A DNA stretch of 64,000 nt, from assembly GCA_002687175.1 (NCBI GenBank), contig NYZP01000001.1, forward strand, positions 839 through 64,838, written 5' to 3'. The notes under the pieces were generated by a model. It worked only from the letters and a program-made list of their open reading frames with translations. It ran no database searches and had not been told where the DNA came from. Below, piece by piece: positions 1-64,000 of the stretch. The DNA is from Parcubacteria group bacterium. GTDB taxonomy: Bacteria; Patescibacteriota; Patescibacteriia; Buchananbacterales; UBA6539. Made by a program: the position numbers and the translations under genes. Numbering within the stretch: position 1 is the stretch's first letter; the number at the start of each line of letters is the position of its first letter.

Positions 1-1
1 G

Positions 2-304
2 AAACTTGATTACCAGACAAATACTTTAATCGTTTCTAGTAATCGTGATGACCAAACCTTATTAACTAAAAAATTTGATCTTAAAGATATAAATTGGTTA
101 AAGGGGTCAAAACCAACTACCTCAGAAAAGTTTGGTGTTAAAATTCGTTACCAAGCTAAAACTATACCGTGCACCATGAAAAATAATGAAGTAACTTTAA
201 AAATCGCTGAGCGCGCTATAATGCCGGGTCAGTCAGCCGTTTTTTATAAAAATGAACAGTTGCTAGGTGGTGGAATAATTGCTAAAATTAAATCAACATC
301 ATAA
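2..304 (+). CDS. mnmA: tRNA 2-thiouridine synthase MnmA, C-terminal fragment (5' end outside window)
   Basis: Frame is open from the window start to TAA at 302-304. Translation ends ...AERAIMPGQSAVFYKNEQLLGGGIIAKIKSTS, matching the conserved MnmA C-terminal motif (TPGQSAVFY..CLGGGII). Confidence 0.75.
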   Translation, partial: KLDYQTNTLIVSSNRDDQTLLTKKFDLKDINWLKGSKPTTSEKFGVKIRYQAKTIPCTMKNNEVTLKIAERAIMPGQSAVFYKNEQLLGGGIIAKIKSTS

Positions 305-339
305 AATAACGCTGCACACTACAACTTGGAGGACATACC

Positions 340-825
340 ATGAGCAACCGAAAAATTGTTGGTTACATTAGCATGGTACCGTTAATATTACTGCTCCTGG
401 TAACCAACGGGTGTGTGACCGCCCAAAAACCAATTGAATCTGACGATTCGGCCAGAATTATAATTAACGATGTTGAGTGGGGTGTGACCATTGGCCGAAC
501 AAATGGTGTGATGAGAGTGTTAGTTATAAAAGATGACCAAGAGGAAGAGTTCAATTCTAACATGCACCACATATTGATAACGTCCTCTAAAAAAGATGGG
601 CTGACCGACATTGCCTTCCTTGATCAATTGGTTATTAGGACGCCTGATGGATCGATATTTTCCAGAATTGCCGAGTGCCGAGTAAATGATAAAATGTTGG
701 CCATACTAGCCAGAGGTTTTATTATAGTTCACGAAATCTATATAATTCCTCAACAACCACACCAAGAAGAAGACCGCCAACACCAAAACGACCGCTGGCT
801 AATGTGTTTACAGCAACTCAACTGA
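340..825 (+). CDS. hypothetical lipoprotein (signal peptide with lipobox LVTNGC)
   Basis: ORF-track entry of 161 aa. The N-terminal hydrophobic segment ends in a lipobox-like LVTNGC. No recognisable domain. Confidence 0.4.
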   Translation: MSNRKIVGYISMVPLILLLLVTNGCVTAQKPIESDDSARIIINDVEWGVTIGRTNGVMRVLVIKDDQEEEFNSNMHHILITSSKKDGLTDIAFLDQLVIRTPDGSIFSRIAECRVNDKMLAILARGFIIVHEIYIIPQQPHQEEDRQHQNDRWLMCLQQLN

Positions 826-872
826 GTTGCTTTTTTCTTGATAAAATTAGCTTTTTATAATAGAATCTCTAT

Positions 873-2633
873 ATGACTTCAGAAGAATTAAAAAAGAAAT
901 ATCTTGAATTTTTTAAGTCCAAGGGACATGCAATCATTCCCTCGGCTTCTTTGATTCCGGAAAATGATCCAACGGTTTTGTTTACTACCGCTGGAATGCA
1001 CCCTCTGGTGCCTTATTTAATGGGTGGCTCTCACCCAGAAGGTACGCGAATTACTGATGTCCAAAAATGTATTCGGACCAGTGATATTGATGAAGTTGGT
1101 GACAGTTGGCATTTAACCTTCTTTGAGATGCTTGGTAACTGGTCATTGGGGGACTACTTCAAAAAAGAAGCAATTGAATGGTCATGGGAATTTTTAACAT
1201 CCAACAACTGGCTAGGTTTAGATCCAAAGCGAATCTCCGTGTCCGTATTTTCTGGAGATGAAAATAATAATATACCATTTGATCAAGAAGCATATGATAT
1301 TTGGAAATCAATCGGTATGCCACCAGAGAGAATCTATCGTTATGACAAAAAAGAAAACTGGTGGGGACCAGCCGGTAAAACCGGACCGTGTGGACCAGAT
1401 ACTGAAATGTATTATGACTCGGGAAAGGCAGAATGTGCTAATTGCACCACCGAAGGTCCGGCTTGTGACTGTGGTAAATTTGCTGAAATATGGAATAACG
1501 TATTTATGCAATACAATAAAACAGCTGAAGGAAAATTTGAAGAGTTATCCCAAAAAAATGTTGATACCGGGATGGGAGTTGAAAGAACAGTTGCTATTTT
1601 AAATGGTCAAAAAAATACTTATGACACGGACCTATTTGAAGAAATTATTAAAAAAATAAAAGAACTGGCCACTAACAGTAATCAGACATCGGAAAGAATA
1701 ATTGCTGATCATCTTCGAGCAGCAACTTTTATACTTGGTGATGAGAAAGGTATTTCACCTTCAAATTTAGATCAAGGTTATGTGTTGCGTCGATTAATCC
1801 GTCGAGCAATCCGTCATGGCAAAATTATAGGTATTACTAAGCCATTTAGTTTTATTATTGCTGAAGTTATTATTCAAAAATATAAAGATGATTATAATGA
1901 ACTACAAAAAAATAAAGATTTTATAATAGAGCAGCTTGTGCAAGAAGAAGAAAAATTTTCTAAAACATTAGCCAGGGGATTGAAGGAATTTGAAAAAATT
2001 TCAGAACATGATGTTACAGGCCACGACGCTTTTATTCTATTCACCACTTATGGTCTACCAATTGAAATTGTTAAAGATTTGGCAAAAGAAAATGATATTT
2101 CGGTTGATGAGAAAAATTTTGAAATTGAATTAAAAAAACATCAAAATCTTTCACGAACGGCAACAGCCGGAAAATTTAAAGGAGGGTTAGCTGACCATTC
2201 TGAAGAAACAACTCGTTTACATACTACTAATCATCTAACCCTTCAAGCCTTGAGAACGGTTCTAGGTGACCACGTAAATCAAAAAGGTTCAAATATTACT
2301 AAAGATCGGCTAAGGTTTGATTTTTCTCATGATAAAAAAATGACGCCAGAAGAAATTCAAAAAGTTGAAGACATAGTAAATGAACAAATTAATAATAAAC
2401 TCGATGTTTCTTTTGAAGAAATGTCTGTCGAAGAAGCTAAGGAAAAAAATGCTATTGGGGTATTTGAACATAAATATGCTGATAAAGTGAAGGTTTATAA
2501 AATGGGAGATTTTTCACTGGAGATTTGTGGTGGACCTCATGTTAAAAATACCGGGGAATTGGGTCATTTTAAAATCACAAAAGAAGAGTCAAGTTCAGCC
2601 GGTGTCAGAAGAATTAAAGCAGTTTTACAATAG
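873..2633 (+). CDS. alaS: alanine--tRNA ligase, short form (catalytic + tRNA-recognition + editing-like region, lacks C-Ala domain)
   Basis: N-terminal FTTAGM and GGSHPEG motifs, the HTTNHL editing-site-like motif and the ICGGPHV zinc motif are present. Only 586 aa, against about 870 aa for canonical AlaRS. Confidence 0.85.
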   Translation: MTSEELKKKYLEFFKSKGHAIIPSASLIPENDPTVLFTTAGMHPLVPYLMGGSHPEGTRITDVQKCIRTSDIDEVGDSWHLTFFEMLGNWSLGDYFKKEAIEWSWEFLTSNNWLGLDPKRISVSVFSGDENNNIPFDQEAYDIWKSIGMPPERIYRYDKKENWWGPAGKTGPCGPDTEMYYDSGKAECANCTTEGPACDCGKFAEIWNNVFMQYNKTAEGKFEELSQKNVDTGMGVERTVAILNGQKNTYDTDLFEEIIKKIKELATNSNQTSERIIADHLRAATFILGDEKGISPSNLDQGYVLRRLIRRAIRHGKIIGITKPFSFIIAEVIIQKYKDDYNELQKNKDFIIEQLVQEEEKFSKTLARGLKEFEKISEHDVTGHDAFILFTTYGLPIEIVKDLAKENDISVDEKNFEIELKKHQNLSRTATAGKFKGGLADHSEETTRLHTTNHLTLQALRTVLGDHVNQKGSNITKDRLRFDFSHDKKMTPEEIQKVEDIVNEQINNKLDVSFEEMSVEEAKEKNAIGVFEHKYADKVKVYKMGDFSLEICGGPHVKNTGELGHFKITKEESSSAGVRRIKAVLQ

Positions 2634-2691
2634 TAATTAAAATCTACTTAATTTAGCTATTTTTTGAGTGATAACTAGCACCTTAATTTTA

Positions 2692-2759
2692 TTGACACAA
2701 TTGACTTTTTAGTATATTATAATTCTATTATTGACAAATTAACCAATTAAACGTATTGT
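2692..2759 (+). promoter_or_regulatory. candidate sigma70-like promoters upstream of the infA-r-protein operon
   Basis: TTGACA (2692-2697), a 17-nt spacer, then TATTAT. A second TTGACA (2731-2736), a 17-nt spacer, then TATTGT. The surrounding region is AT-rich and non-coding. Confidence 0.3.
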
Positions 2760-2872
2760 AAAATAGGTGAAAATATATAAAAAATATATAAAATTTGTCT
2801 TATTTTAAATAAAATTCTGGCCTTGAGCATATAATCATCAGAAGCTGCCAAGAATTTTATTTTTTCTAAAAT

Positions 2873-3109
2873 ATGGTCAAAAACAAAAAAACTATTCCTA
2901 GTAAAGAATTCATAGAAGTCGACGGAGAGATTCAAGAACTCCTGCCGGCTGCTACCTTTAAAGTTAAATTAGAGAATGGTGTTGATATTTTAGCTCACCT
3001 TTCTGGCAAAATGAGAATGTATAAAATCAGAATATTGCCTGGGGACAAAGTAAAAATTCAAATGACTCCATACGACTTAACAAAAGGTAGAATAACTTAT
3101 CGTTATTAA
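2873..3109 (+). CDS. infA: translation initiation factor IF-1
   Basis: 78 aa, S1-like fold. The sequence ...[40 protein letters not shown] is typical IF-1. Confidence 0.9.
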
Positions 3110-3114
3110 TTATT

Positions 3115-3228
3115 ATGAAAGTAAGATCTTCGGTAAAAAAAATGTGCAAAGACTGTAGAGTGATCCGTCGAAATAAACGTGTTCACATTATTTGTAAAAA
3201 TCCGAGGCATCGACAACGTCAAGGCTAA
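3115..3228 (+). CDS. rpmJ: 50S ribosomal protein L36
   Basis: 37-aa ORF, absent from the ORF track (under 60 aa): [37 protein letters not shown]. It has the C-x2-C...C...H zinc ribbon and the canonical position between infA and rpsM. Confidence 0.85.
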
Positions 3229-3231
3229 ATT

Positions 3232-3621
3232 ATGGCTAGAATCGCAGGAATTACATTACCTAAAGATAAACGAATAGCAGTAGGTTTAACCTACATTTTT
3301 GGTATAGGCCGTAACGTCTCTACAAATATTTTAAAAAAGGCTGATGTCAGTCCAGACATTAGAGTAAAAGATTTAACAGAAGATCAAACAAATAAACTAC
3401 GAGAAATTATTGAAAAAGATCATAAGGTTGAAGGGGAACTAAAAAGAGAAGTTTTATTGAATGTTAAAAGGCTAAAAGAAATTTCCAGTTACCGTGGTTC
3501 TAGACATTCGAAGAAACTACCAGTACGTGGTCAACGCACTAAAACTAACAATCGAACTGCCCGAGGTAACGTTCGTAAAACCATGGGTTCTGGCCGTAAA
3601 GGGGCTGCACAGAAAACTTAA
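3232..3621 (+). CDS. rpsM: 30S ribosomal protein S13
   Basis: [28 protein letters not shown]... is the S13 signature. Its position between rpmJ and rpsK fits. Confidence 0.9.
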
Positions 3622-3633
3622 AAATTTATACTT

Positions 3634-4107
3634 ATGGGACAAAAAAAAATTACAAACATGTCTGAAACTCCTGATCAGAAAAAAGAAGAAAAAAAGTCCG
3701 CCGAAGGCGGAGAAGTTAAATCTATACCAAAGGCAAAATCAAAGAAAAAAATTAAACGCCAGGTTTCTGCTGGTAGCGCTTATATTCAGGCGACTTATAA
3801 TAATACAATTATTACTTTTACTGATGCTCAGGGTAATGCCTTAGCTCAATGTTCAGCTGGACAAGTTGGTTTTAAGGGACCAAAAAAATCTACCCCTTAT
3901 GCTGCCGGAATTATTGTGGCCCAGGCAGTGGAGAAAGTAAAACCTTACGGACTTAAAGAAGTTAGTGTTTTCGTTAGGGGAGTTGGTGGTGGACGGGAAG
4001 CGGCTATACGGTCTTTAAATGCCAACGGTATTAATGTTTTAGGCATTAAAGATGTAACTCCTATTCCTCATAATGGTTGCCGTCCTAAAAAACCACGCCG
4101 AGTTTAA
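3634..4107 (+). CDS. rpsK: 30S ribosomal protein S11 (with Lys-rich N-terminal extension)
   Basis: The conserved S11 core is present ([34 protein letters not shown]...). The first ~40 aa are K/E-rich. Confidence 0.9.
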
Positions 4108-4122
4108 TTAAAAAAATAATCT

Positions 4123-4725
4123 ATGCAAGTAAAAACCCATAAAGCCTGTAGACGTTACGGAATAAAATTATGCCAATCTGACAAATGTCCGGTTATTCGT
4201 CGTAACTATAAACCAGGAATTCACGGTAATAAGCGAAGGGCCAGACTCACAGAATATGGTACTCAATTAAGAGAAAAACAGATCGCCAAAGCAATTTATG
4301 GGATTATGGAAAAACAATTTAGTAATTATTATAAAAAAGCAATTAACCAGCAAGGAGATACCGGGGAGTTAATACAGCAAATGCTAGAAACTAGATTAGA
4401 CAATGCTGTCTTCCGAGCCGGCTTTGCTAAAACTCGACCACTGGCCAGACAGCTAGTTAGTCATGGAATGTTCTTAGTAAACGGTAAAAAAACAAATATT
4501 CCTTCCTATCAAATCAAAGTAAAAGACGAAATATCAATTAAGCCGGAAAAAATAAAGGCTAAAGTATTTAACGATCTGGAAAAAAAACTGGAAAAATACA
4601 CCGTACCATCTTGGCTAGCCCTTGATCTAAAAAATAATAAGGTAAAAGTGGTTTCCCGACCTTCTGGTAATGAACTGGAGAATACTTTTAATCCACGTTT
4701 AATCGTAGAATTTTATTCAAAATAA
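4123..4725 (+). CDS. rpsD: 30S ribosomal protein S4
   Basis: N-terminal zinc-finger-like C-x..C region and S4 domain (LETRLDNAVFRAGFAKTRPLARQLVSHGMFLVNGKK). Confidence 0.9.
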   Translation: MQVKTHKACRRYGIKLCQSDKCPVIRRNYKPGIHGNKRRARLTEYGTQLREKQIAKAIYGIMEKQFSNYYKKAINQQGDTGELIQQMLETRLDNAVFRAGFAKTRPLARQLVSHGMFLVNGKKTNIPSYQIKVKDEISIKPEKIKAKVFNDLEKKLEKYTVPSWLALDLKNNKVKVVSRPSGNELENTFNPRLIVEFYSK

Positions 4726-4768
4726 TTAGACAAAAACTTTTTAATAATTACAAGTTAAAAACAATTAT

Positions 4769-5638
4769 ATGGAAAACATTTCCTTGCCATCAAAAATTGA
4801 AATTGAAGACACTAAAGAAAAAAATAAGTCTATTATAACAATACAGCCATGTCACCCCGGCTATGGCACTACTCTGGGTAATGCCTTACGTCGAGTATTA
4901 CTTTCTTCTTTACCTGGCGGAGCAGTAATTGCTTTTAAAATTGAAGGAGCCAGTCATGAATTTTCCGGTATTGATAACGTTAAAGAGGATCTGGTGGAAA
5001 TTTCGTTAAATTTAAAACAACTTGGGTTAAATATTTTCACCGATGAACCAGTAAAATTAGAATTAAAAGCAAAAGGTGAAAAAAAAGTTACAGCCAAAGA
5101 TATTAAAACTACCAGTGATGTAGAGGTTATTAATAGCGATCTAGTGATTGCTACTTTAACCAGTAAAACTGCTGAGCTAAACATGGAAATTTTAGTTACT
5201 AAGGGCCGGGGATATGTCCCCTCAGAATCTAGGGAAAAAGAAGATTTGGAAGTGGGGATGATCGTAATCGACTCAATTTTTACCCCAATTAAAAACGTTG
5301 GTTTTCAAATTGAAAATGTCCGAGTGGGAAAAATGACCAACTACGAAAATCTAATTATAACTATTGAGACTGATGGTACTATTACTCCCAAGGAAGCTTT
5401 GAATCAATCAGTAAAAATTTTATTAGATCATTTTAATCAAATTGCTGTTGAGACTAAAGATGGTGCTAAGCCAAAAAAAGTTAAAAAGGAAAATACCAAA
5501 AAAACTGAAGAAGAACCAGAAGAAAAAACTGAAGCCAAAGAAAAAGAAGTCAAAAAAGCTAAAAAGGCTGACAAGGCCCTAGAAGAAGATAAAGAAGACA
5601 CTGAAGAAACTAAAGAAGAAAAACCTAAAAAAGCTTAA
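4769..5638 (+). CDS. rpoA: DNA-directed RNA polymerase alpha subunit, NTD only with K/E-rich low-complexity tail (no alpha-CTD)
   Basis: The alpha NTD is conserved (GYGTTLGNALRRVLLSSLPGGAVIAFKIEGASHEF...). The last ~55 aa are KKVKKENTKKTEEEPEEKTEAKEKEVKK...EEKPKKA, with no helix-hairpin-helix CTD. Confidence 0.85.
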   Translation: MENISLPSKIEIEDTKEKNKSIITIQPCHPGYGTTLGNALRRVLLSSLPGGAVIAFKIEGASHEFSGIDNVKEDLVEISLNLKQLGLNIFTDEPVKLELKAKGEKKVTAKDIKTTSDVEVINSDLVIATLTSKTAELNMEILVTKGRGYVPSESREKEDLEVGMIVIDSIFTPIKNVGFQIENVRVGKMTNYENLIITIETDGTITPKEALNQSVKILLDHFNQIAVETKDGAKPKKVKKENTKKTEEEPEEKTEAKEKEVKKAKKADKALEEDKEDTEETKEEKPKKA

Positions 5639-5646
5639 ATCCAAAT

Positions 5647-5997
5647 ATGCGTCATCAGAAAAAAGGAACAATCTTAGGCCGTAAAAAAGCACCACGGAAA
5701 GCCCTGATGCGTAGTTTAGCTACATCAATTATAATCTACGAAAAAGTTAAAACTACTAAAGCTAAGGCCAAGGCGGTTAAACCAGTAGTCGAGAAATTAG
5801 TTACTACTGCTAAAAAGAATGACTTAACGGCGAGACGTAAATTATTAGAAGTTCTGTACCATAAAAAAGCGGTTAATAAAGCTTTAGAAGTATTAGGACC
5901 ACGTTATAAAAACCGCAAGGGTGGCTACACTAGAATTATTAATTTAGAAAACCGTCAAGGCGATAATGCTGAAATGGTTCAGATTGAATTTGTATAA
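5647..5997 (+). CDS. rplQ: 50S ribosomal protein L17
   Basis: MRHQKKGTILGRKKAPRKALMRSLATS...GGYTRIINLENRQGDNAEMVQIEFV is L17-like. Confidence 0.9.
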   Translation: MRHQKKGTILGRKKAPRKALMRSLATSIIIYEKVKTTKAKAKAVKPVVEKLVTTAKKNDLTARRKLLEVLYHKKAVNKALEVLGPRYKNRKGGYTRIINLENRQGDNAEMVQIEFV

Positions 5998-5999
5998 AT

Positions 6000-6449
6000 A
6001 TGGCCGAACATAAAAAATCTACAACCAAAAATATAGAAAAGGCTATTAAAGATAGTTCCCAGAAAGCGAAGAAAAAAAAGGTATCCAAAAAACCAGTTAT
6101 TGATCGGCAGACTCACAAGATAGATGCCAAGGGAAAAATTTTAGGCCGTTTATCAACCGAGGTGGCTCAAATTTTAAGAGGTAAAAATAAACCAAGTTTT
6201 TTACCACATGTTGATGGTGGTGATTTCGTAGTTATTTCTAATGCTTCACAAATTAAAACAACTGGGAAAAAGATGGAACAAAAAGTTTATTACCATTACT
6301 CTGGTTATCCAGGTGGACTTAAAGAAAAAAAGATGTCAAAAGTTTTCGAGAAGGATCCAGGTGAAATTATTAAACGAGCCGTTTGGAATATGTTACCAAA
6401 GAATAAACTTCGCACAAGTATGATAAAACGTTTAATTGTTAAAAACTAG
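6000..6449 (+). CDS. rplM: 50S ribosomal protein L13
   Basis: KIDAKGKILGRLSTEVAQILRGKNKPSFLPHVDGGDFVVISNASQIKTTGKK...YYHYSGYPGGL is the L13 signature. Confidence 0.9.
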   Translation: MAEHKKSTTKNIEKAIKDSSQKAKKKKVSKKPVIDRQTHKIDAKGKILGRLSTEVAQILRGKNKPSFLPHVDGGDFVVISNASQIKTTGKKMEQKVYYHYSGYPGGLKEKKMSKVFEKDPGEIIKRAVWNMLPKNKLRTSMIKRLIVKN

Positions 6450-6450
6450 C

Positions 6451-6990
6451 ATGCCAATTACTAAAAAAACAGCTACCGCTGAAAAAAAATCGGAACAAAA
6501 GACTATCAAAAAACCAACTGCTAAAAAAACGGTTAAGAAGTCTGAAAAAAAAGTTACCACTAAAGACACTGACGACGACGAACCAAAAAAACGTGTTCGA
6601 CACAGTTATTTGTTTGCTGTTGGACGAAGAAAAAAAGCTGTTGCCCGCGTTAGACTTTTTAAAAAAGGTAATGGTGAAATTTTAGTAAATGATAAGCAAA
6701 TTAAAGAATACTTTCCAACTTTTGAACTTAGAGAAATTGTTGTTGAGCCCCTGGAAAAAATCGGCGCCATCAAAGATTTTAATTTCTCAATTAAAGTCCG
6801 TGGTGGTGGTTCTCGCGGCCAAGCCGAAGCGGTGAGACATGGTATTGCCCGAAGTCTGGTAGTTTATGATAAAGATTTAAGAACAACTTTAAAACCATAC
6901 GGTTTTCTAAAACGTGATCCTCGTCGTAAAGAACGAAAAAAACCTGGTTTAAAACGTGCTCGTCGAGCACCTCAGTGGGCTAAACGATAG
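6451..6990 (+). CDS. rpsI: 30S ribosomal protein S9 with ~50-aa Lys-rich N-terminal extension
   Basis: The S9 core is present (GRRKKAVARVRLFKKGNGEILVN...GGGSRGQAEAVRHGIARSL...KRDPRRKERKK). The ATG at 6451 follows the rplM stop. The track ORF starts at 6436. Confidence 0.85.
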   Translation: MPITKKTATAEKKSEQKTIKKPTAKKTVKKSEKKVTTKDTDDDEPKKRVRHSYLFAVGRRKKAVARVRLFKKGNGEILVNDKQIKEYFPTFELREIVVEPLEKIGAIKDFNFSIKVRGGGSRGQAEAVRHGIARSLVVYDKDLRTTLKPYGFLKRDPRRKERKKPGLKRARRAPQWAKR

Positions 6991-7008
6991 AGTTACAAAA
7001 ATACTAAA

Positions 7009-7031
7009 GCGGGGCAAACGCCCCGTTTTTT
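7009..7031 (+). terminator. rho-independent terminator after rpsI
   Basis: GCGGGGC-AAAC-GCCCCG stem-loop followed by TTTTTT. Confidence 0.7.
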
Positions 7032-7046
7032 GATATAATAAAATAT

Positions 7047-7592
7047 ATGAAAGAAAACAATGAAATTGCAATTTTCGGTGGGGGATGCTTTTGGTGTACC
7101 GAAGCCACTTTTAGCCAACTAAAAGGTGTCAACAAAGTTACTCCTGGTTTTGCTGGTGGAACTGGTGATGTTAACTACGAAAAAATTCACAGCGATAACA
7201 CTGGGCACGCTGAAATGATTGAGGTAACTTTTGACCCAGAGATCATTTCATATGATGATTTACTGTCCGTCTTTTTCACAATTCATGACCCAACCACAAT
7301 TAATAAACAAGGGGCTGATGTTGGTACTGAATATCGGTCAATGATTTTATACACCTCTGATGATCAAAAAACTAAAGCTGAAGCAATGATAAAAAAATTA
7401 AATGATGACAACAAAACGTATGATATGCCAATTGTTACTGAAATAAAACCACTAGACAAGTTTATTAAAGCTGAAGACTACCACCATAATTACTACGAAA
7501 ATAATAAAGATCAACCTTATTGTCAGATTGTGATTAATCCAAAATTAGAAAAACTAAAAGAAAAACACGCTGAGCTTTTGAAAATTTCTTAA
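7047..7592 (+). CDS. msrA: peptide methionine sulfoxide reductase MsrA
   Basis: Catalytic GCFWC motif (IAIFGGGCFWCTEATF) and MsrA fold-length protein of 181 aa. Confidence 0.9.
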   Translation: MKENNEIAIFGGGCFWCTEATFSQLKGVNKVTPGFAGGTGDVNYEKIHSDNTGHAEMIEVTFDPEIISYDDLLSVFFTIHDPTTINKQGADVGTEYRSMILYTSDDQKTKAEAMIKKLNDDNKTYDMPIVTEIKPLDKFIKAEDYHHNYYENNKDQPYCQIVINPKLEKLKEKHAELLKIS

Positions 7593-7624
7593 TTACTTTA
7601 ATTTTGTAAACCTTCTACTAACCT

Positions 7625-8782
7625 ATGAAAAAATCAAATATTGCGATAATATTAATTATAGTAATCATAATTATTGGTTTTTGGCTATTCAATAGATTTG
7701 GTGATGATTTTAACTTGCCCAGTGGAAGGGAAACAACAACTGAAACTATTGTCATTTCAAATGGACAGGTGATTGGTACCGCTGATGAATTGGGTCAAAC
7801 AAGTGATGATAATTCAGACTATGAGCCAACTGGTACAATTCAAGACGATAATCCTGCCCAACCAAAAAATCCCATTGCCGTAAATGACGATTTAACAAAT
7901 ATTCAAACCAAAGAAATTATGATTACTGATGGTGTTAAGCACAGTATCCCTTTGGATAAAATAGTTGGTGGCGGTCCACCGAAAGATGGAATCCCCTCAA
8001 TAGACAATCCTAAATTCACGACTGTCTCTGAGGCCAGTGATGAGTTTGCTGACGAGGATCCAGGGATTGCCGTTAGTCTAAATGGTATAGATCGTTTTTA
8101 TCCCTTTCAAATATTAGTCTGGCATGAAATTGTAAATGATACCTTTGATGACCAAAGAGTATTGGTTACTTACTGCCCACTTTGCCTGTCAGGTATTGTC
8201 TTTGATCCAGTAGTTAATGGTCAAAGAGTAGAATTTGGTACTTCTGGAAAATTGTGGAATTCTAACTTAGTGATGTACGATCGAAAAACTGACAGCCTGT
8301 GGTCACAAATTTTAGGTGAGGCAGTAGTAGGGGAATTAACCGGAACTCAGCTAAAAATATTAGAATCGGATCAAATGCGCTTTGGCGAATGGAAAAGATT
8401 AAATCCTAATGGCCAAGTACTTTCCAAAGATACTGGCGCGACCAGATTTTACGGCCGTGACCCATATGGCGATTACTACACCTCACCAGGAGTATTTTTC
8501 AATGTTGATAACCGTGATGACCGGCTACCAGAAAAAGCTTTTGTCCTAGGGATTGTAATTGGTGAAGAGGCTAAAGCATATTTACCAGAAGCGGTTAAAA
8601 AAGTTGGAACCTTAGAAGATAAGTTTGCCGGTAAAACTATTATTGCTGAATATAAATCCGATATCGATACCGTTCAACTATTTGAAAAAAGATCGGATGG
8701 AACTCGAGAAAGGATTAATCCATTCCCGAACTTCTGGTTTTCCTGGGTAGCGGTTCACCCGGACACTGAATTATATAAATAA
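7625..8782 (+). CDS. membrane-anchored DUF3179-family protein
   Basis: N-terminal TM segment. The central region (FYPFQILVWHEIVNDTFDDQRVLVTYCPLCLSGIVFDP...) resembles the DUF3179 family. Confidence 0.5.
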   Translation: MKKSNIAIILIIVIIIIGFWLFNRFGDDFNLPSGRETTTETIVISNGQVIGTADELGQTSDDNSDYEPTGTIQDDNPAQPKNPIAVNDDLTNIQTKEIMITDGVKHSIPLDKIVGGGPPKDGIPSIDNPKFTTVSEASDEFADEDPGIAVSLNGIDRFYPFQILVWHEIVNDTFDDQRVLVTYCPLCLSGIVFDPVVNGQRVEFGTSGKLWNSNLVMYDRKTDSLWSQILGEAVVGELTGTQLKILESDQMRFGEWKRLNPNGQVLSKDTGATRFYGRDPYGDYYTSPGVFFNVDNRDDRLPEKAFVLGIVIGEEAKAYLPEAVKKVGTLEDKFAGKTIIAEYKSDIDTVQLFEKRSDGTRERINPFPNFWFSWVAVHPDTELYK

Positions 8783-8832
8783 GTTAAATTAGATTATAAA
8801 TTTTTACAATTAATAAGAAAGGATAACATAAT

Positions 8833-9429
8833 ATGGCACATCAACTGGACCCATTACCATATGCTTATGATAGTTTAGAACCATACATCGATAAGCAAAC
8901 CATGGAAATCCATCATGGCAAACATCATCAAGCTTATGTCAATAAACTTAATGCCGCTTTAGAGGGACATGATGACTTAGCCGCTAAATCAATTGAAGAT
9001 TTAATTAAAGATTTGAATTCCATTCCCGAAGAAATCAAAGGAGCAGTCCAAAACAATGGCGGCGGTCATGCTAATCACTCATTTTTTTGGTCAATTCTTA
9101 AAAAAGATATTACTTGTGACGGCGAAATCAAAGAAGCCATTGATAAAAAATTTGGTAGCTTTGATGCTTTTAAAGAAGAGTTTACTAAAGCTGCCGCCAC
9201 TCGCTTTGGTAGTGGCTGGGCTTGGCTAGTATCTAATAATGGTGAACTGGAAGTAATGTCCACCGCTAATCAAGATTCACCGCTGTCTGAAGGTAAAACT
9301 CCGTTAGTTTGTCTTGATGTTTGGGAACATGCTTATTATCTTAAATACCAAAATAAACGACCTGACTATATTGAAGCTTTTTTCAATATAATTAATTGGG
9401 AGGAAGTTAACAAAAATTTTCAAGGTTAA
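8833..9429 (+). CDS. sodA: Fe/Mn superoxide dismutase
   Basis: [29 protein letters not shown]... and [19 protein letters not shown] are metal-ligand motifs. Confidence 0.9.
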
Positions 9430-9451
9430 CTAAAAGTTAATTAGTTAAATT

Positions 9452-10015
9452 ATGAACAAAAACTATTTAATTATTGCCATTGTAATCGTTGTGGTTATTA
9501 TTGGTGGAGTTGTTCTCTACAATGGTGATTCCACTAATAACAACCAGAATACGAACAGTGGCGCAACAACTAATAATCAACCGGTAGTTAAAGAACCTAA
9601 ACAAGACAAAGCTCCGGCTTTTAGTTTACAAGACTACGAGGGCAATACCGTCAGTTCAACTGACTTTGCTGGCAAATCACTAATTGTTAACTCCTGGGCC
9701 AGCTGGTGTCCATTTTGCGTTGATGAACTTCCAGACTTTGCAACTATTCAAAGTGAATTCAAAGATGACATAGTCATTATTGCCATTAACCGAGTTGAAT
9801 CAATCAGTACCGCCAAAGGATTTTCTGATAAATTAGGTGTTAGTGGTAAATTAGTTTTACTATTAGACCCTGGTGATTCTTTCTACCAATCAATCGGCGG
9901 TTTTTCCATGCCGGAAACAATCTTTGTCGATACTGAAGGTAATATTGTTGAACATAAACGTGGCATAATGTCGCTAAGCCAAATTCGTTCAAAAGTTAAT
10001 CAATACTTTAAATAA
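9452..10015 (+). CDS. membrane-anchored thiol:disulfide oxidoreductase (TlpA/ResA-like thioredoxin)
   Basis: TM anchor followed by a thioredoxin fold with the WCPFC active site (LIVNSWASWCPFCVDELPDF). Confidence 0.7.
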   Translation: MNKNYLIIAIVIVVVIIGGVVLYNGDSTNNNQNTNSGATTNNQPVVKEPKQDKAPAFSLQDYEGNTVSSTDFAGKSLIVNSWASWCPFCVDELPDFATIQSEFKDDIVIIAINRVESISTAKGFSDKLGVSGKLVLLLDPGDSFYQSIGGFSMPETIFVDTEGNIVEHKRGIMSLSQIRSKVNQYFK

Positions 10016-10022
10016 CTGAACC

Positions 10023-10778
10023 ATGGATTTAACTCTAATCATCCCAGCTTTTCTTGCTGGACTGATAACTTTTTTAGCTCCTTGCACTTTACCGCTAGTC
10101 CCAGGTTATTTGGGGTTTATTAGTGGCACTTCAGTTGACGATTTGAATGATCCAGCTAAAAAAGAACAAGTTAAAAAGAAAATACTTAAAAATGGTATTT
10201 TCTTTGTTTTAGGATTTAGTGTAGTTTTTATTTTATTCGGAACTTTAGCTGGACTACTTGGACAAGCTTTAGTGCCATACAGAATTTGGCTGACTAGAAT
10301 AGGCGGGGTATTTATCATCATATTTGGACTTTTCATGGTTGGTGTCTTGAAATTACCATTTCTATCACATGAAAAGAGACTTAAGCTTCCTTCTTTTTTG
10401 ACTTTAGGAAAGCCAAGCAGTTCATTTATTGTTGGTAATGCTTTTGCCTTTGGTTGGACCCCTTGCGTTGGCCCTATTCTAGCCTCAATATTATTACTGG
10501 CTTCGTCATCCAGTACTGCCCTGCAAGGAGCTATACTCCTGGCAGTCTTCTCATTAGGTTTAGCCGTACCATTTTTACTGGTCGCCCTGGGGACTGGCCA
10601 CGCTGCTCAATATATAAATAAAATATCTAAATACTTAAATGTTGTTTCAATTATTGGAGGAGCATTTTTAATTTTACTTGGAATATTACTACTCGCCAAT
10701 AAATTTACTTTATTACTGTCGTGGGGTTTTAAACTATTTTCATTTTTTGGCTACGAGAGAATAGTCGACTACTTATAG
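10023..10778 (+). CDS. ccdA: cytochrome c-type biogenesis / disulfide reductant transporter CcdA (DsbD TM domain)
   Basis: Polytopic membrane protein with the two conserved Cys (LAPCTLPLVPGY ... GWTPCVGPIL). Confidence 0.8.
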   Translation: MDLTLIIPAFLAGLITFLAPCTLPLVPGYLGFISGTSVDDLNDPAKKEQVKKKILKNGIFFVLGFSVVFILFGTLAGLLGQALVPYRIWLTRIGGVFIIIFGLFMVGVLKLPFLSHEKRLKLPSFLTLGKPSSSFIVGNAFAFGWTPCVGPILASILLLASSSSTALQGAILLAVFSLGLAVPFLLVALGTGHAAQYINKISKYLNVVSIIGGAFLILLGILLLANKFTLLLSWGFKLFSFFGYERIVDYL

Positions 10779-10839
10779 CATAAAGATACTAATTTTTTAA
10801 GTTGTCTGATTAGTATTTTTTTGTTAGAATAAACTGACT

Positions 10840-11259
10840 ATGAGACTTATTTTAAAGGATAAAAACTTATACCTGATTAGATTTGATAGGGGAGATGAGG
10901 TAATCGGAAAATTAATTTCAGTTTGTAAAAAAAATAAACTATTTTCCGGATCAATATCTGGTCTAGGAGCAGCTAGTGAAATTGTAATATCATACTTTGA
11001 CATTAAAAAGAAAAAATATCTTGATAAAAAATTTAAAAGTAATTTAGAGATAGTTAGCTTAACCGGCAACCTAGCTAGCTTAGGTAAGGAACCAGTAGTT
11101 CATATTCATGGGATTTTCTCTGATAAAAATATGGAAACAGTCGGCGGTCATGTTCAAAAAATAGTTGTTTCGGTTACCTGCGAAATTACGATAATCACTT
11201 CCAACCAAAAAATTTATAGGCAATTAGATAAAAATACTCAACTAAATTTACTAAAATAA
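10840..11259 (+). CDS. PPC (DUF296) domain protein
   Basis: GSISGLGAASEIVISYFD...LEIVSLTGNLAS...PVVHIHGIFSD..GGHV...VVSVTCEITI matches the DUF296/PPC domain pattern. Confidence 0.5.
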   Translation: MRLILKDKNLYLIRFDRGDEVIGKLISVCKKNKLFSGSISGLGAASEIVISYFDIKKKKYLDKKFKSNLEIVSLTGNLASLGKEPVVHIHGIFSDKNMETVGGHVQKIVVSVTCEITIITSNQKIYRQLDKNTQLNLLK

Positions 11260-12902
11260 TGAGAGCTTCTGACCTATTAGTAAAATCTTTAGAAAACGAG
11301 GGCGTAAAATATATTTTCGGCGTTCCTGGTGAAGAAAACCTGGATTTTTTAGATTCATTAAAAAAATCTAAAATTAAATTAATAGTTACTCGCCATGAAC
11401 AAGCGGCTGGTTTTATGGCCGCGACGATTGGGCGTCTTACTGGTAAGCCAGGAGTATCATTATCAACGCTGGGCCCTGGTGCCACTAACCTGGTTACGGC
11501 CTCAGCCTATGCCCAGCTTGGTGGTATGCCAATGATGATGATCACTGGACAAAAACCGGTTAAGAAAAGTAAACAGGGTCAATTTCAAATAATTGATACT
11601 GTTCATATTATGGAGCCGGTAACTAAATATACAAAGCAGATTGTTTTTAGCGATAATATTCCTTCTTTAATTAGACAGGCTTTCCGATTAGCAGAAGAAG
11701 AACGCCCCGGAGCAGTCCACTTAGAACTACCAGAGGATGTAGCTAAAGAACAGGTTGATCAAAAACTGGTGCAAGTTGCCAAAGTAAGACGACCAATTGC
11801 TGAAGGTAAAGCAATTAAACAGGCAACAAAAATGATTGAGCAAGCTAAACGACCATTACTAATTATTGGAGCTGGAGCTAATCGTAAACAAACTTCCAAA
11901 ATGTTGAAACAGTTTATCAATAAAACTGGTATTCCATTTGCTGACACCCAAATGGGTAAAGGTGTCATTGACGAACGACATAAACTTTTTATAGGTACGG
12001 CGGCCTTATCAGAAAATGATTATGTTCATTGCGCCATTGATAGAGCTGACCTAATTATTAATGTTGGACACGACACTACTGAAAAACCGCCTTTCATAAT
12101 GGGTAAAAATAAAAATCAACAGGTTTTACATTTAAATTTTTTCGCAGCGGAGATTGATAAAATATATTTCCCACAATTAGAAATCGTTGGTGATATTGCT
12201 AATGCAATCTGGCAAATCAAGGAGAACATTAGGCCACAAAAAAAATGGGACTTTTCCTATTACTTAGAAATAAACAAAATAATTAATGCTGAAATAAAAG
12301 TTACTGAAGATTTAAAACGTTTTCCATTAACCCCTCAATATATTGTTGAAGAAACCAGAAAGGCCATGCCCGCTAATGGCATTTTGGCTTTGGATAATGG
12401 AATGTATAAAATTTGGTTTGCTCGTCATTATAAAGCTTATCAATCAAACACTATTTTATTAGATAATGCCTTGGCCAGCATGGGTGCCGGACTACCTTCG
12501 GCCATTGCCACCAAATTAATGTATCCTGAAAAAAAAGTTCTTACCGTGGCTGGAGACGGTGGCTTTATGATGAATTCTCAAGAGCTGGAAACGGCAGTGC
12601 GCTTAAAACTTAATTTAACTGTACTAATTTTAAATGACAATGCCTTTGGTATGATAAAGTGGAAACAACATTCGGAAGGTTTTAAAAATTTTGGCTTAGA
12701 ATATAAAAATCCAAATTTTGTAAAATATGCAGAAAGTTACGGTGCTAAAGGTTACCGAGTTTCTAACAAAGTGGATTTTCCCGACATACTCCAAAAGGCT
12801 TTAAAAGAAAACAAAGTTTCGGTTATAGAAATACCAATTGATTATACGGAAAATCATAAAATTTTAACACAAAAACTGAGTAATAAAAAATGTCCTAAGT
12901 AG
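11259..12902 (+). CDS. thiamine-diphosphate enzyme, acetolactate synthase-like (AlsS/IlvB family)
   Basis: N-terminal TPP-pyrimidine-binding region (VKYIFGVPGEENLDFLDSL), a central domain and the C-terminal TPP motif GDGGFMMNSQELETA...LNDNAFG. 547 aa. Confidence 0.75.
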   Translation: MRASDLLVKSLENEGVKYIFGVPGEENLDFLDSLKKSKIKLIVTRHEQAAGFMAATIGRLTGKPGVSLSTLGPGATNLVTASAYAQLGGMPMMMITGQKPVKKSKQGQFQIIDTVHIMEPVTKYTKQIVFSDNIPSLIRQAFRLAEEERPGAVHLELPEDVAKEQVDQKLVQVAKVRRPIAEGKAIKQATKMIEQAKRPLLIIGAGANRKQTSKMLKQFINKTGIPFADTQMGKGVIDERHKLFIGTAALSENDYVHCAIDRADLIINVGHDTTEKPPFIMGKNKNQQVLHLNFFAAEIDKIYFPQLEIVGDIANAIWQIKENIRPQKKWDFSYYLEINKIINAEIKVTEDLKRFPLTPQYIVEETRKAMPANGILALDNGMYKIWFARHYKAYQSNTILLDNALASMGAGLPSAIATKLMYPEKKVLTVAGDGGFMMNSQELETAVRLKLNLTVLILNDNAFGMIKWKQHSEGFKNFGLEYKNPNFVKYAESYGAKGYRVSNKVDFPDILQKALKENKVSVIEIPIDYTENHKILTQKLSNKKCPK

Positions 12903-12939
12903 AAAGTGACACAAAGAAATATAAATTCTAAATTAATTT

Positions 12940-13017
12940 GTCATTGCGAGCGTAGCGAAGCAATCTCTACAAACTGAGATTGCCGCGTCACTCACTTCGT
13001 TCGTTCCTCGCAATGAC
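12940..13017. repeat. 78-bp imperfect palindrome (11-bp perfect terminal inverted repeat GTCATTGCGAG/CTCGCAATGAC plus inner CAATCTC/GAGATTG hairpin)
   Basis: Read directly from the sequence. It lies between the ALS-like gene and the ALDH gene, just upstream of the GGAG SD of the ALDH start at 13031. Confidence 0.6.
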
Positions 13018-13030
13018 AATGGAGTACCCT

Positions 13031-14395
13031 ATGGCTTTGAAATCTATTAACCCAACCACCGAGGAGGTAATTGCTGAATACAAAGAGTTAACAAAAGAGC
13101 AAATTGATCAAAAAATTGTTACGGCCCAAAGCACCTTTGAATCATGGCGTAAAACGTCCTTTAGTCAAAGAGCGGAGCTATTGACTAAGCTGGCTAATAT
13201 TTTAAAAGATGAGGCTAGACCACTTGGTGAAATTATGACAAAAGAGATGGGTAAACCAATCACCCAGGCTATTGCTGAATCGGAAAAATGTGCCCTTGCC
13301 TGCGAATACTATGCTCAAAATGCTGAAAAATTTTTAGCTCCAGAGAAAATTGACACTGATGCCGGTGAAAGCTTTGTCCGATTTGATCCAATTGGCATTG
13401 TTTTAGCGGTAATGCCCTGGAATTTTCCCTTTTGGCAAGTACTGCGCTTTGCGGCACCAACTGTTATGGCTGGTAATGTTGGACTGCTTAAACATGCTTC
13501 TAATGTACAAGGGTCTGCTATAAAAATAGAAGAAATTTTTGAACTAGCTGGTTTTCCTAAGGGAGTATTTCAAAATTTAGCAATTGGCTCTTCGAAAGTT
13601 GAGCCAATCATTAGAGACGAAAGGATTAAAGCAATAACCTTAACTGGTAGTGAACCGGCTGGCATGGCCGTAGCTAAAGTAGCCGGTGAGGAGATTAAAA
13701 AAACAGTGATGGAACTTGGCGGTTCTGACCCATTTATAGTTTTAGAAGATGCTGATATTCCTAACGCTTGTGAAGTAGCTACCACTGCCAGAAATATAAA
13801 TAATGGTCAAAGTTGTATTGCTGCCAAAAGATTCATTATTGTTAAAAGTGTAGCTGATAAATTTACCCAGCTGTTTAAAGAAAGATTTGAGGCTATGATA
13901 ATTGGCGATCCTATGTTAGATGAAACAAATATCGGACCAATAGCAACAAAACAAGGTTTAGAAGAGTTACAAAGACAAATTCAACAATCAGTTGATGAAG
14001 GAGCCGAAATAGTTACTGGCGGAAAGCAGGTTGGTGACAAAGGATATTTTCTTCAACCTACAATATTAGATAAGGTTAAAAAGGGTGTCCCGGCCTACAG
14101 TGAAGAATTATTTGGTCCGGTAGCATCAGTGATTGTTGTCGAGAACGAGGCTGAAGCAATTGCCGTGGCCAATGATACAGACTTTGGTTTAGGAGCTTCA
14201 GTTTGGACAGCTGATATTGACCGGGCTAAAAAAATTATTCCCCAAATAAATTCCGGTGCGGTATTTGTCAATGGCTTAGTTAAATCAGACCCGCGAATGC
14301 CATTTGGTGGAGAGAAACGTTCAGGTTATGGACGTGAATTGTCACACTACGGCTTAAAAGAATTCGTCAATATTAAATCTGTATGGATCAAATGA
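13031..14395 (+). CDS. NAD(P)+-dependent aldehyde dehydrogenase (succinate-semialdehyde DH-like)
   Basis: ALDH family motifs: the FNFPFWQ region, the ELGGSDP-type glutamate region ([12 protein letters not shown]) and the catalytic Cys in [11 protein letters not shown]. Start chosen at the ATG preceded by GGAG. The track ORF starts at 12980, inside the palindrome. Confidence 0.85.
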
Positions 14396-14421
14396 TCTCA
14401 TTAACAATTAACCAATAGTAT

Positions 14422-14931
14422 ATGAAAAATAATATGCCCGCCAAAGGCGGGTCCGCCTCTGGCGGAAAACCAAAAATAGGACAAAAAGCACCAGCCATAA
14501 ATTTACCTGATCAAGATGGTAAAAATCACAAACTATCAGATTACAAAGGAAAAAATGTTTTAATATATTTTTATCCTAAGGATGACACTCCTGGCTGCAC
14601 TAAACAAGCTTGTGACATAAGAGATAACTTGCCAAAATTTAAAAAACTTAATGCCGTAGTATTTGGCATTAGTAAGGACAGTGTTGATAAACATAAAAAA
14701 TTTGCTGATAAATACAAATTACCATTCACCCTTCTTTCTGATGAAGATTTAAAGGTTTTAAAGTCTTATGGTGTCTGGGTCAAAAAAAATATGATGGGTC
14801 GAGAGTACATGGGGATAGTGCGAACATCTTTTCTTATTAACAAAGATTCCAAAATTGTTAAAATATATAATAATGTAAAGCCTCCTTTACATGCTGATCA
14901 AGTTCTATCAGATCTAAATATAGTTCTTTAA
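14422..14931 (+). CDS. bcp: thiol peroxidase Bcp / peroxiredoxin Q
   Basis: FYPKDDTPGCTKQAC active site. AhpC/TSA fold length. Confidence 0.85.
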   Translation: MKNNMPAKGGSASGGKPKIGQKAPAINLPDQDGKNHKLSDYKGKNVLIYFYPKDDTPGCTKQACDIRDNLPKFKKLNAVVFGISKDSVDKHKKFADKYKLPFTLLSDEDLKVLKSYGVWVKKNMMGREYMGIVRTSFLINKDSKIVKIYNNVKPPLHADQVLSDLNIVL

Positions 14932-14945
14932 AGGAGGGTCGAACC

Positions 14946-15113
14946 ATGATTATATGCAAATCTTGTGGTGGTTCCGAAAGATCAACTAAGAACAGAATGA
15001 ATCATGGGTCTGGATCTATCCAGGTAGTTTGTAAGAAATGTTGCGGCACAGGTGATGGCCTTAGTTGGTTTGACTACATATGTATACGCTTACTTGGCCC
15101 ATACTACAGCTAA
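14946..15113 (+). CDS. small Cys-rich zinc-ribbon-like protein (55 aa)
   Basis: Not in the ORF track (under 60 aa). A perfect SD AGGAGG (14932-14937) lies 8 nt before the ATG. MIICKSCGGSERSTKNRMNHGSGSIQVVCKKCCGTGDGLSWFDYICIRLLGPYYS has C-x2-C ... C-x2-CC. Confidence 0.5.
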   Translation: MIICKSCGGSERSTKNRMNHGSGSIQVVCKKCCGTGDGLSWFDYICIRLLGPYYS

Positions 15114-15193
15114 GGAATTAATCCTTAATGCAATGCCACTAGTAATTACTCTGGTGGCTTTTTTTATTACCTTAAATTTAGTATAATCTATAC

Positions 15194-16621
15194 ATGACTA
15201 AAGATAGTTTAGCCAAAAATACTACCTATTATACTGCTGCCTTAACGGTCCAGAAAATTCTGGCCTTTATTTATTTTTGGTTTATTTCTAACAGTTTATT
15301 TCCCGGACAACTGGGGCAATATATCTTTGCCCTGTCCTATACCACTTTGTTTTCCATCTTTGTCGACTTAGGTTTGTCACCGGTACTGACCAGAGAAGCA
15401 TCAAAATATAAAGATAAAGCCAATACTTATTTACGAAATGTCATTGGCTTGAAACTACCATTATCAATCATAACCTTATTGGTAGCTTGGATCACGATTA
15501 ATTTTACCGACAAGGAATCTGGGGTTAGGTTATTAGTTTATTTAGCCAGTATTATTATGATCCTAGATTCTTTTTCCTTAAGCTTCTGGGTAATCTTCCG
15601 CTCACGACAAAATCTAAAGTACGAAAGCATTGCCACTATCTTGGTCCAAATAATTATCTTTAGTTTAGGTGTTGTTGCTTTAAAAACTACTGGCGAGGTA
15701 AAACATTTAATTATGGCATTGTTGGCCGCTAGCGCTTTTAATTTTTTATTTTCTCTAATTTTAATTAAAGTAAAATTAAAGTTTTCCTTAAAACCACAAT
15801 TTGATCCAACAATCTACCGTTACTTTTTAAGAATCATCCCTGCCTTTGCTTTGGCTGGAATTTTTGTAAAAATTTACAACACTTCAGACACTGTCCTGCT
15901 GAGTTTTCTAAATTCTGATGAGTCGGTTGCTTATTTTGCTATTCCCGCAAAGGTAGTTTATGCCTTTCAACAAATAATCCCAGCCGCTTTTGCTGCCGTT
16001 ATATTCCCGGCCTTTAGCTATTATTACAAAACATCAAAGAAGCTTTTAACTCAAACTTTTGATAAGGCCTTTAATTACCTGACGATCATCAGTTTACCAA
16101 TCACTGCGGGCTTATTAATTCTAATACCAGAAATAATAAGATTAGTTTGGCCAAGTTATCACGTGGTTATCCCAGCATTTTTTGTCATGGCCTTAGCAAT
16201 ACCATTTATTTTTTTAGCCTTTCCAACAGGATATTTATTAAATGCTACTGACCGACAAAGAAATACCACCATTAATCGGGGAGTGGTGACTGTTTTAGCC
16301 ATTGTTTTAAATATCATCCTGATCCCTAAGTTGGATTTTTTTGGGGCCGGTATCACTTTTTTTGTAACTAATGTGGTTTTATTAATTCTTGATTTTATAT
16401 GGGTTAGAAAAGTAATTACTTTAAAAATTTGGAATATGACAATGTTGGTCTTTAAATCAGTGTCCGCAAGCGCTATAATGATACTGGGCATCTATTTAAC
16501 AAAACCATATTTCCACTTGATAATTTTAGTACCCTTCGGGGCGATTGTTTACTTTTTAACACTTTCGATGTTAAAAGGATTTAGTTTTTCAGAAATCAAA
16601 TCAATAACTAACAAAAAATAG
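15194..16621 (+). CDS. polysaccharide/oligosaccharide flippase (Wzx/MOP superfamily)
   Basis: 475 aa, about 12-14 predicted TM helices. It is the first gene of the glycosyltransferase cluster. Confidence 0.65.
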   Translation: MTKDSLAKNTTYYTAALTVQKILAFIYFWFISNSLFPGQLGQYIFALSYTTLFSIFVDLGLSPVLTREASKYKDKANTYLRNVIGLKLPLSIITLLVAWITINFTDKESGVRLLVYLASIIMILDSFSLSFWVIFRSRQNLKYESIATILVQIIIFSLGVVALKTTGEVKHLIMALLAASAFNFLFSLILIKVKLKFSLKPQFDPTIYRYFLRIIPAFALAGIFVKIYNTSDTVLLSFLNSDESVAYFAIPAKVVYAFQQIIPAAFAAVIFPAFSYYYKTSKKLLTQTFDKAFNYLTIISLPITAGLLILIPEIIRLVWPSYHVVIPAFFVMALAIPFIFLAFPTGYLLNATDRQRNTTINRGVVTVLAIVLNIILIPKLDFFGAGITFFVTNVVLLILDFIWVRKVITLKIWNMTMLVFKSVSASAIMILGIYLTKPYFHLIILVPFGAIVYFLTLSMLKGFSFSEIKSITNKK

Positions 16622-16624
16622 CAC

Positions 16625-17812
16625 ATGGCAAAAAATTTAAAAAAAAGTCTGTTAATTACTTTAGATTTTCCACCAAATGTTGGAGGAATTGCTACTTATT
16701 ATTATAACGTTTGTAAAAATTTACCAGCCGATAAAATTGTGGTGTTAGCTCCCGAACAAGAAGGAGCTGAAGCTTTTGATCGCCAACAAAATTTTACTAT
16801 CATTAGAAAAAAAATCTTAAGTCAACTGCCAGAAAACTCTAACAAGGGGTTAGGCAAGATTTTAAAAGTGGCAAATTCTTTTCGTTGGATGTCGACCATT
16901 AAACATTTGGCACCAATTATCAAAAATCATCAAATTGAGCTGATCCAGGCCGGACAAGTTTTACCTATCGGAACTATGGCCATGGTTTACAGTAAAAGCA
17001 AAAAGATTCCATTCGTTTTTTATGCTCATGGCTTAGATATCATGTTGCCCCAGAATTTCAAACGAAAAAAAATGTTAGTCAAAAATATAATTGATAGTTC
17101 TCAAAAAATCATCGCTAACAGTCATTATACTAAAGACGAGCTGATAACATTAGGGGCCACTGAAGATAAAGTCATTGTAGTCCATCCCTGCCCAAATTTA
17201 ACTACCGAACAAGTTACCGATTGGAAAATTGAAGAGATAAAAGAGGACTTTAATTTAAAAAATAAAAAAATACTACTGACCGTTGGCAGATTAGTTAAAA
17301 GAAAAGGGCATGACTATGTTATTCAAGCATTACCAACAATTATTAAACAAGTGCCAGGCTTAATTTATATAATCGCCGGTAGTGGCCCCTATCAAAAAAA
17401 TTTAGAAAAATTAGTGAACCAGAAAAATTTAGGAGGTTATGTAAAATTTGTTGGTAATGTTGATCAAAAAGATTTGGCGGCTTTTTATAGTATATGTAAT
17501 GTCTTTACCATGCCGTCAAGACAATTAGCCAATGGGGATGTCGAGGGCTTTGGTATTGCATACTTAGAAGCAAATTTATTTGGCAAACCAGTCATTGGTG
17601 GTAAAAGCGGGGGAGTACCAGAAGCGGTGATTGATAGACAGACCGGTTTTCTGGTTAATCCAACTGATGTTGAAGAAATTGCCAAAGTATCTGTCAAGCT
17701 ATTGACCGATGATGCTTTAGCTGCCAAACTAGGAACCCAAGGGTTAGAGCGGGTGACCAATGAATTTGAATGGGATAATCAAACCGAAAAAATTAAAGAT
17801 ATTTTAACTTAA
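16625..17812 (+). CDS. glycosyltransferase family 4 (GT-B, 'group 1')
   Basis: C-terminal E-x7-E region (GFGIAYLEANLFGKPVIGGKSGGVPE). Confidence 0.85.
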   Translation: MAKNLKKSLLITLDFPPNVGGIATYYYNVCKNLPADKIVVLAPEQEGAEAFDRQQNFTIIRKKILSQLPENSNKGLGKILKVANSFRWMSTIKHLAPIIKNHQIELIQAGQVLPIGTMAMVYSKSKKIPFVFYAHGLDIMLPQNFKRKKMLVKNIIDSSQKIIANSHYTKDELITLGATEDKVIVVHPCPNLTTEQVTDWKIEEIKEDFNLKNKKILLTVGRLVKRKGHDYVIQALPTIIKQVPGLIYIIAGSGPYQKNLEKLVNQKNLGGYVKFVGNVDQKDLAAFYSICNVFTMPSRQLANGDVEGFGIAYLEANLFGKPVIGGKSGGVPEAVIDRQTGFLVNPTDVEEIAKVSVKLLTDDALAAKLGTQGLERVTNEFEWDNQTEKIKDILT

Positions 17813-17818
17813 AAAATT

Positions 17819-18496
17819 GTGCCAGAAATCAGTATCGTTGTTCCAATTTATAATGCCCAAAAAACTCTGGAAAAATGTCTTTCCAGTATTTTTGACCAAA
17901 CTTTCAAAAAATTTGAGGTTATTGCAGTCAATGATGGATCAACTGATCGAAGCTTAAAAATTTTAAAAAATTATTTACAAAAAGTTACTATTATTAATCA
18001 AAAAAATAAAGGCGCCGCCATTGCCAGAAATGAAGGTGCTAAAATTGCCCGCTCACCATTTATTATCTTTTGCGATGCTGATATTACCATGAAGCCAGAA
18101 ATGCTAGCCACGATGATTAATGTTCTAAATAAAAAACCAAAGGCTTCGTATGCTTACAGCTCATTTAAATTTGGCTCTAAAACTTTTAAGCTGTGGCCAT
18201 TTTCCGCTCAGAAACTGAGGCAGATGCCATATATTCATACGGCTTCGCTGATCAGAAGAAAACATTTTCCCGGGTTTGATAAAAAACTAACCCGCTTTCA
18301 GGATTGGGACTTATATTTAACAATGCTTGACAGAGGATACCAGGGGGCATATATTAATAAAATTTTATTCACCATTAAACCAGGTGGAACGATGAGTAGT
18401 TGGTTACCAAAATCTTTTTATCATCTACCTTGGTTAAAAACCGTTAAAAAATATAAGCAAGCCGAACAGATTATTAAACAAAAACATAAAATATGA
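17819..18496 (+). CDS. glycosyltransferase family 2
   Basis: ISIVVPIYNAQKTLEKCLSSIFDQTF...VNDGSTD and the DAD motif (FCDADITM). Confidence 0.8.
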   Translation: MPEISIVVPIYNAQKTLEKCLSSIFDQTFKKFEVIAVNDGSTDRSLKILKNYLQKVTIINQKNKGAAIARNEGAKIARSPFIIFCDADITMKPEMLATMINVLNKKPKASYAYSSFKFGSKTFKLWPFSAQKLRQMPYIHTASLIRRKHFPGFDKKLTRFQDWDLYLTMLDRGYQGAYINKILFTIKPGGTMSSWLPKSFYHLPWLKTVKKYKQAEQIIKQKHKI

Positions 18497-19170
18497 TGCG
18501 ACTTCAAAAATTTTTAGCCGATGCCGGTATTGCCTCAAGACGACAAGCCGAAAAATTGATTGCCGACAGGAAAATCATGGTTAATAATAAAATTGTCACT
18601 AAACCTGGCACCACGGTTGATCCAAGTAACGACCAAATCATTTATAATAATAAAGTGATTACTTTAAGCTCTAATAAAATTTATATTGCCCTGCATAAAC
18701 CGGTTGGCTACGTTAGTAGTTCAAGTAGTGAACAAGGCAAATCCGTTCTAGACTTAGTTAAAGTTAAAGAAAGAGTTTACCCGGTTGGTCGACTTGATAA
18801 GGATTCCAGCGGCTTAATTATTTTAAGCAATGACGGTGAACTGACAAACAAAATAACCCATCCCAAGTTTGGTCATGATAAAGAATATTTTTTGGTATTA
18901 GATCAAGATTTAAAATCCGAGGATATTAAAAAATTAGAAAAAGGCATTACTATGCAAGGAAAAAAAATTAAAGGAATAAAAGTGGCCATGGCCAAAAATA
19001 AATCAGCCCGTTTTATTTTACAAGAGGGGGTTAATCGACAAATCAGAAGGATGCTTGGTAAGCTTGGCTACACCGCAATAAAATTAAAACGAGTCAGAAT
19101 TGGTAAACTGGAACTTCAAGATTTAAAACCAGGCCAATGGAAAAAAATAAATAAGTCTGATATTTTTTAA
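18493..19170 (+). CDS. rRNA pseudouridine synthase, RsuA/RluB family (S4 domain + catalytic domain)
   Basis: N-terminal S4 domain (MRLQKFLADAGIASRRQAEKLI) and the catalytic motif VYPVGRLDKDSSGLIILSNDGEL. Confidence 0.8.
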   Translation: MMRLQKFLADAGIASRRQAEKLIADRKIMVNNKIVTKPGTTVDPSNDQIIYNNKVITLSSNKIYIALHKPVGYVSSSSSEQGKSVLDLVKVKERVYPVGRLDKDSSGLIILSNDGELTNKITHPKFGHDKEYFLVLDQDLKSEDIKKLEKGITMQGKKIKGIKVAMAKNKSARFILQEGVNRQIRRMLGKLGYTAIKLKRVRIGKLELQDLKPGQWKKINKSDIF

Positions 19171-19962
19171 ATGGCATCAAAAAATAAAATTTCAATTGTA
19201 ATTGTTTCTTGGAAAGTTAAAGATTTGTTAAATAAATGTTTGACCTCTATCTTTACATATCAACAAAATCTAGATTTAGAAGTGATTGTGATCGATAACA
19301 ATTCAAATGATGGTACAGTCGACATGGTTAAAAATAATTTTCCCAAAGTATTGTTAATTAAAAACAAAAAAAATATTGGCTTTGCTAAAGCCAACAATCT
19401 AGGGATTGCCAAGGCCAATGGAAATTATATTTTAGTTTTAAATCCTGACACAGAAATTTTAAAAAATACCATTCAAGAAATGGTCAGCTTTATGGATAAA
19501 AATCCTCAGGCTGGTATTGTTGGTCCAAAACATTTAAACCCAGATAAAACAATCCAACCTTCAGTCAGACGATTCCCCAGTTTACTGGCTGTCTTTCTAA
19601 TACTTATTAAACTGCCTAAAGTCTTAAACTTAAAATCAGTGAATAAATTTTTGGCAACCGACGTCGACTATAATAATACTCAACCAGTTGATCAGGTCGC
19701 TGGCTCATTTATGTTTATTCGTCAAGAAGTATTAGCTAAAATTGGTAATTTTGATGAAAAATTTTTCATCTGGTTCGAAGATGTTGACCTGTGTAAAAGA
19801 GCTAAAAGTGCTGACTGGCAAATTTGGTATAACAATAAATCGCAAATTATTCATTATGGGGGACAAAGTTTTAAACAAAGATTAACTGTTAAAAAACAAC
19901 TACTTTTCTTTAAAAGTGCCTGGTACTATTTCAAAAAACACGGATTTATCTATAAAAATTGA
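19171..19962 (+). CDS. glycosyltransferase family 2
   Basis: ISIVIVSW...VIVIDNNSNDGT, DxD-like (NPDTE) and the FEDVDLCKR motif typical of GT2 rhamnosyl- and galactosyltransferases. Confidence 0.8.
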   Translation: MASKNKISIVIVSWKVKDLLNKCLTSIFTYQQNLDLEVIVIDNNSNDGTVDMVKNNFPKVLLIKNKKNIGFAKANNLGIAKANGNYILVLNPDTEILKNTIQEMVSFMDKNPQAGIVGPKHLNPDKTIQPSVRRFPSLLAVFLILIKLPKVLNLKSVNKFLATDVDYNNTQPVDQVAGSFMFIRQEVLAKIGNFDEKFFIWFEDVDLCKRAKSADWQIWYNNKSQIIHYGGQSFKQRLTVKKQLLFFKSAWYYFKKHGFIYKN

Positions 19963-20275
19963 TTTTTATAGCGATAAAGGTTACAATATAAATATCACTG
20001 TTAATCTGAACCAAAGCAAGGAGACCCTCCTATGAGAAATAGAATCTTCAACCTAAAGAAAGGACGGTGATTATCTCTTCTTACAGCTCTGCTGTGAGTC
20101 GTACCTTGTTGTTTAACTGATCTTTCCAACTTCAGTCACTATGACTGTTTGGCACAACAATAAGCATACTCACGAAGGGAGGGAGGGGAACAAGTGTCGA
20201 AAACATCGGAAGTTGAAACACCTCTAGTTGTAGTATAAATTGTGGAACAGACGACCAATGGAGGATACTCAAGCT

Positions 20276-20701
20276 ATGCGTAAGACATTGATGTTTATGT
20301 GTACCTGCGCCGTAGCGCTTGCATTCGTTGCCCTGACGGCTGAGGCAGAGATTATATCTGTCACGAACAAAACCGCTATCGGCGTAACCACAGCGCAGGA
20401 CGCATCGAACCCAGCCCTGACGGCAACCTCGTATTGCAAGACTACGGGAACGATGATTGCAGCTATGCAGACGCAGAGTCCAGCTTCGGACATAGATCTC
20501 TTGCAGCTCGACACGGTCGAGAATACCACGGCAGAACCTCGCGACGCGGTCCAAGAACAGGAGGTCAGTGGCTTCGCCGCGAACATGAGACCGGCGATGG
20601 CGGACAGCTTCTTGCATTCGGCGATGATGATGGCCGAGAACTTGACGGCGAATCCCGCGAACACGGTAAATGAGGTGAGTGGCTTCGCCGCGAACATATG
20701 A
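20276..20701 (+). CDS. small secreted Thr/Ala-rich protein in GC-rich island (141 aa, signal peptide)
   Basis: GGAGGA SD 10 nt upstream. MRKTLMFMCTCAVALAFVALTAEA|E is a signal peptide. About 57% GC against about 33% for the flanks. Contains an internal EVSGFAANM/I repeat. In frame within the track ORF at 20240. Confidence 0.45.
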   Translation: MRKTLMFMCTCAVALAFVALTAEAEIISVTNKTAIGVTTAQDASNPALTATSYCKTTGTMIAAMQTQSPASDIDLLQLDTVENTTAEPRDAVQEQEVSGFAANMRPAMADSFLHSAMMMAENLTANPANTVNEVSGFAANI

Positions 20702-20710
20702 GACCGGCGA
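20564..20710 (+). repeat. two copies of a ~34-bp direct repeat (gt[c/g]agtggcttcgccgcgaacat(at)gagaccggcga) 77 bp apart
   Basis: Read directly: copy 1 at 20564-20597, copy 2 at 20675-20710. The second copy spans the stop codon of the island ORF. Confidence 0.7.
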
Positions 20711-21093
20711 CTATCACTGCCGCCAATCACTTCGCGCTGAACTGGGTGTTCAGCCGTAATGGTAGCGCTTCTCGCGCACTTTCTTCGGCTCCAGTGGCTC
20801 TGTTTCCTGGTTGATGCGTGAATCGTATCACACGAGTCTCTGACTAGCCTAAGTAACATTACAATTTACCCCTTACGCAGACGTTGACCTCACGGTTCGA
20901 CCTGCGTCCTACATTCCCCCAGACTTCAATAACAGGACAGCTTAGCAGCAGCCCAAGTTAAAGATTTCTGAGGGGTCTTTTTTTTATGATTGACTTTTTG
21001 TAAAATAAATGATAGTTTCAAGCTTAGAAACTAAATGATCTTTAACTTTTCATCTTGATTGACATCTCACCGTCAGTGGAGGGAGAATTTTCA

Positions 21094-21348
21094 ATGATAA
21101 GCTTAATAAACATACAATGTCCTCATTGTAATGTGCAAAAAGCAATCCTGATACCGCCAATAGGTTCAATTCTCATTGGATTATGTAAAGATTGTAATGA
21201 CTCTATTGCTATCTTCGAGGGTCAAGCATTAGCACTAGACACACAAATCATACGAACTGCTGATATCGAAAATCGCAAAAAACATCTGTTAGAAATTTTG
21301 GACAGATTCCTCAAAGAAAGAATTTTCGCATTGATGCCAGATGAATAA
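21094..21348 (+). CDS. small zinc-ribbon protein (84 aa)
   Basis: SD GGAGGGAG lies 8 nt before the ATG. MISLINIQCPHCNVQKAILIPPIGSILIGLCKDCNDSIAIF... has CPHC...CKDC. The track ORF at 21055 is an upstream extension. Confidence 0.5.
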   Translation: MISLINIQCPHCNVQKAILIPPIGSILIGLCKDCNDSIAIFEGQALALDTQIIRTADIENRKKHLLEILDRFLKERIFALMPDE

Positions 21349-21349
21349 C

Positions 21350-21394
21350 TCCCTCAGTTTTTTTAAAAGTTGAGGGATTTTTATTTGTTTTTTT
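21350..21394 (+). terminator. rho-independent terminator
   Basis: CCCTCA-(14 nt)-TGAGGG hairpin followed by a T-rich tract. Confidence 0.55.
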
Positions 21395-21422
21395 AAGGTC
21401 CTTAAGCTAAAATATAGGTGTT

Positions 21423-22856
21423 ATGAACATCAATTTATTCGGCAAATTGTTTAAAGGGGTAATTGCAACTTTAATTTTAACAGAGCTTTTTTCATTAGTC
21501 AGCTACCAAATACCACCACTAAATCAGGTGGCTTTTTTTGTTGTTTTGATTGTAGTACTGTTTTTATCATTACGAAAGTTAGAATACGGGCTTTATATTT
21601 TATTGGCTGAAATTTTTGTCGGGGGACTAGGACATCTATTTTCTTTTGATATTTTTGGGGTCTCCTTGTCAATTCGTCTAGGATTATTTTTAGTAATCAT
21701 CGGCGCTTGGCTTATTAAAATAATTAAGAAAAAAGAAAAATTCCAAATTCAAAATTCCAAATTCAAAATTCCAAATTTATTTTTAGCTATAGCTATTTTA
21801 ATTGGGGCAATTAACGGTTTATATAATAATGAATTAATTAACGTCTTCCTAGATTTTAATGCTTGGATCTACTTTTTATTAATTCCAGTTTTTCTAACGG
21901 TAATCAAAGGTCAAAAAATTATTGAAAATATTTTACAAATTTTAATTGGCGCTACAACTTATTTATCACTTAAAACTTTAATTGTCTTGTTTTTATTTTC
22001 CCATAACATTGCCGGCATCGGCGGATTTTTTTATAAGTGGATTCGTGATACCGGAGTCGGGGAGATTACTTTTGTTTCAGGAACTATTTTTCGAGTATTC
22101 TTCCAATCACAGATCTACGCCTTGATGGGATTTTTTATTGTCTTAGTGATTGTGGCCTACAATTTTAGGCTTAAAGAATGGAAAAAGTATGTTGTTCCAG
22201 TTTTATATCTTTATCTAACGTCATTAACTATTATTATTAGTCAATCAAGAAGTTATTGGGTTGGGGGACTGTTTGGCCTAATTAGTTTAATCATTTTTGG
22301 CTGGTGGAAATTTAATTTTAAACTCAAAAAAATTGTTGTTTTACTTTTAATGTCATTAATGTTTTTGGCTGATCAAATACTATTGATTAATTTTATAACT
22401 AACAACTTTTCGGGAAACTTAGTTGCTGACAGATTCAAAGGTTTACAAACAGAAGCGGCCGGAGTTAGTCGGCTTAATCAACTTGGTCCACTAAGTCAAG
22501 CCATATCCAGACAACCACTCTTTGGTTATGGCTTTGGTAAAGAACTAACTTACAAAAGTCTTGACCCCAGAATTTTGAATAATAATCCAGATGGCACTTA
22601 TACCACCTATGCTTTTGAGTGGGGCTACTTAGATATTTGGCTAAAGATTGGCTTACTGGGTTTATCTGCGTATAGCTTATTAATTGGTCTATTATTTTAT
22701 TTAGGATTAAAAAAAACCAGTTCAATCACTGGACTTAAAATTGGTTTGCTAACCGCCTTAACTGCTTTACTGGTAACTAATATTTTTTCTCCCTATCTTA
22801 ATCATCCTCTGGGAATTAGCTACATAATGCTTTTACTGGCAACGTTACGAGATTAA
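21423..22856 (+). CDS. O-antigen ligase/polymerase-like polytopic membrane protein
   Basis: 477 aa, at least 10 TM helices, a periplasmic loop with FGYGFG...YAFEWGY. Sits within the glycan gene context. Confidence 0.5.
   Translation: MNINLFGKLFKGVIATLILTELFSLVSYQIPPLNQVAFFVVLIVVLFLSLRKLEYGLYILLAEIFVGGLGHLFSFDIFGVSLSIRLGLFLVIIGAWLIKIIKKKEKFQIQNSKFKIPNLFLAIAILIGAINGLYNNELINVFLDFNAWIYFLLIPVFLTVIKGQKIIENILQILIGATTYLSLKTLIVLFLFSHNIAGIGGFFYKWIRDTGVGEITFVSGTIFRVFFQSQIYALMGFFIVLVIVAYNFRLKEWKKYVVPVLYLYLTSLTIIISQSRSYWVGGLFGLISLIIFGWWKFNFKLKKIVVLLLMSLMFLADQILLINFITNNFSGNLVADRFKGLQTEAAGVSRLNQLGPLSQAISRQPLFGYGFGKELTYKSLDPRILNNNPDGTYTTYAFEWGYLDIWLKIGLLGLSAYSLLIGLLFYLGLKKTSSITGLKIGLLTALTALLVTNIFSPYLNHPLGISYIMLLLATLRD
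21741..21778 (+). repeat. 14-bp tandem repeat (ttccaaattcaaaa x ~2.7) inside the ligase-like CDS
   Basis: Read directly. It encodes KFQIQNSKFKIPNL. The unit length is not a multiple of 3. Confidence 0.7.
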
Positions 22857-23792
22857 TTTTTTACCAATTAAATCTGTCTGGCCCCTTAAAAAATCTTGAC
22901 CAGACATTTCCTTTTTACCCTCGAGCTGAACTGAAGTAAGCTGAATAGCACCTTGGCTGCACTTTATAGCAAGCCCCTTATTTGGACCTAAAAATAGCTC
23001 TCCGGGAACTAAATTAGGGCTAAAATCACCCTCTAAAAGGCCTAAATTGACGATTTTAAGGCGTTTATTATCAAGATAGCTAAAGATGCCAGGCCAAGGG
23101 TAAAAAGCCTTAAATTGGCTAATTATCTCAGTAGCCTTTTTTTGCCAATTAACCTTTCCGTCATCGCGATCAATCAGCTTTGTCATGCTAACTGCTGACT
23201 CATCTTGAATGGCTGGTTTAATCTCTCCACCTAAATACCGCCATAAAATCTTAACAATCATCTCGGCTCCTAAATTAAATAGCTTGTCACTAAGACTTTG
23301 GGCATTATCATCGTCTTCGATGTTAATTTTTTCTTGAAAGACGATTGGTCCAGCATCCATCAGAGAAGTTAATTTAATAATTGATACCCCTGTTAGCTTA
23401 TCGTTATTTAGTAGCGTTGTTTGAATCGGTGAGGGACCACGATACTTTGGTAATAATGACGGATGAAGATTTAAAATGCCATGTTTTGGTTTAGACAAAA
23501 TTGCCTCTGGGATAATCATGCCATAAGCAACCAGGACTCCCAAGTCAACCTCCAACTCGTTAAAAATGTCACTAAGTTCTTGTTTATTGGCTGGCTGTAA
23601 CACTTCAATACTGTTATCTAAAGCTAATTGTTTAACCGGTGAAGCGATTAATTCCGACGAGCGGTTAACCGGTTTGTCAGGCTGGGTAATAACTAAAACA
23701 GGCTTTAAGTTGTTATCAATCAAAGCCCGTAAAGTAGGAGTTGCTAATTGTGGTGTTCCAAAAAAAACAATTTTTGGATTAAGATTTGTCAT
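22845..23792 (-). CDS. fmt: methionyl-tRNA formyltransferase
   Basis: KIVFFGTPQLATPTLRALIDN... is formyltransferase N-terminal. The gene sits downstream of def and overlaps it. Confidence 0.85.
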   Translation of the reverse strand: MTNLNPKIVFFGTPQLATPTLRALIDNNLKPVLVITQPDKPVNRSSELIASPVKQLALDNSIEVLQPANKQELSDIFNELEVDLGVLVAYGMIIPEAILSKPKHGILNLHPSLLPKYRGPSPIQTTLLNNDKLTGVSIIKLTSLMDAGPIVFQEKINIEDDDNAQSLSDKLFNLGAEMIVKILWRYLGGEIKPAIQDESAVSMTKLIDRDDGKVNWQKKATEIISQFKAFYPWPGIFSYLDNKRLKIVNLGLLEGDFSPNLVPGELFLGPNKGLAIKCSQGAIQLTSVQLEGKKEMSGQDFLRGQTDLIGKKLIS

Positions 23793-24288
23793 TACTTTTT
23801 TTCATTTTAGCCAGTACCTCTTGACCCTTAGTGATTTCTTTTGATCGATCAATAAATAAAATACCATTAAGATGATCCACCTCGTGTAAGATTACTCGGG
23901 CGAACAGTCCGTTGGCAGTAAACTTTATTTTTTTACCATTTTGATCAAAAGCGGAAACTCTAATTTTGATTGCTCGGCGAACCGTACCAAAAACTTCGGG
24001 GATACTTAAACAGCCTTCCTCTTCTTTTTCTTTTTTTAATGACTTCATTAAAATTCTGGGATTAATCAATACTACTGAACCATCATCAGTTCTAATTACG
24101 GTTAAACGAAGACTTTTGCCAATCTGGGGAGCAGCTAAGCCAATACCTTCCTCGGTAATCATTGTTTCTTCCATATCCAAAATCAGCTGCTGAATTTCAT
24201 CACTTTGAATTTCGGCAACTGTTAATTTTTTTCCCTTGATTCGTAAAACCGGATCAGGATAAATTTTTAAGGGTAAAACTTTAGTCAT
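23779..24288 (-). CDS. def: peptide deformylase
   Basis: GIGLAAPQIG, EGCLSIP and HEVDHLNG motifs. Confidence 0.9.
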   Translation of the reverse strand: MTKVLPLKIYPDPVLRIKGKKLTVAEIQSDEIQQLILDMEETMITEEGIGLAAPQIGKSLRLTVIRTDDGSVVLINPRILMKSLKKEKEEEGCLSIPEVFGTVRRAIKIRVSAFDQNGKKIKFTANGLFARVILHEVDHLNGILFIDRSKEITKGQEVLAKMKKSNDKS

Positions 24289-24299
24289 AGATTATGGTC

Positions 24300-24327
24300 A
24301 TTATAGCTAAAATATGAAAAAAATCAA
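24300..24327 (-). promoter_or_regulatory. candidate promoter for def-fmt (TTGATT-16-TATAAT on - strand)
   Basis: The reverse complement gives TTGATT, 16 nt, then TATAAT, about 12 nt upstream of the def ATG. Confidence 0.4.
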
Positions 24328-24340
24328 GTAGCTTAATTGA

Positions 24341-24369
24341 TTGACTTTTGACTAATAATTAGCTAAATT
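24341..24369 (+). promoter_or_regulatory. candidate promoter for small-peptide operon (TTGACT-17-TAAATT)
   Basis: Read directly. Divergent from the def promoter. Confidence 0.3.
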
Positions 24370-24430
24370 AGAATTAAGTTGCTCCTTGACTTTTAAAATA
24401 CCCCCTTACAACAAAGAAGGAGACATAGTA

Positions 24431-24601
24431 ATGGATAGCGTATTGATTGACAGCGGGTGGGATCTATTTTTGTTGTTTGCTATTTCATGGGTTGCAACAT
24501 TTCTGCTGGCTTTTGTAGTTATGGCAACCACTCATTTTTTCTTTGGCCCTTGGTTGAGAAGGCTACTGTTCAGAACTACTATCCAAGTAGCACTAAGCTA
24601 A
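24431..24601 (+). CDS. small hydrophobic peptide 1 (56 aa, 1 TM)
   Basis: SD AAGGAG lies 8 nt before the ATG. MDSVLIDSGWDLFLLFAISWVATFLLAFVVMATTHFFFGPWLRRLLFRTTIQVALS. Its stop overlaps the next SD (TAAGGAG). Confidence 0.55.
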   Translation: MDSVLIDSGWDLFLLFAISWVATFLLAFVVMATTHFFFGPWLRRLLFRTTIQVALS

Positions 24602-24611
24602 GGAGAATACA

Positions 24612-24701
24612 ATGGATATGTATTGGTGGGTTGTCATCCTTGGAATGGCTGGATTTATATTCCTTGGTGGTCTTTGGGAAAAATTCAAAAACCGCAAGTA
24701 G
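24612..24701 (+). CDS. small hydrophobic peptide 2 (29 aa, 1 TM)
   Basis: SD AAGGAG lies 6 nt before the ATG. MDMYWWVVILGMAGFIFLGGLWEKFKNRK. Confidence 0.5.
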   Translation: MDMYWWVVILGMAGFIFLGGLWEKFKNRK

Positions 24702-24712
24702 AAAGGATAATC

Positions 24713-24811
24713 ATGAAGTCGCTAGGTGAGATAATCGCCGTAGTATTAGCGGTTGGGTTTGTTACGTTATACGAATTTTTTCTAGCAATTAGGAAAATGA
24801 CAAACACGTAA
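24713..24811 (+). CDS. small hydrophobic peptide 3 (32 aa, 1 TM)
   Basis: GAAAGGA lies 5 nt before the ATG. MKSLGEIIAVVLAVGFVTLYEFFLAIRKMTNT. Confidence 0.45.
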   Translation: MKSLGEIIAVVLAVGFVTLYEFFLAIRKMTNT

Positions 24812-24832
24812 GACCATAGAAGGAGGTGGGTG

Positions 24833-25003
24833 ATGACTTTGTTAGAGTGGGGAATACTGATATTGGCCGCAATGTTTATCTGCAATATTGTGGCTACTGG
24901 CATGTTCGGTCGAATAACTGGTGTAAAAAGTGCTGCTGTTCTACTTTCGGTGGGAGCAATTTATTGCTTAATCTGCCTAGCCAGGGGTGATGAAGAAATA
25001 TAG
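24833..25003 (+). CDS. small hydrophobic peptide 4 (56 aa, 2 TM)
   Basis: SD GAAGGAGGTG precedes the start. MTLLEWGILILAAMFICNIVATGMFGRITGVKSAAVLLSVGAIYCLICLARGDEEI. Confidence 0.55.
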   Translation: MTLLEWGILILAAMFICNIVATGMFGRITGVKSAAVLLSVGAIYCLICLARGDEEI

Positions 25004-25017
25004 AAAGGAGGTGAATA

Positions 25018-25197
25018 ATGCCTTGGTACGGATGGGTGGTAATTGTTTGGTTTTCCATAAACACATGGTTAGCCGTAGATCAAGTAAGGAGTGATAGATT
25101 TAGTCTAAAAGAAACACCAATGGTGTTTTTGTTTGGCATACTGACTGTGGTTTGGTTCGTCATTGATTATATGGTTGAGCAAAGTAGGCGGATGTAA
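25018..25197 (+). CDS. small hydrophobic Trp-rich peptide 5 (59 aa, 2 TM)
   Basis: SD AAAGGAGGTG lies 4-6 nt before the ATG. MPWYGWVVIVWFSINTWLAVDQVRSDRFSLKETPMVFLFGILTVVWFVIDYMVEQSRRM. Confidence 0.55.
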   Translation: MPWYGWVVIVWFSINTWLAVDQVRSDRFSLKETPMVFLFGILTVVWFVIDYMVEQSRRM

Positions 25198-25302
25198 CCT
25201 AACACCGGTTACTGACTAAATTGCTCGTTCATTTCTCTTAGCTCAACACATTTGTGGGGAGCTTTTTTTTATATATTAAGTCTGTTATAATTTTAAAGAA
25301 CT

Positions 25303-25545
25303 ATGGAAGATTTTAAAAAAATTTTGGCCAATAAAAAAAGTATAAAACCGCCAGCTTATCAATGGCAATATTTAGCTTTGCGCATAATTGATGAACTAAA
25401 TATCCCAGCCAAGAAAAGAAACTCAGTCTTTCAAGTCTGTAAAAAATATCCTAAGGATTTTATTGAGAAATGTTTAAACGATACTAAAGAGCTGGCTCAA
25501 GAAGGGGAGCCGTGGCGATATTTTTTTAAATTAGTAAATAAATAA
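25303..25545 (+). CDS. hypothetical protein (80 aa)
   Basis: ORF-track entry with no recognisable motif. Followed by a hairpin at 25549-25568. Confidence 0.3.
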   Translation: MEDFKKILANKKSIKPPAYQWQYLALRIIDELNIPAKKRNSVFQVCKKYPKDFIEKCLNDTKELAQEGEPWRYFFKLVNK

Positions 25546-25548
25546 AAA

Positions 25549-25568
25549 AATCGTACTAAAACGATTTA
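25549..25568. terminator. hairpin AAATCGT-actaaa-ACGATTT, probable terminator for the - strand gene (T-run on - strand)
   Basis: Perfect 7-bp stem. The - strand reading is followed by TTTTTTTA. Confidence 0.4.
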
Positions 25569-25586
25569 AAAAATTATATCAATTTA

Positions 25587-26384
25587 TTACTGGAGTTTAA
25601 AATTACAAACTGTATAACCAACACCAAATGGTCCTTCGTAAGATAGCACTTCTGGTTCAATATTAAGTGATTCAATAATCCCTAATAAAATAATGATTGA
25701 CCGCAAGCCGCACTCGCCGGCTTCTTTTATTAAATTAGGATCCAGTTTTAAAATTCCTTGAATATCTTTCTTTTCAATTAACTCAACAATTTTTTTATCA
25801 AACACTGCACCTTGCTCCGAAAAACCACCGGGAGCATCTTTGGTTAATTTATGAGACAAATCAGCCGAACCAATCACCGCAAACCGTTTATTAATATTTG
25901 ATAGCTGTTGATATAAAAACTGGCCAAACTTAAAATGTTCTTCATAGCCTAAACCAGAGTAGGTGATGGGAATAATTTTAATATCCTTTAAATGCTGGGT
26001 AAAAAAATAAAGAGGGACGGAAAAACCGTAATCAATTTCTGATTCACTGGTTAACACCAAAGGAACCTGCTCGTGCTTTTCGTCACCAGCCCGAATCTGC
26101 TGAATTGACATGTAATCACTTTTAAATTTTAGTTCCAAACCAAAATCACCAAAATCTTTAAAGTTAGCCGAGTAATCAGCATTTAAATTAATATTAAAAG
26201 AATCATCCAAAATTTTACCATGAGGAGAAATGATTACAATGCTTTCCGGTTTGGCAGCATAAAACTCTTGCTCTAATTTCTTCATCGCCTCGTCGGTCTT
26301 GGAAATTTTGGCTAGATTGTCTTTACCAATCTCGGGAATCAAGACTGGCGGATGAGGAGTAATAGCAGAAAAAACTACAGGCAT
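25587..26384 (-). CDS. class III extradiol dioxygenase-like protein (LigB/YgiD family)
   Basis: MPVVFSAITPHPPVLIPE ... ISPHG ... GSADLSHKL are metal-binding His motifs arranged as in LigB-family catalytic subunits. Confidence 0.5.
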   Translation of the reverse strand: MPVVFSAITPHPPVLIPEIGKDNLAKISKTDEAMKKLEQEFYAAKPESIVIISPHGKILDDSFNINLNADYSANFKDFGDFGLELKFKSDYMSIQQIRAGDEKHEQVPLVLTSESEIDYGFSVPLYFFTQHLKDIKIIPITYSGLGYEEHFKFGQFLYQQLSNINKRFAVIGSADLSHKLTKDAPGGFSEQGAVFDKKIVELIEKKDIQGILKLDPNLIKEAGECGLRSIIILLGIIESLNIEPEVLSYEGPFGVGYTVCNFKLQ

Positions 26385-26390
26385 AAAAAT

Positions 26391-27752
26391 TTATTCAATG
26401 TCTTCACCTAGGGGGTGAATGTTAACGGCCAATTGGCTAGTTTCAATTATATTATCCCACTTGTATGCAAAATTGGCAAATGCTGATTCTGATTTAATCC
26501 AACGACGGAAACCATCCGAAATAACGTACACCTTAGAACCATCTTTAATTTTTATTAATTCACCATCTTCGAACTTGATTGGTAGACCAGTCAGGTATTG
26601 ATCAAGCTCTTCCGGACTAACTTGAGTTAACACCTTGCCTTTAAACTTAGCATCCATGATTTCCCGAGAATATATTGGATGTTTAACACCATCCTGAACA
26701 TGAAACACTCCACCACTTTGATCATCTTGAATTAAAGCACCGGTTGGATAGATACTTTCAACCGTAATTTCTACTCCATAGCTATAACCAGCTAAGTCAG
26801 CTTCGGTGACTTCAATGATTTCTTCGGGATTAAAACCAATTGTTCGAAAAACTTCTGGCGAGGAAATGTAACGTAAATCATCATCGACTAAAAGATACGT
26901 TTTGCCATCCGATAAACCTAAAATAGAATAGTTGTAAAATTGTATTGGCGAGCCATCTTCATATTTTTCTAAATCAGTTTGGGAAGTAGTGATAATTTTA
27001 TTAGGGTCAAACCGGGAAATAAAAACTCCCCAAGAAGTTACTAACCGTTTGGCACCATACTGAATCCACCAAACCGCCGGACTGTTATAGGATTTCAATA
27101 AAGAACCATCGGGATAGTCTCGTCCCCAGTAATTCTGCCAAATCTGCCAAAACCGATTGTTACCGTGATAGTGCGGCGTATAATTATAGAGATTGGCTGT
27201 CGCTTGATTAACTGGTTTAATATACCAGTCATCAATTAAAAATGTTTTATCTTTTTGATAAGTCCATTGAAAAGGGTTTTCAAAATATTGCCGAAGTTGC
27301 CAAGTAGCCCCATCAACTTGTTTACCAAAATCTAAAGTATTGGGATGACATGAACCGCTGTCCGGACAACGATAACCCATGGCTCGATCTAGACGCTTTT
27401 GAGTCGGGGAAGGGTCATCAATTAAACTTTGCTCTTTTTGCAAAGTGGCAATAATTACTTTCGGACTGATAAAACTTTCTTGAGCTGCTTGCCAAATTAT
27501 TTCCGAAGCCTTTTTATTGACCCCATTATAATCAGTAGTAATTAAATTAGCCAAACCACTATTACGCTGAATTAAAAATCCCTGAATGTCTTCCAAAGAC
27601 ATTGAAAGTTGATCAGTCATTTCTTCATCGGTAATCACAAAATGAGGATTAAAAAAATAGTCCTGCTCAGCGGCAACGACTGGCAAAAATGTCATCATTA
27701 AAAAACAGACACAACTTAGACTGAAAATTATCAATTTAGTAGTAGATATCAT
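26391..27752 (-). CDS. hypothetical secreted protein (signal peptide, 453 aa)
   Basis: N-terminal signal peptide (FLPVVAAEQDYFF). No recognisable catalytic motif. Confidence 0.45.
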   Translation of the reverse strand: MISTTKLIIFSLSCVCFLMMTFLPVVAAEQDYFFNPHFVITDEEMTDQLSMSLEDIQGFLIQRNSGLANLITTDYNGVNKKASEIIWQAAQESFISPKVIIATLQKEQSLIDDPSPTQKRLDRAMGYRCPDSGSCHPNTLDFGKQVDGATWQLRQYFENPFQWTYQKDKTFLIDDWYIKPVNQATANLYNYTPHYHGNNRFWQIWQNYWGRDYPDGSLLKSYNSPAVWWIQYGAKRLVTSWGVFISRFDPNKIITTSQTDLEKYEDGSPIQFYNYSILGLSDGKTYLLVDDDLRYISSPEVFRTIGFNPEEIIEVTEADLAGYSYGVEITVESIYPTGALIQDDQSGGVFHVQDGVKHPIYSREIMDAKFKGKVLTQVSPEELDQYLTGLPIKFEDGELIKIKDGSKVYVISDGFRRWIKSESAFANFAYKWDNIIETSQLAVNIHPLGEDIE

Positions 27753-27807
27753 AAGTTGATTATAACATTTTAAACTATGGTAGTTAAGTAAAATTTAACA
27801 AAGAAAA

Positions 27808-27838
27808 AAGGCGGTCACACTTTAGGTGAACGCCCATG
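27808..27838 (-). terminator. terminator of GC-rich two-gene cassette
   Basis: The - strand has a GGCGTTCAC...GTGACCGCC hairpin followed by TTTTTT. Confidence 0.45.
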
Positions 27839-27875
27839 ATTATAGATTTTGCCCTTTGAAGAAAAAGGCCTGGAC

Positions 27876-28061
27876 TTATTTGGGGATCCGTACTGATTTT
27901 CCCTGAGCATTTCTGATTTGAGCAAGTGCTTTGTCAGCACACTTCGGGCAATAGCCGTGACTAACACCAGGCCCTAAATCTTCCTTAGCTGCCAGAGACC
28001 ACGTAGCACTACCTTCGGGTCCTCGACGGATTTTTTTACAAACGCAACACTGCACTATCAT
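27876..28061 (-). CDS. small zinc-ribbon protein (61 aa) in GC-rich cassette
   Basis: MIVQCCVCKKIRRGPEGSATWSLAAKEDLGPGVSHGYCPKCADKALAQ... has CCVC...CPKC. About 50% GC. Start overlaps the upstream gene by 4 nt (ATGA). Confidence 0.5.
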   Translation of the reverse strand: MIVQCCVCKKIRRGPEGSATWSLAAKEDLGPGVSHGYCPKCADKALAQIRNAQGKSVRIPK

Positions 28062-28642
28062 GTATTAGTCTCTCCCTCCGATTGGCCGATAATTGAACGG
28101 CAGACCGGACAACAGCTGTGCTCCAAAAGCAAGGTAACAGTCTTGCCATTTAGCTGCTGCCAGGTTCCGTCTTGGCAAACTTTCTGACAACGACCGCAAA
28201 CCGGAACCAACTCTGGCTCTTGACCATCAGCGATCTCAGACGTCAGCTCGTCAACGTGCATTATGAACCAAACCCATGATCCTTGATCTAAGGAAAGTAC
28301 TGGAGTACCTGCCTCAATCTTGTCGGGATCTTCGGCCAGTACAGCACTTGAAAAAACAGCAATCTTCGTCTTGGGATCAAGTGCTTTCATTTGTTGAATC
28401 AACTGACTGCTACTGGCCAAATCGATAACGGTCAGATTAATAACCATTCGAAGCAGTCGCCACTGTTCGAAACAGTCACTTTGATCAACGGCCATCAGCA
28501 CATTAAAATGTGCTTCCGTCAGCTTTGACTCAAGCTGCTTGCGCATCTCTTCATCTTCGTGCAAGACCAACACAGTCCTGGGTTGGTTCCCTTCAAACAT
28601 TGTCCCTAGATCGTCTATTTCTGTGCATTGTTTCATGAGCAA
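28058..28642 (-). CDS. receiver (REC/CheY-like) domain protein with C-terminal Cys-rich zinc-ribbon-like region
   Basis: SD AAAGGAGG lies 8 nt before the ATG. The N-terminal region (VLVLHEDEEM...VIDLASSS...KIAVFSS...K) has the REC acidic pocket pattern. C-terminal VPVCGRCQ...SCCPVC. About 50% GC. Confidence 0.45.
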   Translation of the reverse strand: MLMKQCTEIDDLGTMFEGNQPRTVLVLHEDEEMRKQLESKLTEAHFNVLMAVDQSDCFEQWRLLRMVINLTVIDLASSSQLIQQMKALDPKTKIAVFSSAVLAEDPDKIEAGTPVLSLDQGSWVWFIMHVDELTSEIADGQEPELVPVCGRCQKVCQDGTWQQLNGKTVTLLLEHSCCPVCRSIIGQSEGETNT

Positions 28643-28756
28643 TGCCTCCTTTTTGGTTGTGGGTTAAAGCCACAATTTGAAAGGATAACATTGTTACAAA
28701 ATCTTGATGAGTCTATACAATATTTGTACAGACACCAGATAAAAAGAGCTTAAAAT

Positions 28757-28795
28757 AACCCCTCACGGGGTAAACCCCTTTGAGGGTTACTGTTA
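28757..28795. repeat. GC-rich nested stem-loop (AACCCCTCAC-GGGG-taaa-CCCC-TTTGAGGGTT)
   Basis: Read directly. It lies in the intergenic region between the REC-gene upstream region and the tagA promoter. Confidence 0.45.
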
Positions 28796-28885
28796 AATAA
28801 ATTAACACTTTGATAACTTTGTCAAGTAAGCAGTTGCTAAAAACACTTAAAATAGTTAGAATAAAAGCATTGTAACTAAAATAAT

Positions 28886-29662
28886 ATGGCTAAAGTTGAT
28901 ATTCTGGGTGTTCAAATTGATAACCTGTCTTTACAGGAAGTTTTAGAAAATATCAAACAATTTTTGAATTCTCGAAATCAACACTTTATTGTGACCCCTA
29001 ATCCAGAATTTTTAGTGGCCGCCAATAAAGATCAAAACTTTAAACAGATCTTAAATTATGCCGATATTGCAGTGGCCGACGGTATTGGACTTATCAAAGC
29101 TGCCAAATTTTTAGGTAAGAGATTGCAACGAGTTACTGGGGTTGATCTGGTTTGGGCAATATCAGAACTGGCCGCTGAAAAAAAATATCCAATCTATTTT
29201 TTAGGGGCTGATGAAATGATTGCCGCCCAAACTGCTGAATTTTTAAAACAAGAGTTTAATAAACTAAAAATTGCCGGCGCGGAAAGTGGCGGCGAGATTA
29301 TTAACCCCCAAACCCCTGACCAAGACTTGATCAAACGTATTCAAGAAGCCAGACCCAAAATTTTGTTTGTTGCTTTTGGTCAGGTTAAGCAAGAAAAATG
29401 GATTTTTGCTAATTTAGATAAATTTCCATCAGTCAAACTGGCGGTGGGAGTTGGCGGTGCTTTTGACTATATCTCTGGTGAAGTTAGTCGAGCTCCAAAA
29501 TTTTTACGCCAAGCCGGACTAGAATGGCTCTGGCGGTTAATTCAACAGCCTGCTAGATGGCGACGAATAATTAATGCTGTAATTATTTTCCCTTTATTAA
29601 TCCTGTTTCGAAAATATTTTCCGGAAAAGATGCCGGAAAATACCAACGAAGACACTGAATAA
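28886..29662 (+). CDS. WecB/TagA/CpsF-family glycosyltransferase (GT26)
   Basis: FIVTPNPEFLV ... ADIAVADGIGL ... FLGA...ILFVAFGQVKQEKW is the TagA/WecG pattern. Confidence 0.75.
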   Translation: MAKVDILGVQIDNLSLQEVLENIKQFLNSRNQHFIVTPNPEFLVAANKDQNFKQILNYADIAVADGIGLIKAAKFLGKRLQRVTGVDLVWAISELAAEKKYPIYFLGADEMIAAQTAEFLKQEFNKLKIAGAESGGEIINPQTPDQDLIKRIQEARPKILFVAFGQVKQEKWIFANLDKFPSVKLAVGVGGAFDYISGEVSRAPKFLRQAGLEWLWRLIQQPARWRRIINAVIIFPLLILFRKYFPEKMPENTNEDTE

Positions 29663-29671
29663 TAAAAAATA

Positions 29672-31090
29672 ATGTCTAAAAAAATTGTAACTCGTTTTGC
29701 TCCCAGTCCAACTGGTTTTTTACACGTCGGTAGTTTACGAACTGCCATGTATAATTTCCTTTTTGCTAAAGCCAACAAAGGAGATTTTTTATTACGGATT
29801 GAAGACACCGACCAAACCAGAAAAGTTAAAGGCGCTCAAGAAAGTTTACTAAAATCTCTAGAACAATTTAATCTAGACTGGGATAATAAAAAAATTATGG
29901 TCCAGTCAGAACGGCTGAAAGATTATCAAGCCGCAGCTGAGAAACTGGTCAAAGAAAAAAAAGCTTACAACTGTTTTTGTTCTAAAGAACGTTTAGATAA
30001 TTTACGGAAAGTCCGACAGCAAAAAGGTTTGCCACCAATGTACGATGGACATTGCACCAATTTACCAGACAAAGAAATTGACTTAACCAAAGACCACGTT
30101 ATTAGATTTAAAATGCCCAACTCTGGCCAAACTAAGTTTAATGATTTAATAAGAAATAAAGTTATTTTTGATAACAAACTTTTAGATGATCCAGTTATCT
30201 TAAAGTCAGATGGTTTTCCTACTTACCATTTAGCCTCGGTGGTTGATGATCATGAAATGAAAGTCAGCCATGTTATCAGAGGAGAGGAATGGCTGCCATC
30301 AACTCCTAAACATATTTTATTACACGAAGCCCTTGATTTTAAGGCACCAGAATTTGCCCATTTACCACTGCTGCTAAACGCAGACCGATCAAAGTTGTCT
30401 AAACGACAGGGTGATGTGGCAGTTGAAGACTTTTTAAAACAAGGTTACCTTGAAGAAGCTTTACTTAACTTTGTCTTACTGCTTGGCTGGAATCCAGGGA
30501 CTGATCAAGAAATTTTTAGTTTAGAAGAAATGATAAAAAGCTTTGATCTAAAAAAAGTTCACAAAGGTGGAGCGCTGTTTAATACCCAAAAGCTTGATTG
30601 GCTTAATGGAGAGTATATTAAACAAAAATCGTTACCAGAACTGACCAAACTCTGCCAACCATTTTTTGCAGCAGCTGGTATCAAAACTGACTTAAAACAA
30701 TTAGAAAAAGTGGTGGCCACTGAACAGCAAAGAATTAAAAAATTAAGTGATATTGTCGAGGGCAGTGAATTTTTCTTTAAGATGCCTAGCTACGATTCTA
30801 AACTACTTATTTGGAAAAAGGGGACTGTCAAAGATGCTACTGAGAATTTAAAGGTGTTATTAGAATTTTTAGATAACTTACCCGAAAACCAGTGGAATCA
30901 GCAAGATCTTGAAACGGCAATTAAAAAATTAATTGAAGAAAAAAAAATTGGAGTAGGGGATATGCTTTGGCCCATGCGGGTAGCCCTGACTGGCCGAAAA
31001 AATTCTCCCGGTCCATTTGAAGTGGCTGAAGCTTTAGGAAAAGAAGAAAGTTTAGCTAGAATTAAAAAAGCAATTGATTTATTAAGCTAA
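29672..31090 (+). CDS. gltX: glutamate--tRNA ligase
   Basis: HIGH-like motif (RFAPSPTGFLHVGSLRTAMYN) and KMSKS-like motif (KLSKRQG). Class I GluRS length. Confidence 0.9.
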   Translation: MSKKIVTRFAPSPTGFLHVGSLRTAMYNFLFAKANKGDFLLRIEDTDQTRKVKGAQESLLKSLEQFNLDWDNKKIMVQSERLKDYQAAAEKLVKEKKAYNCFCSKERLDNLRKVRQQKGLPPMYDGHCTNLPDKEIDLTKDHVIRFKMPNSGQTKFNDLIRNKVIFDNKLLDDPVILKSDGFPTYHLASVVDDHEMKVSHVIRGEEWLPSTPKHILLHEALDFKAPEFAHLPLLLNADRSKLSKRQGDVAVEDFLKQGYLEEALLNFVLLLGWNPGTDQEIFSLEEMIKSFDLKKVHKGGALFNTQKLDWLNGEYIKQKSLPELTKLCQPFFAAAGIKTDLKQLEKVVATEQQRIKKLSDIVEGSEFFFKMPSYDSKLLIWKKGTVKDATENLKVLLEFLDNLPENQWNQQDLETAIKKLIEEKKIGVGDMLWPMRVALTGRKNSPGPFEVAEALGKEESLARIKKAIDLLS

Positions 31091-31101
31091 ATTCGAATAG
31101 G

Positions 31102-31131
31102 GCATAACCAGGTTATGCGTGATTAATTTTT
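31102..31131 (+). terminator. terminator after gltX
   Basis: GCATAACC-a-GGTTATGC hairpin followed by a T-rich run. Confidence 0.5.
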
Positions 31132-31330
31132 AAAAATAAACTTGGTATTTTAGCTAAAAATAGATGGGTTCGTATAACCACTGTTATACGGCTCCACTTC
31201 GTTCCGCATACACTCTGTTTTCGTTTATGTGATAGTCCCTCCTGACGTCGGGACAATTATATCACAACTCTCAAACAGAGCGTCGTATAGCAAGGTACGT
31301 TGTGAGTACATATAGCTTGCTATTTGAAAT

Positions 31331-31358
31331 AAAAAAAGGCCGACTAATTTAGCCGGCT
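31331..31358 (-). terminator. terminator of - strand cassette gene
   Basis: On the - strand, GCCGGCTAA-at-TTAGTCGGC (one G.U pair) followed by TTTTTTT. Confidence 0.55.
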
Positions 31359-31652
31359 ACAACAAAGATCAAGGATAGTTCGTCGTTGCCAAGAACGCAT
31401 TCCTAAAAACTGATCACAAACTCTACAGAATTCTCCACCCCCCGTCGAAGAATCATGCCGGGGATGACTACAGGCATCTTGAAGTATGGCTAGTTTCTCG
31501 GTAAGGGGTCCCTTCTCCTCACGAAGTGACGTCTTCTTTTCCTTAGGTATTCCCTCCTCACTCAAGACAGCTTCAATTTGAGCTAGTCTAGTGGTGATGT
31601 TGGGAATTTCGTGTTCTACCTCTGCCATTGTTATTCTTTCTTCTTTAACCAT
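31344..31652 (-). CDS. hypothetical Cys-rich protein (102 aa) in GC-rich cassette
   Basis: On the - strand, TTGACA-17-TAGTAT promoter and AGGGAG SD 9 nt before the ATG. The C-terminal region CSHPRH...CRVCDQ...CCSRL is a putative metal-binding site. About 50% GC. Confidence 0.45.
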   Translation of the reverse strand: MVKEERITMAEVEHEIPNITTRLAQIEAVLSEEGIPKEKKTSLREEKGPLTEKLAILQDACSHPRHDSSTGGGEFCRVCDQFLGMRSWQRRTILDLCCSRLN

Positions 31653-31858
31653 GGCAAAATACTCCCTAGCTGTTCACTTACATTTACATTGTTAAATACT
31701 AAACATTATTAATAAAATTGTCAACATTAAAAAAATGAAGGTCAAGTCATACGTCTCACAACACCAGTTATCTGGTTCGCTCTCCCTCTCGCTGACGCTC
31801 TAGGTCGACCCAAATCTCTACCTTAAAATATAGTTCTGACCGTGTTATAATACAATAG

Positions 31859-33274
31859 ATGTTAAAAACAAAAAATAAAAATGAGGATACCCTGAGATCC
31901 CGGATCAAGTCCGGGATGACATCCCAGGGTGACGAATGGAAAAGAGTATTAGTTAACTTACTAATAATTAGCTTTGTGATGGCTAATTTTTTTGTTGCTC
32001 CCTTGCAAGCTCAGGAAGGTTATGACATCACGGAAATTGAAGAAAATACCGAGTCGGAAAAGACTGCCGAAGAACTGGCCGAAGAACAAAGGTTAAAAGA
32101 TGAAGCTACCAAAAAAAAGAGAGAAGAAGAAATAAAATTGGCTGAATTAAACAAAAACATCAGTAATAAAAGAGATGCTATTAATACTTTACAAAAAGAG
32201 ATTGATGCCTACGCCGTACAAATAAAAGATAAGCAAGGTGAAGCTAGGGGACTGCGCAATCAAATTGCTATTTTGGATAACCAAATTGCCAAAGTAAATT
32301 TGGATATTGAATCAACTGAGCTTAAAATTGACCAAACCAATTTAGAAATCCAAACATTAAATATTGAAATTGAAAATGTTGAAGCCGAAGTAACCATCAA
32401 TAAAGTACGGCTAGCAGAATTTATTCGCTTGATTTATAAAAATGATCAAGTCAGTTATTTGGAAGTTATCTTAACTAATGAATCTTTTTCTGATTTTTTT
32501 GATCAAATAAAATACACCGAGGAAATTCACACCGACATTAAGTCAAGTTTAACCAAATTAAAAAATAGCAAACAAGACCTTGAAACTCAAAGAACTAACT
32601 GGGAAGAAAAAGCTCAGCTGGAAGAGGATTTAAAAAACGAACTCCAACAAAATATTGATGGTTTGGATGAAAAAAATACCGCCCAAGAAATTTTGCTGGT
32701 TCAGGCCAGACTAACTGAACGACAATATCAAAATTTTCAATACCAGCTACAGCTAGAACAACAACAAATTAATTCAGATATAATTAATTTGGAAAAAGAG
32801 GTTCGAGAAAAATTGGAAGCCAGGGAGTTTGCTGAACGATTTAGTGGTTTTGGTCCAGCTCGTTTGGCCTGGCCAGTTAACCCTAGCCGTGGTATTACTG
32901 CTTTTTTCCATGATCCTGATTATCCCTTCCGCTATATTTTTGAACATCCAGCCATAGATATTCGAGCTTATCAGGGTACCACCATTCAAGCACCGGAAAA
33001 TGGTTATGTCGCCAGAGTTAAATTTCGTGGTGACACCAGCTATGCTTACGTAATGTTGATTCATAATGACGGACTATCAACAGTGTTCGGGCATGTCTCA
33101 TCGGTGTTAGTTAATCAAGACGAATATGTTACTAAAGGCCAAACCGTAGCTTTAACTGGTGGTATGCCGGGAACCAACGGAGCTGGTAATTTAAGTACCG
33201 GACCACATCTTCATTTTGAAGTTAGATTCAACGGCATTCCAGTTAACCCGTTAGAATATTTACCACCATTTTAA
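31859..33274 (+). CDS. M23 family metallopeptidase with N-terminal anchor and long coiled-coil (EnvC/LytM-like murein hydrolase)
   Basis: The C-terminal domain has HxxxD and HLHFE motifs (FEHPAIDIRA...GPHLHFEVRFNG). The central ~250 aa are heptad-like with Q/E/K/L repeats. A likelier start is ATG 31917 (MTSQGDEWKRVLVNLLIISFV...), after a GC-rich 5' hairpin. Confidence 0.8.
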   Translation: MLKTKNKNEDTLRSRIKSGMTSQGDEWKRVLVNLLIISFVMANFFVAPLQAQEGYDITEIEENTESEKTAEELAEEQRLKDEATKKKREEEIKLAELNKNISNKRDAINTLQKEIDAYAVQIKDKQGEARGLRNQIAILDNQIAKVNLDIESTELKIDQTNLEIQTLNIEIENVEAEVTINKVRLAEFIRLIYKNDQVSYLEVILTNESFSDFFDQIKYTEEIHTDIKSSLTKLKNSKQDLETQRTNWEEKAQLEEDLKNELQQNIDGLDEKNTAQEILLVQARLTERQYQNFQYQLQLEQQQINSDIINLEKEVREKLEAREFAERFSGFGPARLAWPVNPSRGITAFFHDPDYPFRYIFEHPAIDIRAYQGTTIQAPENGYVARVKFRGDTSYAYVMLIHNDGLSTVFGHVSSVLVNQDEYVTKGQTVALTGGMPGTNGAGNLSTGPHLHFEVRFNGIPVNPLEYLPPF

Positions 33275-33276
33275 TT

Positions 33277-34059
33277 ATGCCAACTATTCAAGAAAGGATT
33301 ACGGCACTGGTTATTTGGTTAATTGTAGTCTTGGCTACCTTTCTTTATGCTCGCTATTACTACCACTTAAAAACAGTTGGCGAAATTATATTGGCTCTTT
33401 CACCAGCAATAATATTCTTTACTGGCGGAATTTTAATTTTTAGTCGAGATCGAAAAAAAATCAAACGAGCTAAACAAAAAAATGAGCTCAAACGTACTGT
33501 TGAGCTGGAATGGGGTCAAGTCATAAAACACGATGCTTTAACTTACTTAACTCCAGTTATTATTTTGTCCATTCCTTTCTTTTTTGGTCAGCTACCCAAT
33601 ATTACAAGTGTCACTCAGGCCAGCGCCACCTTTCTGGCTTTATCATACTTAAAATTTATTTACTGGGGGGGGAATTGTAAAAATTTAGTAATAATAAAAA
33701 GGGTTGAAGGAGAGGGGGAGCTCCTTCAACCCTGTGAGGCGAACTCCACTCGTAAGCGGAGTCCAGAGGGAAAAACTATAAAGATCTATGTTAACACTCT
33801 AAATGAGTGTTGTTTAAGTTGGCCGGTGGGACTGTGGGGTGTATCCCACCGGCCAGGGGAGGGAAGGAGTTGGAGCCATGTATGGACATGCTCCAATCCT
33901 GGGGTCATACAACACACTGGCTTCCAAACCAGGGTGCAAAAAACAAATACGGCGCGGAGGGCCTCAGACCATTTACCATGTATACCAGCAAACGATTTGG
34001 GCCCTCCGCTGGAAGGAGATTACGCACAATGCGCGATAGCTACTAAGCGCCTACGCTAG
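33277..34059 (+). CDS. membrane protein; 3' ~360 nt of ORF run through a GC-rich structured element (C-terminal end uncertain)
   Basis: The first ~130 aa have 3-4 TM helices. After the G9 tract at 33664-33672 the frame stays open only through a GC-rich palindromic region, giving a compositionally aberrant tail (RPGEGRSWSHVWTCS...). Confidence 0.4.
   Translation: MPTIQERITALVIWLIVVLATFLYARYYYHLKTVGEIILALSPAIIFFTGGILIFSRDRKKIKRAKQKNELKRTVELEWGQVIKHDALTYLTPVIILSIPFFFGQLPNITSVTQASATFLALSYLKFIYWGGNCKNLVIIKRVEGEGELLQPCEANSTRKRSPEGKTIKIYVNTLNECCLSWPVGLWGVSHRPGEGRSWSHVWTCSNPGVIQHTGFQTRVQKTNTARRASDHLPCIPANDLGPPLEGDYAQCAIATKRLR
33664..33672. repeat. G9 homopolymer tract
   Basis: Read directly (tactGGGGGGGGGaatt). 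Both alternative frames hit a stop within 8 codons. Confidence 0.9.
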
Positions 34060-34060
34060 A
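33701..34060 (+). other. GC-rich highly structured element (candidate structured ncRNA or mobile palindromic insert)
   Basis: Perfect stems: GGGTTGAAGGAG/CTCCTTCAACCC (12 bp), GGCCGGTGGGA/TCCCACCGGCC (11 bp) and GCGGAGGGCC/GGCCCTCCGC (10 bp). Additional hairpins AACACTC/GAGTGTT and TTGGAGC..GCTCCAA. Strong terminator 160 nt downstream. Confidence 0.35.
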
Positions 34061-34217
34061 GGAGCTCAACGCCTATAAGGGGACGGAGCTCACTCAAACA
34101 TTGTACGATATCAACCATTATGCTAACAAATTTTTAAAAAAATGTCAACCCCTTAAAAACCTTGAATTAAAAGAAGAAATCAAGGATTTAAAAACTAAAA
34201 TTCAGCTAGAAGGTAAA

Positions 34218-34247
34218 AGGCTTCAGGAAAATTCCTGAAGCCTTTTT
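34218..34247. terminator. bidirectional rho-independent terminator
   Basis: AGGCTTCAGGAA-aatt-CCTGAAGCCT followed by TTTTT on +. The - strand reading is also followed by TTTT. Confidence 0.7.
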
Positions 34248-34249
34248 GG

Positions 34250-34501
34250 TTAGTAGGGGAGATTAGTACCAGCTTGATCAACAGCGATGTTGAGAATTGC
34301 GAGGATCTTAATGATCAACTCAATCAAACTAGCAGCAATCTCGGGGAGAAATAACTTCAGCACGACGATGATCATCGCTAGAGTTAATCCCGCAGATAAT
34401 GCATGAAACATATCGTGACATGTTATGAATAAACGGGGGACTATCATAGCCAGATGACCACTCTGGTTATCGTGAAGTTTTCTCCACATTTGTCCCACCA
34501 T
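34250..34501 (-). CDS. small membrane protein (83 aa)
   Basis: - strand TTGACA-17-CATAAT promoter upstream. Two predicted TM segments. About 45% GC. Terminator immediately downstream. Confidence 0.4.
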   Translation of the reverse strand: MVGQMWRKLHDNQSGHLAMIVPRLFITCHDMFHALSAGLTLAMIIVVLKLFLPEIAASLIELIIKILAILNIAVDQAGTNLPY

Positions 34502-34618
34502 AATTGGCCATAAAAATTTACCGCCAAGTAAAGTAGGACAAAGTGATTGTAAAGTACCAGCATTTAATTATGCTATATATTTTAAAACTTGTCAACCTTA
34601 TTTGCTAAACCAAAAACC

Positions 34619-34650
34619 AGCTCACTATCTCTGAGCTGGTTTTTTATGAC
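34619..34650. terminator. bidirectional terminator
   Basis: CCAGCTCA-ctatctc-TGAGCTGG followed by TTTTTT on +. There is also a T-run on -, directly after the stop of the 34656..35036 gene. Confidence 0.6.
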
Positions 34651-34655
34651 TTATT

Positions 34656-35036
34656 TTAGAGTATAAATCCAGCGTAAAGCAGAACAGCACCAAGGACAAT
34701 ATTACCAAAGGCGCTAATATTAAATATATTTTCAGTATTAAAATGCTTAACTAGATCATTAGAGAAGTCCGGTAGCAGTAAGTAGAGTACACCTTTTCCA
34801 ATTGCCAACCAACCAAAAATGGTAATGATAATTTCCCAGCCAGTCCAAATATTATGACTTAAAACTACCAACAACCCCAGAACTAAGCTCATCACCCCAC
34901 CAAATGTCATCATAAGTGGGTTTTTCTTTAAATCTTTTACTAAATCTTGATAATGCTTTTTGTTAACCAGTAATGACAGACCCATGATAACCATATAAAT
35001 GCCCATCAGTTTGGCTAAAAAAATTGAAACCTCCAT
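34656..35036 (-). CDS. membrane protein (4 TM, 126 aa)
   Basis: ORF-track entry, strongly hydrophobic with 4 predicted helices. Confidence 0.5.
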   Translation of the reverse strand: MEVSIFLAKLMGIYMVIMGLSLLVNKKHYQDLVKDLKKNPLMMTFGGVMSLVLGLLVVLSHNIWTGWEIIITIFGWLAIGKGVLYLLLPDFSNDLVKHFNTENIFNISAFGNIVLGAVLLYAGFIL

Positions 35037-35680
35037 ATTTTTTTATTTTAAAAATTAATTGACTCTTATATTATAACATTTAAATGGAAAAATATAAACA
35101 ACTATTAAATCCTTATTGGCAAAATTTTATTTAGTGTCTAAAACAGTAGCATCAGATCCCGGAGTAGGGGAAGTAGTACTAGAATTTGTTAAATTATTAA
35201 CTTTACCGTTTATAATAATAAAAAACGTACTTATTAGAATAAAAAATATTATTATTACTAAACTTTTTTTTGTCATGGTTAATTTAATCTTTATTTTTAA
35301 GAGAGAGGAGTAGTGAAAAGTTTTGTTTTAACTATATTTTTAAAATACATAGCGTCGCACAATAAAGATTAAGCGACACAAGAGGGATAAATAGTTATCC
35401 ACATTAATACATTTATAGTAATAATGGTTAAATAAGCTTTATAACCTGCGGTATACTTTAAATAACTATCATTTAATTGAATGTCCGTTATTGTCCAGAA
35501 AAAATAATTTAAAAAAATTTAATTTTGCCAAATTCATTTATAACTATTAATTACAAACTAAATTGTAACGTTATAAAAAATAATTTGTGACCATTAGTAC
35601 TCAAAACTTACTGCTAAACGCCACTCTCTCTTCCCTCTTGACACTTCCCTACCCTTAATATTTTACGACGCATAATATTT

Positions 35681-36583
35681 TTATTTATGTTCCCCACAAA
35701 GGTTATTAGCTTCTTCAATAATTTTAGTTTTATTTTTTAGACCTAAACTGTTAAGTCTTTTATCCTTACTCACTAACTGCGAGCACATAATAACTTGTTT
35801 TTTTAATAGCTGCTTCTTTTGATATTCATTTAAGCTAAGTAATGCCGTAACCGGATATAAACCTTGATGATGAACCATCCCCTGCAAACTCTTTTGGTTA
35901 TCAGGATACGACCAAGCAATAACTTTAATTCCAACACATTTACAATAATGAATAGCATTGGAAGTCATTTCCGTGTTAGTTACCAGCCAACTCTCTAATT
36001 TGGCATTTTTGGGTTTAGCGCCTTTTTTTACCTTTCGTTGCCATTGATCTTGAATATCTAAAAACCGACCATAAGTATACAGGGCATCCTTACTGCCAGT
36101 CTTGCGACCAGGACGAGAATGAAACTTAGCTTCGATAATAGCATGGATCCCCTCCTTCGGCTTTTCAGCTATTAAATCAACCTCATGAGAAATACATTTA
36201 CCTTGAACAATAACATTAGTTTTAACTTTATAATCTAAATGTCGTAACAACTCTGCAAAATACTTCTCGAAGGGAAAGCCATCTGGTCCCAAACGCATTA
36301 TCGCCTTTTTTAAATTATACCGAGCAGCAAATGACTGATTAGCCGACTTTAACATACCAAAAGCTAACTGATGAATTTTAGCAGTACTAACACCTTGATC
36401 TATATGGGACTTAATTTTTCCAATAATATCATCAATCAATTTGGTAGAGGCCCCCGAATCAATCATTGACTTTCTGAGTTTAGAAACGGAAAATGGTTCT
36501 TTATTACCCTCAGCTTTAGTTACTAATACTTTTTTAAACATAAAATTATTTAAAGAATACCTTTTCACCAAAACGTAAATCAA
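35681..36583 (-). CDS. ATP-cone domain protein fused to restriction-endonuclease-like (Mrr-cat/PD-(D/E)xK-like) domain
   Basis: The N-terminus (KVLVTKAEGNKEPFSVSKLRKSMIDSGAS) is ATP-cone-like. The central EVDLIAEK...HAIIEAKF resembles a PD-(D/E)xK nuclease core. Confidence 0.5.
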   Translation of the reverse strand: MIYVLVKRYSLNNFMFKKVLVTKAEGNKEPFSVSKLRKSMIDSGASTKLIDDIIGKIKSHIDQGVSTAKIHQLAFGMLKSANQSFAARYNLKKAIMRLGPDGFPFEKYFAELLRHLDYKVKTNVIVQGKCISHEVDLIAEKPKEGIHAIIEAKFHSRPGRKTGSKDALYTYGRFLDIQDQWQRKVKKGAKPKNAKLESWLVTNTEMTSNAIHYCKCVGIKVIAWSYPDNQKSLQGMVHHQGLYPVTALLSLNEYQKKQLLKKQVIMCSQLVSKDKRLNSLGLKNKTKIIEEANNLCGEHK

Positions 36584-37424
36584 TATATTCTAACTCTGAA
36601 GGATTCTTAACTTTTTCTCGTAATATATTAAGTAGTAATGTAGTTTGTTCATTGGCTGATCTATCAAGACGAAAACGTGCCTCCCAACCAGTCTCAGTAA
36701 TTAAAATAATCTCTTGTGGATGATCATTAGTAATATAGTTAAGGATTTTAAAATTAGCACGATCTTTTATCTCGTTGGTCAGTTCTACGATAAACTCAAC
36801 TTGTTTTGCTGATAAAACGTTCTGTCCAATTACTACTTCTTTATTCAAATGATGATGAATAATAGGATACTTACCACTACTTGATTCTGGTCTAATTAAT
36901 GTTGTCTCCCCTTCACCAGGCTGAATAATTAAATCATTCTCGGTTGCTTCTTTAAGCACTACACCATCTAAACCGATAAAATACCGCTTATCACTACTGA
37001 CCCAGACTAGATTAGCTATTTTTTCAGCTATAACAATTTCCAAACTATCAGGATAATTCTTGTTTATGCTAACGTTATCAAATGAGAGTGAATCCTCTAG
37101 CAAATTTTTCAAAGTACTTTTTTTAAGGAAAAGTAAATTATTTTGGCTAAAAAATAAAAATCTTCTTTTAGCTGTTTGCATGTCAACAATTTGTAAAATA
37201 TCATGCTGACTGATACTACTATTCCCTTTAACAGTAATATTCTCCAGCTGAAGTAAGCTGCTGGAGTTTAACAAATAAGATCCAATAATTATTAAAATAA
37301 TTAAAAATAATCTACGATATTTAAATCTCTTGGTTTTTTCAACTTTTTCTTTTTTGGGAAAAAAGGGATTCCTAAAATTCTTTTTCTGATAGTCTCTTTT
37401 TTGTCTCATAATTAACGATACCAA
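36546..37424 (-). CDS. ftsQ: cell division protein FtsQ/DivIB (POTRA)
   Basis: N-terminal basic region, a single TM, then the POTRA-like LENITVKGNSSISQHDILQIV. Located immediately downstream of ddl. Confidence 0.7.
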   Translation of the reverse strand: MVSLIMRQKRDYQKKNFRNPFFPKKEKVEKTKRFKYRRLFLIILIIIGSYLLNSSSLLQLENITVKGNSSISQHDILQIVDMQTAKRRFLFFSQNNLLFLKKSTLKNLLEDSLSFDNVSINKNYPDSLEIVIAEKIANLVWVSSDKRYFIGLDGVVLKEATENDLIIQPGEGETTLIRPESSSGKYPIIHHHLNKEVVIGQNVLSAKQVEFIVELTNEIKDRANFKILNYITNDHPQEIILITETGWEARFRLDRSANEQTTLLLNILREKVKNPSELEYIDLRFGEKVFFK

Positions 37425-38503
37425 ACCTCTTTTGGTTGATACTCAGTACTTAATTTATTTTTTTCGTCATAGCGTTCAATCGCCAAATCAATCAATTTTT
37501 CTAACAGCTTAGAATAAGCTAGTCCTGAGGCTTGCCACAACTTTGGATACATAGAAATTGAAGTAAAACCGGGAATGGTGTTAGCCTCATTTAAATAAAC
37601 CTTATGTCCTTTCTTAGTGACCAAAAAATCAATTCGTGCCATTCCGGACAAATTTAAAACTTTAAAGGCCTCTACGGCATAAACCTGAATCTGCTTTATC
37701 ACTTTATTTGGTAATTTAGCAGGTATCACCTCTTCGGAACTTCCATCAACATATTTAGCATCATAATCATAAAATTCATTTGACGAAATTATTTCACCAG
37801 GTACTGAAGTCTTGGGATTATCATTACCTAAAACGGCAATCTCAATTTCATGAGCATTATCAATCCCCTGCTCGACAATAACTTTAGTATCATACTTAAC
37901 CGCGTCATTAACTCCTAAAATTAGTTCTTTGTGATTGTGACATTTAGAAATTCCGACACTGGAACCTAGATTAGCCGGTTTAGCAAACATCGGAAATTTG
38001 AGCCCCCTGCCCTTGATCTGTTTTAATATCTTACTTTTATTATTTTTCCAATCTTTTGCTAAAAACCAATCGTACTTTACGCTGGGTATCTTAACTTGAT
38101 CACAGAGTTGCTTTTGAACCACTTTGTCCATGGCGACTGCTGATCCCAAAACTCCAGCCCCAACATAAGCAATATCTGCCATTTCCAACATTCCTTGAAC
38201 TGTACCATCCTCGCCATATGAACCATGCAGTACAGGAAAAACAACATCAAAACGTTTAAGTAAACTATCAGGAATTAATTCAGCACCTTTTTCTTTGATT
38301 TTTCCCGACTTCAAAGAGATAACTGGATTTGTGGTAATCCACTTACCATCTTTAGTAATGCCAATAGGAATTACTTGATACTTTTTTCTATCCAAAGCTT
38401 TCATTACTGATTGAGCAGAAACTATTGAAACTTCGTGCTCTCCTGATTTTCCACCAAAAATAACACCTACTTTAATCTTACTATTTTTACTTATTTTAGC
38501 CAT
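37412..38503 (-). CDS. ddl: D-alanine--D-alanine ligase
   Basis: KVGVIFGGKSGEHEVSIVSAQSV... and the ATP-grasp motifs (PVLHGSYGEDGTVQGMLE, FAKPANLGSSVGISK). Confidence 0.9.
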   Translation of the reverse strand: MAKISKNSKIKVGVIFGGKSGEHEVSIVSAQSVMKALDRKKYQVIPIGITKDGKWITTNPVISLKSGKIKEKGAELIPDSLLKRFDVVFPVLHGSYGEDGTVQGMLEMADIAYVGAGVLGSAVAMDKVVQKQLCDQVKIPSVKYDWFLAKDWKNNKSKILKQIKGRGLKFPMFAKPANLGSSVGISKCHNHKELILGVNDAVKYDTKVIVEQGIDNAHEIEIAVLGNDNPKTSVPGEIISSNEFYDYDAKYVDGSSEEVIPAKLPNKVIKQIQVYAVEAFKVLNLSGMARIDFLVTKKGHKVYLNEANTIPGFTSISMYPKLWQASGLAYSKLLEKLIDLAIERYDEKNKLSTEYQPKEVWYR

Positions 38504-38520
38504 TTTTATGTAATTACTGT

Positions 38521-39044
38521 TGACAATTATTAAATAGTGTGGTTAACCTACGATCATGCAAATGTGGTTAGTGAATACCGCCGAACAGGTATATACTACC
38601 ACATCAACCGCTCTACGGAGCACAAGGAGGACACAGCGCGAAGAAGAAGAGCACGGCGTCCGGTGCGACGACGAACATGGCCTTCTCCGGCGGGTAACGA
38701 CCCAGCCGGCGGCGCGGGGAGACGTTGCGGAAGAGCAACACAAAAATGGCAGTAAAGAGCGCTGGTGCACCAGCGCCGAAGACGAACGGCACCGGTTTTT
38801 TTCTACCGGAGCCACACAGGTAACACCTAGCTCGCGACGCGTTTCGGTCAAGTTGCTCCCACCCTCCGACCGTCGATCCGCTCAACGATTCGAAATTCGA
38901 CAGGTCGCTGGTTCCAGGGAAGATTACGAGCGCTCCTCCTGATTTCACGTAGGATTCGATGGCCGAAATGGATTCTTCGGCGTAGGAGTCGATATCCAAA
39001 GCGAGGACTACTGGATACGGAATCAGTTGGTCGGTGGGGCGGAT
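38521..39044. other. GC-rich (~58% GC) non-core island between ddl and alr; probable degraded foreign insert
   Basis: TTGACAAT at its left end and GGTCGGTGGGGCGGATTTATTTTTT at its right end. No ATG-initiated ORF with an SD. The track ORFs here start at TTG and have skewed R/A/P/G-rich composition. Confidence 0.4.
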
Positions 39045-40160
39045 TTATTTTTTATACACCCTTTCAAGCTCTGAATTTATTCTGGTTACTACTTCGTAAT
39101 TAATTGTTCTAAGTTTATCTGCCATTTCATCGGCAGTATTTTTTTTACCTACTAACTCAACTTCATCCCCTGCTTTAATACTTTTTATTTTAGAAACATC
39201 AATCATGGTTAAGTTCATGCATACACGTCCAATCACCGGACATTTCTTATTTTTAACAATAACCTCACCATTATTAGATAAATGCCGATCATACCCTTCC
39301 CAGTAACCAACTGCTATAACTGCCATTTTTAACCTTCTGGGGGCAGTGTAAGAGCAACCATAACCTACTTTAGTGCCTTTACTTATTATTTTAACTTGTA
39401 AAACTTTAGTCTTCCAGGTTAGTGCTGGTTCTAAACTTAACCAAGGATAATGTTTTAAAGCAATCTTCTCGGCTTGTTCTGAAGGCCATAATCCGTAAAG
39501 TGATAAACCCAACCTAATTAAATTAAAATGTGCTTGCGGTTCAACTAAACTGGCAGCGCTACATCCAAAATGCACTATTGGTATTTTTATTTTGTCATTC
39601 TGAACTTGTTTCAGAATCTGATTAAAGACTTTTAGTTGATATTTAGTATACCCTACATTTTCCTCAGAAGCGGCAAAGTGACTATAAATTCCTTCAATTT
39701 TTATATTTGGTAACTTATCAACTTGTTTAATAAACTCTACGGCATCTTTTACCAGAATGCCCACGCGAGTTGTGCCAGTGTCAATCTTAATATGCACTTT
39801 GGCAGTTTTTTTTAACTTCTTAGCAGTGCCTGATATTAATTTAGCATAACTTAAACTGTAAATTGGTAAATCAATATTTTGCTTAATTCCCTCTTTTAAA
39901 TAGCGACTTTGGGCATAACTCAAAACAAATATTCTTTTTTTAACATTGTGTTTTCTAAGTTCTAATGCTTCTCCTAAACTAACCACTCCTAGCCACTTTA
40001 CCTTGGGTAAAATCAGCTTTGTTACCTCAATCATGCCGTGTCCATAGGCGTTACTTTTGACGATAGGCATGACTTCAACGCCTTTACCAACAATTTTTTG
40101 GTATTGTTTTAGATTATATAAAATAGCAGATTTTGATATTTCAACCCAAGAATTGTACAT
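39045..40160 (-). CDS. alr: alanine racemase
   Basis: PLP-lysine motif VKSNAYGHG. C-terminal beta-domain with a conserved Y (GYWEGYDR). Confidence 0.9.
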   Translation of the reverse strand: MYNSWVEISKSAILYNLKQYQKIVGKGVEVMPIVKSNAYGHGMIEVTKLILPKVKWLGVVSLGEALELRKHNVKKRIFVLSYAQSRYLKEGIKQNIDLPIYSLSYAKLISGTAKKLKKTAKVHIKIDTGTTRVGILVKDAVEFIKQVDKLPNIKIEGIYSHFAASEENVGYTKYQLKVFNQILKQVQNDKIKIPIVHFGCSAASLVEPQAHFNLIRLGLSLYGLWPSEQAEKIALKHYPWLSLEPALTWKTKVLQVKIISKGTKVGYGCSYTAPRRLKMAVIAVGYWEGYDRHLSNNGEVIVKNKKCPVIGRVCMNLTMIDVSKIKSIKAGDEVELVGKKNTADEMADKLRTINYEVVTRINSELERVYKK

Positions 40161-40200
40161 CTAATTATAGCTAATTTTAGCTGTTATTTAAACTTTACTA

Positions 40201-40229
40201 TTGACAAATCTGTAATTATATGATATATT
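40201..40229 (+). promoter_or_regulatory. sigma70-like promoter of small GC-rich cassette (TTGACA-17-TATATT)
   Basis: Read directly. Followed by a 5'UTR hairpin TCTCTTT-taatcacg-AAAGAGA and a strong SD. Confidence 0.45.
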
Positions 40230-40287
40230 ATTATATTCTCTTTTAATCACGAAAGAGAAAACCCGGTACGAGAAGGAGGTGCACATT

Positions 40288-40440
40288 ATGTCGCGTAAAG
40301 AACTGCAGGACGCAGCAACTAAGTTGCTGAGGGAAGACGGATCCCGGTGGGATGGCAGAAAAAAATCTGCCGTAAAATCCGGTCAGACCAGCTTCGAAAT
40401 GCGAATGCAAGTCGAAGCGGTTGGCGCTGGTAAACACTAG
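40288..40440 (+). CDS. small hydrophilic protein (50 aa) in GC-rich cassette
   Basis: SD AAGGAGGTG lies 6 nt before the ATG. MSRKELQDAATKLLREDGSRWDGRKKSAVKSGQTSFEMRMQVEAVGAGKH. About 53% GC. Not in the ORF track (under 60 aa). Confidence 0.45.
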   Translation: MSRKELQDAATKLLREDGSRWDGRKKSAVKSGQTSFEMRMQVEAVGAGKH

Positions 40441-40467
40441 CGACTAACCAACCGAACACCCGTTCTA

Positions 40468-40516
40468 CCGACCCACTACTTTATATTACTTGATATGGTG
40501 GGTCGGATTTATTTTT
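40468..40516 (+). terminator. terminator of the small cassette (CCGACCCAC-21nt-GTGGGTCGG + ATTTATTTTT)
   Basis: Read directly. The T-run overlaps the serS stop codon on the opposite strand. Confidence 0.5.
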
Positions 40517-41765
40517 GCCTATTTTTTTCTAATTTTTTAAAACCACAGTATTTTTGTAACACTTTTGGAATATCAACTGTACCATCCTTATTTTGATTTT
40601 GTTCTAAGATAGCTGGAATTAATCTGGAAGTGGCTAACCCCGAAGCATTTAAAGTGTGAACAAATTCATTTTTCCCAGTTGTAGTATTTTTAAAACGAAC
40701 ATTGCCGCGCCTGGCTTGATAGTCCAAAGCATTCGAGACACTGCTAACTTCTTTGAAAGTATTCATACTGGGTAACCAAACTTCTATGTCAATTGTTTTG
40801 GCCATGGCGGCCGAGGCATCTTGGGCTGCCAACAGAACCGATTGGAAATGTAACTTTAAATCATCAGTTAGCTTTTCGGCATTTTTCCTTAACTCTTCAA
40901 AATTGTCCCAAGAATTTTCCGGATGAGCAAAATGAAACATCTCTATTTTATTAAATTGATGTCCGCGAATCATTCCTCGTTCTTCTTTACGATAAGATCC
41001 GGCTTCGCGACGAAAGCAAGCTGAGTAGGCATAGTACTTTAAAGGTAAATCTTTCTCAACCAAAATTTCATCCCGGTGATAATTACCCAACATCATTTCC
41101 GACGTAGCATTTAAGCAAGTACCATCTTGAGTCCAAAAAAGATCATCTTTAAATTTTGGAAGATGTCCTGAAGTGTAGGCTGATTGTTCAGTTAACAAAA
41201 ATGGTGGAATTAAAAAGGTGTACTTGTTCTTCTGATGGAAATCAATAAAGTAATTTAACAAAGCCCATTCCAGTAAAGCGCCTTGACCTTTATAGACCCA
41301 GAAGCCAGTCCCCGACATTTTAGCGCCACGTTCGTAATCAATAATATCGAGCTCAGTGGCCAAATCATAATGATCTTTATTTTTAAAACTAAATTTAGAT
41401 TTTTTACCAAATGTTTTTAAAACTTTATTTTTTTCTTTACCACCAGCCACCACGTCATCAGCAGTAATGTTTGGTAGTTCCGAAATTAATTTATTAAGTT
41501 CTGTTTCAACTCGGTTCACTTTCTCATCAAATTTTTTAATATCAGCACCAACTTTTTTCATCTTTTTAATAATATCAACAGTTGGCTTGGTTTTAGAAAA
41601 CTTGTTACGCTCACCCCGTAACAGCTCAACTTTTTGCAATAACTCTTTTCGTTTATCGTCAAGCTTAATAATACTGTCCAAATCTAAATCTTTTTTGGCC
41701 ATTCGCTTTAACAAAGACTTTTGAATAGTCTTTTTATCTTGCCTGATTTTATTGATGTCTAGCAT
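40509..41765 (-). CDS. serS: serine--tRNA ligase
   Basis: N-terminal coiled-coil arm and class II motifs (FRREAGSYRKEERGMIRGHQFNKIEMF). Confidence 0.9.
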   Translation of the reverse strand: MLDINKIRQDKKTIQKSLLKRMAKKDLDLDSIIKLDDKRKELLQKVELLRGERNKFSKTKPTVDIIKKMKKVGADIKKFDEKVNRVETELNKLISELPNITADDVVAGGKEKNKVLKTFGKKSKFSFKNKDHYDLATELDIIDYERGAKMSGTGFWVYKGQGALLEWALLNYFIDFHQKNKYTFLIPPFLLTEQSAYTSGHLPKFKDDLFWTQDGTCLNATSEMMLGNYHRDEILVEKDLPLKYYAYSACFRREAGSYRKEERGMIRGHQFNKIEMFHFAHPENSWDNFEELRKNAEKLTDDLKLHFQSVLLAAQDASAAMAKTIDIEVWLPSMNTFKEVSSVSNALDYQARRGNVRFKNTTTGKNEFVHTLNASGLATSRLIPAILEQNQNKDGTVDIPKVLQKYCGFKKLEKNRQK

Positions 41766-41768
41766 AAT

Positions 41769-43118
41769 TTAAAATTTAATAAAATTTTCAAACTTGTTTT
41801 CACCAATTCTTAAAGGTATTGCAAATTCTTTACCAGTACTGGTATCATAGACCGCTGGTTCAATACTGGTTTTTAGACCAAATAAATCTCCGTTTACAAA
41901 TGAAATGTCTTTTGATCGAATAAGATTGGGGGATATAAAACTCCTAAACTCAAACAATTGATTAACTTCTTGCGAATTAACTTCAATTGAAAAAATGCCA
42001 TCCGGGGTAGTAAATAAAATAGTGTTGTCATCAAGCCAATACAGACTATGGACGACTCGAGTTTGTTTTAAACAAGAATTTTCTCCATCTAAATTCCGAT
42101 AAATTTCCGTCTTTTCTTTACTAGAAATATCACTCATGATTATTGCTTGGCCATAATCATTTTTGTATTTAGCAAAAGATCCATACTTAATGCAACCAGG
42201 TGTTGCCCTAGATTCATTATCAATATCATCAGGATCAATCCTAGTGGGAGTTGTAATATAAACAGTTTTTGTTATACCTGGATTTACCACTCCAAAAATT
42301 TCTCCTTCTACTTCATTATTACCATATGCATAACTACGACTACCTGAACCATATTCATCAAATGTTTGATTAATTAAATCAACAACAAAGCTTGTTTGCC
42401 AAGAAACTGGTCCGTCTCCACCTTGGGAAACTACATAAACTTTGTTATTTTTATTATCAACTGCCTTAATCGCAAAGCCAGCATACAAACCAATACCATC
42501 ACCAATGGCCAGACTTAGGTGTTCTTCGGTCAGCCGATCAATCATTTCTAATTTTCCACCTTGGGCTGACTCACTGGTAGGTGGATTATCTGCCGTTATA
42601 AAATATAGATTGTTCATATCAGCTGAAAATTTAATATCAAGTATCCGTCGATCTTGGTTAACGGTTGTAACGCTGATGAGATTTTGTGACAGCAAATCTA
42701 AAATAACTAACTCTGTTTGGTCCTTTATCATCGGAATCATTCCTTGTTGAGCTGATTGATCTAATACTCTATAAGGTCCAACAACTTCCGTTATCTTAAT
42801 ATCATCTTCATTTAATACTGGGTTTAAGTGATAAAATGTATACTTTCGATTATAGTAATTAAATCCAGTTCCGGTGTCATCGGTCATTTCTGATCTATAA
42901 TAATAGAACGGTGCAACACTTTTGACGATATTATCTAAATCATCAATGTTACTAAAATCATTTTCAATAACATCATCTGAGTCAATATTTGTTAAATCAG
43001 AAACTTCGGTTTGTCCTACTTCAGCCGGTTCGATATAATTAAATACCAAAACAGTTGCACCAGCACTAACAATAGCGACAATGATAGCTACTAAAATATA
43101 AGATACTATTTTATTCAT
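41769..43118 (-). CDS. hypothetical membrane-anchored extracellular protein (449 aa)
   Basis: N-terminal TM anchor. Beta-rich repetitive body. No catalytic motif recognised. Confidence 0.4.
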   Translation of the reverse strand: MNKIVSYILVAIIVAIVSAGATVLVFNYIEPAEVGQTEVSDLTNIDSDDVIENDFSNIDDLDNIVKSVAPFYYYRSEMTDDTGTGFNYYNRKYTFYHLNPVLNEDDIKITEVVGPYRVLDQSAQQGMIPMIKDQTELVILDLLSQNLISVTTVNQDRRILDIKFSADMNNLYFITADNPPTSESAQGGKLEMIDRLTEEHLSLAIGDGIGLYAGFAIKAVDNKNNKVYVVSQGGDGPVSWQTSFVVDLINQTFDEYGSGSRSYAYGNNEVEGEIFGVVNPGITKTVYITTPTRIDPDDIDNESRATPGCIKYGSFAKYKNDYGQAIIMSDISSKEKTEIYRNLDGENSCLKQTRVVHSLYWLDDNTILFTTPDGIFSIEVNSQEVNQLFEFRSFISPNLIRSKDISFVNGDLFGLKTSIEPAVYDTSTGKEFAIPLRIGENKFENFIKF

Positions 43119-43121
43119 AAT

Positions 43122-43514
43122 CTATAACTTTTTTAACTGTGAAGATTTATAAAAACGTGATTTATAAGCTTTAAGTCGTACCAGTTTAATTTGAGGAAAG
43201 TCTGATTCTAATAGATTTACGAAGGCTTTTTGATCATAACCTAAACAAACAACATTTGGTTTAAGTCTTCTAACTACTTTCATCTGATCCACTTTATCAC
43301 CTAAGACTGCTTGATTTACTATTTTTAATTCTGCCACTAACTGCTGCCGGTCTTTTTCCGAATTCATGGGCAATTTTTTTTTGATTTTTTTAGCTGTAGT
43401 ATCTCTAGCAACAACCACCGTTAACTTATCACCGTATTTCTTGGCTTGTTTAAAAAAATTCAAATGCCCGGGATGAATAAAATCAAATGTACCAAATACC
43501 ATTACCTGTTTCAT
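43122..43514 (-). CDS. cytidylyltransferase-like nucleotidyltransferase (HxGH motif; TagD/RibL-like)
   Basis: VMVFGTFDFIHPGHLNFFKQAKKYGDKLTVVVARD shows the HxGH class of alpha/beta phosphodiesterase-fold nucleotidyltransferases. Confidence 0.6.
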   Translation of the reverse strand: MKQVMVFGTFDFIHPGHLNFFKQAKKYGDKLTVVVARDTTAKKIKKKLPMNSEKDRQQLVAELKIVNQAVLGDKVDQMKVVRRLKPNVVCLGYDQKAFVNLLESDFPQIKLVRLKAYKSRFYKSSQLKKL

Positions 43515-43528
43515 GACAATGTCTAAGG

Positions 43529-43945
43529 CTAATTATCAAGCTTAGTAACTTTTCTGATCTTGGGGTTACCAATAACATACAAAAAGACAAGGCTAATTAC
43601 TGAGGCCGTAATAGCTGCCGTATAGTAACCAAGGCCGACCGCCATGCCAACCGCTGCTACCATCCAAATTGTGGCGGCCGTGGTAATGTTGTGAATTTCT
43701 TTACGATCATGAATAATAACACCGGCCCCTAGAAAGCCAATGCCAGTAACTATCCCAGCGGCAATTCTGGCTGGATCAAAATCAAAAGAAAGCGATACGA
43801 TCATGATCAGGGCTGAGCCTAGACCAACTAAAACATTAGTTCGTAGGCCAGCTTCCTTGTGTTTTTGTTCTCGCTCCAGACCGAACAAAGTGCATAAAAT
43901 TGTTGCCACCACCAGTCTAATTATAATTTCACTAACTGTTAACAT
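43529..43945 (-). CDS. MgtC/SapB family membrane protein
   Basis: GLEREQKHKEAGLRTNVLVGLGSALIMIVS...IAAGIVTGIGFLGAGVII...TTAATIWMVAAVGMAVG is the MgtC signature. Confidence 0.8.
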   Translation of the reverse strand: MLTVSEIIIRLVVATILCTLFGLEREQKHKEAGLRTNVLVGLGSALIMIVSLSFDFDPARIAAGIVTGIGFLGAGVIIHDRKEIHNITTAATIWMVAAVGMAVGLGYYTAAITASVISLVFLYVIGNPKIRKVTKLDN

Positions 43946-43948
43946 ATT

Positions 43949-45430
43949 TTATTTCTCCGGACGTAGTAAAGGAAACAGTACCACGTCACGTAAATTATCT
44001 TGCTTTGTTAATAAAGTAATTATTCGGTCAATTCCCATACCCCAGCCTGACATTGGTGGTGCCCCGTGTTCTAAAGCTTTAACGTACTCATCATCTTTGC
44101 CATGAGCTTCGGAATCACCTTTTCTCTTTGCTCTAACTTGATGAAAAAAACGCTGGGCTTGATCAACTGGATCAATCAACTCTGAATATGCATTAACAAT
44201 TTCCCAGCCATTAACCACCAACTGAAAACGATCAACAATATCTGGATTGTCATCATTACGTCTAGCTAAAGGTGAAACATCAATTGGGTGAGAAGTTAAA
44301 AAAGTTGGTTGGATAATTTTGTCTTGCGATACCGTTTTGTATAAAGCATCTATGAGATTGCCTCGTTCAAGTTTATTGATGTCATCAATCTTTATTTTTT
44401 TCTTAGTAATTTGCTTTCTTAGTTCATCAACCGATTTAATCTTATCGATATCGATACCGCAATCTTTTTTAATAACTTTAGCAAAACTAACCTTAGGCCA
44501 AGGTGGCTTGAAATCTACTTTATGTAATTTACCTTGACGATCCATAATTTCTACTTTGAGGGTACCCAGAAGTTTTTTTAATAAATACTCAAACATTTGT
44601 TCAGTAAACTTCATGTTGTCTTCAAAATTCCAATAGGCTGTATAATGTTCGGCAATGGTAAAATCTTGTAAGTGGGACGGGTCCATCCCCTCATTTCTAA
44701 ACGCCCGTCCAATCTCAAACACTCTTTCAAATCCGCCGACAATACTTTCTTTCAGATATGTCTCCGGAGCAATTCTTAAAAATACATCAATGTCTAAAGC
44801 ATTATGACGAGTGTTAAATGGTTTAGCCAGTGCCCCCGAAGCAGTATTTGTTAGTATTGGCGTTTCTACTTCAATAAAATTTTGAGCCCAATAGAACTCT
44901 CTTAAAGATTTAATAAATTGGCTGCGAAATAAAAAACGATCAAATGTTTCTTGATTAGATGTTAAATCTAAATACCTTTGACGATAGATAGATTCCTGAT
45001 CTTTTAAACCATGAAACTTTTCTGGCAACGGCCGTAGCGCTTTTGATAGTAAAGTATATTTTTTAACTAAAATTGAAAGTTCACCTTTTTTAGTTTTGAA
45101 CACTTCCCCTTCAATGCCAATAAAATCAGCCGGGTCAAAAATCTTTAAAAATTTCTTTAAATCTAGGTCATTTTTTTTTAAGACAATCTGCATTTTACTC
45201 GAACTGTCTTGGATATGGCAAAATGCGATTTTACCCATTTCCCGAATGGTTAATAATCTCCCAGCGGTTTTTACTTTTTTACCCACCTTTAATTTTAAAA
45301 CTTCAGCAACTGACTGAAGTTTTTCAAATTTTTCCGGGTAAGGGTTAATCTTCTGCTCTCTGATTTTCTTTAGTTTGTCTAACCGAGTATTATACTCGTC
45401 TTTCAAAGGTTTTGGCAAAATTTTTGACAT
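43949..45430 (-). CDS. lysS: lysine--tRNA ligase (class II)
   Basis: OB-fold N-terminus. Class II motifs (FIEVETPIL; GGFERVFEIGRAFRNEG; MSGWGMGIDRII). Confidence 0.9.
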   Translation of the reverse strand: MSKILPKPLKDEYNTRLDKLKKIREQKINPYPEKFEKLQSVAEVLKLKVGKKVKTAGRLLTIREMGKIAFCHIQDSSSKMQIVLKKNDLDLKKFLKIFDPADFIGIEGEVFKTKKGELSILVKKYTLLSKALRPLPEKFHGLKDQESIYRQRYLDLTSNQETFDRFLFRSQFIKSLREFYWAQNFIEVETPILTNTASGALAKPFNTRHNALDIDVFLRIAPETYLKESIVGGFERVFEIGRAFRNEGMDPSHLQDFTIAEHYTAYWNFEDNMKFTEQMFEYLLKKLLGTLKVEIMDRQGKLHKVDFKPPWPKVSFAKVIKKDCGIDIDKIKSVDELRKQITKKKIKIDDINKLERGNLIDALYKTVSQDKIIQPTFLTSHPIDVSPLARRNDDNPDIVDRFQLVVNGWEIVNAYSELIDPVDQAQRFFHQVRAKRKGDSEAHGKDDEYVKALEHGAPPMSGWGMGIDRIITLLTKQDNLRDVVLFPLLRPEK

Positions 45431-45472
45431 AAAGTTAATAGTAATATTTTACTAAAAAAATGGGTTTTAGTC

Positions 45473-45502
45473 AAAGAAAAAATACCGCTATTTACGGTAT
45501 AA
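45473..45502 (-). terminator. terminator after greA
   Basis: On the - strand, ATACCG-taaatag-CGGTAT followed by TTTTTTCTTT. Confidence 0.5.
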
Positions 45503-45520
45503 ATTTGTCAGTAAATTTTA

Positions 45521-45979
45521 CTAGGTTATCTCTAAAATCTCACAGTCCATGTCACCATTAGGAACCTGGACAACCACCTTCTCGCCCTTTTGATGTCCTA
45601 AAAAAGCTCGACCAATTGGTGATTCATTGGATATTAAGCCTTGGGTCGGGTCAGCCTCATTAGAGCCGACAATGGTGTATTTAAACTCTTTATCACCACA
45701 CAGTGCTCTGATAGTACAGCCAACTGTTACGAAATCCTTATTACCTTTATTATCAATAATTTCTGACCGACTGGTAAGGTTTTCCAACTCAGTAATCCGC
45801 CCAGCAATAAAACCCTGCTCGTCTTTGGCATCTTGGTACTCGGCGTTTTCTGAAAGATCACCCAATTCTTTGGCTCGAGCAATACGTTCAATAACTTCTG
45901 GCATCTTATTCTTTTTCAAATCTTCCATTTCTTCTTTCAATTTTTTTAGCCCATCCTTTGTAATATAATTTACACCCAT
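45521..45979 (-). CDS. greA: transcription elongation factor GreA
   Basis: N-terminal coiled coil (LKKLKEEMEDLKK...ENAEYQDAK) and a C-terminal FKBP-like domain. Confidence 0.9.
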   Translation of the reverse strand: MGVNYITKDGLKKLKEEMEDLKKNKMPEVIERIARAKELGDLSENAEYQDAKDEQGFIAGRITELENLTSRSEIIDNKGNKDFVTVGCTIRALCGDKEFKYTIVGSNEADPTQGLISNESPIGRAFLGHQKGEKVVVQVPNGDMDCEILEIT

Positions 45980-46130
45980 AAGTTTAATTTTGACTTATAA
46001 AAAAATAGCGGGAATGTTAAGTTTAAATCGCTAAAGTTTATTTATATATTAAATATTTTATTGGTAGTAGTTATCCACAATCTAAATTTATTTCAATCAT
46101 TATAGCCTAAGCAAAATATGTCGTCAATAG

Positions 46131-46172
46131 TAAAAAAACCCTTGTCTCTCACAGGTTGAAAAAACAAGGGCT
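46131..46172 (-). terminator. terminator after large surface-protein gene
   Basis: On the - strand, CCCTTGT...ACAAGGG hairpin followed by TTTTTTT. Confidence 0.6.
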
Positions 46173-46178
46173 GGCTTT

Positions 46179-49100
46179 TTAAAAGCCGGATAATTGCATC
46201 CAGGTAGCGTAAATTTCTTCGGCCGTTCGGCCCAGGTTAGAGATTCTAATCTCATCAAGGGCACCATCATAGAAGAAATAATCTACATTCTCCCAAACGC
46301 ATTTACCAAAGTACAATGGGCAAGAACTTTTGGTGATAACATTGACCGTTGGATCAGAGTTGTCCAACTGACCGTTAATGTAAATCTGACGGCCGACTGA
46401 ATTCTGAACTACAACCACGTAGTACCACTGACCAACCATCAGCTGACGATTACTAATTAAAGCAGTCATTGGCGTGCTTGGATTGCTGGTGGTTTCCCAG
46501 CGTATCCTACCAGCTGACTCACCGGTACCCAAGGCAACCACGTAAGAACGATTGTTCCTGTCAGCTTTACTAAATATGAACTGGGTATCAGTCGTATTGT
46601 TTGGCTTAAGCCAAAACTCAATTGTAATTTCTGATGGCATTAATTCATCATCAGTCGGCACCATTAAAAACTGGGTAACTCCATCCAGGTCAATGGCACC
46701 ATCAGCCAGCTGATTAAAGCCAGATATCGACATAGATGAACCAAAGGCCAGCAAATCAAGTTCGGGCTTGCCACCATAATTGACCAATTTTTGTTCAGTT
46801 CCGGTCTGACCATTGAGAGGCCAAAGACCAACAGTAGAGTAATCACTTTCCAGATTGAAGATTAACTCAGAAACGGGTTGGCTAATTTCTGTTGGCAAAC
46901 CAGCTACTAGCAAGTCGTGATAAATATTTACGTCGCTAGCAGACATTGAACCGGCGGAAATAACCAGTTCATCAATTTCTCCCTGAAACAGAAAATAATC
47001 AACACCATCAAAGATTTGCTTACCAACCAGCAATGGAGCCGTGCTGTTAGGCACAACATTACCGACAGCATCACTATTATCCAGCTGACCATCCAGGTAG
47101 ATAAAGCGACCTAAAGCACTTTGCACTACCACCAAGTGATACCAGCGTTTTGTCATGATAATGGTCTGTGACATCAAATAAGTTAGTGGGCTAGCCGGTT
47201 GGCTAGTCGTTCCCCACATTACCTTACCCTTATCACTGCCCACTCCACAGATGCTCAAATCATAGGAGCGATCACCATTTTCCAGCTTGGACAAAAGTGT
47301 CATAGTGCTGTTCAGTCTAGGAAACTGAAACCAAAGACTGATAGTCAATTCACTGGTGGTTAACTGATCATCGTCATTGATCAGTAAATAGCTTTCACCG
47401 TTAAACTGATAAGCTCCATCATCCTGGCCAGTAAAACCCGGGGCTGAGCCAACAGCACCGACTTCCATTAAATCGCCCAATGAGCTTTCTTGAACATTAC
47501 GACGTTTTTCAACTGAGCCAACTAAACCATCCATATACCAATCACCAAGCAAATTTTCCTGCCAGTTGAGCCAAAATAGCTCTTCGGCGGTGACAGCACT
47601 ATCAAGGATGGCAAAAACGGCTTCAGCGATGTTATTGTCCTCACTCGGTTCACTAATAATACTGTCGGCATCAGCCACCACGGTAATTACATAATCACCA
47701 GCTGGCAATGCCATCAGATAAAACTGCTCTTGCCAACTTCCGTTAGCGACCAATTCCGGCAACAAGACAGAAACAATTAGCTCTAGGCTGCCGGTTGACA
47801 ATTCTTCAAGCCAAACTTCCATCCGGCTAACCAGACTACTGCGGTTGGCTAGGTTGCTGATACTTGGTGCTAAGACCACTTCCTCTCCTGGAACAAAAAC
47901 GCCCAGGTTAAACGGAATGTCAGCCACCAAGTCAGTAAATGGCTTCAATTGAATCTGATGGATACCACTATCACTGACCTTGGAATAACTGCCGAAGCTG
48001 CCAGTATACTCAACGTACAGAGCAAAAGCCACTTCAACACTATTCTCATACCAATCTTCAGTAGTGAAAGGTATTGCCACCTCAACATAACCTTTAGCCG
48101 GTATGACAATTCCGCTCAGGTCGAACTGACCAGGCACCAGCCAAGAATTGCCGCTGACAAGCGTTTGGTAGGACGGGTTAGCCAAGCCTTGTTGAAAACC
48201 ATTTTCCAAGCGGAAAATGGCAGTGTGGCTTTCGCCAGGACCAGCATAAACTACACCAACTGGTACAATGGTAAAGTTCTCGCCAATAAAAATGGTTTTT
48301 GTTTGACTACGGCCGATTAACACGGCTTGATTATCAAACACCTCAACGTAAATATTGTAAGAACCATTGGCCAAATTACTGATCCAGTACCCTTCTCCAG
48401 GACTGGCCACGTATCGTTGTCCATTGACCACAATCTCAACAAAGCTGGCGTTGGGCAAATCAGGTAACAGAAATTCAATCTGATTGTTCCTGACCCAATG
48501 TGCGAAATCAACAACTTCTACTTCTGGCAATTCCTCCGCCGGAGTAGTGACTGAAACTTCTGCTGCTTCTGCCAAGACATTAGCGTTGCCATCAACGGCC
48601 ACCACTTTGAAAACATAAGTGGTGCTAGGAGACAGTCCATAGACAGTAAGCTCAAAATTAGCCATATCAGCGATATACTGTCCATCCTGGTAGACTTCAT
48701 AATGTTCTGCACTAATGTCATTATTGGTGACAAAAGCACTTTCTGGCGATAAGGCCCAAGCTTCGATCAACAGTTCGTCACTTTGTCCAGGTATCAATGC
48801 AATGGTGAAATCAGCACCTCCGCGACCATCAGGTATACCCAAAGCAACAACACCGTTCTCCGGCCGCCAAATCAAAAACTTATTGTCGACCATGAAATCT
48901 TGACGAAGATAAGTCACCTTGGCTTTATCCTCATTAAAACTACCATTCTCGTACGGATAGTGGGCCCAGGGATACTCATTGGAAATTGGTGCATTTAATT
49001 CCTTGGGTCCATCTACGTCAGACATGTAATACCATCTAAACCCATCTTTGATCAAAAAAGCTTGCCCTAAGACTGAGTTGTAGATAATCGCCGAGTAAAA

Positions 49101-49883
49101 TCCAGTTTCTGAATTATAGAAATCCTGAATTTCTACGTAGGTTGAACCATCTTGACTGTACCAACGGTGAACATAGAAACCTCCACCATTATCAAACGGA
49201 TCACCAATCAGACTCGAGAATTGATTTGCTACTTCAGTAATTTCCTGATGAAACGTTCCGTCTTCCCAGTAACCAGTAATGAGCGACGTCTGCCCATTAT
49301 TACCTGACTCATACACATGTCCACGTACTAAACCAGCGATGAATTCATTCGAATTAAATTCTCTAAATGAACCACCAGCTGTCACATCTCTAGCCCATAT
49401 TCTTTCAGCGATGACAGATACACTTTGACCTGCATCTTGTGAAGGATCGCCCTCGTGTAAACCATAGTGAATATGATCTCCACTACAATTACCAGTACAA
49501 CCTTCAATTCCGATGACCTGCCCTTGATCAACCCATTGACCATTCTGAATACTAAAACTTTTCAGATGTGATCCTGGGATGACAAAAAGCCCATTACCGA
49601 CATCAATATTCACATGATTACCAAAACCATCAGGACCATTGCTGTAGTGAATATAAGCTATACCACTGATAGACGCTACGACTACATGATCTTGATCATT
49701 TGGTGTGTCAAAATCTAAATCATAACGAGTCGTGACACCATTATGGCTATAAATTTCACCAGGTCCTTGAGTACATAAATATTGTACCCCCGCAGGGAAT
49801 GGCAACTGCAGTAAGGGCTGTTCAGTAAAGGCTGATCCACTAATTACTAAGAGAAATACTGCCACCACTTGTAACTTTCTCAT
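46179..49883 (-). CDS. large secreted multidomain protein: N-terminal M23-like peptidase domain, Ig/FN3-like middle, two C-terminal LamG/concanavalin-like domains
   Basis: Strong SD AGGAGG 6 nt upstream. Signal peptide. GNHVNIDVG...GDHIHYGLHEG is the M23 HxH pattern. The C-terminal repeats (LTISLWFQFPRLNSTMT...; ITIEFWLKPNNTTDTQF...) are LamG-like. Higher GC than neighbours. Confidence 0.65.
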   Translation of the reverse strand: MRKLQVVAVFLLVISGSAFTEQPLLQLPFPAGVQYLCTQGPGEIYSHNGVTTRYDLDFDTPNDQDHVVVASISGIAYIHYSNGPDGFGNHVNIDVGNGLFVIPGSHLKSFSIQNGQWVDQGQVIGIEGCTGNCSGDHIHYGLHEGDPSQDAGQSVSVIAERIWARDVTAGGSFREFNSNEFIAGLVRGHVYESGNNGQTSLITGYWEDGTFHQEITEVANQFSSLIGDPFDNGGGFYVHRWYSQDGSTYVEIQDFYNSETGFYSAIIYNSVLGQAFLIKDGFRWYYMSDVDGPKELNAPISNEYPWAHYPYENGSFNEDKAKVTYLRQDFMVDNKFLIWRPENGVVALGIPDGRGGADFTIALIPGQSDELLIEAWALSPESAFVTNNDISAEHYEVYQDGQYIADMANFELTVYGLSPSTTYVFKVVAVDGNANVLAEAAEVSVTTPAEELPEVEVVDFAHWVRNNQIEFLLPDLPNASFVEIVVNGQRYVASPGEGYWISNLANGSYNIYVEVFDNQAVLIGRSQTKTIFIGENFTIVPVGVVYAGPGESHTAIFRLENGFQQGLANPSYQTLVSGNSWLVPGQFDLSGIVIPAKGYVEVAIPFTTEDWYENSVEVAFALYVEYTGSFGSYSKVSDSGIHQIQLKPFTDLVADIPFNLGVFVPGEEVVLAPSISNLANRSSLVSRMEVWLEELSTGSLELIVSVLLPELVANGSWQEQFYLMALPAGDYVITVVADADSIISEPSEDNNIAEAVFAILDSAVTAEELFWLNWQENLLGDWYMDGLVGSVEKRRNVQESSLGDLMEVGAVGSAPGFTGQDDGAYQFNGESYLLINDDDQLTTSELTISLWFQFPRLNSTMTLLSKLENGDRSYDLSICGVGSDKGKVMWGTTSQPASPLTYLMSQTIIMTKRWYHLVVVQSALGRFIYLDGQLDNSDAVGNVVPNSTAPLLVGKQIFDGVDYFLFQGEIDELVISAGSMSASDVNIYHDLLVAGLPTEISQPVSELIFNLESDYSTVGLWPLNGQTGTEQKLVNYGGKPELDLLAFGSSMSISGFNQLADGAIDLDGVTQFLMVPTDDELMPSEITIEFWLKPNNTTDTQFIFSKADRNNRSYVVALGTGESAGRIRWETTSNPSTPMTALISNRQLMVGQWYYVVVVQNSVGRQIYINGQLDNSDPTVNVITKSSCPLYFGKCVWENVDYFFYDGALDEIRISNLGRTAEEIYATWMQLSGF

Positions 49884-50031
49884 GACTAACCTCCTATTTA
49901 GTTTAGATTGTCAATGAACACTTCACATCATAAAAAAACTCTCCGTACTTAGAGAGCTTTTCTAAAAACAACATAATGTCTTCTTAGAGAAGCTCTCTAA
50001 GTGCACTATGTTGATTGAGATAATTTATTAG

Positions 50032-50547
50032 CTAAAGAAGAAAATTAAAGTTAGATATAATTGATTCTAAAATTTTATGATCTGCTTCATTACTAATTAA
50101 TAATTCTAGTCTATTACAATTTTTTAAATCATCTTCACATATATCCCAATTTTTAATTTCTATTGTAAAATTATATAATATTAAAGTTTTTCCTTCTAAC
50201 AATGACCATTCTCTTAAATTAACTGGCTTGTTGTCAATTGATTCAACATTCTTGATTGGTACTGTAGATGGTAAACCATGATTAAAATTACCTTTAGGTA
50301 AGATTGATAAACTGGATTGTTCATTTGTAATAAAAAACCCCTTTGAGTAATTAAATCGCTCACTAAATGACCATCCATCTGGATATTTTATTTCAAATCC
50401 AAATTCCTCATTAGTGTAAGTCTGCCAATCTGCAGTATTAATCACATTTGTATTGTCTACTGATTTTTTGACACAACCAAAAAGCCCTAATCCAAAAATC
50501 ATGGTTAAAATTACAAAAGCAAATTGTTTTTTTCCAAACTTAATCAT
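50032..50547 (-). CDS. hypothetical lipoprotein
   Basis: Signal peptide with lipobox LFGC. No domain recognised. Terminator hairpins downstream at 49950-50017. Confidence 0.45.
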   Translation of the reverse strand: MIKFGKKQFAFVILTMIFGLGLFGCVKKSVDNTNVINTADWQTYTNEEFGFEIKYPDGWSFSERFNYSKGFFITNEQSSLSILPKGNFNHGLPSTVPIKNVESIDNKPVNLREWSLLEGKTLILYNFTIEIKNWDICEDDLKNCNRLELLISNEADHKILESIISNFNFLL

Positions 50548-50599
50548 AGCTCGACTAAATAAAAATAAACGCCATCGGCGCTACATTGATTTGTATATT

Positions 50600-51140
50600 C
50601 ATCTACTAACATTTTACCACTTATAAAAATAACGTCAATACACAAAAGTGGATAAATTGTGATCTAGTTAATTTTTTCTAAAGTTTTATTTAAAGTATTA
50701 TATTTATGATGTTTCTTTTGATTATCTATGTATTTTCTTACTATGGTAAAATCTTTTTCCGATAGGCTAAAAACACCATACCCTTTCTGCCAAAAAAAAT
50801 TTTGATTATTTTGTGAAATATTTATATAGCGTGACGAGCTTCCTTTAATTCTATTGACAAATTCAGAAATGCTAACCTTCGGAGGTATATGACGTAATAA
50901 ATGGACATGATCATCTATATTGTTAAATGTAAAACTCTTACCATGACACTCAATTATTTTTTTTTGGAATGTAATTTTTTATTAATTTTTCAATTGGATC
51001 AGTAATTAAAGGTTCTCTATTCTTAGTAGACCAAATAATATGATAATATAATTTATGAAAAACATTTGACATATCTTTATTATCGCCCGGGCATTCATGC
51101 CCGGGCTGAGATTTTACAAATGTCCCTAAAGGGACATAAT
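50600..51140 (-). mobile_element. IS200/IS605-family insertion sequence (tnpA only), with subterminal hairpins
   Basis: Carries a Y1 HUH transposase ORF. There are perfect palindromes GCCCGGGCAT-tc-ATGCCCGGGC (51085-51106) and ATGTCCC-taaa-GGGACAT (51118-51135) upstream of tnpA, as at IS200/IS605 left ends. The boundaries are approximate. Confidence 0.6.
50664..51072 (-). pseudogene. tnpA: IS200-type Y1 transposase TnpA, frameshifted at an A9 tract
   Basis: N-terminal part MSNVFHKLYYHIIWSTKNREPLITDPIEKLIKNYIPKK. After the A9 run at 50957-50965 the frame changes to ...DDHVHLLRHIPPKVSISEFVNRIKGSSSRYI...FWQKGYGVFS, with the HUH motif and catalytic Y. The total span is 409 nt, not a multiple of 3. 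Confidence 0.65.
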
Positions 51141-51222
51141 TTTTAAATTTAGCACTCCCTTATCTTACTACGCTCTAATTTTATCTTTAAACCAAGGAAG
51201 AGAATATTACAGCCCTGCCCTT

Positions 51223-51270
51223 CAGGGCTGGGCTAATTCAGGGCTGGGCTAATTCAGGGCTGGGCTAATT
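51223..51270. repeat. 16-bp tandem repeat (cagggctgggctaatt x3) preceded by inverted copy agccctgccc
   Basis: Read directly. It lies between the IS end and the mrdA terminator. Confidence 0.8.
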
Positions 51271-51307
51271 AAAATATATTGGCTAATTAAAATGCATCCT
51301 ACTGATT

Positions 51308-51335
51308 TAAAAATAAAAAAAGTGCCTAAGGCACT
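51308..51335 (-). terminator. terminator after mrdA
   Basis: On the - strand, AGTGCC-tta-GGCACT followed by TTTTTTTATTTTT. Confidence 0.6.
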
Positions 51336-51419
51336 ATGTTGATCCTGTCACTTGATATTTAGCTAAAGACTTTATTCATCTGTAAACATTTTACCATTTC
51401 TGAAAACCATGTCAATAAA

Positions 51420-53375
51420 TTACCTATTCTCCGCCCACCAATTTACGATGTCACGAACCACTGGTAAGGCAGTGGTAGTGCCACCTATTCCCTCTTCCAC
51501 TAAAACAGTCACCACGATCTGTGGATCGTCATAAGGGGCAAAGGCGGTTAACCAAGCATGAGGTTCTTTAGTACTGGACCATTGAGCCGTACCGGTTTTG
51601 GCGGCCACGGTAATTGGTAAACCAAAAAGTCCTTGAGCTGAGCCCGAGAGCACCGCCTGACGCAAACCACGGTTAACCGTAGAAATATTTTCTGGTCTGA
51701 TAAAATTCTGATCGATAATTTGAGGATCTATTTCAGTGACCACATTATTATCTTTGTCTAAAATTTCTTTAACCAGATATGGTTTATATAATATTCCATC
51801 GTTAGCAAAGGCCGAAGTCCATACTGCCATCTGTAACGGGGTGACTAAAATATCACCCTGACCAATAGCTAGATGATAGGTGTCCCCGATATACCAACTT
51901 TCTTGTTTAACACTTTCCTTCCAGGCAATGGTTGGCAAAAATCCAGACGCTTCTCCTGGCAAATCAATACCTAGTGGCTCATTTAAATTAAACTTTTCGG
52001 CATAGCGTTTAATATTAGCCACCCCTAGGCCATCAAACTCCTCTTCTAGCCCACCACCAATAATGTAAAAATAGGTGTTGACCGATTCGGCTAAAGCCTT
52101 AACCACATTAGTCCAACCATGTCCCCCCGCTTTCCAATCAGGAAAAAACCAACTTTTAATACCTAGGCCACCAGTACTTAAAAAACTTTTAGCTGGCGTC
52201 ACAATATTTTCTTCTAAAGCCGCTGCCGCCACAATCATTTTAAAAGTTGAACCTGAGGGATACTCGCCACTGATAGCACGACTAAACAACGGCTGATTAG
52301 GATCATTAATCAATTCGGAAAATTCATCACCAGATATTCCTCGGCTGAACAAGTTGTTGTCAAACGACGGCCAGTTAACCATTGCTAGAACTTCTCCGGA
52401 ATTTGGATTCATCACAATAGCCACACCACGTTTTTTGTCATAAGCGCCAATGCTTCGACGCAAGCTAAGCTCAGCCTGCTTTTGCAGTTCCGCATCAATA
52501 GTTAAAACAAGGTTTTTCCCAGCAATTGGCTTTTCTTGAGCGATAACTTCTTTAGCTTCACCGGTAGCATCAACTTCAACCTGTTCACGTCCATTTACCC
52601 CTTTTAAAACATTCTCGTAGGAAAACTCAATGCCCGCTTTGCCAATATTGTCATTAAATGAGTAGCCCTGACTAAGATAACTTTCTAACTTATCCTCATT
52701 CAGTTTGCCTAGATAACCTAGAATATGAGAAAAGCTGGGATTATCTCCACTGGGTAAATAAAATCGAGTGTTATCGGTTTTTAAAATAACACCAGAATAA
52801 TTTCCCGTCACTATTTCAGTTAAGATGGCTTGATCTTGGGTTAAGACATCACCAACAATAACTGGTTGATAAGAATAAGGCGATTGACTTTCCATTAATT
52901 CTGTTATTTCCTCAGTTGAGATCAAAGAAATCTTTGATAACTCTTCAGCAATTTCTAATCTTTTCTGGGCATCACTGGACAAATCAACTGGTACAAAAGC
53001 CAAGAAAAAACCAGGAACATTTTTTACCAATAAATTCTGATGACGATCATAGATAACCCCCCGAGCCGCTTTAATATCCCTGACTCTGACGCGATTACCC
53101 TCGGCAATGGCACTAAAATGGTCCCCCATAACAATTTGTAAAAAAGCTGTTCTTATCACCAAAACTAGAATACCGGCTAGTAAAACCGCCAACCAAATAT
53201 TAATCACCTTGTTATTTAATAATAACCCTAAAGAGTTGTCTCTAATATTTGATTTAGTGTCGGAAAAAGACTCAACCTCGTGCCACTTACCTTTTAATTT
53301 TGAACGGCCTGAATAATTACCAAATCGTTGGTTATCATTAATGGCAAATGGATTAGAGCCAGCTCTAGGCCTCAT
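51420..53375 (-). CDS. mrdA: penicillin-binding protein 2 (elongasome transpeptidase)
   Basis: N-terminal anchor, dimerisation domain, and the transpeptidase motifs SxxK (SGSTFK), SxN (FSRAIS.. region) and KTG (AAKTGTAQ). Sits downstream of mreBCD. Confidence 0.85.
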   Translation of the reverse strand: MRPRAGSNPFAINDNQRFGNYSGRSKLKGKWHEVESFSDTKSNIRDNSLGLLLNNKVINIWLAVLLAGILVLVIRTAFLQIVMGDHFSAIAEGNRVRVRDIKAARGVIYDRHQNLLVKNVPGFFLAFVPVDLSSDAQKRLEIAEELSKISLISTEEITELMESQSPYSYQPVIVGDVLTQDQAILTEIVTGNYSGVILKTDNTRFYLPSGDNPSFSHILGYLGKLNEDKLESYLSQGYSFNDNIGKAGIEFSYENVLKGVNGREQVEVDATGEAKEVIAQEKPIAGKNLVLTIDAELQKQAELSLRRSIGAYDKKRGVAIVMNPNSGEVLAMVNWPSFDNNLFSRGISGDEFSELINDPNQPLFSRAISGEYPSGSTFKMIVAAAALEENIVTPAKSFLSTGGLGIKSWFFPDWKAGGHGWTNVVKALAESVNTYFYIIGGGLEEEFDGLGVANIKRYAEKFNLNEPLGIDLPGEASGFLPTIAWKESVKQESWYIGDTYHLAIGQGDILVTPLQMAVWTSAFANDGILYKPYLVKEILDKDNNVVTEIDPQIIDQNFIRPENISTVNRGLRQAVLSGSAQGLFGLPITVAAKTGTAQWSSTKEPHAWLTAFAPYDDPQIVVTVLVEEGIGGTTTALPVVRDIVNWWAENR

Positions 53376-53898
53376 AAAAAGGGTGGGATAAAAATATATT
53401 TCTTAATCGTCCAGTTGAAATATGATAAGTAAAGAAGATAATTGTCAAAATAATTAAATTTAGAAATGGTTGCCAGAAAAAGTATGTCCAAAAATTAAAA
53501 TTAATAGATATAGCATCAAAGCCAATAATGATAGTCAACAAGTTAAGCAGTACAATCAAAAAATTATAACTAATGGTACCAATAAACCCAAGAATCAGCA
53601 GTGAATAGAATGATCGATTGGTAAAAAAATTATTGAACAGTAAATTTAATAAAATTACAGTTAACATTAAACTGACGGTGACAACCCCAAAAGCTAAATT
53701 ACTGTATAATTCTAAAAAAATTCCGCCACCTAAACCCCACCACAGACCACGCTGATAGCTTAAAATTACGGTTACAAAAATAACTAAACTTAAAATTAAA
53801 TTTAAACCATTAACTGGAAAAAGCCAGGTAGTTAAAAAACTGATCTGAATAATACCCAAAATAATTATTAATAAAATGTTGAGCAGAATGCTAATCAT
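53365..53898 (-). CDS. mreD: rod shape-determining protein MreD (polytopic membrane protein)
   Basis: 177 aa, about 5 TM helices. Position between mreC and mrdA. Confidence 0.5.
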   Translation of the reverse strand: MISILLNILLIIILGIIQISFLTTWLFPVNGLNLILSLVIFVTVILSYQRGLWWGLGGGIFLELYSNLAFGVVTVSLMLTVILLNLLFNNFFTNRSFYSLLILGFIGTISYNFLIVLLNLLTIIIGFDAISINFNFWTYFFWQPFLNLIILTIIFFTYHISTGRLRNIFLSHPFYEA

Positions 53899-54637
53899 CG
53901 ATTTGGCTGGTCAAAATTATAACCTGAGTTAAATTATCAATTTTAATAAGTGACTTAACCCGAGCCGTTTTGAATAAACTGTTTGGCTCAGTAATGACTT
54001 GGTTGACTTCACCAATGACTAGCCCCTGAGGAATAGTTTGTTCCAGACCAGAAGTTATAATAACGTCACCGGCTTTGACTTCATCTTCTTGAGGTAACAG
54101 TTCCATTTTCAAACTTAAACCATGTTCGCCGATAACAATCCCCTTAGAGTTTGTTTCATTTTGTACCAAAGCAGCGATCCGACTGTCCGAGTCATTAACC
54201 AAGATAGCTTCAGAACTGTTTCGTTTAACATTAGAAACTTTGCCAACCATGATACCGTTGGCAGTAATTAGCGGAGAATCAACAGTTACCCCACTACTAC
54301 TGCCACGATTTAAAATAATGGATTGATGAGAAGGCTCGGGATTTTTACCAATAATTTTTGCGGTTACTCCTTCAAGACCAGAACTGGCAAGATAATCTTG
54401 CAAAGCGGACAACTCCACACTATCAGAAATTTTTATTTTAAGCTGAGAATTTTCAACTTTTAAATCTGTTATTTGTTGCTCTAAATCTTGATAGGATTGG
54501 ACTAAATCTTTATTAACAAAGTAATTAGTATAAAAACTGTTAATCTTAATACCAACGCCATAAATTCGGTGTTGGATCGGCGAAAATATTCTGACCACAA
54601 TATTTTCTATTGGCCTTAAAATTCCCACGTAATGCAA
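53891..54637 (-). CDS. mreC: rod shape-determining protein MreC
   Basis: N-terminal anchor, coiled coil (LEQQITDLKVENSQLKIK) and the beta-barrel region GDVIITSGLEQTIPQGLVIGEV. Confidence 0.7.
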   Translation of the reverse strand: MHYVGILRPIENIVVRIFSPIQHRIYGVGIKINSFYTNYFVNKDLVQSYQDLEQQITDLKVENSQLKIKISDSVELSALQDYLASSGLEGVTAKIIGKNPEPSHQSIILNRGSSSGVTVDSPLITANGIMVGKVSNVKRNSSEAILVNDSDSRIAALVQNETNSKGIVIGEHGLSLKMELLPQEDEVKAGDVIITSGLEQTIPQGLVIGEVNQVITEPNSLFKTARVKSLIKIDNLTQVIILTSQIDD

Positions 54638-54734
54638 AAAATTAGCAGAATTACAACTGCTAACAAACCTACTGAAAGTCTACTTTTTCTAAAAAATTTT
54701 AACATAATAAATCAAATTATTTGATTTATTAAAA

Positions 54735-55793
54735 TTAACGAGATCCTTTTTCTTCTTTAGTTGATGAGGGTACGGCCACTTCTTGCAGTAAATTATCATC
54801 TTCTAAAATCAAGCCCATACCACGAACTGAACAAGTCAAAGAGTCTTCAATAACTTTAATCGGAATTTTAGTTGCCTTAGCAATAATTTTATCAAGACCA
54901 GTAAGCATAGCGCCACCACCAGCCAAAATCATGCCCCGTTGATAAATATCAGCCACTAATTCTGGTGGAGTAATCTCGAGTGTGCTTTTGATGCCTTCAA
55001 TAATCGTGGTGATTGATCGATTAAATGCTTGAGTTACCTGATCACTGTTAATTACTACTTCTTTAGGTAACCCTGTCATCAAATCACGTCCACGCATTTT
55101 AATTTCAATGGTTTCGTGGGAGTCTAAAATTCGACCAGATCTTATCTTGATATCTTCGGCTACTCGCTCACCTATTAATAAATTAAATTCACTGTGAGCA
55201 AATTGAATTATATCTTGATTAATTTTATTACCGGCCGTACGTAGTGACTTCCAGGCCACCACTCCAGACAGAGAAATGACGGCAATCTCGGTTACTCCGC
55301 CACCAAGGTCAACCACCATGTTACCTGAGGGATCTTGAATTGGTAATCTGGCACCAATCGCCGTAGCAATAACATTTTCGACTAAATAAACTTCCCTGGC
55401 TCCGGCCGACAATACCACATCTTCAACTGCCTTTTTTTCTACTTCGGTCACGTCCAAGGGAACACCAATTATTATTCGTGGACGAGGCGACAGACCAAAA
55501 CTTTCTTGTGAAATCCGATCAATAAAATACTTTAACATCTTTTCGGTCACTTCAAAATCATAAATGATAGCATCGACTAAGGGTCGAGAAATTGTAATGT
55601 GTGGTGGAGTCTTTCCCACCATTTTTTGAGCTTCTTCACCAACGGCTAAAATTTGATCATTACGATTGTTCAGAGCCACGATCGATGACTCATTAACAAC
55701 AATACCACGATCTTTAACGTAAATTAAAGTATTCGAGGTGCCTAAGTCAATCGCCACATCACGGGAGAATTTTTTGAATAAATTATTGAACAT
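54735..55793 (-). CDS. mreB: rod shape-determining protein MreB (actin homologue)
   Basis: VAIDLGTSNTLIYV...VVDLGGGVTEIAVISLSG...ILAGGGAMLTGLDKII are actin-fold phosphate, adenosine and connect motifs. Confidence 0.9.
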   Translation of the reverse strand: MFNNLFKKFSRDVAIDLGTSNTLIYVKDRGIVVNESSIVALNNRNDQILAVGEEAQKMVGKTPPHITISRPLVDAIIYDFEVTEKMLKYFIDRISQESFGLSPRPRIIIGVPLDVTEVEKKAVEDVVLSAGAREVYLVENVIATAIGARLPIQDPSGNMVVDLGGGVTEIAVISLSGVVAWKSLRTAGNKINQDIIQFAHSEFNLLIGERVAEDIKIRSGRILDSHETIEIKMRGRDLMTGLPKEVVINSDQVTQAFNRSITTIIEGIKSTLEITPPELVADIYQRGMILAGGGAMLTGLDKIIAKATKIPIKVIEDSLTCSVRGMGLILEDDNLLQEVAVPSSTKEEKGSR

Positions 55794-55800
55794 TTCTTCT

Positions 55801-57045
55801 TTAAAGTTTTTTCAAAACTTGCTCCAAGCTAAGGAGCTCTGCTTTTTTCTCCCCCCGAGGTTTAAATTCAATTTTATTTTGAGTTTTTTGAGAAACTACT
55901 AACCGGTAAGGAATGCCTATTAAATCGGCTTCAGCAAACTTAGCACCAGCCGAAATATCACGATCATCGTATAAAACTTCAACTCCCGCCTTGGTTAGTT
56001 GCTGATAAATTTTATCAGCTTTTAGGTTTTCTTTCAAGGATACTAGGTGAACCTGGAAAGGAGCAATGCTGGTTGGCCAAATAATACCAGTTTTATCATT
56101 TGAAGACTCAACAACTGTTGCCATTAAACGACCAACACCAATGCCATAGCAACCCATCATAATTGGTTTTGCTTTACCTTTTTGGTCAACAAAATTAGCT
56201 TTCATTTTATGACTATAGATATCATCTAATTTAAAAATATGACCAGCCTCGATACCCTTTTTTGTTTCAAGATTTGTTTTACATTCTGGACAGTCCTTTT
56301 GCTTATCAAATACTTCCACATTACCAGCCCAACCACATTCCCGACAAACTAATATATTATCTTCGCCGGAATCAGCGATCACCATAAATTCATGACACTC
56401 ATTGCCGCCAATCGATCCTGAGCTTGCTTCCACCATCACTGATTCTACACCACAACGTTGATAAATATTTTTATAGGCTTGAGTAACTTTTTTATAAAAA
56501 GCTGCTAAGTCTTTAGCGTCGGTATGAAAACTGTATAAATCTTTCATCACAAATTCACGAACTCTTAACAGTCCGCCGGTGGCGCGCATTTCATTACGAA
56601 ACTTATTTTGAATCTGGTATAAAGAAAAAGGTAAATCCTTGTAAGAATTAATCCGTCGCCTGATTAAATCAGTAATCACTTCTTCATGAGTCGGTCCTAG
56701 CCCTAACTCTTTACCATGACGATCTTTAACCACAAATAACGGCGGGTCAATTGTTTTCCAACGACCAGTTTCGGTCCATAAACTCTTTGGTATTAAGGTT
56801 GGCATGATGAACTCTTGAGCACCTAAAGAATTCATCTCTTCGCGAATAATATTTTCAATTTTTTTATGAACCCGAAAACCCAAAGGCAACAGTGTGTAAA
56901 CCCCAGCCGCTAACTGATCGATAAAATCAGCCCTTAGTAAAAGCTGATGGGATATGGTTACCGCATCTTTTGGTAAATTTTTTAAAGTTTTAGCAAAAAG
57001 TTTAGATTGCTTCATAATTTTTATTAACCACGGAGTCTTTCCCAA
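55801..57045 (-). CDS. proS: proline--tRNA ligase, compact form without INS editing domain
   Basis: The N-terminus (SKLFAKTLKNLPKDAVTISHQLLLRADFIDQLAAGVYTLLPLGFRV) is the ProRS signature. Class II motifs 2 and 3 are present. 414 aa. Confidence 0.75.
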   Translation of the reverse strand: MGKTPWLIKIMKQSKLFAKTLKNLPKDAVTISHQLLLRADFIDQLAAGVYTLLPLGFRVHKKIENIIREEMNSLGAQEFIMPTLIPKSLWTETGRWKTIDPPLFVVKDRHGKELGLGPTHEEVITDLIRRRINSYKDLPFSLYQIQNKFRNEMRATGGLLRVREFVMKDLYSFHTDAKDLAAFYKKVTQAYKNIYQRCGVESVMVEASSGSIGGNECHEFMVIADSGEDNILVCRECGWAGNVEVFDKQKDCPECKTNLETKKGIEAGHIFKLDDIYSHKMKANFVDQKGKAKPIMMGCYGIGVGRLMATVVESSNDKTGIIWPTSIAPFQVHLVSLKENLKADKIYQQLTKAGVEVLYDDRDISAGAKFAEADLIGIPYRLVVSQKTQNKIEFKPRGEKKAELLSLEQVLKKL

Positions 57046-57398
57046 AAACCTTTTTTATCAGATTGGTCTGGCGCGCCTTGAGCCTGATTATCCATTTGAT
57101 TTTTAACCAAGCCTTCTAGCTTCGCTCCTTCTTCTGCTACTTGCCCACCATCATACTCCGCATTATGGGCATGAGCCCCGGCATAGCTGGGCTTTTTTTG
57201 ATCTAAATGTAAATTAATTGAGGTTTTATTATCTTTATCTTGTTCAACATAAGCATGAAAACGAGGATAAAAGTCTCTTGATAATCTTTTGACATAACTG
57301 GTTTGGCCCGTGTTAGGATCATTAAATTCAGCATAACCGGCTCGACGCATAAAGGTTCGTAAATTCTCCTTAAACTCAAACGGTAGTGCTATTTTCAT
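57024..57398 (-). CDS. hypothetical protein (124 aa)
   Basis: ORF-track entry. Its stop overlaps the proS start by 22 nt. No recognisable motif. Confidence 0.3.
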   Translation of the reverse strand: MKIALPFEFKENLRTFMRRAGYAEFNDPNTGQTSYVKRLSRDFYPRFHAYVEQDKDNKTSINLHLDQKKPSYAGAHAHNAEYDGGQVAEEGAKLEGLVKNQMDNQAQGAPDQSDKKGFWERLRG

Positions 57399-57399
57399 A

Positions 57400-58569
57400 C
57401 TACAACAGACCTGATATCTTGTCCCAAAAACCTAAAAAGCCGTTGGTAATTCTGGATATATCTCTAAATGTCACAACTAACACCAGAAGCATCAGTAAGG
57501 CAAAACCAATATTATGAGCCGCTGTTTCGATTTTCGGTTTAATCGATTTTCCACGAACTTTCTCGATCAATAAAAACATCACCCGGCCACCATCCAAAGC
57601 AGGAATTGGCAAATAATTAATGACCGCAATAATTACCGAAAGCACTGCGGTAAACTGAATTAGATACAAAAATCCTAATTGTAAGGCATCACCAACTAAC
57701 GAAGCAATACCAACTGGTCCATAGACTTCACCAATTAATTCCTGAGAAATTAATAAACTTTTTATCACCAGATAAAAACCTAGGAATATATTACCAACTA
57801 ATTTTAAAGTTTCCCAAACTCCAAAAGCTGGAGCTAGATACCAAGGATAAGAAACAATACCTATTTCAATTAAGGCCACGCCCATGCCACCACGTTCAGT
57901 TTCCTCCAAAATTTCCGGTATCACTGTTGTCTCAATAATGGCCTCATCACGTTTAATTTGTAAACTAACCTCCTGACCAACTTTGGAATCAAAATAGTTC
58001 TGAAAGTCGGTAATTTTGGTCAGCACTTGACCATCAACTTGCACAATGGCATCAGCTACTTCAATACCGGCCGTTGCTGCTGGGGAGTCTGGTAGCACTT
58101 CCATGATTCTGATATTAACGTCACTAACTCTAGCCACGGCTGGAATATTATCCTCGTCAATTGCTTGAGGTGAACCAATGGTTAAACCAATAGTTAGCAG
58201 TACGGCGGCTAAAATAATATTCATGCTAACACCAGCCGAAAGAATCCAAATACGTTGCCAGATACTTTTATTACCAAAACTGTCAGGATCATTGGCATCA
58301 CCACCCTCTTCACCTTTAATTTTTACAAAACCACCTAAGGGAATCCAGTTAAGCGACCAAATAGTTTTTGGCGCTTCTTTGCTTTTTAAACCAACTGGTT
58401 TCCACTTACCATTGTCATCTTTGTAAAACCCCAGAGCTCGTGGCGGTAAACCAAGCCCAAACTCTTCAACTTTTACCCCCGCCCGTCTGGCAGTAACAAA
58501 ATGGCCTAGTTCATGAACTAGGACAATCAGACCTAAAATTAAAAAAAATACAATAATTGTTAGTAACAT
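57400..58569 (-). CDS. rseP: site-2 protease RseP (M50 family zinc metalloprotease with PDZ)
   Basis: HELGHF zinc motif in TM1 (LVHELGHFVTARRAG), a PDZ-like middle region and the C-terminal LDGG motif (PIPALDGGRVMF). Confidence 0.85.
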   Translation of the reverse strand: MLLTIIVFFLILGLIVLVHELGHFVTARRAGVKVEEFGLGLPPRALGFYKDDNGKWKPVGLKSKEAPKTIWSLNWIPLGGFVKIKGEEGGDANDPDSFGNKSIWQRIWILSAGVSMNIILAAVLLTIGLTIGSPQAIDEDNIPAVARVSDVNIRIMEVLPDSPAATAGIEVADAIVQVDGQVLTKITDFQNYFDSKVGQEVSLQIKRDEAIIETTVIPEILEETERGGMGVALIEIGIVSYPWYLAPAFGVWETLKLVGNIFLGFYLVIKSLLISQELIGEVYGPVGIASLVGDALQLGFLYLIQFTAVLSVIIAVINYLPIPALDGGRVMFLLIEKVRGKSIKPKIETAAHNIGFALLMLLVLVVTFRDISRITNGFLGFWDKISGLL

Positions 58570-58571
58570 AA

Positions 58572-59126
58572 TTAAATTGTCATTATTTCTTTTTCTTTAG
58601 CATCGCCTAACGCTTTAATTTTATCGTTATACTCTTTAATTAACTCATCTAATTGTTTGATTGAATCGTACTTATCATCCTCGGTAATTTCGTTAGCTTT
58701 TTCCTGCTTGACAACTTCGTCTTTTACTCTGTCACGAATTTGACGAATAACAATTCTGGATTTCTCCATTTTTTCACCAACTGACTTAGTCAGTTCTTTA
58801 CGACTCTCTTCGGTCAAGGCCGGAATAGTAAGGCGAATTACTGCTCCCTCATTAACCGGACTAATGCCAATATTAGCATTAATAATGGCCTTTTCAACCT
58901 CTTTAGACAGTGTTTTATCCCACGGTTGAATTAGTAATGTTCGGGCTTCGGGCACGGTTACCGAAGCTAACTGCTTCATTGGCGTTTTAGTACCGTAAGA
59001 ATCTACTAGAATATTTTCCACCATCATTGGGTTGGCTCGACCAACCCTTAAGGTGGTTAACTCTTCCTTTAAATGTTCCAAGCTCTTTTCAAAGTCTGGT
59101 TTACTGTTATCAATTAATGTACCCAT
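58572..59126 (-). CDS. frr: ribosome recycling factor
   Basis: 184 aa. MMVENILVDSYGTKTPMKQLASVTVPEARTLLIQPWD... is the RRF fold signature. Confidence 0.9.
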   Translation of the reverse strand: MGTLIDNSKPDFEKSLEHLKEELTTLRVGRANPMMVENILVDSYGTKTPMKQLASVTVPEARTLLIQPWDKTLSKEVEKAIINANIGISPVNEGAVIRLTIPALTEESRKELTKSVGEKMEKSRIVIRQIRDRVKDEVVKQEKANEITEDDKYDSIKQLDELIKEYNDKIKALGDAKEKEIMTI

Positions 59127-59132
59127 AATAAA

Positions 59133-60185
59133 TTATCTTCCTAAATTAGAAAATCCCATATACAAAATATTTGGATCGTTGGAGTCAACCTGCATGTAAG
59201 TAGCTACGGCATTGCTGGGTAATCTCTTGGTGATCCAATTTTGACCACCATCAGTGGTTTTATAAAATGTAGAAGCCGTGGCATAATAAATTTCTTTATT
59301 GTTTTGAGGATTAATTGCCACCGAAAAAATATCAGCAGTGGCTGGCGGGGTGATTAAATTAAGGGCATTCCAGGTGGCTCCACCGTTATTACTTTTAATC
59401 AAACCGTATTTGGCAACCAACATTAAACCATCTGACTGACTGGCATCAAAAATTAAATTTCGATATTCCATTGAACCGGAGTACTGTTTCAAACCATCAT
59501 TAATATCGATCCAACTAATACCAGAATTGGTTGATTTAAAAATTCCATTGTTATTGGTGGCTAAATAAAGTACTCGAGTATCATTTGGATTAATTAAAAT
59601 TTTAGTTATTGGATTGTTAAGTCGATGGATTACCTGCCAGGTGGTGCCACCATTGGTGCTTTTAAGGATGTCGCCGGCGGAATTACCAGCATAAACGATT
59701 AAGCTATTAAAAAAATCAACAGCCAAGGCGGTCACATTCTTGTCAGCCCTGGTATCAATATAAATTTCCGCCCAGGTCCGACTACAGTCAACTGATTTTA
59801 AAACGGTGTTAGTAAAGGTGGCATAGATAACACATTTATTTTTGGCATCAATGGCCACTGCTTCAATCCGACCATTGCCTACCTGTTTGGCTTTTTGCCA
59901 ACTGTCACCGCCATCATAAGTAAATAACAAACCGTCAGTCTCGGTAGCTAAATAAATAGCCCGATTATCCTGAGGGTCAAAAGTTAAGTTTATAACATTA
60001 ACACCAGAGATAGTTCCAGTGCCGCCAGAATGTAAAAATAAACTTTTGGTAATCCAGGTATTACCCCGATCAAATGATTTAAAAACTCCGGAGACCGAAG
60101 GCGTATTAGACCCACCAAAACTGATGGTACAGCCAGTTAAAAAAATGGAAGCTAAGATTAAAGTTTTAAATGATAATTTTTTCAT
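59133..60185 (-). CDS. lipoprotein with BNR/Asp-box (sialidase-like) beta-propeller repeats
   Basis: Lipobox LTGC. At least 6 S-x-D-x-G-x-(T/S)-W repeats (SFDRGNTW, TYDGGDSW, STNGGTTW, STNSGISW, SNNGGATW, TTDGGQNW). Confidence 0.6.
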   Translation of the reverse strand: MKKLSFKTLILASIFLTGCTISFGGSNTPSVSGVFKSFDRGNTWITKSLFLHSGGTGTISGVNVINLTFDPQDNRAIYLATETDGLLFTYDGGDSWQKAKQVGNGRIEAVAIDAKNKCVIYATFTNTVLKSVDCSRTWAEIYIDTRADKNVTALAVDFFNSLIVYAGNSAGDILKSTNGGTTWQVIHRLNNPITKILINPNDTRVLYLATNNNGIFKSTNSGISWIDINDGLKQYSGSMEYRNLIFDASQSDGLMLVAKYGLIKSNNGGATWNALNLITPPATADIFSVAINPQNNKEIYYATASTFYKTTDGGQNWITKRLPSNAVATYMQVDSNDPNILYMGFSNLGR

Positions 60186-60190
60186 AATTT

Positions 60191-61234
60191 TTAAAAATTT
60201 AAAACTAAATTTTCTAAGACTAATTTAGGATTAACGTTGGCGTCCAAATAACGCCTACTTGAATTAAGATTAATAATAGTGCTGGCTAAACTTTTAGGAC
60301 TAAATTTGCTGGCCAGCTCCTTCAAATCTGTTAAGAAGCGATGATTACTGATTAAATTTTCGTTGTTTAATTTAATCAGTACCAAATCTCTTAGCACTTT
60401 ACTCCAAATATTTAAACTGTCTTTAATTGAATTAATATCTTTTAAATCAACGACTTCACCTAACATTTTAAGTCGAGTATTGGCTTTACTACCTAATAAA
60501 GTGACAAACTGTTTGGCTTGATCCTGAAAATCTAGGTACAACTCATTGTCAGTAGCATAATTAATAGCCATGCCTGGTTGACCAAAAGATAAATTAGCTA
60601 GTACAGTGGCTTTTTTTCGGTCAACTTTCAAACTTCTCAAATGATCAAAAATATCTTCATACTTAACTGGCAAAAATTTTAAAACCTGGCAACGTGACGC
60701 TACGGTCTTGGGTATTTTGGCTAAATTGGCGGTTAATAAGATCAGAACTGTCTTAGCGGTGGGCTCTTCTAGGAGTTTCAGTAAAGCATTAGCCGCTTCT
60801 AAACTTAAAGTTTCGGCTTCATCAATTATGGCAATCTTGTATGAGTTTAAAAATGAATGCAGGCTCAGTTTACTTTGAATCTGACGAATCTGCTCAATAC
60901 TGATATTTTTCTTTAACTTATCAGTTTTGTCATTTACTTCCCGGCTAAGCCAATAAACGTCGGGATGAATACCATTTTTAATTTGTTTACATCCATTGCA
61001 GCTACCACAGGGAATTTTCTCATTATCCTCATTATCTTTAGCTAAATTCTGACAAATTAAACTGTCGGTGAAACTTTTGGCCACCGTCGCTTTGCCAAGA
61101 TGTGGCGTACCAACAAATAAATAAGCATGAGCTATGCTGTTATTAGTCAATGATCTCTGTAAATAATTAACAATATTTAAATGGCCGACAATCGGCCAAT
61201 TAAAACGGCTATTCTCCTCTGCATCTTTAGACAT
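60191..61234 (-). CDS. holB: DNA polymerase III delta' subunit (AAA+ clamp-loader)
   Basis: HAYLFVGTPHLGKAT P-loop-like region, zinc module CGSCNGCKQI and an SRC-like motif (TVASRCQV). 347 aa fits delta' better than tau. Confidence 0.7.
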   Translation of the reverse strand: MSKDAEENSRFNWPIVGHLNIVNYLQRSLTNNSIAHAYLFVGTPHLGKATVAKSFTDSLICQNLAKDNEDNEKIPCGSCNGCKQIKNGIHPDVYWLSREVNDKTDKLKKNISIEQIRQIQSKLSLHSFLNSYKIAIIDEAETLSLEAANALLKLLEEPTAKTVLILLTANLAKIPKTVASRCQVLKFLPVKYEDIFDHLRSLKVDRKKATVLANLSFGQPGMAINYATDNELYLDFQDQAKQFVTLLGSKANTRLKMLGEVVDLKDINSIKDSLNIWSKVLRDLVLIKLNNENLISNHRFLTDLKELASKFSPKSLASTIINLNSSRRYLDANVNPKLVLENLVLNF

Positions 61235-61703
61235 GTCCCGTAGTAGAAATTTGATTAATAAATAGTTATCTATAGATTATAATGCCTGAGCTCTCTGCAA
61301 AGTCGCCTAAAGGCGACTTTCAATCAAATTTTCACTACAGGACATGGTTACATTTTATCATAATATAAGCTTTTGGCAAGTACTTATTATGCCAAATTTT
61401 AATAATTTGGTCAAAAAAAACCGCCGATTTACATTCGACGGTATGCACTGGACTTATTGGCTAATGTTACTAATCTAAAAGCCCCTTAATAACCTCTTGG
61501 GTTATTTTATCGGCAATTGAATTTTCAGACTGACGAAGATTCCGCTAGCCTTGAACCAGTGTTTGATCTAATTATCTGTCCTCCTTTGGACTAAAACCTT
61601 GGTAGTTAATCAATGTGACCAGTCATACCAACCGACAAGTCCCAGTATACCTAATATAACAAGCACTAGACAGCCAAAACGTCGGATGCTAAATGATCTA
61701 CTA

Positions 61704-62111
61704 CTAGTTGTCAGTTCTGTATTCCTCCCTGTCTATGACAAAGTGACTTTTACGTTGATTGGTGACTTCTCTCGCCATTTTTCGAATCACTTCATTTTCG
61801 TCTTGAGTAGCAGCTGCCAGTACCTCTTGATGCCAGTATTCCATCAACTGAGTTGCTGCCGCAACAGCAGGGTCATCAGAATCTGAGCTGTTGTCAAGAC
61901 TGATGTCAATTCTTTTGGACATCACTCTAACGGCCATTTGCCGAAAGTAAGCAATCTCCTCCAAATTAAAAGCAACCTGAATAAACTCCAGTTCCTCGGC
62001 ACTGGTTGCGTGATCCTTGAGGATTATCTTCCTTGGTTGGTGGCTTTCCAAGAAAACAGCCACCAGAAGACAAACTATTACCAATACCCCATAGGCTTTG
62101 GAAAACTTCAT
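61704..62111 (-). CDS. hypothetical membrane-anchored protein (135 aa from SD-supported start)
   Basis: SD AAGGAG lies 7 nt before the ATG at 62111 (MKFSKAYGVLVIVCLLVAVFL...). The track ORF extends to 62147. About 45% GC. Confidence 0.4.
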   Translation of the reverse strand: MKFSKAYGVLVIVCLLVAVFLESHQPRKIILKDHATSAEELEFIQVAFNLEEIAYFRQMAVRVMSKRIDISLDNSSDSDDPAVAAATQLMEYWHQEVLAAATQDENEVIRKMAREVTNQRKSHFVIDREEYRTDN

Positions 62112-62192
62112 GGTGGATCTCCTTTGGCTGTTGTTTATAAATGTCAATGTTCTTTACCTCAACTTATCTTAACTAATATTTTTTGTCAAAGA

Positions 62193-62215
62193 AAAAAACC
62201 GCTTAGCTATGCTAT
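62193..62215 (-). terminator. terminator after HEAT-repeat gene
   Basis: On the - strand, CCGCATAGC-ata-GCTAAGCGG followed by TTTTTTTCTTTG. Confidence 0.5.
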
Positions 62216-62245
62216 GCGGCCTGTGAATTGGACTGACCAACTAAC

Positions 62246-63334
62246 TTATAAATCGACGGTCACCGAATCTTCTACTTCGGCATTAATAGCATCTTCTTCG
62301 GTATTATGACTCTCTTCTTCAGAAGATACTAAAGTGACTCGATTGGACAATGCTTCAACCACTCCCTCGCGAACAATTTCAGATTCGTCAGAGAGGGCGG
62401 TTACTAATGCTCGATCAACTTTGGGACTTGGGTCTGGTAAGGCTGCCAGTAATTCAACTGCCTCCTCACGAATCCCTGAATAGCCATGAGACAAGGCGCT
62501 AATTAAAGCAGCTTCAACTACCAGACCTGATCTACCCACTAATGCTTCTATAGCATTATGCTGATTTACCCAACCTGAGTTATCAGTAAAAACTCTGATC
62601 AAGTATGCTTCAACTTCCGGACCGGAAAGTTTGCTTAAAGCCTTGATGGCATCATAATGAATATTTCCATCGTTATCATAGGCTGACTTGATCAATACTG
62701 CATACAAATCATCGTCTGGCAACATACCAGCCAATGCCTGCCTGGCTGCTTCACGAACATATTGATCTTCATCAGTAGTGGCCACAATTAAGGCCACTGA
62801 AATCTCCTCACCTGATCGTTGGCATAAAACATTAATTGCCGCTAGGCGTAAACCCTTGCTGGTAGCTGTAGAGAACTCGATTAACTCCTCATCAGTCACC
62901 TCTGTCAGTCTTTCTTCCAATGCTAGAGCGGCTGTTGCGCTCACCGTGTAACTTTCAGAATTTGCCACTTCAGTCAGCATGACGAAGTCAAAAGTAGGCA
63001 TTAATTCCTTTAAAGACTCAGCGGCAGCCCACTTAACATCAAAATCATCATCATTACTGGCTTTGATAAGTGCCCTGATGATTTGATCATTTCTTTCTTC
63101 CTCGGTCATCTCGACAAATGATACAGTGTCAACTTCTTCGGTCGCAACCGCCTCGCTATTTTCGCTGTCGACTTCAGTAGCCCCGTCTCCTGATATTTCT
63201 TCGGCGATCGTTGGTTTAATCACCACTTCGCTTTTCCAATCGTCGATAATTGGAAGAGCAACAAAAATTAAGAATATCAGTGCTCCAACACAAGCAATAC
63301 ACAACTTACCAGGATGATCAAATATTTTCCTCAT
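62246..63334 (-). CDS. membrane-anchored HEAT/PBS-lyase-like repeat protein
   Basis: SD AAGGAG lies 7 nt before the ATG. N-terminal TM. Repeated (V/I)RE(A/G)A..AL helices (VREAARQALAGM, IREEAVELLAAL, VREGVVEALSN). About 45% GC. Confidence 0.55.
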   Translation of the reverse strand: MRKIFDHPGKLCIACVGALIFLIFVALPIIDDWKSEVVIKPTIAEEISGDGATEVDSENSEAVATEEVDTVSFVEMTEEERNDQIIRALIKASNDDDFDVKWAAAESLKELMPTFDFVMLTEVANSESYTVSATAALALEERLTEVTDEELIEFSTATSKGLRLAAINVLCQRSGEEISVALIVATTDEDQYVREAARQALAGMLPDDDLYAVLIKSAYDNDGNIHYDAIKALSKLSGPEVEAYLIRVFTDNSGWVNQHNAIEALVGRSGLVVEAALISALSHGYSGIREEAVELLAALPDPSPKVDRALVTALSDESEIVREGVVEALSNRVTLVSSEEESHNTEEDAINAEVEDSVTVDL

Positions 63335-63413
63335 GACATTACTCCTTCTGTGCCTCCTGGATTTCTGAACCTAAAAGGTTCGGTCAAAGATCAAACAAAG
63401 TCCAACATCCTAA

Positions 63414-64000
63414 TTACCACAGTTCTTTAGCCTCCTGCCAAATATTTGGATAACCCTGTTGGTCAAGCCAGTACCAATACTCTACTCCCCAAAGGTAAAC
63501 TTCGGCGAAACCAGCTTGTTCAACATAGTTTATATTATCTTTAAATCTTTGTAAAGTAAATGATCGTTCCTGTTCTTCCAGAGTTAATTCAATCATTGGT
63601 TTATCTAAAGTCCAGGGTTCCATTTGTAGTTCAATCACAATCACTTTGTCTAGATTCTTATGAAAAAATTTGGTCAAGTCGGCCTTGTAACGATAGGCCG
63701 CTGGTGGTAGAAAAAAATAGTCCCAAAACCCCAGATATTTATTCCAAACTACTCGGTATAAAGTGATACCTAAATTATCAGCCAAGCTGGCCGCTCCTTG
63801 CCAATGATTCAGCTCGCCACTGTCAGTCACCACAATTGGCCTAGTGTTATCGAGTGAGCGCACTAATTCTATTTCCTGAGCTAAAAACTTTTTGTCGGGT
63901 AAGGGGCATTCACCAAATAAAGCAAACAGAGGTTCATTCTCTACTTGCCAAGACTTTATAACATCGTTACTTTGGTATCGTTCAATAACTGCCCGAATAT
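63414..64000 (-). CDS. glycoside hydrolase clan GH-A-like protein, C-terminal part (N-terminus beyond window end)
   Basis: The - strand frame is open to the window edge. SWQVENEP (the GH-A acid/base NEP motif) is encoded at 63920-63943. The track ORF starts at the internal GTG at 63863. Confidence 0.45.
   Translation of the reverse strand, partial: IRAVIERYQSNDVIKSWQVENEPLFALFGECPLPDKKFLAQEIELVRSLDNTRPIVVTDSGELNHWQGAASLADNLGITLYRVVWNKYLGFWDYFFLPPAAYRYKADLTKFFHKNLDKVIVIELQMEPWTLDKPMIELTLEEQERSFTLQRFKDNINYVEQAGFAEVYLWGVEYWYWLDQQGYPNIWQEAKELW

Follow-up and report, generated by a model that had tools for sequence, protein, structure and literature searches.

Shine–Dalgarno-led accessory genes among SD-less conserved genes in a marine Parcubacteria genome segment

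Two styles of translation start seem to exist side by side in one cell of a marine Parcubacteria lineage: conserved genes that start without a Shine–Dalgarno (SD) sequence and an SD-led, G+C-richer accessory set. The source is a MAG that lies near the Buchanan-, Magasanik- and Komeilibacteria; we analyzed a stretch of 64,000 nucleotides from it (hereafter, the window) together with 80 related loci (1.4 Mb). With moderate confidence, and reading from sequence, we favor the view that these SDs work and that they would serve a flexible gene pool of the CPR with more structured 5′ ends, to which the default route of initiation is closed.

SD signal at start codons in the window

For 72 starts in the window, the 21 nt upstream were scored for pairing with an assumed 16S tail (ACCUCCUUA), and the scores were bimodal. 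Fifteen of the 72 reach −8.3 kcal/mol or lower; the remaining 57, the bulk of genes, lie above −6.6 kcal/mol, mostly near 0, and show no SD enrichment. The strong-SD starts are at 340, 14946, 20276, 21094, 24431, 24612, 24833, 25018 and 40288 on the forward strand and, on the reverse strand, belong to the genes at 27876–28061, 28058–28636, 31344–31652, 46179–49883, 61704–62111 and 62246–63334; two of these genes (340–825 and 27876–28061) had been missed by the preliminary description. SD genes have higher GC than SD-less genes (0.44 versus 0.36, p = 4e-7) and higher GC3 (0.425 versus 0.288, p = 2e-7), the gap at this position being the largest among the three codon positions, and their start regions (−30 to +33) fold more stably (−9.2 versus −5.4 kcal/mol, p = 4e-6), a difference that follows partly, and trivially, from GC content. 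The two gene populations that had been proposed are thus borne out in the window, with SD scores tracking both GC and GC3.

The further claim that every compositionally deviant gene has an SD was too strong. Several genes with raised GC lack one, namely 33277–34059 (GC 0.43), PBP2 (0.41), greA, the aldehyde dehydrogenase gene and, just beyond the window end, an MreB-like gene (0.45), so high GC alone does not force an SD. Conversely, AT-rich accessory genes (41769–43118, 50032–50547, 34656–35036 and 25303–25545) are SD-less, so accessory status is insufficient and composition matters.

An SD-to-start distance of 5–13 nt, mainly 6–8 nt, is canonical spacing, and only 2.2% of internal ATGs in the background reach −8; against that rate, the excess at starts is highly significant (binomial p = 5e-11) and persists for ORFs of at least 100 aa alone (p = 3e-4). 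These figures bear on the possibility that the signal is an artefact, composed of chance SD-like motifs in purine- or GC-richer upstream sequence, of starts and ORFs chosen with the SD as a guide, or of assembly chimeras. Several small ORFs were in fact recognized partly by their SD and the SD also influenced the choice of some starts; picking the best among several candidate starts yields many false SDs in relatives; and AGGAGG is not over-represented over the whole window (22 observed versus 18.8 expected). Set against this, the SDs are conserved in independent homologues, and the window's junctions recur in several independent assemblies (Tara, ENA, NCBI and Logan). The artefact reading is largely refuted, and we regard it as very improbable.

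SD-less blocks and start context across the clade

On the forward strand, positions 873–19962 hold a conserved block with alaS, infA, rpsM-rpsK-rpsD-rpoA-rplQ-rplM-rpsI, msrA and sodA, as well as redoxin/DsbD genes, a TPP enzyme, an aldehyde dehydrogenase and glycosyltransferases (Pfam names). Its upstream sequences lack an SD (dG between −5.4 and +1.8), as had been described for alaS, infA, rpsD, rpoA and msrA, and its only interruption is the SD-led ORF at 14946. A second SD-less block, an operon on the reverse strand at 51420–61234, carries PBP2, mreD, mreC, mreB, an aaRS, a 124-aa protein, an M50 protease, frr, a BNR protein and holB, and is syntenic in five related loci.

The whole clade shares SD-less initiation. 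In the 80 related loci, SD use stays at or near the background (control) level over locus GC contents of 25–54%. At 756 unambiguous starts in these loci, the strongest single context signal is T at −1, present in 70%; G falls to 4–10% at −12 to −1 versus 14% further upstream, and A is enriched to 50–61% at −11 and at −8 to −3. Among 555 genes whose upstream gap measures 60 nt or more, −10-like hexamers peak sharply 6 nt before the ATG (41 versus about 9 in the background), as does perfect TATAAT at the same position (21 versus about 2). Within the window, a −10-like box lies 6 nt before the ATG of msrA, 15194, 26391–27752 and 31859, and TATAAT ends 6–11 nt before the ATG of alaS, msrA and 15194. 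The TATAAT peak points to leaderless mRNAs, which, judged from this signature, appear to cover a minority of first genes.

In relatives, too, SD-led ORFs shorter than 200 aa have raised GC: the offset is +0.04 to +0.06, and that of other ORFs +0.01 to +0.025 (45–100 aa, p = 1.5e-7; 100–200 aa, p = 8e-4). The excess of SD-led ORFs themselves is small at 100–200 aa (5.0% versus 2.3% for a control motif), and none is convincing at 200 aa or more. Orthologue pairs in two of the related loci are likewise SD-led. A Kuenenbacteria locus considered as an SD-using exception was rejected as an effect of choosing the best of several starts, its "SDs" being internal G-rich sites, and a pattern scan for an SD followed by an ORF was too noisy, picking up in-frame internal sites.

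Markers of the anti-SD were sought in the same material. No 16S 3′ motif was found in 90 fetched loci, no 16S, rpsU, rpsR or rpsF gene in the window or the fetched loci, and no prfB frameshift site, a proxy for a working anti-SD, in the fetched loci; a search for a dif site at the strand switch was also empty.

Accessory cassettes and the M23/CARDB module

A Pfam domain is missing from most SD genes, and many seem, judged by eye from their N-termini, to be secreted or membrane-bound. An Rfam scan of the window and seven related loci gave no match at gathering score and none relevant at E ≤ 1. The first SD gene, at 340–825 on the forward strand, encodes a 161-aa orphan with a lipoprotein-like N-terminus (GC 0.42; GGAGG at 328–332, 7 nt before the ATG) that matched nothing in Pfam, PHROG or NCBIfam. 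The 55-aa CxxC zinc-ribbon ORF that interrupts the first SD-less block (14946–15113, forward; AGGAGG at 14932–14937, 8 nt before the ATG) matches DnaJ_CXXCXGXG weakly. Next, a forward-strand island of 55% GC at 20130–20900 contains a 141-aa ORF (20276–20701) with a signal-peptide-like N-terminus and GGAGG at 20260. The start of this gene is ambiguous between 20276, as given in the preliminary description, and 20258, the one used in an NCBI member of the same protein cluster; homologues beyond that cluster were not found. The island also holds a 26-nt direct repeat (20561 and 20672), after which a 1-nt difference closes the frame.

The 84-aa CxxC ORF at 21094–21348 (forward) has GGAGGGAG upstream and a terminator at 21350–21377. 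It had been listed as a deviant SD gene: the SD sequence is there, but its GC is native (0.35) and a promoter-like TTGACA-18-GAGAAT (21059–21088) ends 5 nt before its ATG, so the SD may be coincidental and the ORF may be leaderless instead. Five small hydrophobic peptides form one forward-strand operon at 24386–25250 (24431–24601, 24612–24701, 24713–24811, 24833–25003 and 25018–25197; GC 0.37–0.42), with a promoter-like site ahead of it at 24341–24369. Strong SDs had been ascribed to all five; four have one, and 24713 has just AAGGA. The first peptide scores above the Pfam threshold for DUF2798.

On the reverse strand, a two-gene SD-led operon at 27876–28636 (GC 0.47) encodes a 192-aa orphan, for which no relatives were found in metagenome contigs, and a 61-aa zinc-ribbon protein preceded by GGAGG. 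The orphan's start, given before as 28642, is the ATG at 28636, and its AGGAGG (28645–28650) lies 8 nt upstream of that ATG. The zinc-ribbon family has SD-led homologues in three related loci, so that four of four members are SD-led. A 102-aa coiled-coil orphan at 31344–31652 (reverse; AGGGAG; GC 0.45), absent in relatives, has its own promoter-like (31724–31696) and terminator-like (31357–31339) sites. Between alr and serS, on the opposite strand, lies a 50-aa ORF (40288–40440, forward; GC 0.52) with AAGGAGGTG and its own TTGACA/TATATT promoter and hairpin terminator; the serS-alr gap measures 349 nt here versus 8–39 nt in three relatives. Two further SD genes occupy 61704–63334 on the reverse strand (GC 0.43–0.44). 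One starts at 62111 behind AAGGAG and encodes 135 aa with a hydrophobic anchor at the N-terminus; the other starts at 63334, has AAGGAG as well as a second AGGAGG located 18 nt upstream, and encodes a HEAT-repeat protein of 362 aa. Both have the same neighbours in seven independent assemblies; no orthologue was found for either, the HEAT matches being at repeat level only, to giant HEAT proteins.

The island between ddl and alr at 38540–39020 has 58% GC and no SD-led ORF, a further exception to the claim about deviant genes. Relatives carry GC-rich but unalignable sequence at this site. Its identification as a BatA/vWA-type gene fragment was dropped when a protein search returned the query alone, and a structured RNA is unconvincing (no Rfam match, fold z-scores of about −2 on both strands and no alignable counterpart).

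The largest SD gene (46179–49883, reverse; GC 0.44, GC3 0.40) encodes a secreted 1,234-aa protein with M23 peptidase, CARDB and LamG domains (Pfam) and has AGGAGG at 49890–49895, 6 nt before its ATG. Its homologues were found in CPR contexts only, and all seven independent ones (29–38% identity) are SD-led, with AGGAG, GGAGG or AAGGA about 6–9 nt before the signal-peptide ATG and neighbour genes without an SD. In six of six modules, its conserved upstream partner is an AT-rich, SD-less lipoprotein gene, here at 50032–50547 (reverse; GC 0.26, GC3 0.16; weak PsbP_2 match). The SD/SD-less split therefore lies inside a co-inherited unit. The peptidase gene exceeds the lipoprotein gene in GC3 by 0.22 on average. 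It is unusual for adjacent co-inherited genes to differ by about 0.2; candidate causes are selection on mRNA structure, frequent cassette replacement and a GC bias linked to recombination.

Between the two genes lies a conserved two-hairpin intergenic element (49906–50018, reverse) with a GTTCnTTGACAA motif after it. When aligned and folded with RNAalifold, the element has 27 pairs, of which 12 show compensatory changes, and a covariance model of the element finds eight instances, all in lipoprotein–peptidase modules, and none in serS-centred loci. As an ordinary −35 box, GTTCnTTGACAA was rejected, standing 14–85 nt from the ATG with no −10 box. Nearby, a fragment of an IS200-type Y1 transposase (50950–51072, reverse) passes the Pfam Y1_Tnp cut-off of 23 with 25.9 bits; copies of a 45-nt direct repeat lie on either side of it, at 50596–50640 and 51373–51417.

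Relatives that keep the gene order gltX..ddl-alr-serS..lysS-greA-PBP2-mreDCB lack 31344–31652, 40288–40440 and the island at 38540–39020, and they also lack the whole lipoprotein–M23 block between greA and PBP2. Atypical composition and absence from syntenic relatives are thus both found for SD genes, which supports their membership in a flexible, inserted gene set. The acquired or mobile pool that had been suggested holds up to this extent. As to possible signs of mobility, only the M23 block has a transposase fragment and a direct repeat; no repeats were found at the other cassettes and no tRNAs in the window.

If the genes had recently come from non-CPR organisms that use SDs, for example a host or phage, high GC and SDs would be undecayed leftovers, the latter without a role. 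The insertions, the raised GC3, the predominance of orphans, the adjacent IS200 fragment, the frame decay in one gene and the 52–58% GC of 20130–20900, 38540–39020 and 40288–40440 all speak for such an origin. However, the SD is kept at 29–51% protein identity (in seven of seven M23/CARDB and four of four zinc-ribbon proteins) while other upstream sequence differs, the homologues of both families occur in CPR-type contexts only, and the M23 gene travels with its SD-less partner. Three scans of viral contigs yielded no close relative and there was no PHROG match, which leaves a phage origin rejected; no donor lineage outside the clade was identified for any gene, and SD genes beyond the two traced families gave no homologues. 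With CPR-only homologues and retained SDs in both traceable families, import from an SD-using donor is not enough, and the SD-using donor or host of the preliminary description is not supported as stated. Because most SD genes are orphans, their history is untraceable, and an outside origin is possible for these, especially for the 52–58% GC pieces; as an account of the whole set, we consider recent transfer unlikely.

Proposed role of the SD and known systems

In the reading that we favor, SD-independent initiation would be the default in the Buchanan-, Magasanik- and Komeilibacteria group. Operon-first genes would often be leaderless, their −10 box ending some 6 nt ahead of the ATG; the remaining conserved genes would depend on an A/U-rich, G-depleted, weakly folded start context with U at −1; and translational coupling may add to this inside tightly packed operons. 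The flexible set would consist of small cassettes between conserved genes, with G+C raised chiefly at synonymous sites, more stably folding starts and SDs predicted to pair with a standard CCUCC anti-SD. Selection would keep these SDs because genes with such 5′ ends, if they lost the SD, would be served poorly by the default route. This set would be largely a pool internal to the CPR, not a fresh import from an SD-using phylum.

According to Scharff et al. 2011, as it is reported, SD-less mRNAs need an unstructured start region, and an SD allows structured 5′ UTRs. Our data resemble this principle in that SD-less starts fold weakly and SD-led starts more stably; they differ from its general form in that one genome appears to use both solutions, one for its conserved and the other for its flexible genes. 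A passage of PMC3155529 likewise ties SD-less initiation to an unstructured start and has the SD permitting initiation on structured 5′ UTRs.

Bacteroidia (Flavobacterium johnsoniae and Prevotella) provide the closest precedent for a different interpretation. Their anti-SD is present but sequestered by bS21, bS18 and bS6 (PMC7797042, PMC9976891, PMC13000453), and passages of these sources and of PMC3155529 describe an A-rich upstream context and an SD kept on rpsU. Here, too, ordinary genes lack an upstream SD, starts are A-rich, G-poor and weakly structured, and a few genes keep a strong SD. By analogy, ribosomes might normally ignore SDs, and a subpopulation or state with exposed anti-SD might translate a dedicated SD-led regulon conditionally, for example upon host contact. 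SD-less initiation is clade-wide, yet SDs are conserved in specific families; the SD set appears by eye to be enriched in secreted and membrane proteins; and a conserved structured element stands between the paired SD-less lipoprotein and SD-led peptidase genes. All this would suit a regulon, but the SD-led set shares neither a function nor an upstream motif besides the SD, and compensation for structured 5′ ends covers the same data with fewer assumptions, which makes a dedicated regulon a rather remote prospect in our view. Compared with Bacteroidia, the phylum is another one (CPR/Parcubacteria), the strongest context signals, U at −1 and the leaderless −10 signature, differ from the upstream adenines described there, and the SD-led set comprises about 15 GC-raised, inserted accessory genes in 64 kb in place of a single autoregulated ribosomal gene. 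As a separate observation, the idea of a reserved SD gene set, which the preliminary description had offered as an alternative, fits the SD conservation data.

The literature that we searched holds almost nothing on CPR translation start beyond a report of anti-SD absence in some Parcubacteria. According to Tsurumaki et al. 2022 (PMC9297842), the CCUCCU motif is missing in about half of Parcubacteria, and its loss falls mainly in a uL1-lacking subgroup. Our organism belongs to the same superphylum and shares the reduced reliance on SD pairing; unlike that subgroup, it groups with Buchanan-, Magasanik- and Komeilibacteria, and SDs conserved in two families across genomes argue, indirectly, that it has kept the anti-SD. 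PMC9297842 gives no SD usage by gene class, the split that we describe here.

The −10 box at a fixed short distance before the start codon of operon-first genes is shared with bacteria rich in leaderless mRNAs. Actinobacteria and Deinococcus are such bacteria. Unlike in these, the leaderless class here is proposed from sequence alone and would coexist with SD-less leadered or coupled genes and a separate SD-led class. A passage of PMC12641261 cites Mycobacterium as a leaderless example.

The accessory cassettes also recall genomic islets, that is, horizontally acquired genes of atypical composition to which the concept of amelioration applies: their GC and GC3 are atypical, they are absent in syntenic relatives, a transposase remnant lies nearby and their proteins are mostly orphans. 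Unlike acquired islets, they have no donor that we could find, and both the SD and the offset in composition are retained over deeply diverged CPR genomes in the families that could be traced. An SD-led gene beside an AT-rich partner in the same module is not what simple import followed by amelioration predicts.

A bolder extension, which we offer as speculative and doubtful, is that the SD acts as a selective tag and not as a general ribosome-binding signal. It might mark a translationally separate class (secreted peptidases together with small proteins of the membrane or zinc-ribbon type, which would probably act in dealings with a host) that high synonymous GC and structured leaders would keep off the default leaderless or A/U-rich route and whose output would depend on access to the anti-SD. 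The SD-less lipoprotein and SD-led peptidase, with their two-hairpin element, might then form a differentially translated effector–partner, possibly immunity, module.

If the pattern is genome-wide, a large CPR group would start its conserved genes leaderless or SD-less and keep the SD route working for a flexible set that is partly secreted. It would thereby provide a second independent lineage, besides Bacteroidia, in which to ask why the anti-SD persists when most genes ignore it. SD presence combined with GC3 could serve as a cheap marker of flexible, possibly host-interaction genes in uncultured organisms. Gene callers with a single start model, in turn, will mis-call starts or miss SD-led genes: the Tara gene calls for this scaffold omit the five peptides and 40288, and the NCBI record of one M23 homologue is truncated at its start.

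Two classes of start codon in the window

The proteins of the window match exactly those of a 242-kb Tara Oceans scaffold (TARA_SAMEA2619974_METAG-scaffold_6, from about record position 20,590), and further exact matches lie on contigs of GCA_002434675.1 and of a MAG with locus tags CMI53_. The contig was recovered at mesopelagic and oxygen-minimum stations of Tara. In a scan of one genome per species, SerRS relatives are 65–80% identical, the named ones being Buchanan-, Magasanik-, Komeili-, Falkow- and Kuenenbacteria; the group belongs to "Parcubacteria 1"/ABY1 within the CPR. CCUCCU is reported absent in about half of Parcubacteria, chiefly a uL1-lacking subgroup (PMC9297842), outside which the relatives of the window organism would place it. 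The window has a GC content of 36.6% and contains no tRNAs or Rfam families.

We listed ORFs and compared them with the gene calls attached to public contigs. Shine–Dalgarno (SD) pairing with ACCUCCUUA was then scored over the 21 nt preceding every start. The scores of the 72 starts are bimodal: 15 lie at or below −8.3 kcal/mol, and the remaining 57 lie above −6.6, the majority near 0. Against a background in which 2.2% of internal ATGs score −8 or lower, this excess has p = 5e-11 (p = 3e-4 for ORFs of at least 100 aa alone). The SD lies 5–13 nt from the start, chiefly 6–8, and at three starts the motif is AAGGAGGTG, which agrees with a canonical 16S tail past the core. Some SD-led genes carry, beside the proximal SD, an additional SD-like motif, either AGGAGG or GAGGAGGTG, 18–45 nt 5′ of the start (63340-63358 in the window, and upstream of the M23 genes of related loci L092 and L096).

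The two-class pattern is real and, in this window, statistically solid, bearing out the preliminary description in its division between SD-less core genes and an SD-led population; the regions upstream of alaS, infA, rpsD, rpoA and msrA indeed show no SD. Its statement that every compositionally deviant gene has an SD was too broad, as GC-elevated genes without one include 33277-34059, PBP2, greA, the aldehyde dehydrogenase gene and an MreB-like gene past the window end. The 21094 gene does not differ from the native GC level and is possibly leaderless, the gene placed at 28642 starts at 28636, and the ORF placed at 20276 is SD-led but ambiguous in its start (20258 is also possible). Two SD genes, 340-825 and 27876-28061, had been overlooked.

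SD genes average 0.44 GC, compared with 0.36 for SD-less genes, and the gap is largest at third codon positions (GC3 0.425 versus 0.288; p = 2e-7), so composition differs and not amino-acid content alone. No Pfam domain was found in 12 of the 15 SD genes, compared with 9 of the 57 others (Fisher p = 6e-6). Accessory status alone brings no SD, however, because the window also holds AT-rich, SD-less insertions or orphans (41769-43118, 50032-50547, 34656-35036 and 25303-25545), with a mean GC of 0.34 versus 0.44 for the SD set (p = 0.006).

Initiation without an SD across the clade

The SD-less state is a clade trait. Across 80 related loci (1.4 Mb, locus GC 25–54%), an SD is rare at the first ATG of long ORFs, at about the internal-ATG rate, and SD-led ORFs compare with a control "anti-motif" at 2.6% versus 2.3% for 45–100 aa, 5.0% versus 2.3% for 100–200 aa and 3.8% versus 2.5% for 200 aa or more. 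One locus, L045, was considered as an SD-using exception and rejected as an artefact of choosing the start.

A start in these loci was counted as unambiguous when the first start codon encountered was an ATG no more than 8 codons after the preceding stop. At the 756 starts of this kind, G drops to 4–10% at positions −12 to −1 (14% farther upstream) and A rises to 50–61% at several upstream positions. T at −1 reaches 70%, with G there at just 4%, and outweighs every upstream position as a context signal. Where the upstream gap is 60 nt or longer (555 genes), hexamers resembling the −10 box show a sharp peak 6 nt 5′ of the ATG (41 versus about 9), as does perfect TATAAT (21 versus about 2), which is the signature expected of leaderless transcripts. 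In the window, msrA, 15194, 26391-27752 and 31859 show it, and many other conserved genes lie in tight or overlapping operons.

Conserved SDs and the lipoprotein–peptidase module

The 1234-aa M23/CARDB/LamG protein (46179-49883, minus strand) has homologues at 29–38% identity, two of them named Buchananbacteria and Uhrbacteria and the rest on contigs with CPR-like neighbours. In all independent cases (the window and related loci L091/L094/L095, L092, L093, L096, L098/L099 and L100), AGGAG, GGAGG or AAGGA lies about 6–9 nt 5′ of the signal-peptide ATG, and the neighbouring genes lack an SD. The recorded TTG start of the L091 homologue is a truncation; its SD and signal peptide belong to an ATG 45 nt upstream. 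All three homologues of the 61-aa zinc-ribbon protein (27876-28061) in related loci are SD-led, as are the orthologue pairs in L037 and L038. Since the SD is kept while the sequence around it is not conserved in these families, the SD itself appears to be maintained, and these organisms should accordingly possess an anti-SD that works. The SDs of the traceable families would thus be functional, conserved features of CPR genes and not the leftover of an SD-using donor.

Every M23/CARDB gene is preceded by a gene for a 166–210-aa lipoprotein with the common motif EIDTSxWKTYRNEEYGFEFKYP; that of the window (50032-50547) has a weak PsbP_2 match. The two genes form a module (46179-50547, minus strand, in the window; also L091/L094, L092, L096, L098 and L100) and could encode an effector and its partner. 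L098 holds a tandem array of three modules, the second with a C39-like plus CARDB peptidase. In six of six modules, an AT-rich lipoprotein gene without an SD (GC3 0.16–0.39) stands beside a GC-rich peptidase gene that has one (GC3 0.40–0.61); the mean GC3 difference is +0.22 (paired t p = 1e-4). An origin in an SD-using donor, initially raised as a possibility, does not suffice here: the split runs inside one co-inherited module, and import followed by decay does not explain neighbours that keep opposite composition and initiation signals over deep divergence.

The lipoprotein and peptidase genes are separated by a conserved element made up of two hairpins and, after them, GTTCnTTGACAA; it has 27 predicted pairs, 12 of them showing compensatory changes. 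Its covariance model finds eight instances, all within modules and zero elsewhere in 1.47 Mb (window 49906-50018, minus strand; L092 7855-7986; L093 1145-1273; L096 603-742; L097 958-1099; L098 5428-5560, 7896-8004 and 10524-10634). Its sole context is the gap between a gene for a PsbP_2-like lipoprotein and an SD-led gene for a secreted protein, an M23- or C39-type peptidase where identified, and no Rfam family matches it. As the 3′ half of hairpin 1 resembles the 5′ half of hairpin 2, attenuator-like alternative pairing is conceivable.

The start regions (−30 to +33) of SD genes fold at −9.2 kcal/mol, compared with −5.4 for the others. Scharff et al. (2011) reportedly found that an SD permits initiation on structured leaders and that SD-less mRNAs need open starts. 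It is established that an SD lets moderately structured leaders initiate, whereas SD-less mRNAs require an open start region (PMC3155529). From this principle and the folding gap, we infer that compensation for structured, GC-richer starts is the simplest account of the SDs. The default route would accept only mRNAs that begin without a leader or have an open, A/U-rich start; genes richer in GC could offer neither and would be expressed only when SD-led, and the SD would therefore be selected. A live alternative is a Bacteroidia-like arrangement, in which a masked anti-SD is exposed in some ribosomes only (PMC7797042, PMC9976891, PMC13000453). A 16S tail ...CACCUCCUUA-3′ would fit working SDs. 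The high GC3 might come from frequent exchange in a flexible pool of higher GC, from a GC bias tied to recombination or from selection on mRNA structure. Lineages poor in SDs that retain the motif on a few genes are already known, and the window organism is a variant of that kind.

A separate SD-led gene, of Toluene_X/FadL beta-barrel type, occurs in two CPR genomes with a GC content 10–14 points higher than that of the surrounding locus (L010, minus strand, about 404 aa; L091 5577-6842 / L094 3259-4530); its recorded start in L091 is apparently wrong. To our knowledge, an outer-membrane-type protein is unexpected in CPR.

Insertions into a conserved gene order

Related loci L004, L005, L009, L010, L013 and L014 retain gltX .. 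ftsQ-ddl-alr-serS .. lysS-greA-PBP2-mreD-mreC-mreB. The PBP2-greA gap, 111–521 nt in relatives, is 5.4 kb in the window, holding the lipoprotein and M23/CARDB/LamG genes and, just downstream of PBP2, an IS200-type Y1-transposase fragment (50950-51072; Pfam 25.9 bits) flanked by a 45-nt direct repeat whose two copies share 80% identity (span 50596-51417). The serS-alr gap, 8–39 nt in three relatives, is 349 nt in the window and contains a 50-aa SD-led ORF (40288-40440) with its own promoter and terminator. Directly downstream of serS, at the place taken by this ORF in the window, the relatives L007 and L008 carry an SD-led, GC-elevated gene of 136–144 aa on the opposite strand, and this shared site suggests an insertion hot spot. 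Further extras are 31344-31652 and an island of 58% GC that separates ddl from alr (38540-39020). The SD genes are a flexible, inserted pool with its own initiation style, as first proposed; the possible origin of the SDs in an SD-using donor, raised with it, is not supported for the traceable families.

For the orphan, 52–58% GC pieces, recent import from outside is a live alternative. No orthologues were found for the HEAT protein (62246-63334, minus strand), the 192-aa protein (28058-28636, minus strand) or the translation of 38540-39020; viral-contig scans for close relatives of three SD proteins were empty, and SD proteins had no PHROG matches. Several frames of the island are open, and it lacks homologues, an Rfam match and any SD-led ORF; at its site, L005, L010 and L013 have GC-rich, unalignable sequence, which is missing from L009. 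The 3′ end of the island (GGTGGGGCGGATTTATTTTTT) is similar to the terminator after the 40288 ORF (GGTGGGTCGGATTTATTTTT).

A 56%-GC secreted ORF contains a 26-nt direct repeat (20561-20586 and 20672-20697). A 1-nt insertion directly after the second copy closes the frame while GC-rich sequence runs on to about 20900, which suggests a longer gene in decay. The Tara gene calls for the scaffold omit the five-peptide operon (24386-25250) and the 50-aa ORF (40288-40440) and give instead an antisense ORF, 20269-20859, that is probably spurious.

At 33000-35700, the cumulative GC skew reaches its maximum and gene orientation turns from plus to minus; this may be a replication terminus. No dif-like site was found at the strand switch, and non-coding 35036-35680 has 27% GC. 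Four independent assemblies (L084, L086, L087 and L088) end at one site outside the window, some 2.2 kb further on than the HEAT gene, a shared break that suggests a repeat or a strain-variable region.

Follow-up and report, generated by a model that had tools for sequence, protein, structure and literature searches.

Does the short GC-rich island that lies in an AT-rich envelope-glycan locus of this Parcubacteria genome represent imported DNA, or does its composition belong to the gene that it carries? The 64,000-nucleotide stretch of DNA that was analysed (hereafter, the window) has an overall GC content of about 0.35. In 200-nt segments, the value is 0.27-0.33 up to 20099, 0.43-0.47 at 20000-20399, reaches a peak of 0.55-0.59 at 20300-20799, and is back to 0.32 by 21000. 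A preliminary description of the locus had reported a jump from about 33% to about 57%, which we observed as a change from about 0.30 to 0.55-0.59 at 20300-20800. It had also called the composition odd for the genome, and the GC3 of the open reading frame (ORF) in the island is indeed 0.68, compared with 0.26-0.29 in the neighbouring genes. The explanation suggested there was horizontal acquisition, possibly from a GC-rich host. Our analysis makes it likely that the island is instead a lineage-conserved, hypervariable secreted-protein module with a composition intrinsic to the gene, and not a recent import.

The island is located in an envelope-glycan cluster with the gene order Wzx, GT4, GT2, RluB, GT2, island, zinc-ribbon, Wzy_C. 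Its left flank is formed by the GT2 glycosyltransferase gene (19171..19962, + strand; Pfam match 4e-25). Between the island and the right flank, there is a gene for a small Cys-x2-Cys zinc-ribbon-like protein (21091..21348, + strand), which has the Shine-Dalgarno (SD) sequence GGAGGGAG. The right flank encodes a membrane protein of the Wzy_C (O-antigen ligase/O-oligosaccharyltransferase) superfamily (21423..22856, + strand; Pfam PF04932, 2e-11). The zinc-ribbon-like gene is a conserved neighbour, with homologous small genes in the related loci L009 and L037, and Wzy_C is found in the same position in all relatives that bear this slot. The abrupt GC change could indicate a GC-rich fragment misassembled into an AT-rich contig, and several short contigs do end at 19972-20038, with one Logan contig corresponding to 20029-20948. 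However, the left junction is crossed with identical sequence by three independent assemblies from different studies, and two of them also cross the right one (at most one mismatch). The island is joined to GT2 in the same way in a Tara scaffold, in ERZ11848503 NODE_2450, and in JGI Ga0373649 (one SNP). Since the junctions are identical in independent assemblies, and the same architecture occurs in relatives, we regard a chimera as practically excluded. A population SNP, T>G, was found at 20028 in the leader, and the sequence is otherwise invariant across samples. The 20000-20995 island has no sequence in common with the window's second GC island (38540-39045) or with those of L014 and L017.

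The island carries an ORF of 141 codons (20276..20701, + strand; GC 55.6%, GC3 68%), annotated as the hypothetical protein MAF13288.1. The ATG start, the SD sequence GGAGGA (20260..20265, + strand; 10 nt ahead of the ATG), and the signal peptide were all present as previously described. Significant 3-base periodicity with one constant phase was observed in six 180-nt windows spanning 20250-20729 (0/300 shuffles reached the value), and it was absent in windows starting at position 20670 or later. The frequency of purines at codon position 1 is 0.73, and that of G at position 2 is 0.11. By inspection, the N-terminus of the protein, MRKTLMFMCTCAVALAFVALTAEA, reads as a 24-aa signal peptide of the Sec/SPase I type, composed of a basic n-region (MRK), a 19-residue hydrophobic core (TLMFMCTCAVALAFVALTA), and an A-x-A site (A-E-A). 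It is followed by an Ala/Thr/Met/Asn-rich mature part. The protein had been called T/A/N-rich, in agreement with its content of Ala (18%), Thr (13%), Met (7%), and Asn (6%). These data support the conclusion that 20276-20701 is a genuine SD-driven gene for a Thr/Ala-rich protein, which is probably secreted, judging by its N-terminus. A bacterial lipoprotein was rejected, as the residues before Cys 9 and Cys 11 are FM and CT, respectively, and there is no lipobox. The class III leader motif of type IV pilins and pseudopilins is absent from the 141-aa protein and from the proteins of four relatives. An AlphaFold2 prediction from the single sequence gave no confident fold (pLDDT 43). Some pipelines call a 196-aa gene on the - strand; this ORF was rejected, since its start lies outside the periodic region and lacks an SD sequence, and it is the + frame that is kept in relatives.

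Two copies of a direct repeat are present in the ORF, the second across its stop codon, as reported earlier; the length is 37/39 nt rather than 34 bp. Copy 1 (20561..20597, + strand) encodes EVSGFAANMRPA, and copy 2 (20672..20710, + strand) runs 9 nt beyond the stop. The alignment of 20561-20586 with 20672-20697 covers 26 nt with one mismatch. Then comes a 2-nt AT indel, followed by 13 identical nucleotides (20585-20597 and 20698-20710). The AT insertion in copy 2 creates the stop codon. A -1 frame extension after the insertion (20698-20814) shows no periodicity, has a GC3 of 0.51, and was rejected. The same applies to a diversity-generating retroelement target, because the copies differ by one C/G change and the 2-nt indel, and there is no RT-like ORF near the island.

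The 141-aa protein retrieved only itself from 5.8e9 proteins, and only itself and a junk repeat protein from 1.84e9 cluster representatives. It gave no match in Pfam, NCBIfam, PHROG, or PDB. The tblastn and blastn searches with the ORF yielded no match in plasmids or phages, and no relative was found in viral contigs. The slot between GT2 and Wzy_C is, nevertheless, occupied in other genomes. In L034, L037, L040, and L042, with GT2 about 60% identical, it holds Ala/Thr-rich ORFs of 145-172 aa with signal peptides ending in ASA, AYA, ASG, and LPA. Their SD sequences (GGAGG, AAGGAG, or GAGG) are placed 5-9 nt ahead of the ATG. The four ORFs have a GC content of 58-60% and a GC3 of 70-77% in loci of GC 0.40-0.42, and each of the five slot ORFs uses ACG as its leading Thr codon, compared with 7-25% in host genes. 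A promoter, a leader with a short upstream ORF (uORF) and a box complementary to the 16S rRNA tail, and a structured 3' UTR were also found in these four slots. In the L040 slot, there is an extra secreted-protein ORF together with repeated elements. The slots of L008, L009, and L041 contain the leader RNA with its own terminator but no ORF, so the ORF is present in four of the seven slot-bearing relatives. In more distant relatives, Wzy_C directly follows GT2 or is fused to it. The preference for G/C-ending codons is common to all positional counterparts, whatever the GC content of the host.

The sequences of the slot proteins themselves are far less conserved. In BLASTP, the 141-aa protein matched the L042 protein with E=0.03, colinear over 123 residues; between relatives, the values were 2e-5 (L042 and L037) and 0.002 (L034 and L037). 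A profile of the four relatives scored the 141-aa protein at 2.3 bits, a value reached by 7% of shuffles of the mature part. Common ancestry thus rests on synteny and common style, not on sequence, and homology of the mature region to the relatives' slot proteins is not statistically established. Matching GC, codon style, and leader at the same slot in relatives indicate that the composition is a property of the gene slot. The proposed recent import from a GC-rich host is not supported, given the four relatives (GT2 identity of about 60%) with an ORF of the same size and style in the same slot. The preliminary description had named ameliorated composition and a lack of the SD pattern in relatives as signs that would refute its idea; what we observed in relatives was neither of these, but unameliorated composition and an SD pattern.

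Upstream of the ORF, a sigma-70-like promoter (TTGATT, 17 nt, TACAAT; 19959..19987, + strand) begins inside the GT2 stop codon region, and TTGACT/TTGACA promoters occupy the equivalent place in relatives. The 5' leader of the island transcript (19992..20275, + strand) displays the same ordered features as the leader/RNA element of about 200-300 nt in relatives. It contains a small hairpin, AGGAG-ACC-CTCCT (20019..20031, + strand), whose 5' arm serves as the AAGGAG SD for a uORF, MRNRIFNLKKGR (20032..20070, + strand). This uORF, with ATG at 20032 and its end at 20070, agrees with the first of the two micro-ORFs described previously. Its TGA stop lies inside the box GAAAGGACGGTGAT (20058..20071, + strand), a degenerate copy of GAAAGGNGGTGATCC, which is the reverse complement of the canonical 16S rRNA 3' tail (GGAUCACCUCCUUUC). 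The box pattern, which was defined with the island's own copy already in view, was found a single time in each slot-bearing locus, always on the + strand, and at no other place in 232 kb, with an expectation of 0.055 per 64 kb. In the boxes of relatives, 11-16 positions of the 17-mer agree, mostly 13-16. A second purine box, GGGAGGGAGGGG (20177..20188, + strand), is the counterpart of GAAAGGAGG(G/T)GAA in relatives. For the second micro-ORF, this purine sequence was confirmed at 20177-20188, but the GTG is at 20194 and not at 20195; only the purine box has a counterpart in relatives, which show no consistent match to the micro-ORF itself.

An SD-like motif with an ATG uORF was found in 8/8 lineages (in L040, the uORF starts after the first box), and the uORF stop lies in or at the box in 6/8; the peptide sequence is not conserved. 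An in-frame uORF stop in the box, seen in five of the eight lineages, is not significant against a one-in-three chance (binomial estimate, p ~0.09). The earlier idea of leader-peptide-style regulation stands to the extent that a translated leader is plausible, given that the arrangement of SD and micro-ORF recurs in all eight lineages. The claim of foreign SD usage holds only in part: an SD core is found in 6/48 host genes of the window, and some native small genes have extended SDs. SDs are functional in this genome, and in its native mini-ORFs, TAGAAAGGAGGTGAATA is directly followed by ATG. Local alignment of the leader to the L008 element gave z=2.8 (p ~0.005), and to that of L009, z=1.8. 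The region 19992-20275 was not recovered by nhmmer and a covariance model built from the relatives' leaders. This model, R1 (five relatives' leaders), also missed L040 and L041 and is, therefore, weak. When metagenome DNA was scanned with the leader box CCAGRGAAAGGCGGTGATCC, all matches were at chance level and lay in GC-rich contigs. Homology of the leader to those of relatives is not statistically established, and the ordered motifs and the single occurrence of the box favour relatedness.

Behind the ORF, a structured GC-rich 3' UTR (20702..20985, + strand) ends in a long hairpin (20916-20977) and T8 (20978-20985), an apparent intrinsic terminator. The GC-rich hairpins noted before at the 3' side are real, since 20700-20990 folds with z = -2.8 (reached by 1/200 shuffles), and the 3' UTRs are also structured in 4/4 relatives (z=-3.5 to -6.3). 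The leader folds no better than shuffles (z=+0.25), although the leaders of three of four relatives are clearly structured. A duplex test of the leader against the 3' UTR gave nothing informative. An integron gene cassette was rejected, because GCTGAAC-tgggt-GTTCAGC is, by inspection, off the R''/R' consensus, and there is no intI in the window. No tRNA was found, and a tRNA fragment was rejected as well. It is possible that the leader and the 3' UTR act as functional RNAs. A reading of the whole island as a structured non-coding RNA that stands out by its GC content, with ORFs as by-products, could draw on long ORFs on both strands (153, 161, and 196 aa), the lack of a protein homologue, the structured 3' part, and the conserved RNA element at the same place in relatives. 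Nevertheless, the codon periodicity is strong and has exact ORF boundaries, and the + strand frame, signal peptide included, is open in relatives as well. Shuffled sequences fold as well as the ORF segment, both here (z=+0.5) and in four relatives (z -0.6 to +1.1). Rfam 15 gave no gathering-score match in the window, only chance-level ones at E<=10, and none for the leader elements of relatives. We consider this reading very improbable.

The remaining explanations concern the history of the gene. A gene for a secreted effector or an adhesin, transferred horizontally and recently from a GC-rich donor such as a host, would agree with the GC3 contrast to neighbouring genes, the absence of a homologue from both large protein collections, the three slots without the ORF, and the adjoining or fused GT2 and Wzy_C of more distant relatives. 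On the other hand, the ORF type, GC, codon style, and a similar leader are matched at the same slot in the four relatives. There is no integrase ORF, no tRNA, and no flanking target duplication or direct repeat beyond chance, and none of the searches, including the plasmid, phage, and viral collections, uncovered a donor-like sequence. Recent acquisition is, in our judgement, improbable. A slot that acts as a hot spot, in which a pool of GC-rich cassettes, perhaps phage-borne, is exchanged among lineages by recombination via the leader and the zinc-ribbon/Wzy_C flanks, appears unlikely as well. Such exchange would account for the uniform ORF GC (0.56-0.60) at host GC values of 0.35-0.42, for mature proteins at noise-level identity between flanks about 60% identical, for the additional ORF and repeated elements of L040, and for short contigs that break at the slot edges in several assemblies. 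However, mobility genes and att-like repeats were not seen, viral contigs and PHROGs gave only one weak match (for L042), and one of the contig breaks at the left edge coincides with the simple SNP at 20028. Moreover, the proteins of L042 and L037 are still colinear, as divergence in place predicts.

Quite unlikely, too, is a gene that decays in its own lineage to a pseudogene or a truncated relic of the family. The stop codon created by the insertion in repeat copy 2 would fit this, as would a protein lacking the relatives' hydrophobic C-terminal end (...LVLVA, SLVV, LTVA, ISVI), an unstructured leader with degenerate boxes, and the lowest GC3 among the five slot ORFs. Against decay, nothing is broken in the 141-codon frame, its SD, its ATG, or its signal peptide, the periodicity is strong, samples differ by the leader SNP only, and the -1 frame past the stop has neither periodicity nor the codon style of the family.

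If the island is a conserved module, it would be ancestral to the Parcubacteria (Buchananbacteria-like) clade, with a protein evolving so fast that only position, size, signal peptide, composition, and codon style are kept. The sigma-70-type promoter at the end of GT2 would drive an RNA of about 1 kb consisting of leader, ORF, and 3' UTR. The leader of about 280 nt would present an SD and a short uORF with its UGA stop in the 16S-tail-complementary box, and then the second purine-rich, SD-like box; the RNA would close with the structured 3' UTR and the intrinsic terminator. Sec would export the 141-aa pre-protein, and signal peptidase I would cleave it behind AEA to give a mature product of about 117 aa, Ala/Thr-rich and probably disordered. 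The high GC content would come from two sources, the Ala/Thr/Pro/Gly-rich composition (GC1, GC2) and the gene-specific preference for G/C-ending codons, especially NCG (ACG, GCG). We infer that the product is abundant, either secreted or on the cell surface, and under diversifying selection, its export being suggested by the signal peptide.

As for its function, the protein may plausibly be O-glycosylated on Thr/Ser by the adjacent Wzy_C-family enzyme, with a lipid-linked glycan made by the neighbouring transferases as the donor. To our knowledge, a role in O-antigen or LPS synthesis is not expected for a Wzy_C protein in a parcubacterium. The arrangement resembles that of PglL/TfpO-type systems, as a membrane protein with a Wzy_C domain is encoded next to the gene of a candidate acceptor, here and in relatives. 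Genes of Wzy_C O-oligosaccharyltransferases (O-OTases) often adjoin the genes of their target proteins, for example, pilA-pilO/tfpO in P. aeruginosa and comP-pglL in A. baylyi (PMC3643930). As in pilA-pilO and comP-pglL, a gene for a small exported protein with Ser/Thr/Ala-rich flexible regions lies upstream of the Wzy_C gene, in the same orientation, in or beside a glycan-assembly cluster. In contrast to these systems, the protein has a Sec/SPase I signal peptide and not a type IV pilin leader, the zinc-ribbon gene intervenes, and the Wzy_C protein lacks PglL_A. Wzy_C was the only Pfam domain detected in the membrane protein at E<=0.1, with no PglL_A or PglL_B motifs. The absence of these motifs does not exclude O-OTase activity, since PilO also lacks the PglL-specific motifs (PMC3643930). 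The N-x-S/T sequons are not enriched over what the composition predicts (3 observed, 1.7 expected, P=0.23; P=0.26-0.65 in relatives).

In its conserved position and extremely fast sequence change, low complexity, internal repeats, and signal peptide, the gene resembles those of hypervariable pilins, flagellins, and S-layer proteins in glycosylation or surface-polysaccharide loci. Unlike them, its product is only about 117 aa long when mature and has no recognisable fold or domain, and there is a conserved gene-specific GC3/NCG bias. The sharp compositional jump, the orphan ORF, and the single-gene size (about 1 kb) are reminiscent of horizontally acquired islands and integron cassettes, but the integrase, tRNA, attC-like site, and flanking duplication are missing, and the same composition is found at the same locus in several distantly related genomes. 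Regulatory roles of extended SD or SD-like elements are exemplified by the prfB frameshift site, where an internal SD precedes UGA; rpsU has a strong SD in SD-poor Bacteroidia. The leader resembles both in that a special mRNA, in a genome where most genes lack an SD, has a long stretch complementary to the 16S 3' tail, and, as in prfB, the box abuts or contains the UGA stop of a short ORF in most lineages. The differences are that no start directly follows the box, there is no slippery site, the box matches up to 16/17 nt, and three relatives have it on a separate RNA that ends in a terminator of its own.

A more far-reaching interpretation, to which we give a low probability, is that the clade keeps a dedicated hypervariable-surface-protein module, with about 60% GC and NCG style in genomes of 33-42% GC, a ribosome-capturing leader, and an acceptor for Wzy_C. 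The 14-17-nt complement of the 16S tail over the uORF stop, together with the second box, would then serve as a device for ribosome capture or translational coupling in an SD-poor system. The presence of the leader RNA alone, with its own terminator, in three lineages suggests that it may have an additional role in trans, at the anti-SD tail of the ribosome. A leader with such long complementarity would provide a testable handle on boosted translation of selected mRNAs, and the stand-alone RNA of some relatives is a candidate new small RNA.

The cell surface of Parcubacteria is poorly known, and contacts through it are probably essential to the way these bacteria live. The island suggests that their envelope-glycan locus has, at a fixed place, a family of small secreted proteins that evolve fast and have escaped annotation. 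If the glycosylation reading is true, this would be the first Wzy_C-type O-oligosaccharyltransferase with a cognate acceptor proposed for the Candidate Phyla Radiation. An orphan ORF in an island of sharply different composition is not necessarily foreign DNA, and caution is called for when horizontal transfer is deduced from composition in reduced, AT-rich genomes.

The slot between the GT2 gene (19171..19962, + strand) and the Wzy_C gene (21423..22856, + strand) contains a GC-rich island at about 20000-20995, and the preliminary description of its sequence matches what we read. In 200-nt windows, the GC content is 0.27-0.33 up to 20099, 0.43-0.47 at 20000-20399, 0.55-0.59 at 20300-20799, and 0.32 by 21000; the 64-kb window averages ~0.35. 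The reported ATG ORF (20276-20701, + strand, 141 aa) is present, with GGAGGA 10 nt upstream. It is deposited in GenBank, from a marine Parcubacteria MAG, as the hypothetical protein MAF13288.1. Long ORFs of 161 and 196 aa overlap it on the opposite strand. Base-by-codon-position periodicity was significant in six 180-nt windows over 20250-20729 (0 of 300 shuffles reached the observed value), and its phase is constant across this interval and agrees with the + ORF. No periodicity was detected in windows from 20670 onward or in the first 240 nt of the island. In the + frame, purines occupy codon position 1 at 0.73, G occupies position 2 at 0.11, and GC3 is 0.68. The RNA of the main ORF does not fold above dinucleotide shuffles (z = +0.5), the 3′ region (20700-20990) is structured beyond expectation (z = −2.8) and terminates with a long hairpin and T8, and the island matched no Rfam family. 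Therefore, the island core is a protein-coding sequence lying between a leader (19992..20275) and a structured 3′ UTR. Searched against two very large protein collections, the 141-aa protein retrieved only itself. It had no match in Pfam, NCBIfam, PHROGs, or PDB, the ORF had none in plasmid, phage, and viral collections, and structure prediction from the single sequence was of low confidence.

The sequence joining the GT2 gene to the island was identical in three independent assemblies, namely a Tara scaffold, a SPAdes contig of another study (ERZ11848503), and a JGI contig, which differs at the island by a single SNP (T>G at 20028). The Tara and ERZ11848503 contigs continue past the right junction as well. 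Chimeric assembly is thus excluded, as the junctions are reproduced independently. Some short contigs stop at 19972-20038, and one Logan contig spans 20029-20948, its left break adjoining the SNP. The Tara and ERZ11848503 contigs (L003/L004) are 100% identical to the window over 20.8 kb and 14 kb (compared over 9171-29962) and the JGI contig differs by one base in 2.2 kb, so the population is remarkably clonal between studies. The GT2-only contigs from two assemblies (loci L005-L007; window 19171-20038), which break ~25 nt before GT2 and 40-76 nt after it, hint at strain-level heterogeneity on either side of this gene.

Relatives were found by fetching homologues of the flanking GT2. In distant relatives, the Wzy_C gene directly follows GT2 or is fused to it. 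The slot is filled in relatives with the extended order GT4, GT2, NUDIX, RluB, GT2, slot, Wzy_C, and then fmt/def. In four of their loci (L034, L037, L040, and L042; GT2 ~60-62% identical to that of the window), the slot carries a leader of the same kind as in the window and, behind it, an ORF of 145-172 aa. These ORFs all start with a signal peptide (MKRCT..., MKPTY..., MRLRRS...), contain 15-21% Ala and 12-19% Thr, and have a GC content of 0.59-0.60 (GC3 0.70-0.77) in loci of 0.40-0.42. After the ORF come a structured 3′ UTR (z = −3.5 to −6.3) and then Wzy_C; among the four, only L037 has a zinc-ribbon gene in between. This gene has its own SD and encodes a small CxxC...CxxC zinc-ribbon-like protein without family assignment; it is a conserved neighbour between island or slot and Wzy_C (window 21091-21348; L009, another relative, about 7241-7450; L037 4959-5345). 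The L040 slot (4296-5700) holds an additional 206-aa signal-peptide ORF (GC3 0.65) and two copies of a ~40-nt repeat, ATGTCATTGCGAGCGAACGAAGTGA(G/A)CGCGGCAATCTCACA, and therefore the slot tolerates additional insertions. Two other Patescibacteria loci have small GC-rich islands adjoining Wzy_C-type genes: L017 (8396-8792, 58% vs. 46% GC), coding for a small LysM-type secreted protein, and L014 (9251-9895, 59-63% vs. 44%), coding for a 214-aa ORF.

The preliminary description had suggested a horizontal acquisition, possibly from a GC-rich host. Since the "foreign" composition is shared with counterparts at the same position in long-diverged genomes, a recent import from such a host is not the economical reading. 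At the sequence level, the slot proteins form a weak colinear BLASTP chain: L042-L037 at 2e-5, L034-L037 at 0.002 (N-terminus only), and window-L042 at 0.03 over 123 residues. Against a profile built from the proteins of all four relatives, the window protein scored just 2.3 bits, which was matched by 7% of signal-peptide-keeping shuffles. Neither nhmmer nor a crude covariance model recognised the window leader; the latter failed to recover L040 and L041 as well. Local alignment of this leader to the L008 element described below was modestly above shuffles (z = 2.8). The box pattern GA[AG]AG[GC]N1-2GGN0-1TGAT, defined after the window copy had been seen, has a single occurrence in each of seven loci with a slot, invariably on the + strand and within the slot, and is absent from the rest of the 232 kb examined (expected 0.055 per 64 kb). 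The common origin of the slot modules is thus well supported by architecture, short of proof by sequence, and recurrent cassette exchange at the slot is a live rival.

Decay of the module in the window's lineage would be consistent with its degenerate, unstructured leader and with the stop of the main ORF, and we consider it improbable. The direct repeat is real and longer than the 34 bp first reported; its copies (20561-20597 and 20672-20710, the second extending 9 nt beyond the stop) share 26 nt with 1 mismatch, a 2-nt AT indel, and 13 identical nt. The AT insertion in copy 2 generates the stop. Internal peptide repeats also occur in relatives, e.g., VPTN(T/A) three times in L040, and the best interpretation of the 37/39-nt repeat is a duplication within a gene prone to repeats, with the 2-nt insertion setting the present stop. 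A longer product via the −1 frame is unlikely because this frame has neither periodicity nor the codon style of the slot-ORF family past the stop.

In three relatives, the slot contains a non-coding element of ~200-300 nt that has a promoter and an intrinsic terminator of its own (L008 6810-7135; L009 6820-7100; L041 4346-4590). Its copies in L008 and L009 share 80% identity. Compensatory changes are seen in the first hairpin, and the element has two boxes complementary to the 16S 3′ tail. As it matched nothing in Rfam, we regard it as a candidate new small RNA. In all eight lineages, an ATG uORF of 5-31 codons (20032..20070 in the window) comes after an SD-like motif. It lies shortly past the first hairpin in seven, and in L040 the SD-preceded uORF begins after the first box. 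Its stop is a TGA within the box in five lineages, directly before it in one, and 12-27 nt beyond it in two; the peptides are not conserved across the eight. Reverse-complementing the box, GAAAGGNGGTGATCC, gives the canonical 3′ tail of bacterial 16S rRNA, GGAUCACCUCCUUUC. L042 matches the box at 16 of 17 positions, other relatives mostly at 13-15, and the window copy (20058-20071) has a 1-nt insertion; a second purine box lies at 20177-20188. In the RNAalifold model, the GGTGATC half of the box pairs with bases further upstream, within the uORF. If this pairing holds, uORF translation could unmask the box. We infer that the leader putatively brings ribosomes to the downstream ORF or keeps them there. 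Leader-peptide-style regulation, as suggested earlier, is therefore plausible in outline; the second proposed micro-ORF (GTG 20194) has no consistent counterpart in relatives.

Of the 48 genes of the window, only 6 carry an SD core no more than 20 nt from the start. TATAAT-like hexamers directly upstream of many of the 48 starts suggest leaderless or very-short-leader mRNAs. SDs are in use nonetheless: extended SDs, such as TAGAAAGGAGGTGAATA directly followed by ATG, precede native mini-ORFs and suggest that the organism's 16S tail is canonical. They occur in an operon of five tiny hydrophobic ORFs (24431-25197; 29-59 aa, all preceded by strong or extended SDs), a region with marked G-over-C skew whose ORFs are uncalled in the Tara annotation. 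A 50-aa ORF (40288-40440, 52% GC), intergenic upstream of alr, has the extended SD GAGAAGGAGGTGCAC and a promoter resembling TTGACA/TATATT ahead of it. Small GC-rich genes driven by SDs seem to recur as a class in the genome. A second GC-rich island (38540-39045, GC 0.53-0.63) between ddl-like and alr-like genes has no sequence in common with the studied one. Its ORFs overlap on both strands, periodicity is confined to 38865-39059, and its 128-aa − strand ORF is an orphan with only a self-match (99% identity) in 5.8e9 proteins.

The island gene belongs to a Wzx/GT4/GT2/GT2 cluster, directly upstream of the gene of a Wzy_C-superfamily protein. Wzy_C O-oligosaccharyltransferase genes often adjoin genes of their target proteins in the same orientation, as in pilA-pilO and comP-pglL (PMC3643930). 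The protein is Thr/Ala-rich, evolves very fast, is probably disordered, and is predicted to be exported by Sec; these traits fit an exposed surface component that may be O-glycosylated. That it is a secreted or surface protein conserved in position is likely. Its role as a glycosylation acceptor is rather doubtful: no PglL motifs were found in the Wzy_C enzyme and N-x-S/T sequons are not enriched in the slot protein, both of which count against it.

The GC1 and GC2 of the slot ORFs follow from their Ala/Thr/Pro/Gly content. ACG is the dominant Thr codon in all five (47-62% of Thr codons vs. 7-25% in neighbouring genes), and GCG for Ala is also raised. RNA structure is ruled out as the cause of this GC3/NCG bias, since the folding z-scores of the ORFs are near 0 in each of the five lineages. 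Candidate ideas are mRNA stability against an AU-cleaving background, a very abundant product, rich in Thr and Ala, that draws on tRNAs otherwise left idle, and a shared cassette pool. The observation behind the preliminary description is confirmed and its interpretation stands in part: the island is a module, conserved and of idiosyncratic composition, that encodes a small secreted protein, rather than newly arrived foreign DNA. What merits following in this module is its leader RNA and the codon style specific to its gene.

What the first reader, a model, noticed from the sequence alone, without database searches (positions are those of the whole stretch)
24341..25270. Operon of five tandem mini-ORFs (29-59 aa) encoding hydrophobic, Trp-rich single/double-TM peptides, each with a perfect Shine-Dalgarno
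Five back-to-back small ORFs are present at 24431-24601, 24612-24701, 24713-24811, 24833-25003 and 25018-25197. Each is preceded at 4-8 nt by AAGGAG, GAAGGAGGTG or AAAGGAGGTG. The first stop overlaps the next SD (TAAGGAG). Core genes in this window almost never carry an SD, so five consecutive optimal SDs cannot be chance. All five products are predicted membrane peptides: MDMYWWVVILGMAGFIFLGG..., MPWYGWVVIVWFSINTWLAV..., and similar. GC is about 42% against about 33% for the flanks, and the operon has its own promoter and a downstream hairpin plus T8. The architecture recalls phage holin/antiholin or spanin modules, small-protein toxin or bacteriocin-immunity clusters, or an uncharacterised small-membrane-protein complex. 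Most of these ORFs fall below standard gene-caller cutoffs.
Basis: seen in the sequence. Interest (0 to 1): 0.78.

Follow-up and report, generated by a model that had tools for sequence, protein, structure and literature searches.

The report
Five-gene operon of tiny membrane proteins
A marine Parcubacteria genome carries a real five-gene operon of very small membrane proteins with strong ribosome-binding sites that its core genes lack; related genomes hold zero to four such genes at the same spot, and their function is unknown.

Summary
Five back-to-back small ORFs (56, 29, 32, 56 and 59 aa) lie at 24431-25197 (+). Four have strong Shine-Dalgarno (SD) sites and one a moderate one, with a promoter-like site upstream and a hairpin plus T8 terminator downstream. 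Only 6 of 62 long ORFs in the window have an SD, and the ribosomal-protein genes have none.

The DNA is 100% identical in four independent metagenome assemblies, so it is not a broken gene. All five products are predicted 1- or 2-helix membrane proteins.

New here: relatives (Def 56-64% identical; Buchananbacteria-like Patescibacteria) keep the same neighbourhood. At this spot they carry 4, 2, 2, 1, at least 1, at least 1, 0, 0 or 0 SD-led small membrane ORFs. The last cistron forms a weakly conserved family, and ORF4 and ORF5 share a duplicated start region. The clusters have raised GC3 in 6 of 7 genomes.

No homologue, Pfam, PHROG, PADLOC, Rfam or fold match identifies a function. No lysin, transporter, integrase or SD-sequestering structure is present.

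Best reading: a fast-evolving accessory operon of co-translated small integral membrane proteins. The holin, spanin, bacteriocin and type I toxin readings are not supported. It adds orphan families to the known class of small membrane proteins.

The parts
24341..24369 (+). Promoter-like site TTGACT-17 nt-TAAATT for the small-ORF operon. It is divergent from the def promoter.
   Evidence: 9 of 12 matches. By my reading of the sequences, relatives have an equivalent TTGAC(A/T)-17/18-TAAATT/TAAAAT site upstream of their clusters.
24431..24601 (+). ORF1, 56 aa. One predicted TM helix, acidic N-terminus, basic C-tail (WLRRLLFR). SD AAGGAG at 24417-24422.
   Evidence: JGI called a 71-aa version from TTG 24386; the ATG with the SD is the likelier start. 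Marginal Pfam DUF2798 hit (23.7 bits against a cut-off of 23.5).
24612..24701 (+). ORF2, 29 aa. Single TM, predicted N-out/C-in from the EKFKNRK tail. SD AAGGAG at 24600-24605 overlaps the ORF1 stop codon.
   Evidence: Its N-terminus MDMYWWVVI resembles the ORF5 N-terminus MPWYGWVVI.
24713..24811 (+). ORF3, 32 aa. Single TM. Weaker SD AAGGA at 24703-24707.
   Evidence: Not called by any public annotation.
24833..25003 (+). ORF4, 56 aa. Two-helix TM hairpin with a basic loop (GRITGVK) and an acidic C-terminus. SD AAGGAGGTG at 24820-24828.
   Evidence: AlphaFold gives helices 3-29 and 33-54, pLDDT 76. The same protein is found in TARA, JGI, Logan and ENA assemblies.
25018..25197 (+). ORF5, 59 aa. 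Trp-rich two-helix TM hairpin. SD AAGGAGGTGA at 25005-25014. It is the last cistron and the only one with recognisable positional orthologues.
   Evidence: AlphaFold gives helices 3-26 and 33-58, pLDDT 80. Similar to L029_4 and L032_2 (shuffle z 4.5-5.1); those two and L037_1 align with it, with an invariant Asn in TM1 and Gly in TM2. A 32-nt repeat with the ORF4 start region. NCBI accession MAF13294.1.
25240..25271 (+). Intrinsic-terminator-like hairpin (AGCUC...GAGCU) followed by U8. It closes the operon before the separately promoted 80-aa ORF.
   Evidence: By my reading of the sequences, equivalent hairpin plus T-run sites follow the clusters in L029, L025 and L032.

Best explanation
**What it is.** It is a real, single-transcript operon in a marine Parcubacteria chromosome. 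It encodes five very small integral membrane proteins: three single-pass, predicted N-out/C-in, and two helical hairpins. It occupies a lineage-specific variable spot between def/fmt and a conserved 80-aa gene.

**Shown here.**
- The five cistrons are 10-21 nt apart.
- Each has its own accessible SD.
- Promoter-like and terminator-like sites bracket them.
- Relatives carry 0-4 analogous SD-led small membrane ORFs at the same place.
- The last cistron is a weakly conserved 2-TM family, and ORF4 and ORF5 share a duplicated start region.

**Inferred mechanism.**
- The mRNA is translated by canonical SD-dependent initiation and re-initiation. The rest of the genome uses leaderless or A-rich SD-independent starts.
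- This would deliver the five peptides together to the membrane. There the paralogous helices would pack into homo- or hetero-oligomers, helped by the conserved polar Asn in TM1 and by small-residue motifs.
- Because the set is dispensable, copy-number variable and fast-evolving, its role is most likely an accessory, strain-specific envelope function. That could be modulating or protecting the cell membrane or a larger membrane machine during host, phage or competitor contact. A housekeeping or lytic role is less likely.
For: **Coding and co-expression.** ORFs and SDs. Enrichment against background. T-rich codon position 2. Promoter and terminator. Open, unstructured initiation regions. No overall RNA structure (z = -0.95) and no Rfam family.

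**Not an artefact.** Identical in four assemblies.

**Membrane products.**

**Conservation of the locus.** The synteny is WecG/Memo/80-99-aa ORF/[small ORFs]/def/fmt/Wzy. The counts of small ORFs at this spot are:

| Locus | Small ORFs |
|---|---|
| L029 | 4 |
| L025 | 2 |
| L032 | 2 |
| L037 | 1 |
| L031 | at least 1 |
| L027 | at least 1 |
| L033 | 0 |
| L034 | 0 |
| L039 | 0 |

Sources. In relatives, 10 of 11 small ORFs have an SD against 3 of 53 other genes (p = 2e-8).

**Families and duplication.**

**Accessory signature.** GC3 is raised in 6 of 7 genomes. The other SD-led genes in the window also have higher GC and are mostly envelope proteins. Ribosomal-protein genes lack an SD.

**General knowledge.** Polar Asn in TM helices drives helix association.
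Against: - No expression data exist.
- No dN/dS could be computed. The only extra copies are identical, and relatives are too diverged.
- Homology between clusters is weak. It rests on shuffle z-scores, which ignore the TM-loop-TM block structure.
- No database homologue exists for ORF5 in 5.8 billion clustered proteins or 1.84 billion representatives.
- Oligomerisation and any envelope-protective role are inference only.
- Whether this organism's 16S rRNA carries a usable anti-SD is unknown, because there is no rRNA in the window.
Confidence: 0.6

Rival explanations
1. It is a membrane-damaging module: a holin/antiholin-like lysis cassette, a type I-like small toxin array, or multi-peptide bacteriocins with small immunity proteins. 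The peptides would form pores in the cell's own membrane or a neighbour's.
For: - Small hydrophobic 1-2 TM peptides with charged tails.
- Possible dual starts: MDM in ORF2, and GTG-ATG in ORF4.
- Rapid turnover and variable copy number, as in arms-race loci.
- Non-significant fold resemblance to uncharacterised phage hairpin proteins.
Against: - No PHROG, Pfam, NCBIfam or PADLOC hit.
- No endolysin, transporter, immunity or processing gene nearby; the neighbours are def, fmt and Memo/LigB.
- No lipobox or double-glycine leader.
- Net charges run from -1 to +2, not strongly cationic.
- The SDs are open rather than sequestered.
- No convincing antisense promoter.
- Five strongly translated toxins without a visible brake would be self-defeating.
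Confidence: 0.15
2. It is foreign DNA. It would be a remnant of a mobile element or phage from an SD-using, higher-GC gene pool, for example an inovirus-like block of small coat proteins or a lysis block. It would have been dropped repeatedly into an insertion hot spot, with no current role for the host.
For: - Raised GC and GC3 compared with the flanks in 6 of 7 genomes.
- SD use is confined to such higher-GC accessory genes.
- Presence or absence varies at a fixed position.
- From general knowledge, the sizes recall the Ff phage g7p/g9p/g8p block.
Against: - No integrase, replication, morphogenesis or att-like repeats flank it.
- No hit in phage genomes or viral contigs. The single viral hit is an off-frame artefact.
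- The island is only about 0.9 kb, with its own promoter and terminator conserved in relatives.
- The last cistron appears orthologous across genomes whose Def proteins are each only 56-60% identical to the window's. That points to long residence or selection.
Confidence: 0.12
3. The ORFs are young proto-genes or non-functional ORFs in a fast-evolving intergenic region. They may be transcribed but have no selected protein function.
For: - They are orphans in 5.8 billion and 1.84 billion protein sets.
- Sequences are barely alignable between relatives.
- The cluster is absent in three relatives.
Against: - Fifteen of 16 small ORFs in seven genomes keep a correctly spaced SD, although the lineage otherwise lacks SDs.
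- The ORFs tile the transcript with no gaps and are uniformly TM-like.
- A family with invariant Asn and Gly is shared by four genomes.
- Terminators are retained.
Confidence: 0.08
4. The transcript acts as an RNA. For example, an SD-rich RNA could titrate ribosomes or an RNA-binding protein, and the ORFs would be incidental.
For: Five GGA/SD motifs within about 770 nt.
Against: - No Rfam match.
- No excess structure (z = -0.95).
- Each SD is followed at 3-8 nt by an ATG and a long open frame with T-rich second codon positions.
Confidence: 0.03

Closest known systems
Bacterial small membrane proteins (for example AcrZ, KdpF, CydX/CydS, MgrB, MgtS; reviewed in PMC12648545)
   Same: Proteins of 29-59 aa that are essentially one or two TM helices. 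They are often missed by annotation, lineage-restricted, and more conserved in structure than in sequence.
   Different: Characterised examples are usually single genes. They sit next to or inside the operon of the large membrane protein they bind. Here five are alone in one operon, with no partner gene adjacent, and the set varies from 0 to 5 among relatives.
Type I toxin-antitoxin small hydrophobic toxins (Hok, TisB, Ibs and Ldr arrays; PMC12648545)
   Same: Hydrophobic peptides under 60 aa with one TM helix, sometimes in tandem arrays, and fast-evolving.
   Different: Type I toxins are monocistronic. Each has an antisense RNA and a sequestered SD. Here the ORFs are polycistronic with open SDs, and no antisense signal was found. 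Two of the products are 2-TM hairpins.
Phage holin/antiholin/spanin lysis cassettes
   Same: Clustered small TM proteins with charged tails and overlapping or closely spaced genes.
   Different: There is no endolysin, no o-spanin lipobox, no PHROG hit and no prophage context.
Multi-peptide small-ORF operons: PSM-alpha, aureocin A70, garvicin KS (named from my own knowledge)
   Same: Three to four tandem tiny ORFs, each with its own SD, on one transcript.
   Different: Those peptides are amphipathic, usually cationic and exported, and are accompanied by transporter or immunity genes. These are TM-length hydrophobic, near neutral, and have no such neighbours.
SD-blind translation in Bacteroidia, with a lone SD on rpsU (PMC7797042, PMC9976891, PMC13000453)
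   Same: A genome whose core genes, including ribosomal-protein genes, lack SDs, while a few genes keep strong SDs.
   Different: It is a different phylum. Here SDs mark accessory, higher-GC and mostly envelope genes rather than a ribosomal autoregulator. Whether the anti-SD is sequestered in this organism is untested.

Membership tests
Small membrane proteins (generic class) | Product of about 100 aa or less that consists mainly of one or more hydrophobic TM helices | tested here: met
   Sizes are 29-59 aa. Each product has a hydropathy window above 1.6, and there are 1-2 TM segments per product. Models for ORF4 and ORF5 are helical hairpins.
Small membrane proteins (generic class) | Actually translated and inserted in the membrane | not testable with these tools
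   This needs Ribo-seq, proteomics or membrane fractionation. The indirect support is the conserved SDs.
Phage holin/antiholin | Sequence membership in a holin family | tested here: not met
   No PHROG hit with E below 0.1, and the weak ones are families of unknown function. There is no Pfam holin family hit.
Phage holin/antiholin | Genetic linkage to an endolysin, or spanin, in a phage or prophage context | tested here: not met
   The neighbours are def, fmt, an 80-aa conserved ORF and Memo/LigB. Phage and viral-contig searches were negative.
Type I toxin-antitoxin | Toxin SD or start sequestered in mRNA structure, with a cis or divergent antisense RNA | tested here: not met
   The initiation regions fold no better than shuffles (z from -0.8 to +1.3). 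Only weak 9-of-12 promoter-like sites lie on the minus strand. An antisense RNA cannot be excluded without RNA-seq.
Leaderless or double-glycine bacteriocin cluster | Cationic amphipathic peptide, or a GG leader, together with a dedicated transporter or immunity gene | tested here: not met
   Net charges run from -1 to +2, with TM-length hydrophobic cores. There is no GG leader and no ABC transporter or immunity gene nearby.
Pfam DUF2798 | Score above the Pfam gathering threshold, with support from relatives | tested here: inconclusive
   ORF1 scores 23.7 bits against a cut-off of 23.5 (E = 5e-5). None of the 10 relatives' peptides matches the family. The hit is probably compositional.
Inovirus small coat-protein block (g7p/g9p/g8p) | Linkage to the pI/Zot morphogenesis ATPase, replication and ssDNA-binding genes | tested here: not met
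   No such genes lie within the syntenic neighbourhood in the window or in any relative.

The most novel reading that the evidence does not exclude
This Patescibacteria lineage runs two translation-initiation regimes. Core genes, including ribosomal-protein genes, would use leaderless or A-rich SD-independent starts. A separate set of higher-GC accessory envelope genes would be kept on strong SDs, so that they can be translated as a conditional regulon, for example by a ribosome subpopulation with an exposed anti-SD. This penta-cistronic small-membrane-protein operon would belong to that set. The fast-evolving hairpin peptides would then form strain-specific membrane assemblies used at the interface with a host cell or against phage.
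Probability: 0.12. Interest if true: 0.8.

Novelty: new member of a known kind. Interest (0 to 1): 0.5.

Why it matters
Small membrane proteins are under-annotated. Here NCBI annotates only one of the five and nobody annotates ORF3. Almost nothing is known about such proteins in the Candidate Phyla Radiation, whose tiny cells depend on envelope contacts with hosts.

This locus gives a concrete, comparably placed set of such genes in about ten genomes. It also provides a clear natural contrast between SD-led accessory genes and SD-less core genes, which could be used to ask how these organisms choose start sites. The functional payoff is uncertain until expression and localisation are measured.

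Tried and rejected
- **Concatenated ORF1-4 search.** Nothing was returned, not even the self proteins, so it is uninformative rather than negative.
- **ORF5 homologue searches.** The word-index search found only itself. Full HMMER against 1.84 billion representatives found itself plus multi-stretch hits to long repetitive proteins, which I rejected as compositional.
- **Def-anchored collection scans.** Scans of genome contigs and metagenome contigs gave only distant Def proteins (45% identity or less). Relatives had to be reached through the protein search and contig look-ups instead.
- **Viral contigs and phage genomes.** The viral-contig scans for ORFs 5 and 4 and the phage tblastn for ORF5 gave nothing. 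The only hit, from the ORF1 scan, is L015: an 18-residue match in an off-frame ORF inside a 153-aa gene, which I rejected.
- **Strain comparison for dN/dS.** Extra copies are 100% identical or differ only outside the cluster.
- **Protein and RNA families.** PHROG, NCBIfam and PADLOC gave nothing significant. Pfam gave only the marginal DUF2798 hit for ORF1. Rfam gave no match within the cluster at gathering or E-value thresholds.
- **Fold search.** Foldseek of the ORF5 model against PDB and BFVD gave no match with E of 0.001 or less.
- **Flanking repeats.** No flanking direct or inverted repeats suggest an insertion.
- **SD sequestration in the ORF1 leader.** An upstream CUCCUU could pair with the SD in the long fold. 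It is not supported locally (z = -0.03), and by my reading of the relatives' leaders it is not conserved.
- **Integron-cassette and leader-peptide/attenuator readings.** I rejected both: there are no attC-like spacers, and the downstream gene has its own -10 box in all genomes.
Full report
**1. What is in the sequence.**

Between the divergently oriented def gene (23779-24288, minus strand) and an 80-aa ORF (25303-25545, plus strand) lie five plus-strand ORFs.

| ORF | Coordinates | Length | SD and position |
|---|---|---|---|
| 1 | 24431-24601 | 56 aa | AAGGAG, 24417-24422 |
| 2 | 24612-24701 | 29 aa | AAGGAG, 24600-24605, overlapping the ORF1 stop |
| 3 | 24713-24811 | 32 aa | AAGGA, 24703-24707 |
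| 4 | 24833-25003 | 56 aa | AAGGAGGTG, 24820-24828 |
| 5 | 25018-25197 | 59 aa | AAGGAGGTGA, 25005-25014 |

- All five start with ATG, and the gaps between them are 10, 11, 21 and 14 nt.
- Four SDs are strong and one (ORF3) is moderate.
- A TTGACT-17-TAAATT promoter-like site lies at 24341-24369.
- A hairpin followed by U8 lies at 25240-25271.

**2. Is it more than chance?**

- Among 62 non-overlapping long ORFs in the window, only 6 have an SD match of 5 nt or more within 20 nt of the start. The comparison with 5 of 5 here gives Fisher p = 5e-5.
- The ribosomal-protein and rpoA genes at 3232-6990 have no SD at all.
- Counting SD + ATG + open frame of at least 25 aa gives 13 combinations in the region. 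The mean is 0.13 and the maximum 4 in 2000 shuffles.

**3. Not an artefact, a broken gene or an RNA.**

- The ORFs use frames 2, 0, 2, 2 and 1, and each has its own SD.
- The same DNA is 100% identical in contigs from four independent assemblies: JGI, Logan, ENA and TARA.
- Rfam finds nothing in the cluster at either threshold.
- The 898-nt transcript folds no better than shuffles (z = -0.95).
- Codon position 2 is 47% T. That matches the native polytopic Wzy protein and compares with 33% in other long genes.

**4. The products.**

- Hydropathy and charge distribution predict three single-pass peptides (ORFs 1-3). They have acidic or short N-termini and basic C-tails, which suggests N-out/C-in.
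- ORFs 4 and 5 are predicted to be two-helix hairpins.
- Single-sequence AlphaFold models of ORF4 and ORF5 are helical hairpins with pLDDT 76 and 80.
- Trp makes up 5.2% overall but is concentrated in ORFs 1, 2 and 5.

**5. Organism and annotation status.**

- ORF5 is MAF13294.1, 'hypothetical protein CMI53_00165', from a marine Parcubacteria-group MAG.
- Identical copies come from TARA_037 mesopelagic 0.1-0.22 um samples and from other marine samples.
- NCBI annotates only ORF5.
- JGI called ORF1 (as 71 aa from a TTG start), ORF2, ORF4 and ORF5.
- ORF3 is in no collection.

**6. Comparative genomics.**

Direct searches with the peptides found no relatives. I therefore anchored on Def. Its nearest relatives are 56-70% identical and belong to Patescibacteria and Candidatus Buchananbacteria MAGs.

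Their contigs show conserved synteny:

(radical SAM or WecG) - 445-aa ORF - Memo/LigB - 86-99-aa homologue of the window's 80-aa ORF - [variable spot] - (45-aa ORF) - def - fmt - ... Wzy.

The variable spot holds small hydrophobic ORFs on the same strand as in the window:

| Locus | Small ORFs at the variable spot |
|---|---|
| L029 | 4 (39, 63, 78 and 64 aa) |
| L025 | 2 (63 and 47 aa) |
| L032 | 2 (60 and 69 aa) |
| L037 | 1 (64 aa) |
| L031 | at least 1 (81 aa) |
| L027 | at least 1 (53 aa; the contig ends there) |
| L033, L034-36, L039-41 | 0 |

- Ten of these 11 ORFs have an SD of 5 nt or more, against 3 of 53 other genes in the same loci (p = 2e-8).
- Those three exceptions are themselves non-conserved accessory ORFs.
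- By my reading of the sequences, each cluster is followed by a hairpin plus T-run and preceded by a TTGAC(A/T)-17/18-TAAATT-like promoter.
- The locus type, the SDs and the hydrophobic character are therefore conserved. ORF number and primary sequence are not.

**7. Relationships among the peptides.**

- With composition-preserving shuffles, 7 of 120 pairs reach p of 0.01 or less, against about 1 expected.
- The consistent signals are L025_1 with L029_2 (z = 8.1) and a triangle of last cistrons: ORF5, L029_4 and L032_2 (z = 4.5-5.1).
- Aligned with L037_1, these last cistrons share an invariant Asn near the end of TM1, a '[KS]E' loop motif and an invariant Gly in TM2.
- Within the window, a 32-nt repeat (72% identity) links the SD and first codons of ORF4 and ORF5. 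ORF2 and ORF5 share the motif M-x-x-Y-x-W-V-V-I.
- This points to growth of the array by tandem duplication and divergence.
- These similarities are weak, and the shuffle null ignores the TM-loop-TM layout. Still, ORF5 does not score against other 2-TM peptides from the same loci, which argues for some specificity.

**8. Composition and the SD dichotomy.**

- GC3 of the small ORFs exceeds that of their own flanking genes in 6 of 7 genomes. Examples are the window at 0.41 against 0.29, L029 at 0.57 against 0.41 and L027 at 0.59 against 0.37. The p-values run from 5e-7 to 0.012.
- The higher GC is therefore not just an amino-acid effect.
- In the window, every other SD-led gene except sodA also has raised GC and GC3, and most have N-terminal signal, TM or lipobox sequences. 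They are:
  - a lipoprotein-like ORF at 340-825;
  - a 1234-aa M23/LamG/CARDB surface protein;
  - two TM proteins at 61704-63334;
  - a secreted Ala/Thr/Asn-rich ORF at 20276-20701 (SD read by eye; N-terminus from the translation).
- By contrast, 18 of 60 genes have a -10 box ending 3-13 nt before the ATG, against 8% of random positions. This suggests leaderless or short-leader mRNAs for core genes.
- The five-ORF operon thus belongs to a distinct class of SD-led, higher-GC, accessory and mostly envelope genes.
- Whether this reflects repeated acquisition from an SD-using gene pool or selection tied to SD-dependent translation remains unexplained.

**9. Searches for function.**

- Pfam gives only a marginal DUF2798 hit for ORF1 (23.7 bits against a cut-off of 23.5). 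It is not shared by any relative's peptide.
- PHROGs, NCBIfam and PADLOC give nothing significant.
- Foldseek against PDB and BFVD gives no match with E of 0.001 or less.
- The initiation regions are unstructured.
- No flanking repeats, integrase, lysin, transporter or immunity gene is present.

**10. Best explanation and rivals.**

*Shown:* this is a promoter-to-terminator operon of five small integral membrane proteins with accessible SDs. It sits in a lineage-specific, copy-number-variable island and has one weakly conserved core member.

*Inferred:* the peptides are made together by SD-dependent initiation and re-initiation on a compact mRNA. They are co-inserted and associate through their helices; a conserved polar Asn in a TM helix is a classic association driver. 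They would serve an accessory, strain-specific envelope role.

I put about 0.9 on 'real small-membrane-protein operon' and about 0.35 on the oligomeric accessory-envelope mechanism. The combined confidence is 0.6.

| Rival | Confidence | Main weakness |
|---|---|---|
| Pore-forming toxin, holin or bacteriocin module | 0.15 | No lysin, transporter, immunity gene or brake; open SDs |
| Mobile-element or phage remnant | 0.12 | GC3 and SD signatures fit, but no mobile genes, no viral hits, and the last cistron is conserved |
| Unselected proto-genes | 0.08 | 15 of 16 SDs are retained across seven genomes |
| RNA-level function | 0.03 | No Rfam match, no excess structure, clear coding signature |

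**11. Comparison with known systems.**

- It works most like the generic class of bacterial small membrane proteins (PMC12648545).
- It differs in being a stand-alone penta-cistronic set with no adjacent partner gene.
- It fails the tested defining features of holin cassettes, type I TA systems, bacteriocin clusters and inovirus coat blocks (see the membership table).
- The genome-wide SD pattern recalls SD-blind Bacteroidia, where only rpsU keeps an SD (PMC7797042, PMC9976891, PMC13000453). Here, however, the SD-led genes are accessory envelope genes, and the state of the anti-SD is unknown.

**12. Verdict.**

- The specific lysis, toxin and bacteriocin interpretations are not supported.
- The feature adds orphan families, in an unusual operon form, to the known class of small membrane proteins.
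- It also flags a possibly interesting split between SD-led accessory genes and SD-less core genes in a CPR lineage.
- Interest is moderate (0.5). Function and expression remain untested.

Noticed in passing
window 20000-20970: A GC-rich patch (51-57% against about 35%) lies between a GT2 gene and Wzy_C. It holds an SD-led ORF (20276-20701, +) encoding a signal peptide plus an Ala/Thr/Asn-rich protein, with an internal direct repeat of about 33 nt. Relatives have analogous GC-rich, T/A/N-rich secreted ORFs at the same spot (L025 7131-7649, L029 7508-7969, L032 6976-7536), two of them SD-led. No Pfam or Rfam hit.
   Followed up: partly
window 27800-28700: A second GC-rich patch (46-50%) holds an SD-led ORF at 28058-28636 (-), 192 aa, Cys-rich at its C-terminus, with no Pfam hit. 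It sits where some relatives have a radical SAM gene next to the 445-aa/Memo pair.
   Followed up: partly
window 14946-15113 (+) and 40288-40440 (+): Two further intergenic small ORFs have very strong SDs (AAAGGAGGG and GAAGGAGGTG). One is a 55-aa Cys-rich (CxxC...CxxCC) peptide. The other is a 50-aa hydrophilic peptide with GC 0.52.
   Followed up: no
window, whole (for example 3232-6990, 23779-24288, 26391-27752, 31859-33274): The genome is SD-poor. Ribosomal-protein genes S13, S11, S4, L17, L13 and S9, and rpoA, have no SD. Eighteen of 60 genes have a TATAAT-like box ending 3-13 nt before the ATG, against 8% at random positions. This suggests widespread leaderless or short-leader mRNAs.
   Followed up: partly
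window 340-825, 46179-49883, 61704-62111, 62246-63334: The few long genes with strong SDs all have raised GC and GC3 (GC 0.42-0.44; GC3 0.36-0.46) and N-terminal signal, TM or lipobox sequences. They are a lipoprotein-like ORF, a 1234-aa M23/LamG/CARDB surface protein, a TM protein and a TM HEAT-repeat protein. SD use appears to mark accessory envelope genes.
   Followed up: partly
window 25303-25545 (+): An 80-aa basic protein (MAF13295.1) has its own -10 box 11 nt before the ATG. It is conserved (86-99 aa, motif ...KPPAYxWQxLAL...KRNSVFxVCKK...TKEL...GExW[RK]YFFK) directly downstream of the variable spot in all relatives where that flank was sequenced. No Pfam, PHROG or NCBIfam hit; function unknown.
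   Followed up: partly
L025 3825-3962, L029 3828-3965, L032 3823-3960, L033 3843-3980, L034 3825-3962 (relatives): A conserved 45-aa ORF (M.K.FDS.IEELK..L.LQ.EAY...) lies just upstream of def in most relatives, and a GGGGATAA motif lies next to the cluster promoter. Both are absent from the window, where def and ORF1 are only 142 nt apart.
   Followed up: no
window 25587-27752 (-): A Memo/LigB-family gene (AmmeMemoRadiSam-type) is paired with a conserved 453-aa ORF that has no Pfam hit. Several relatives add a radical SAM gene upstream, which the window lacks.
   Followed up: no
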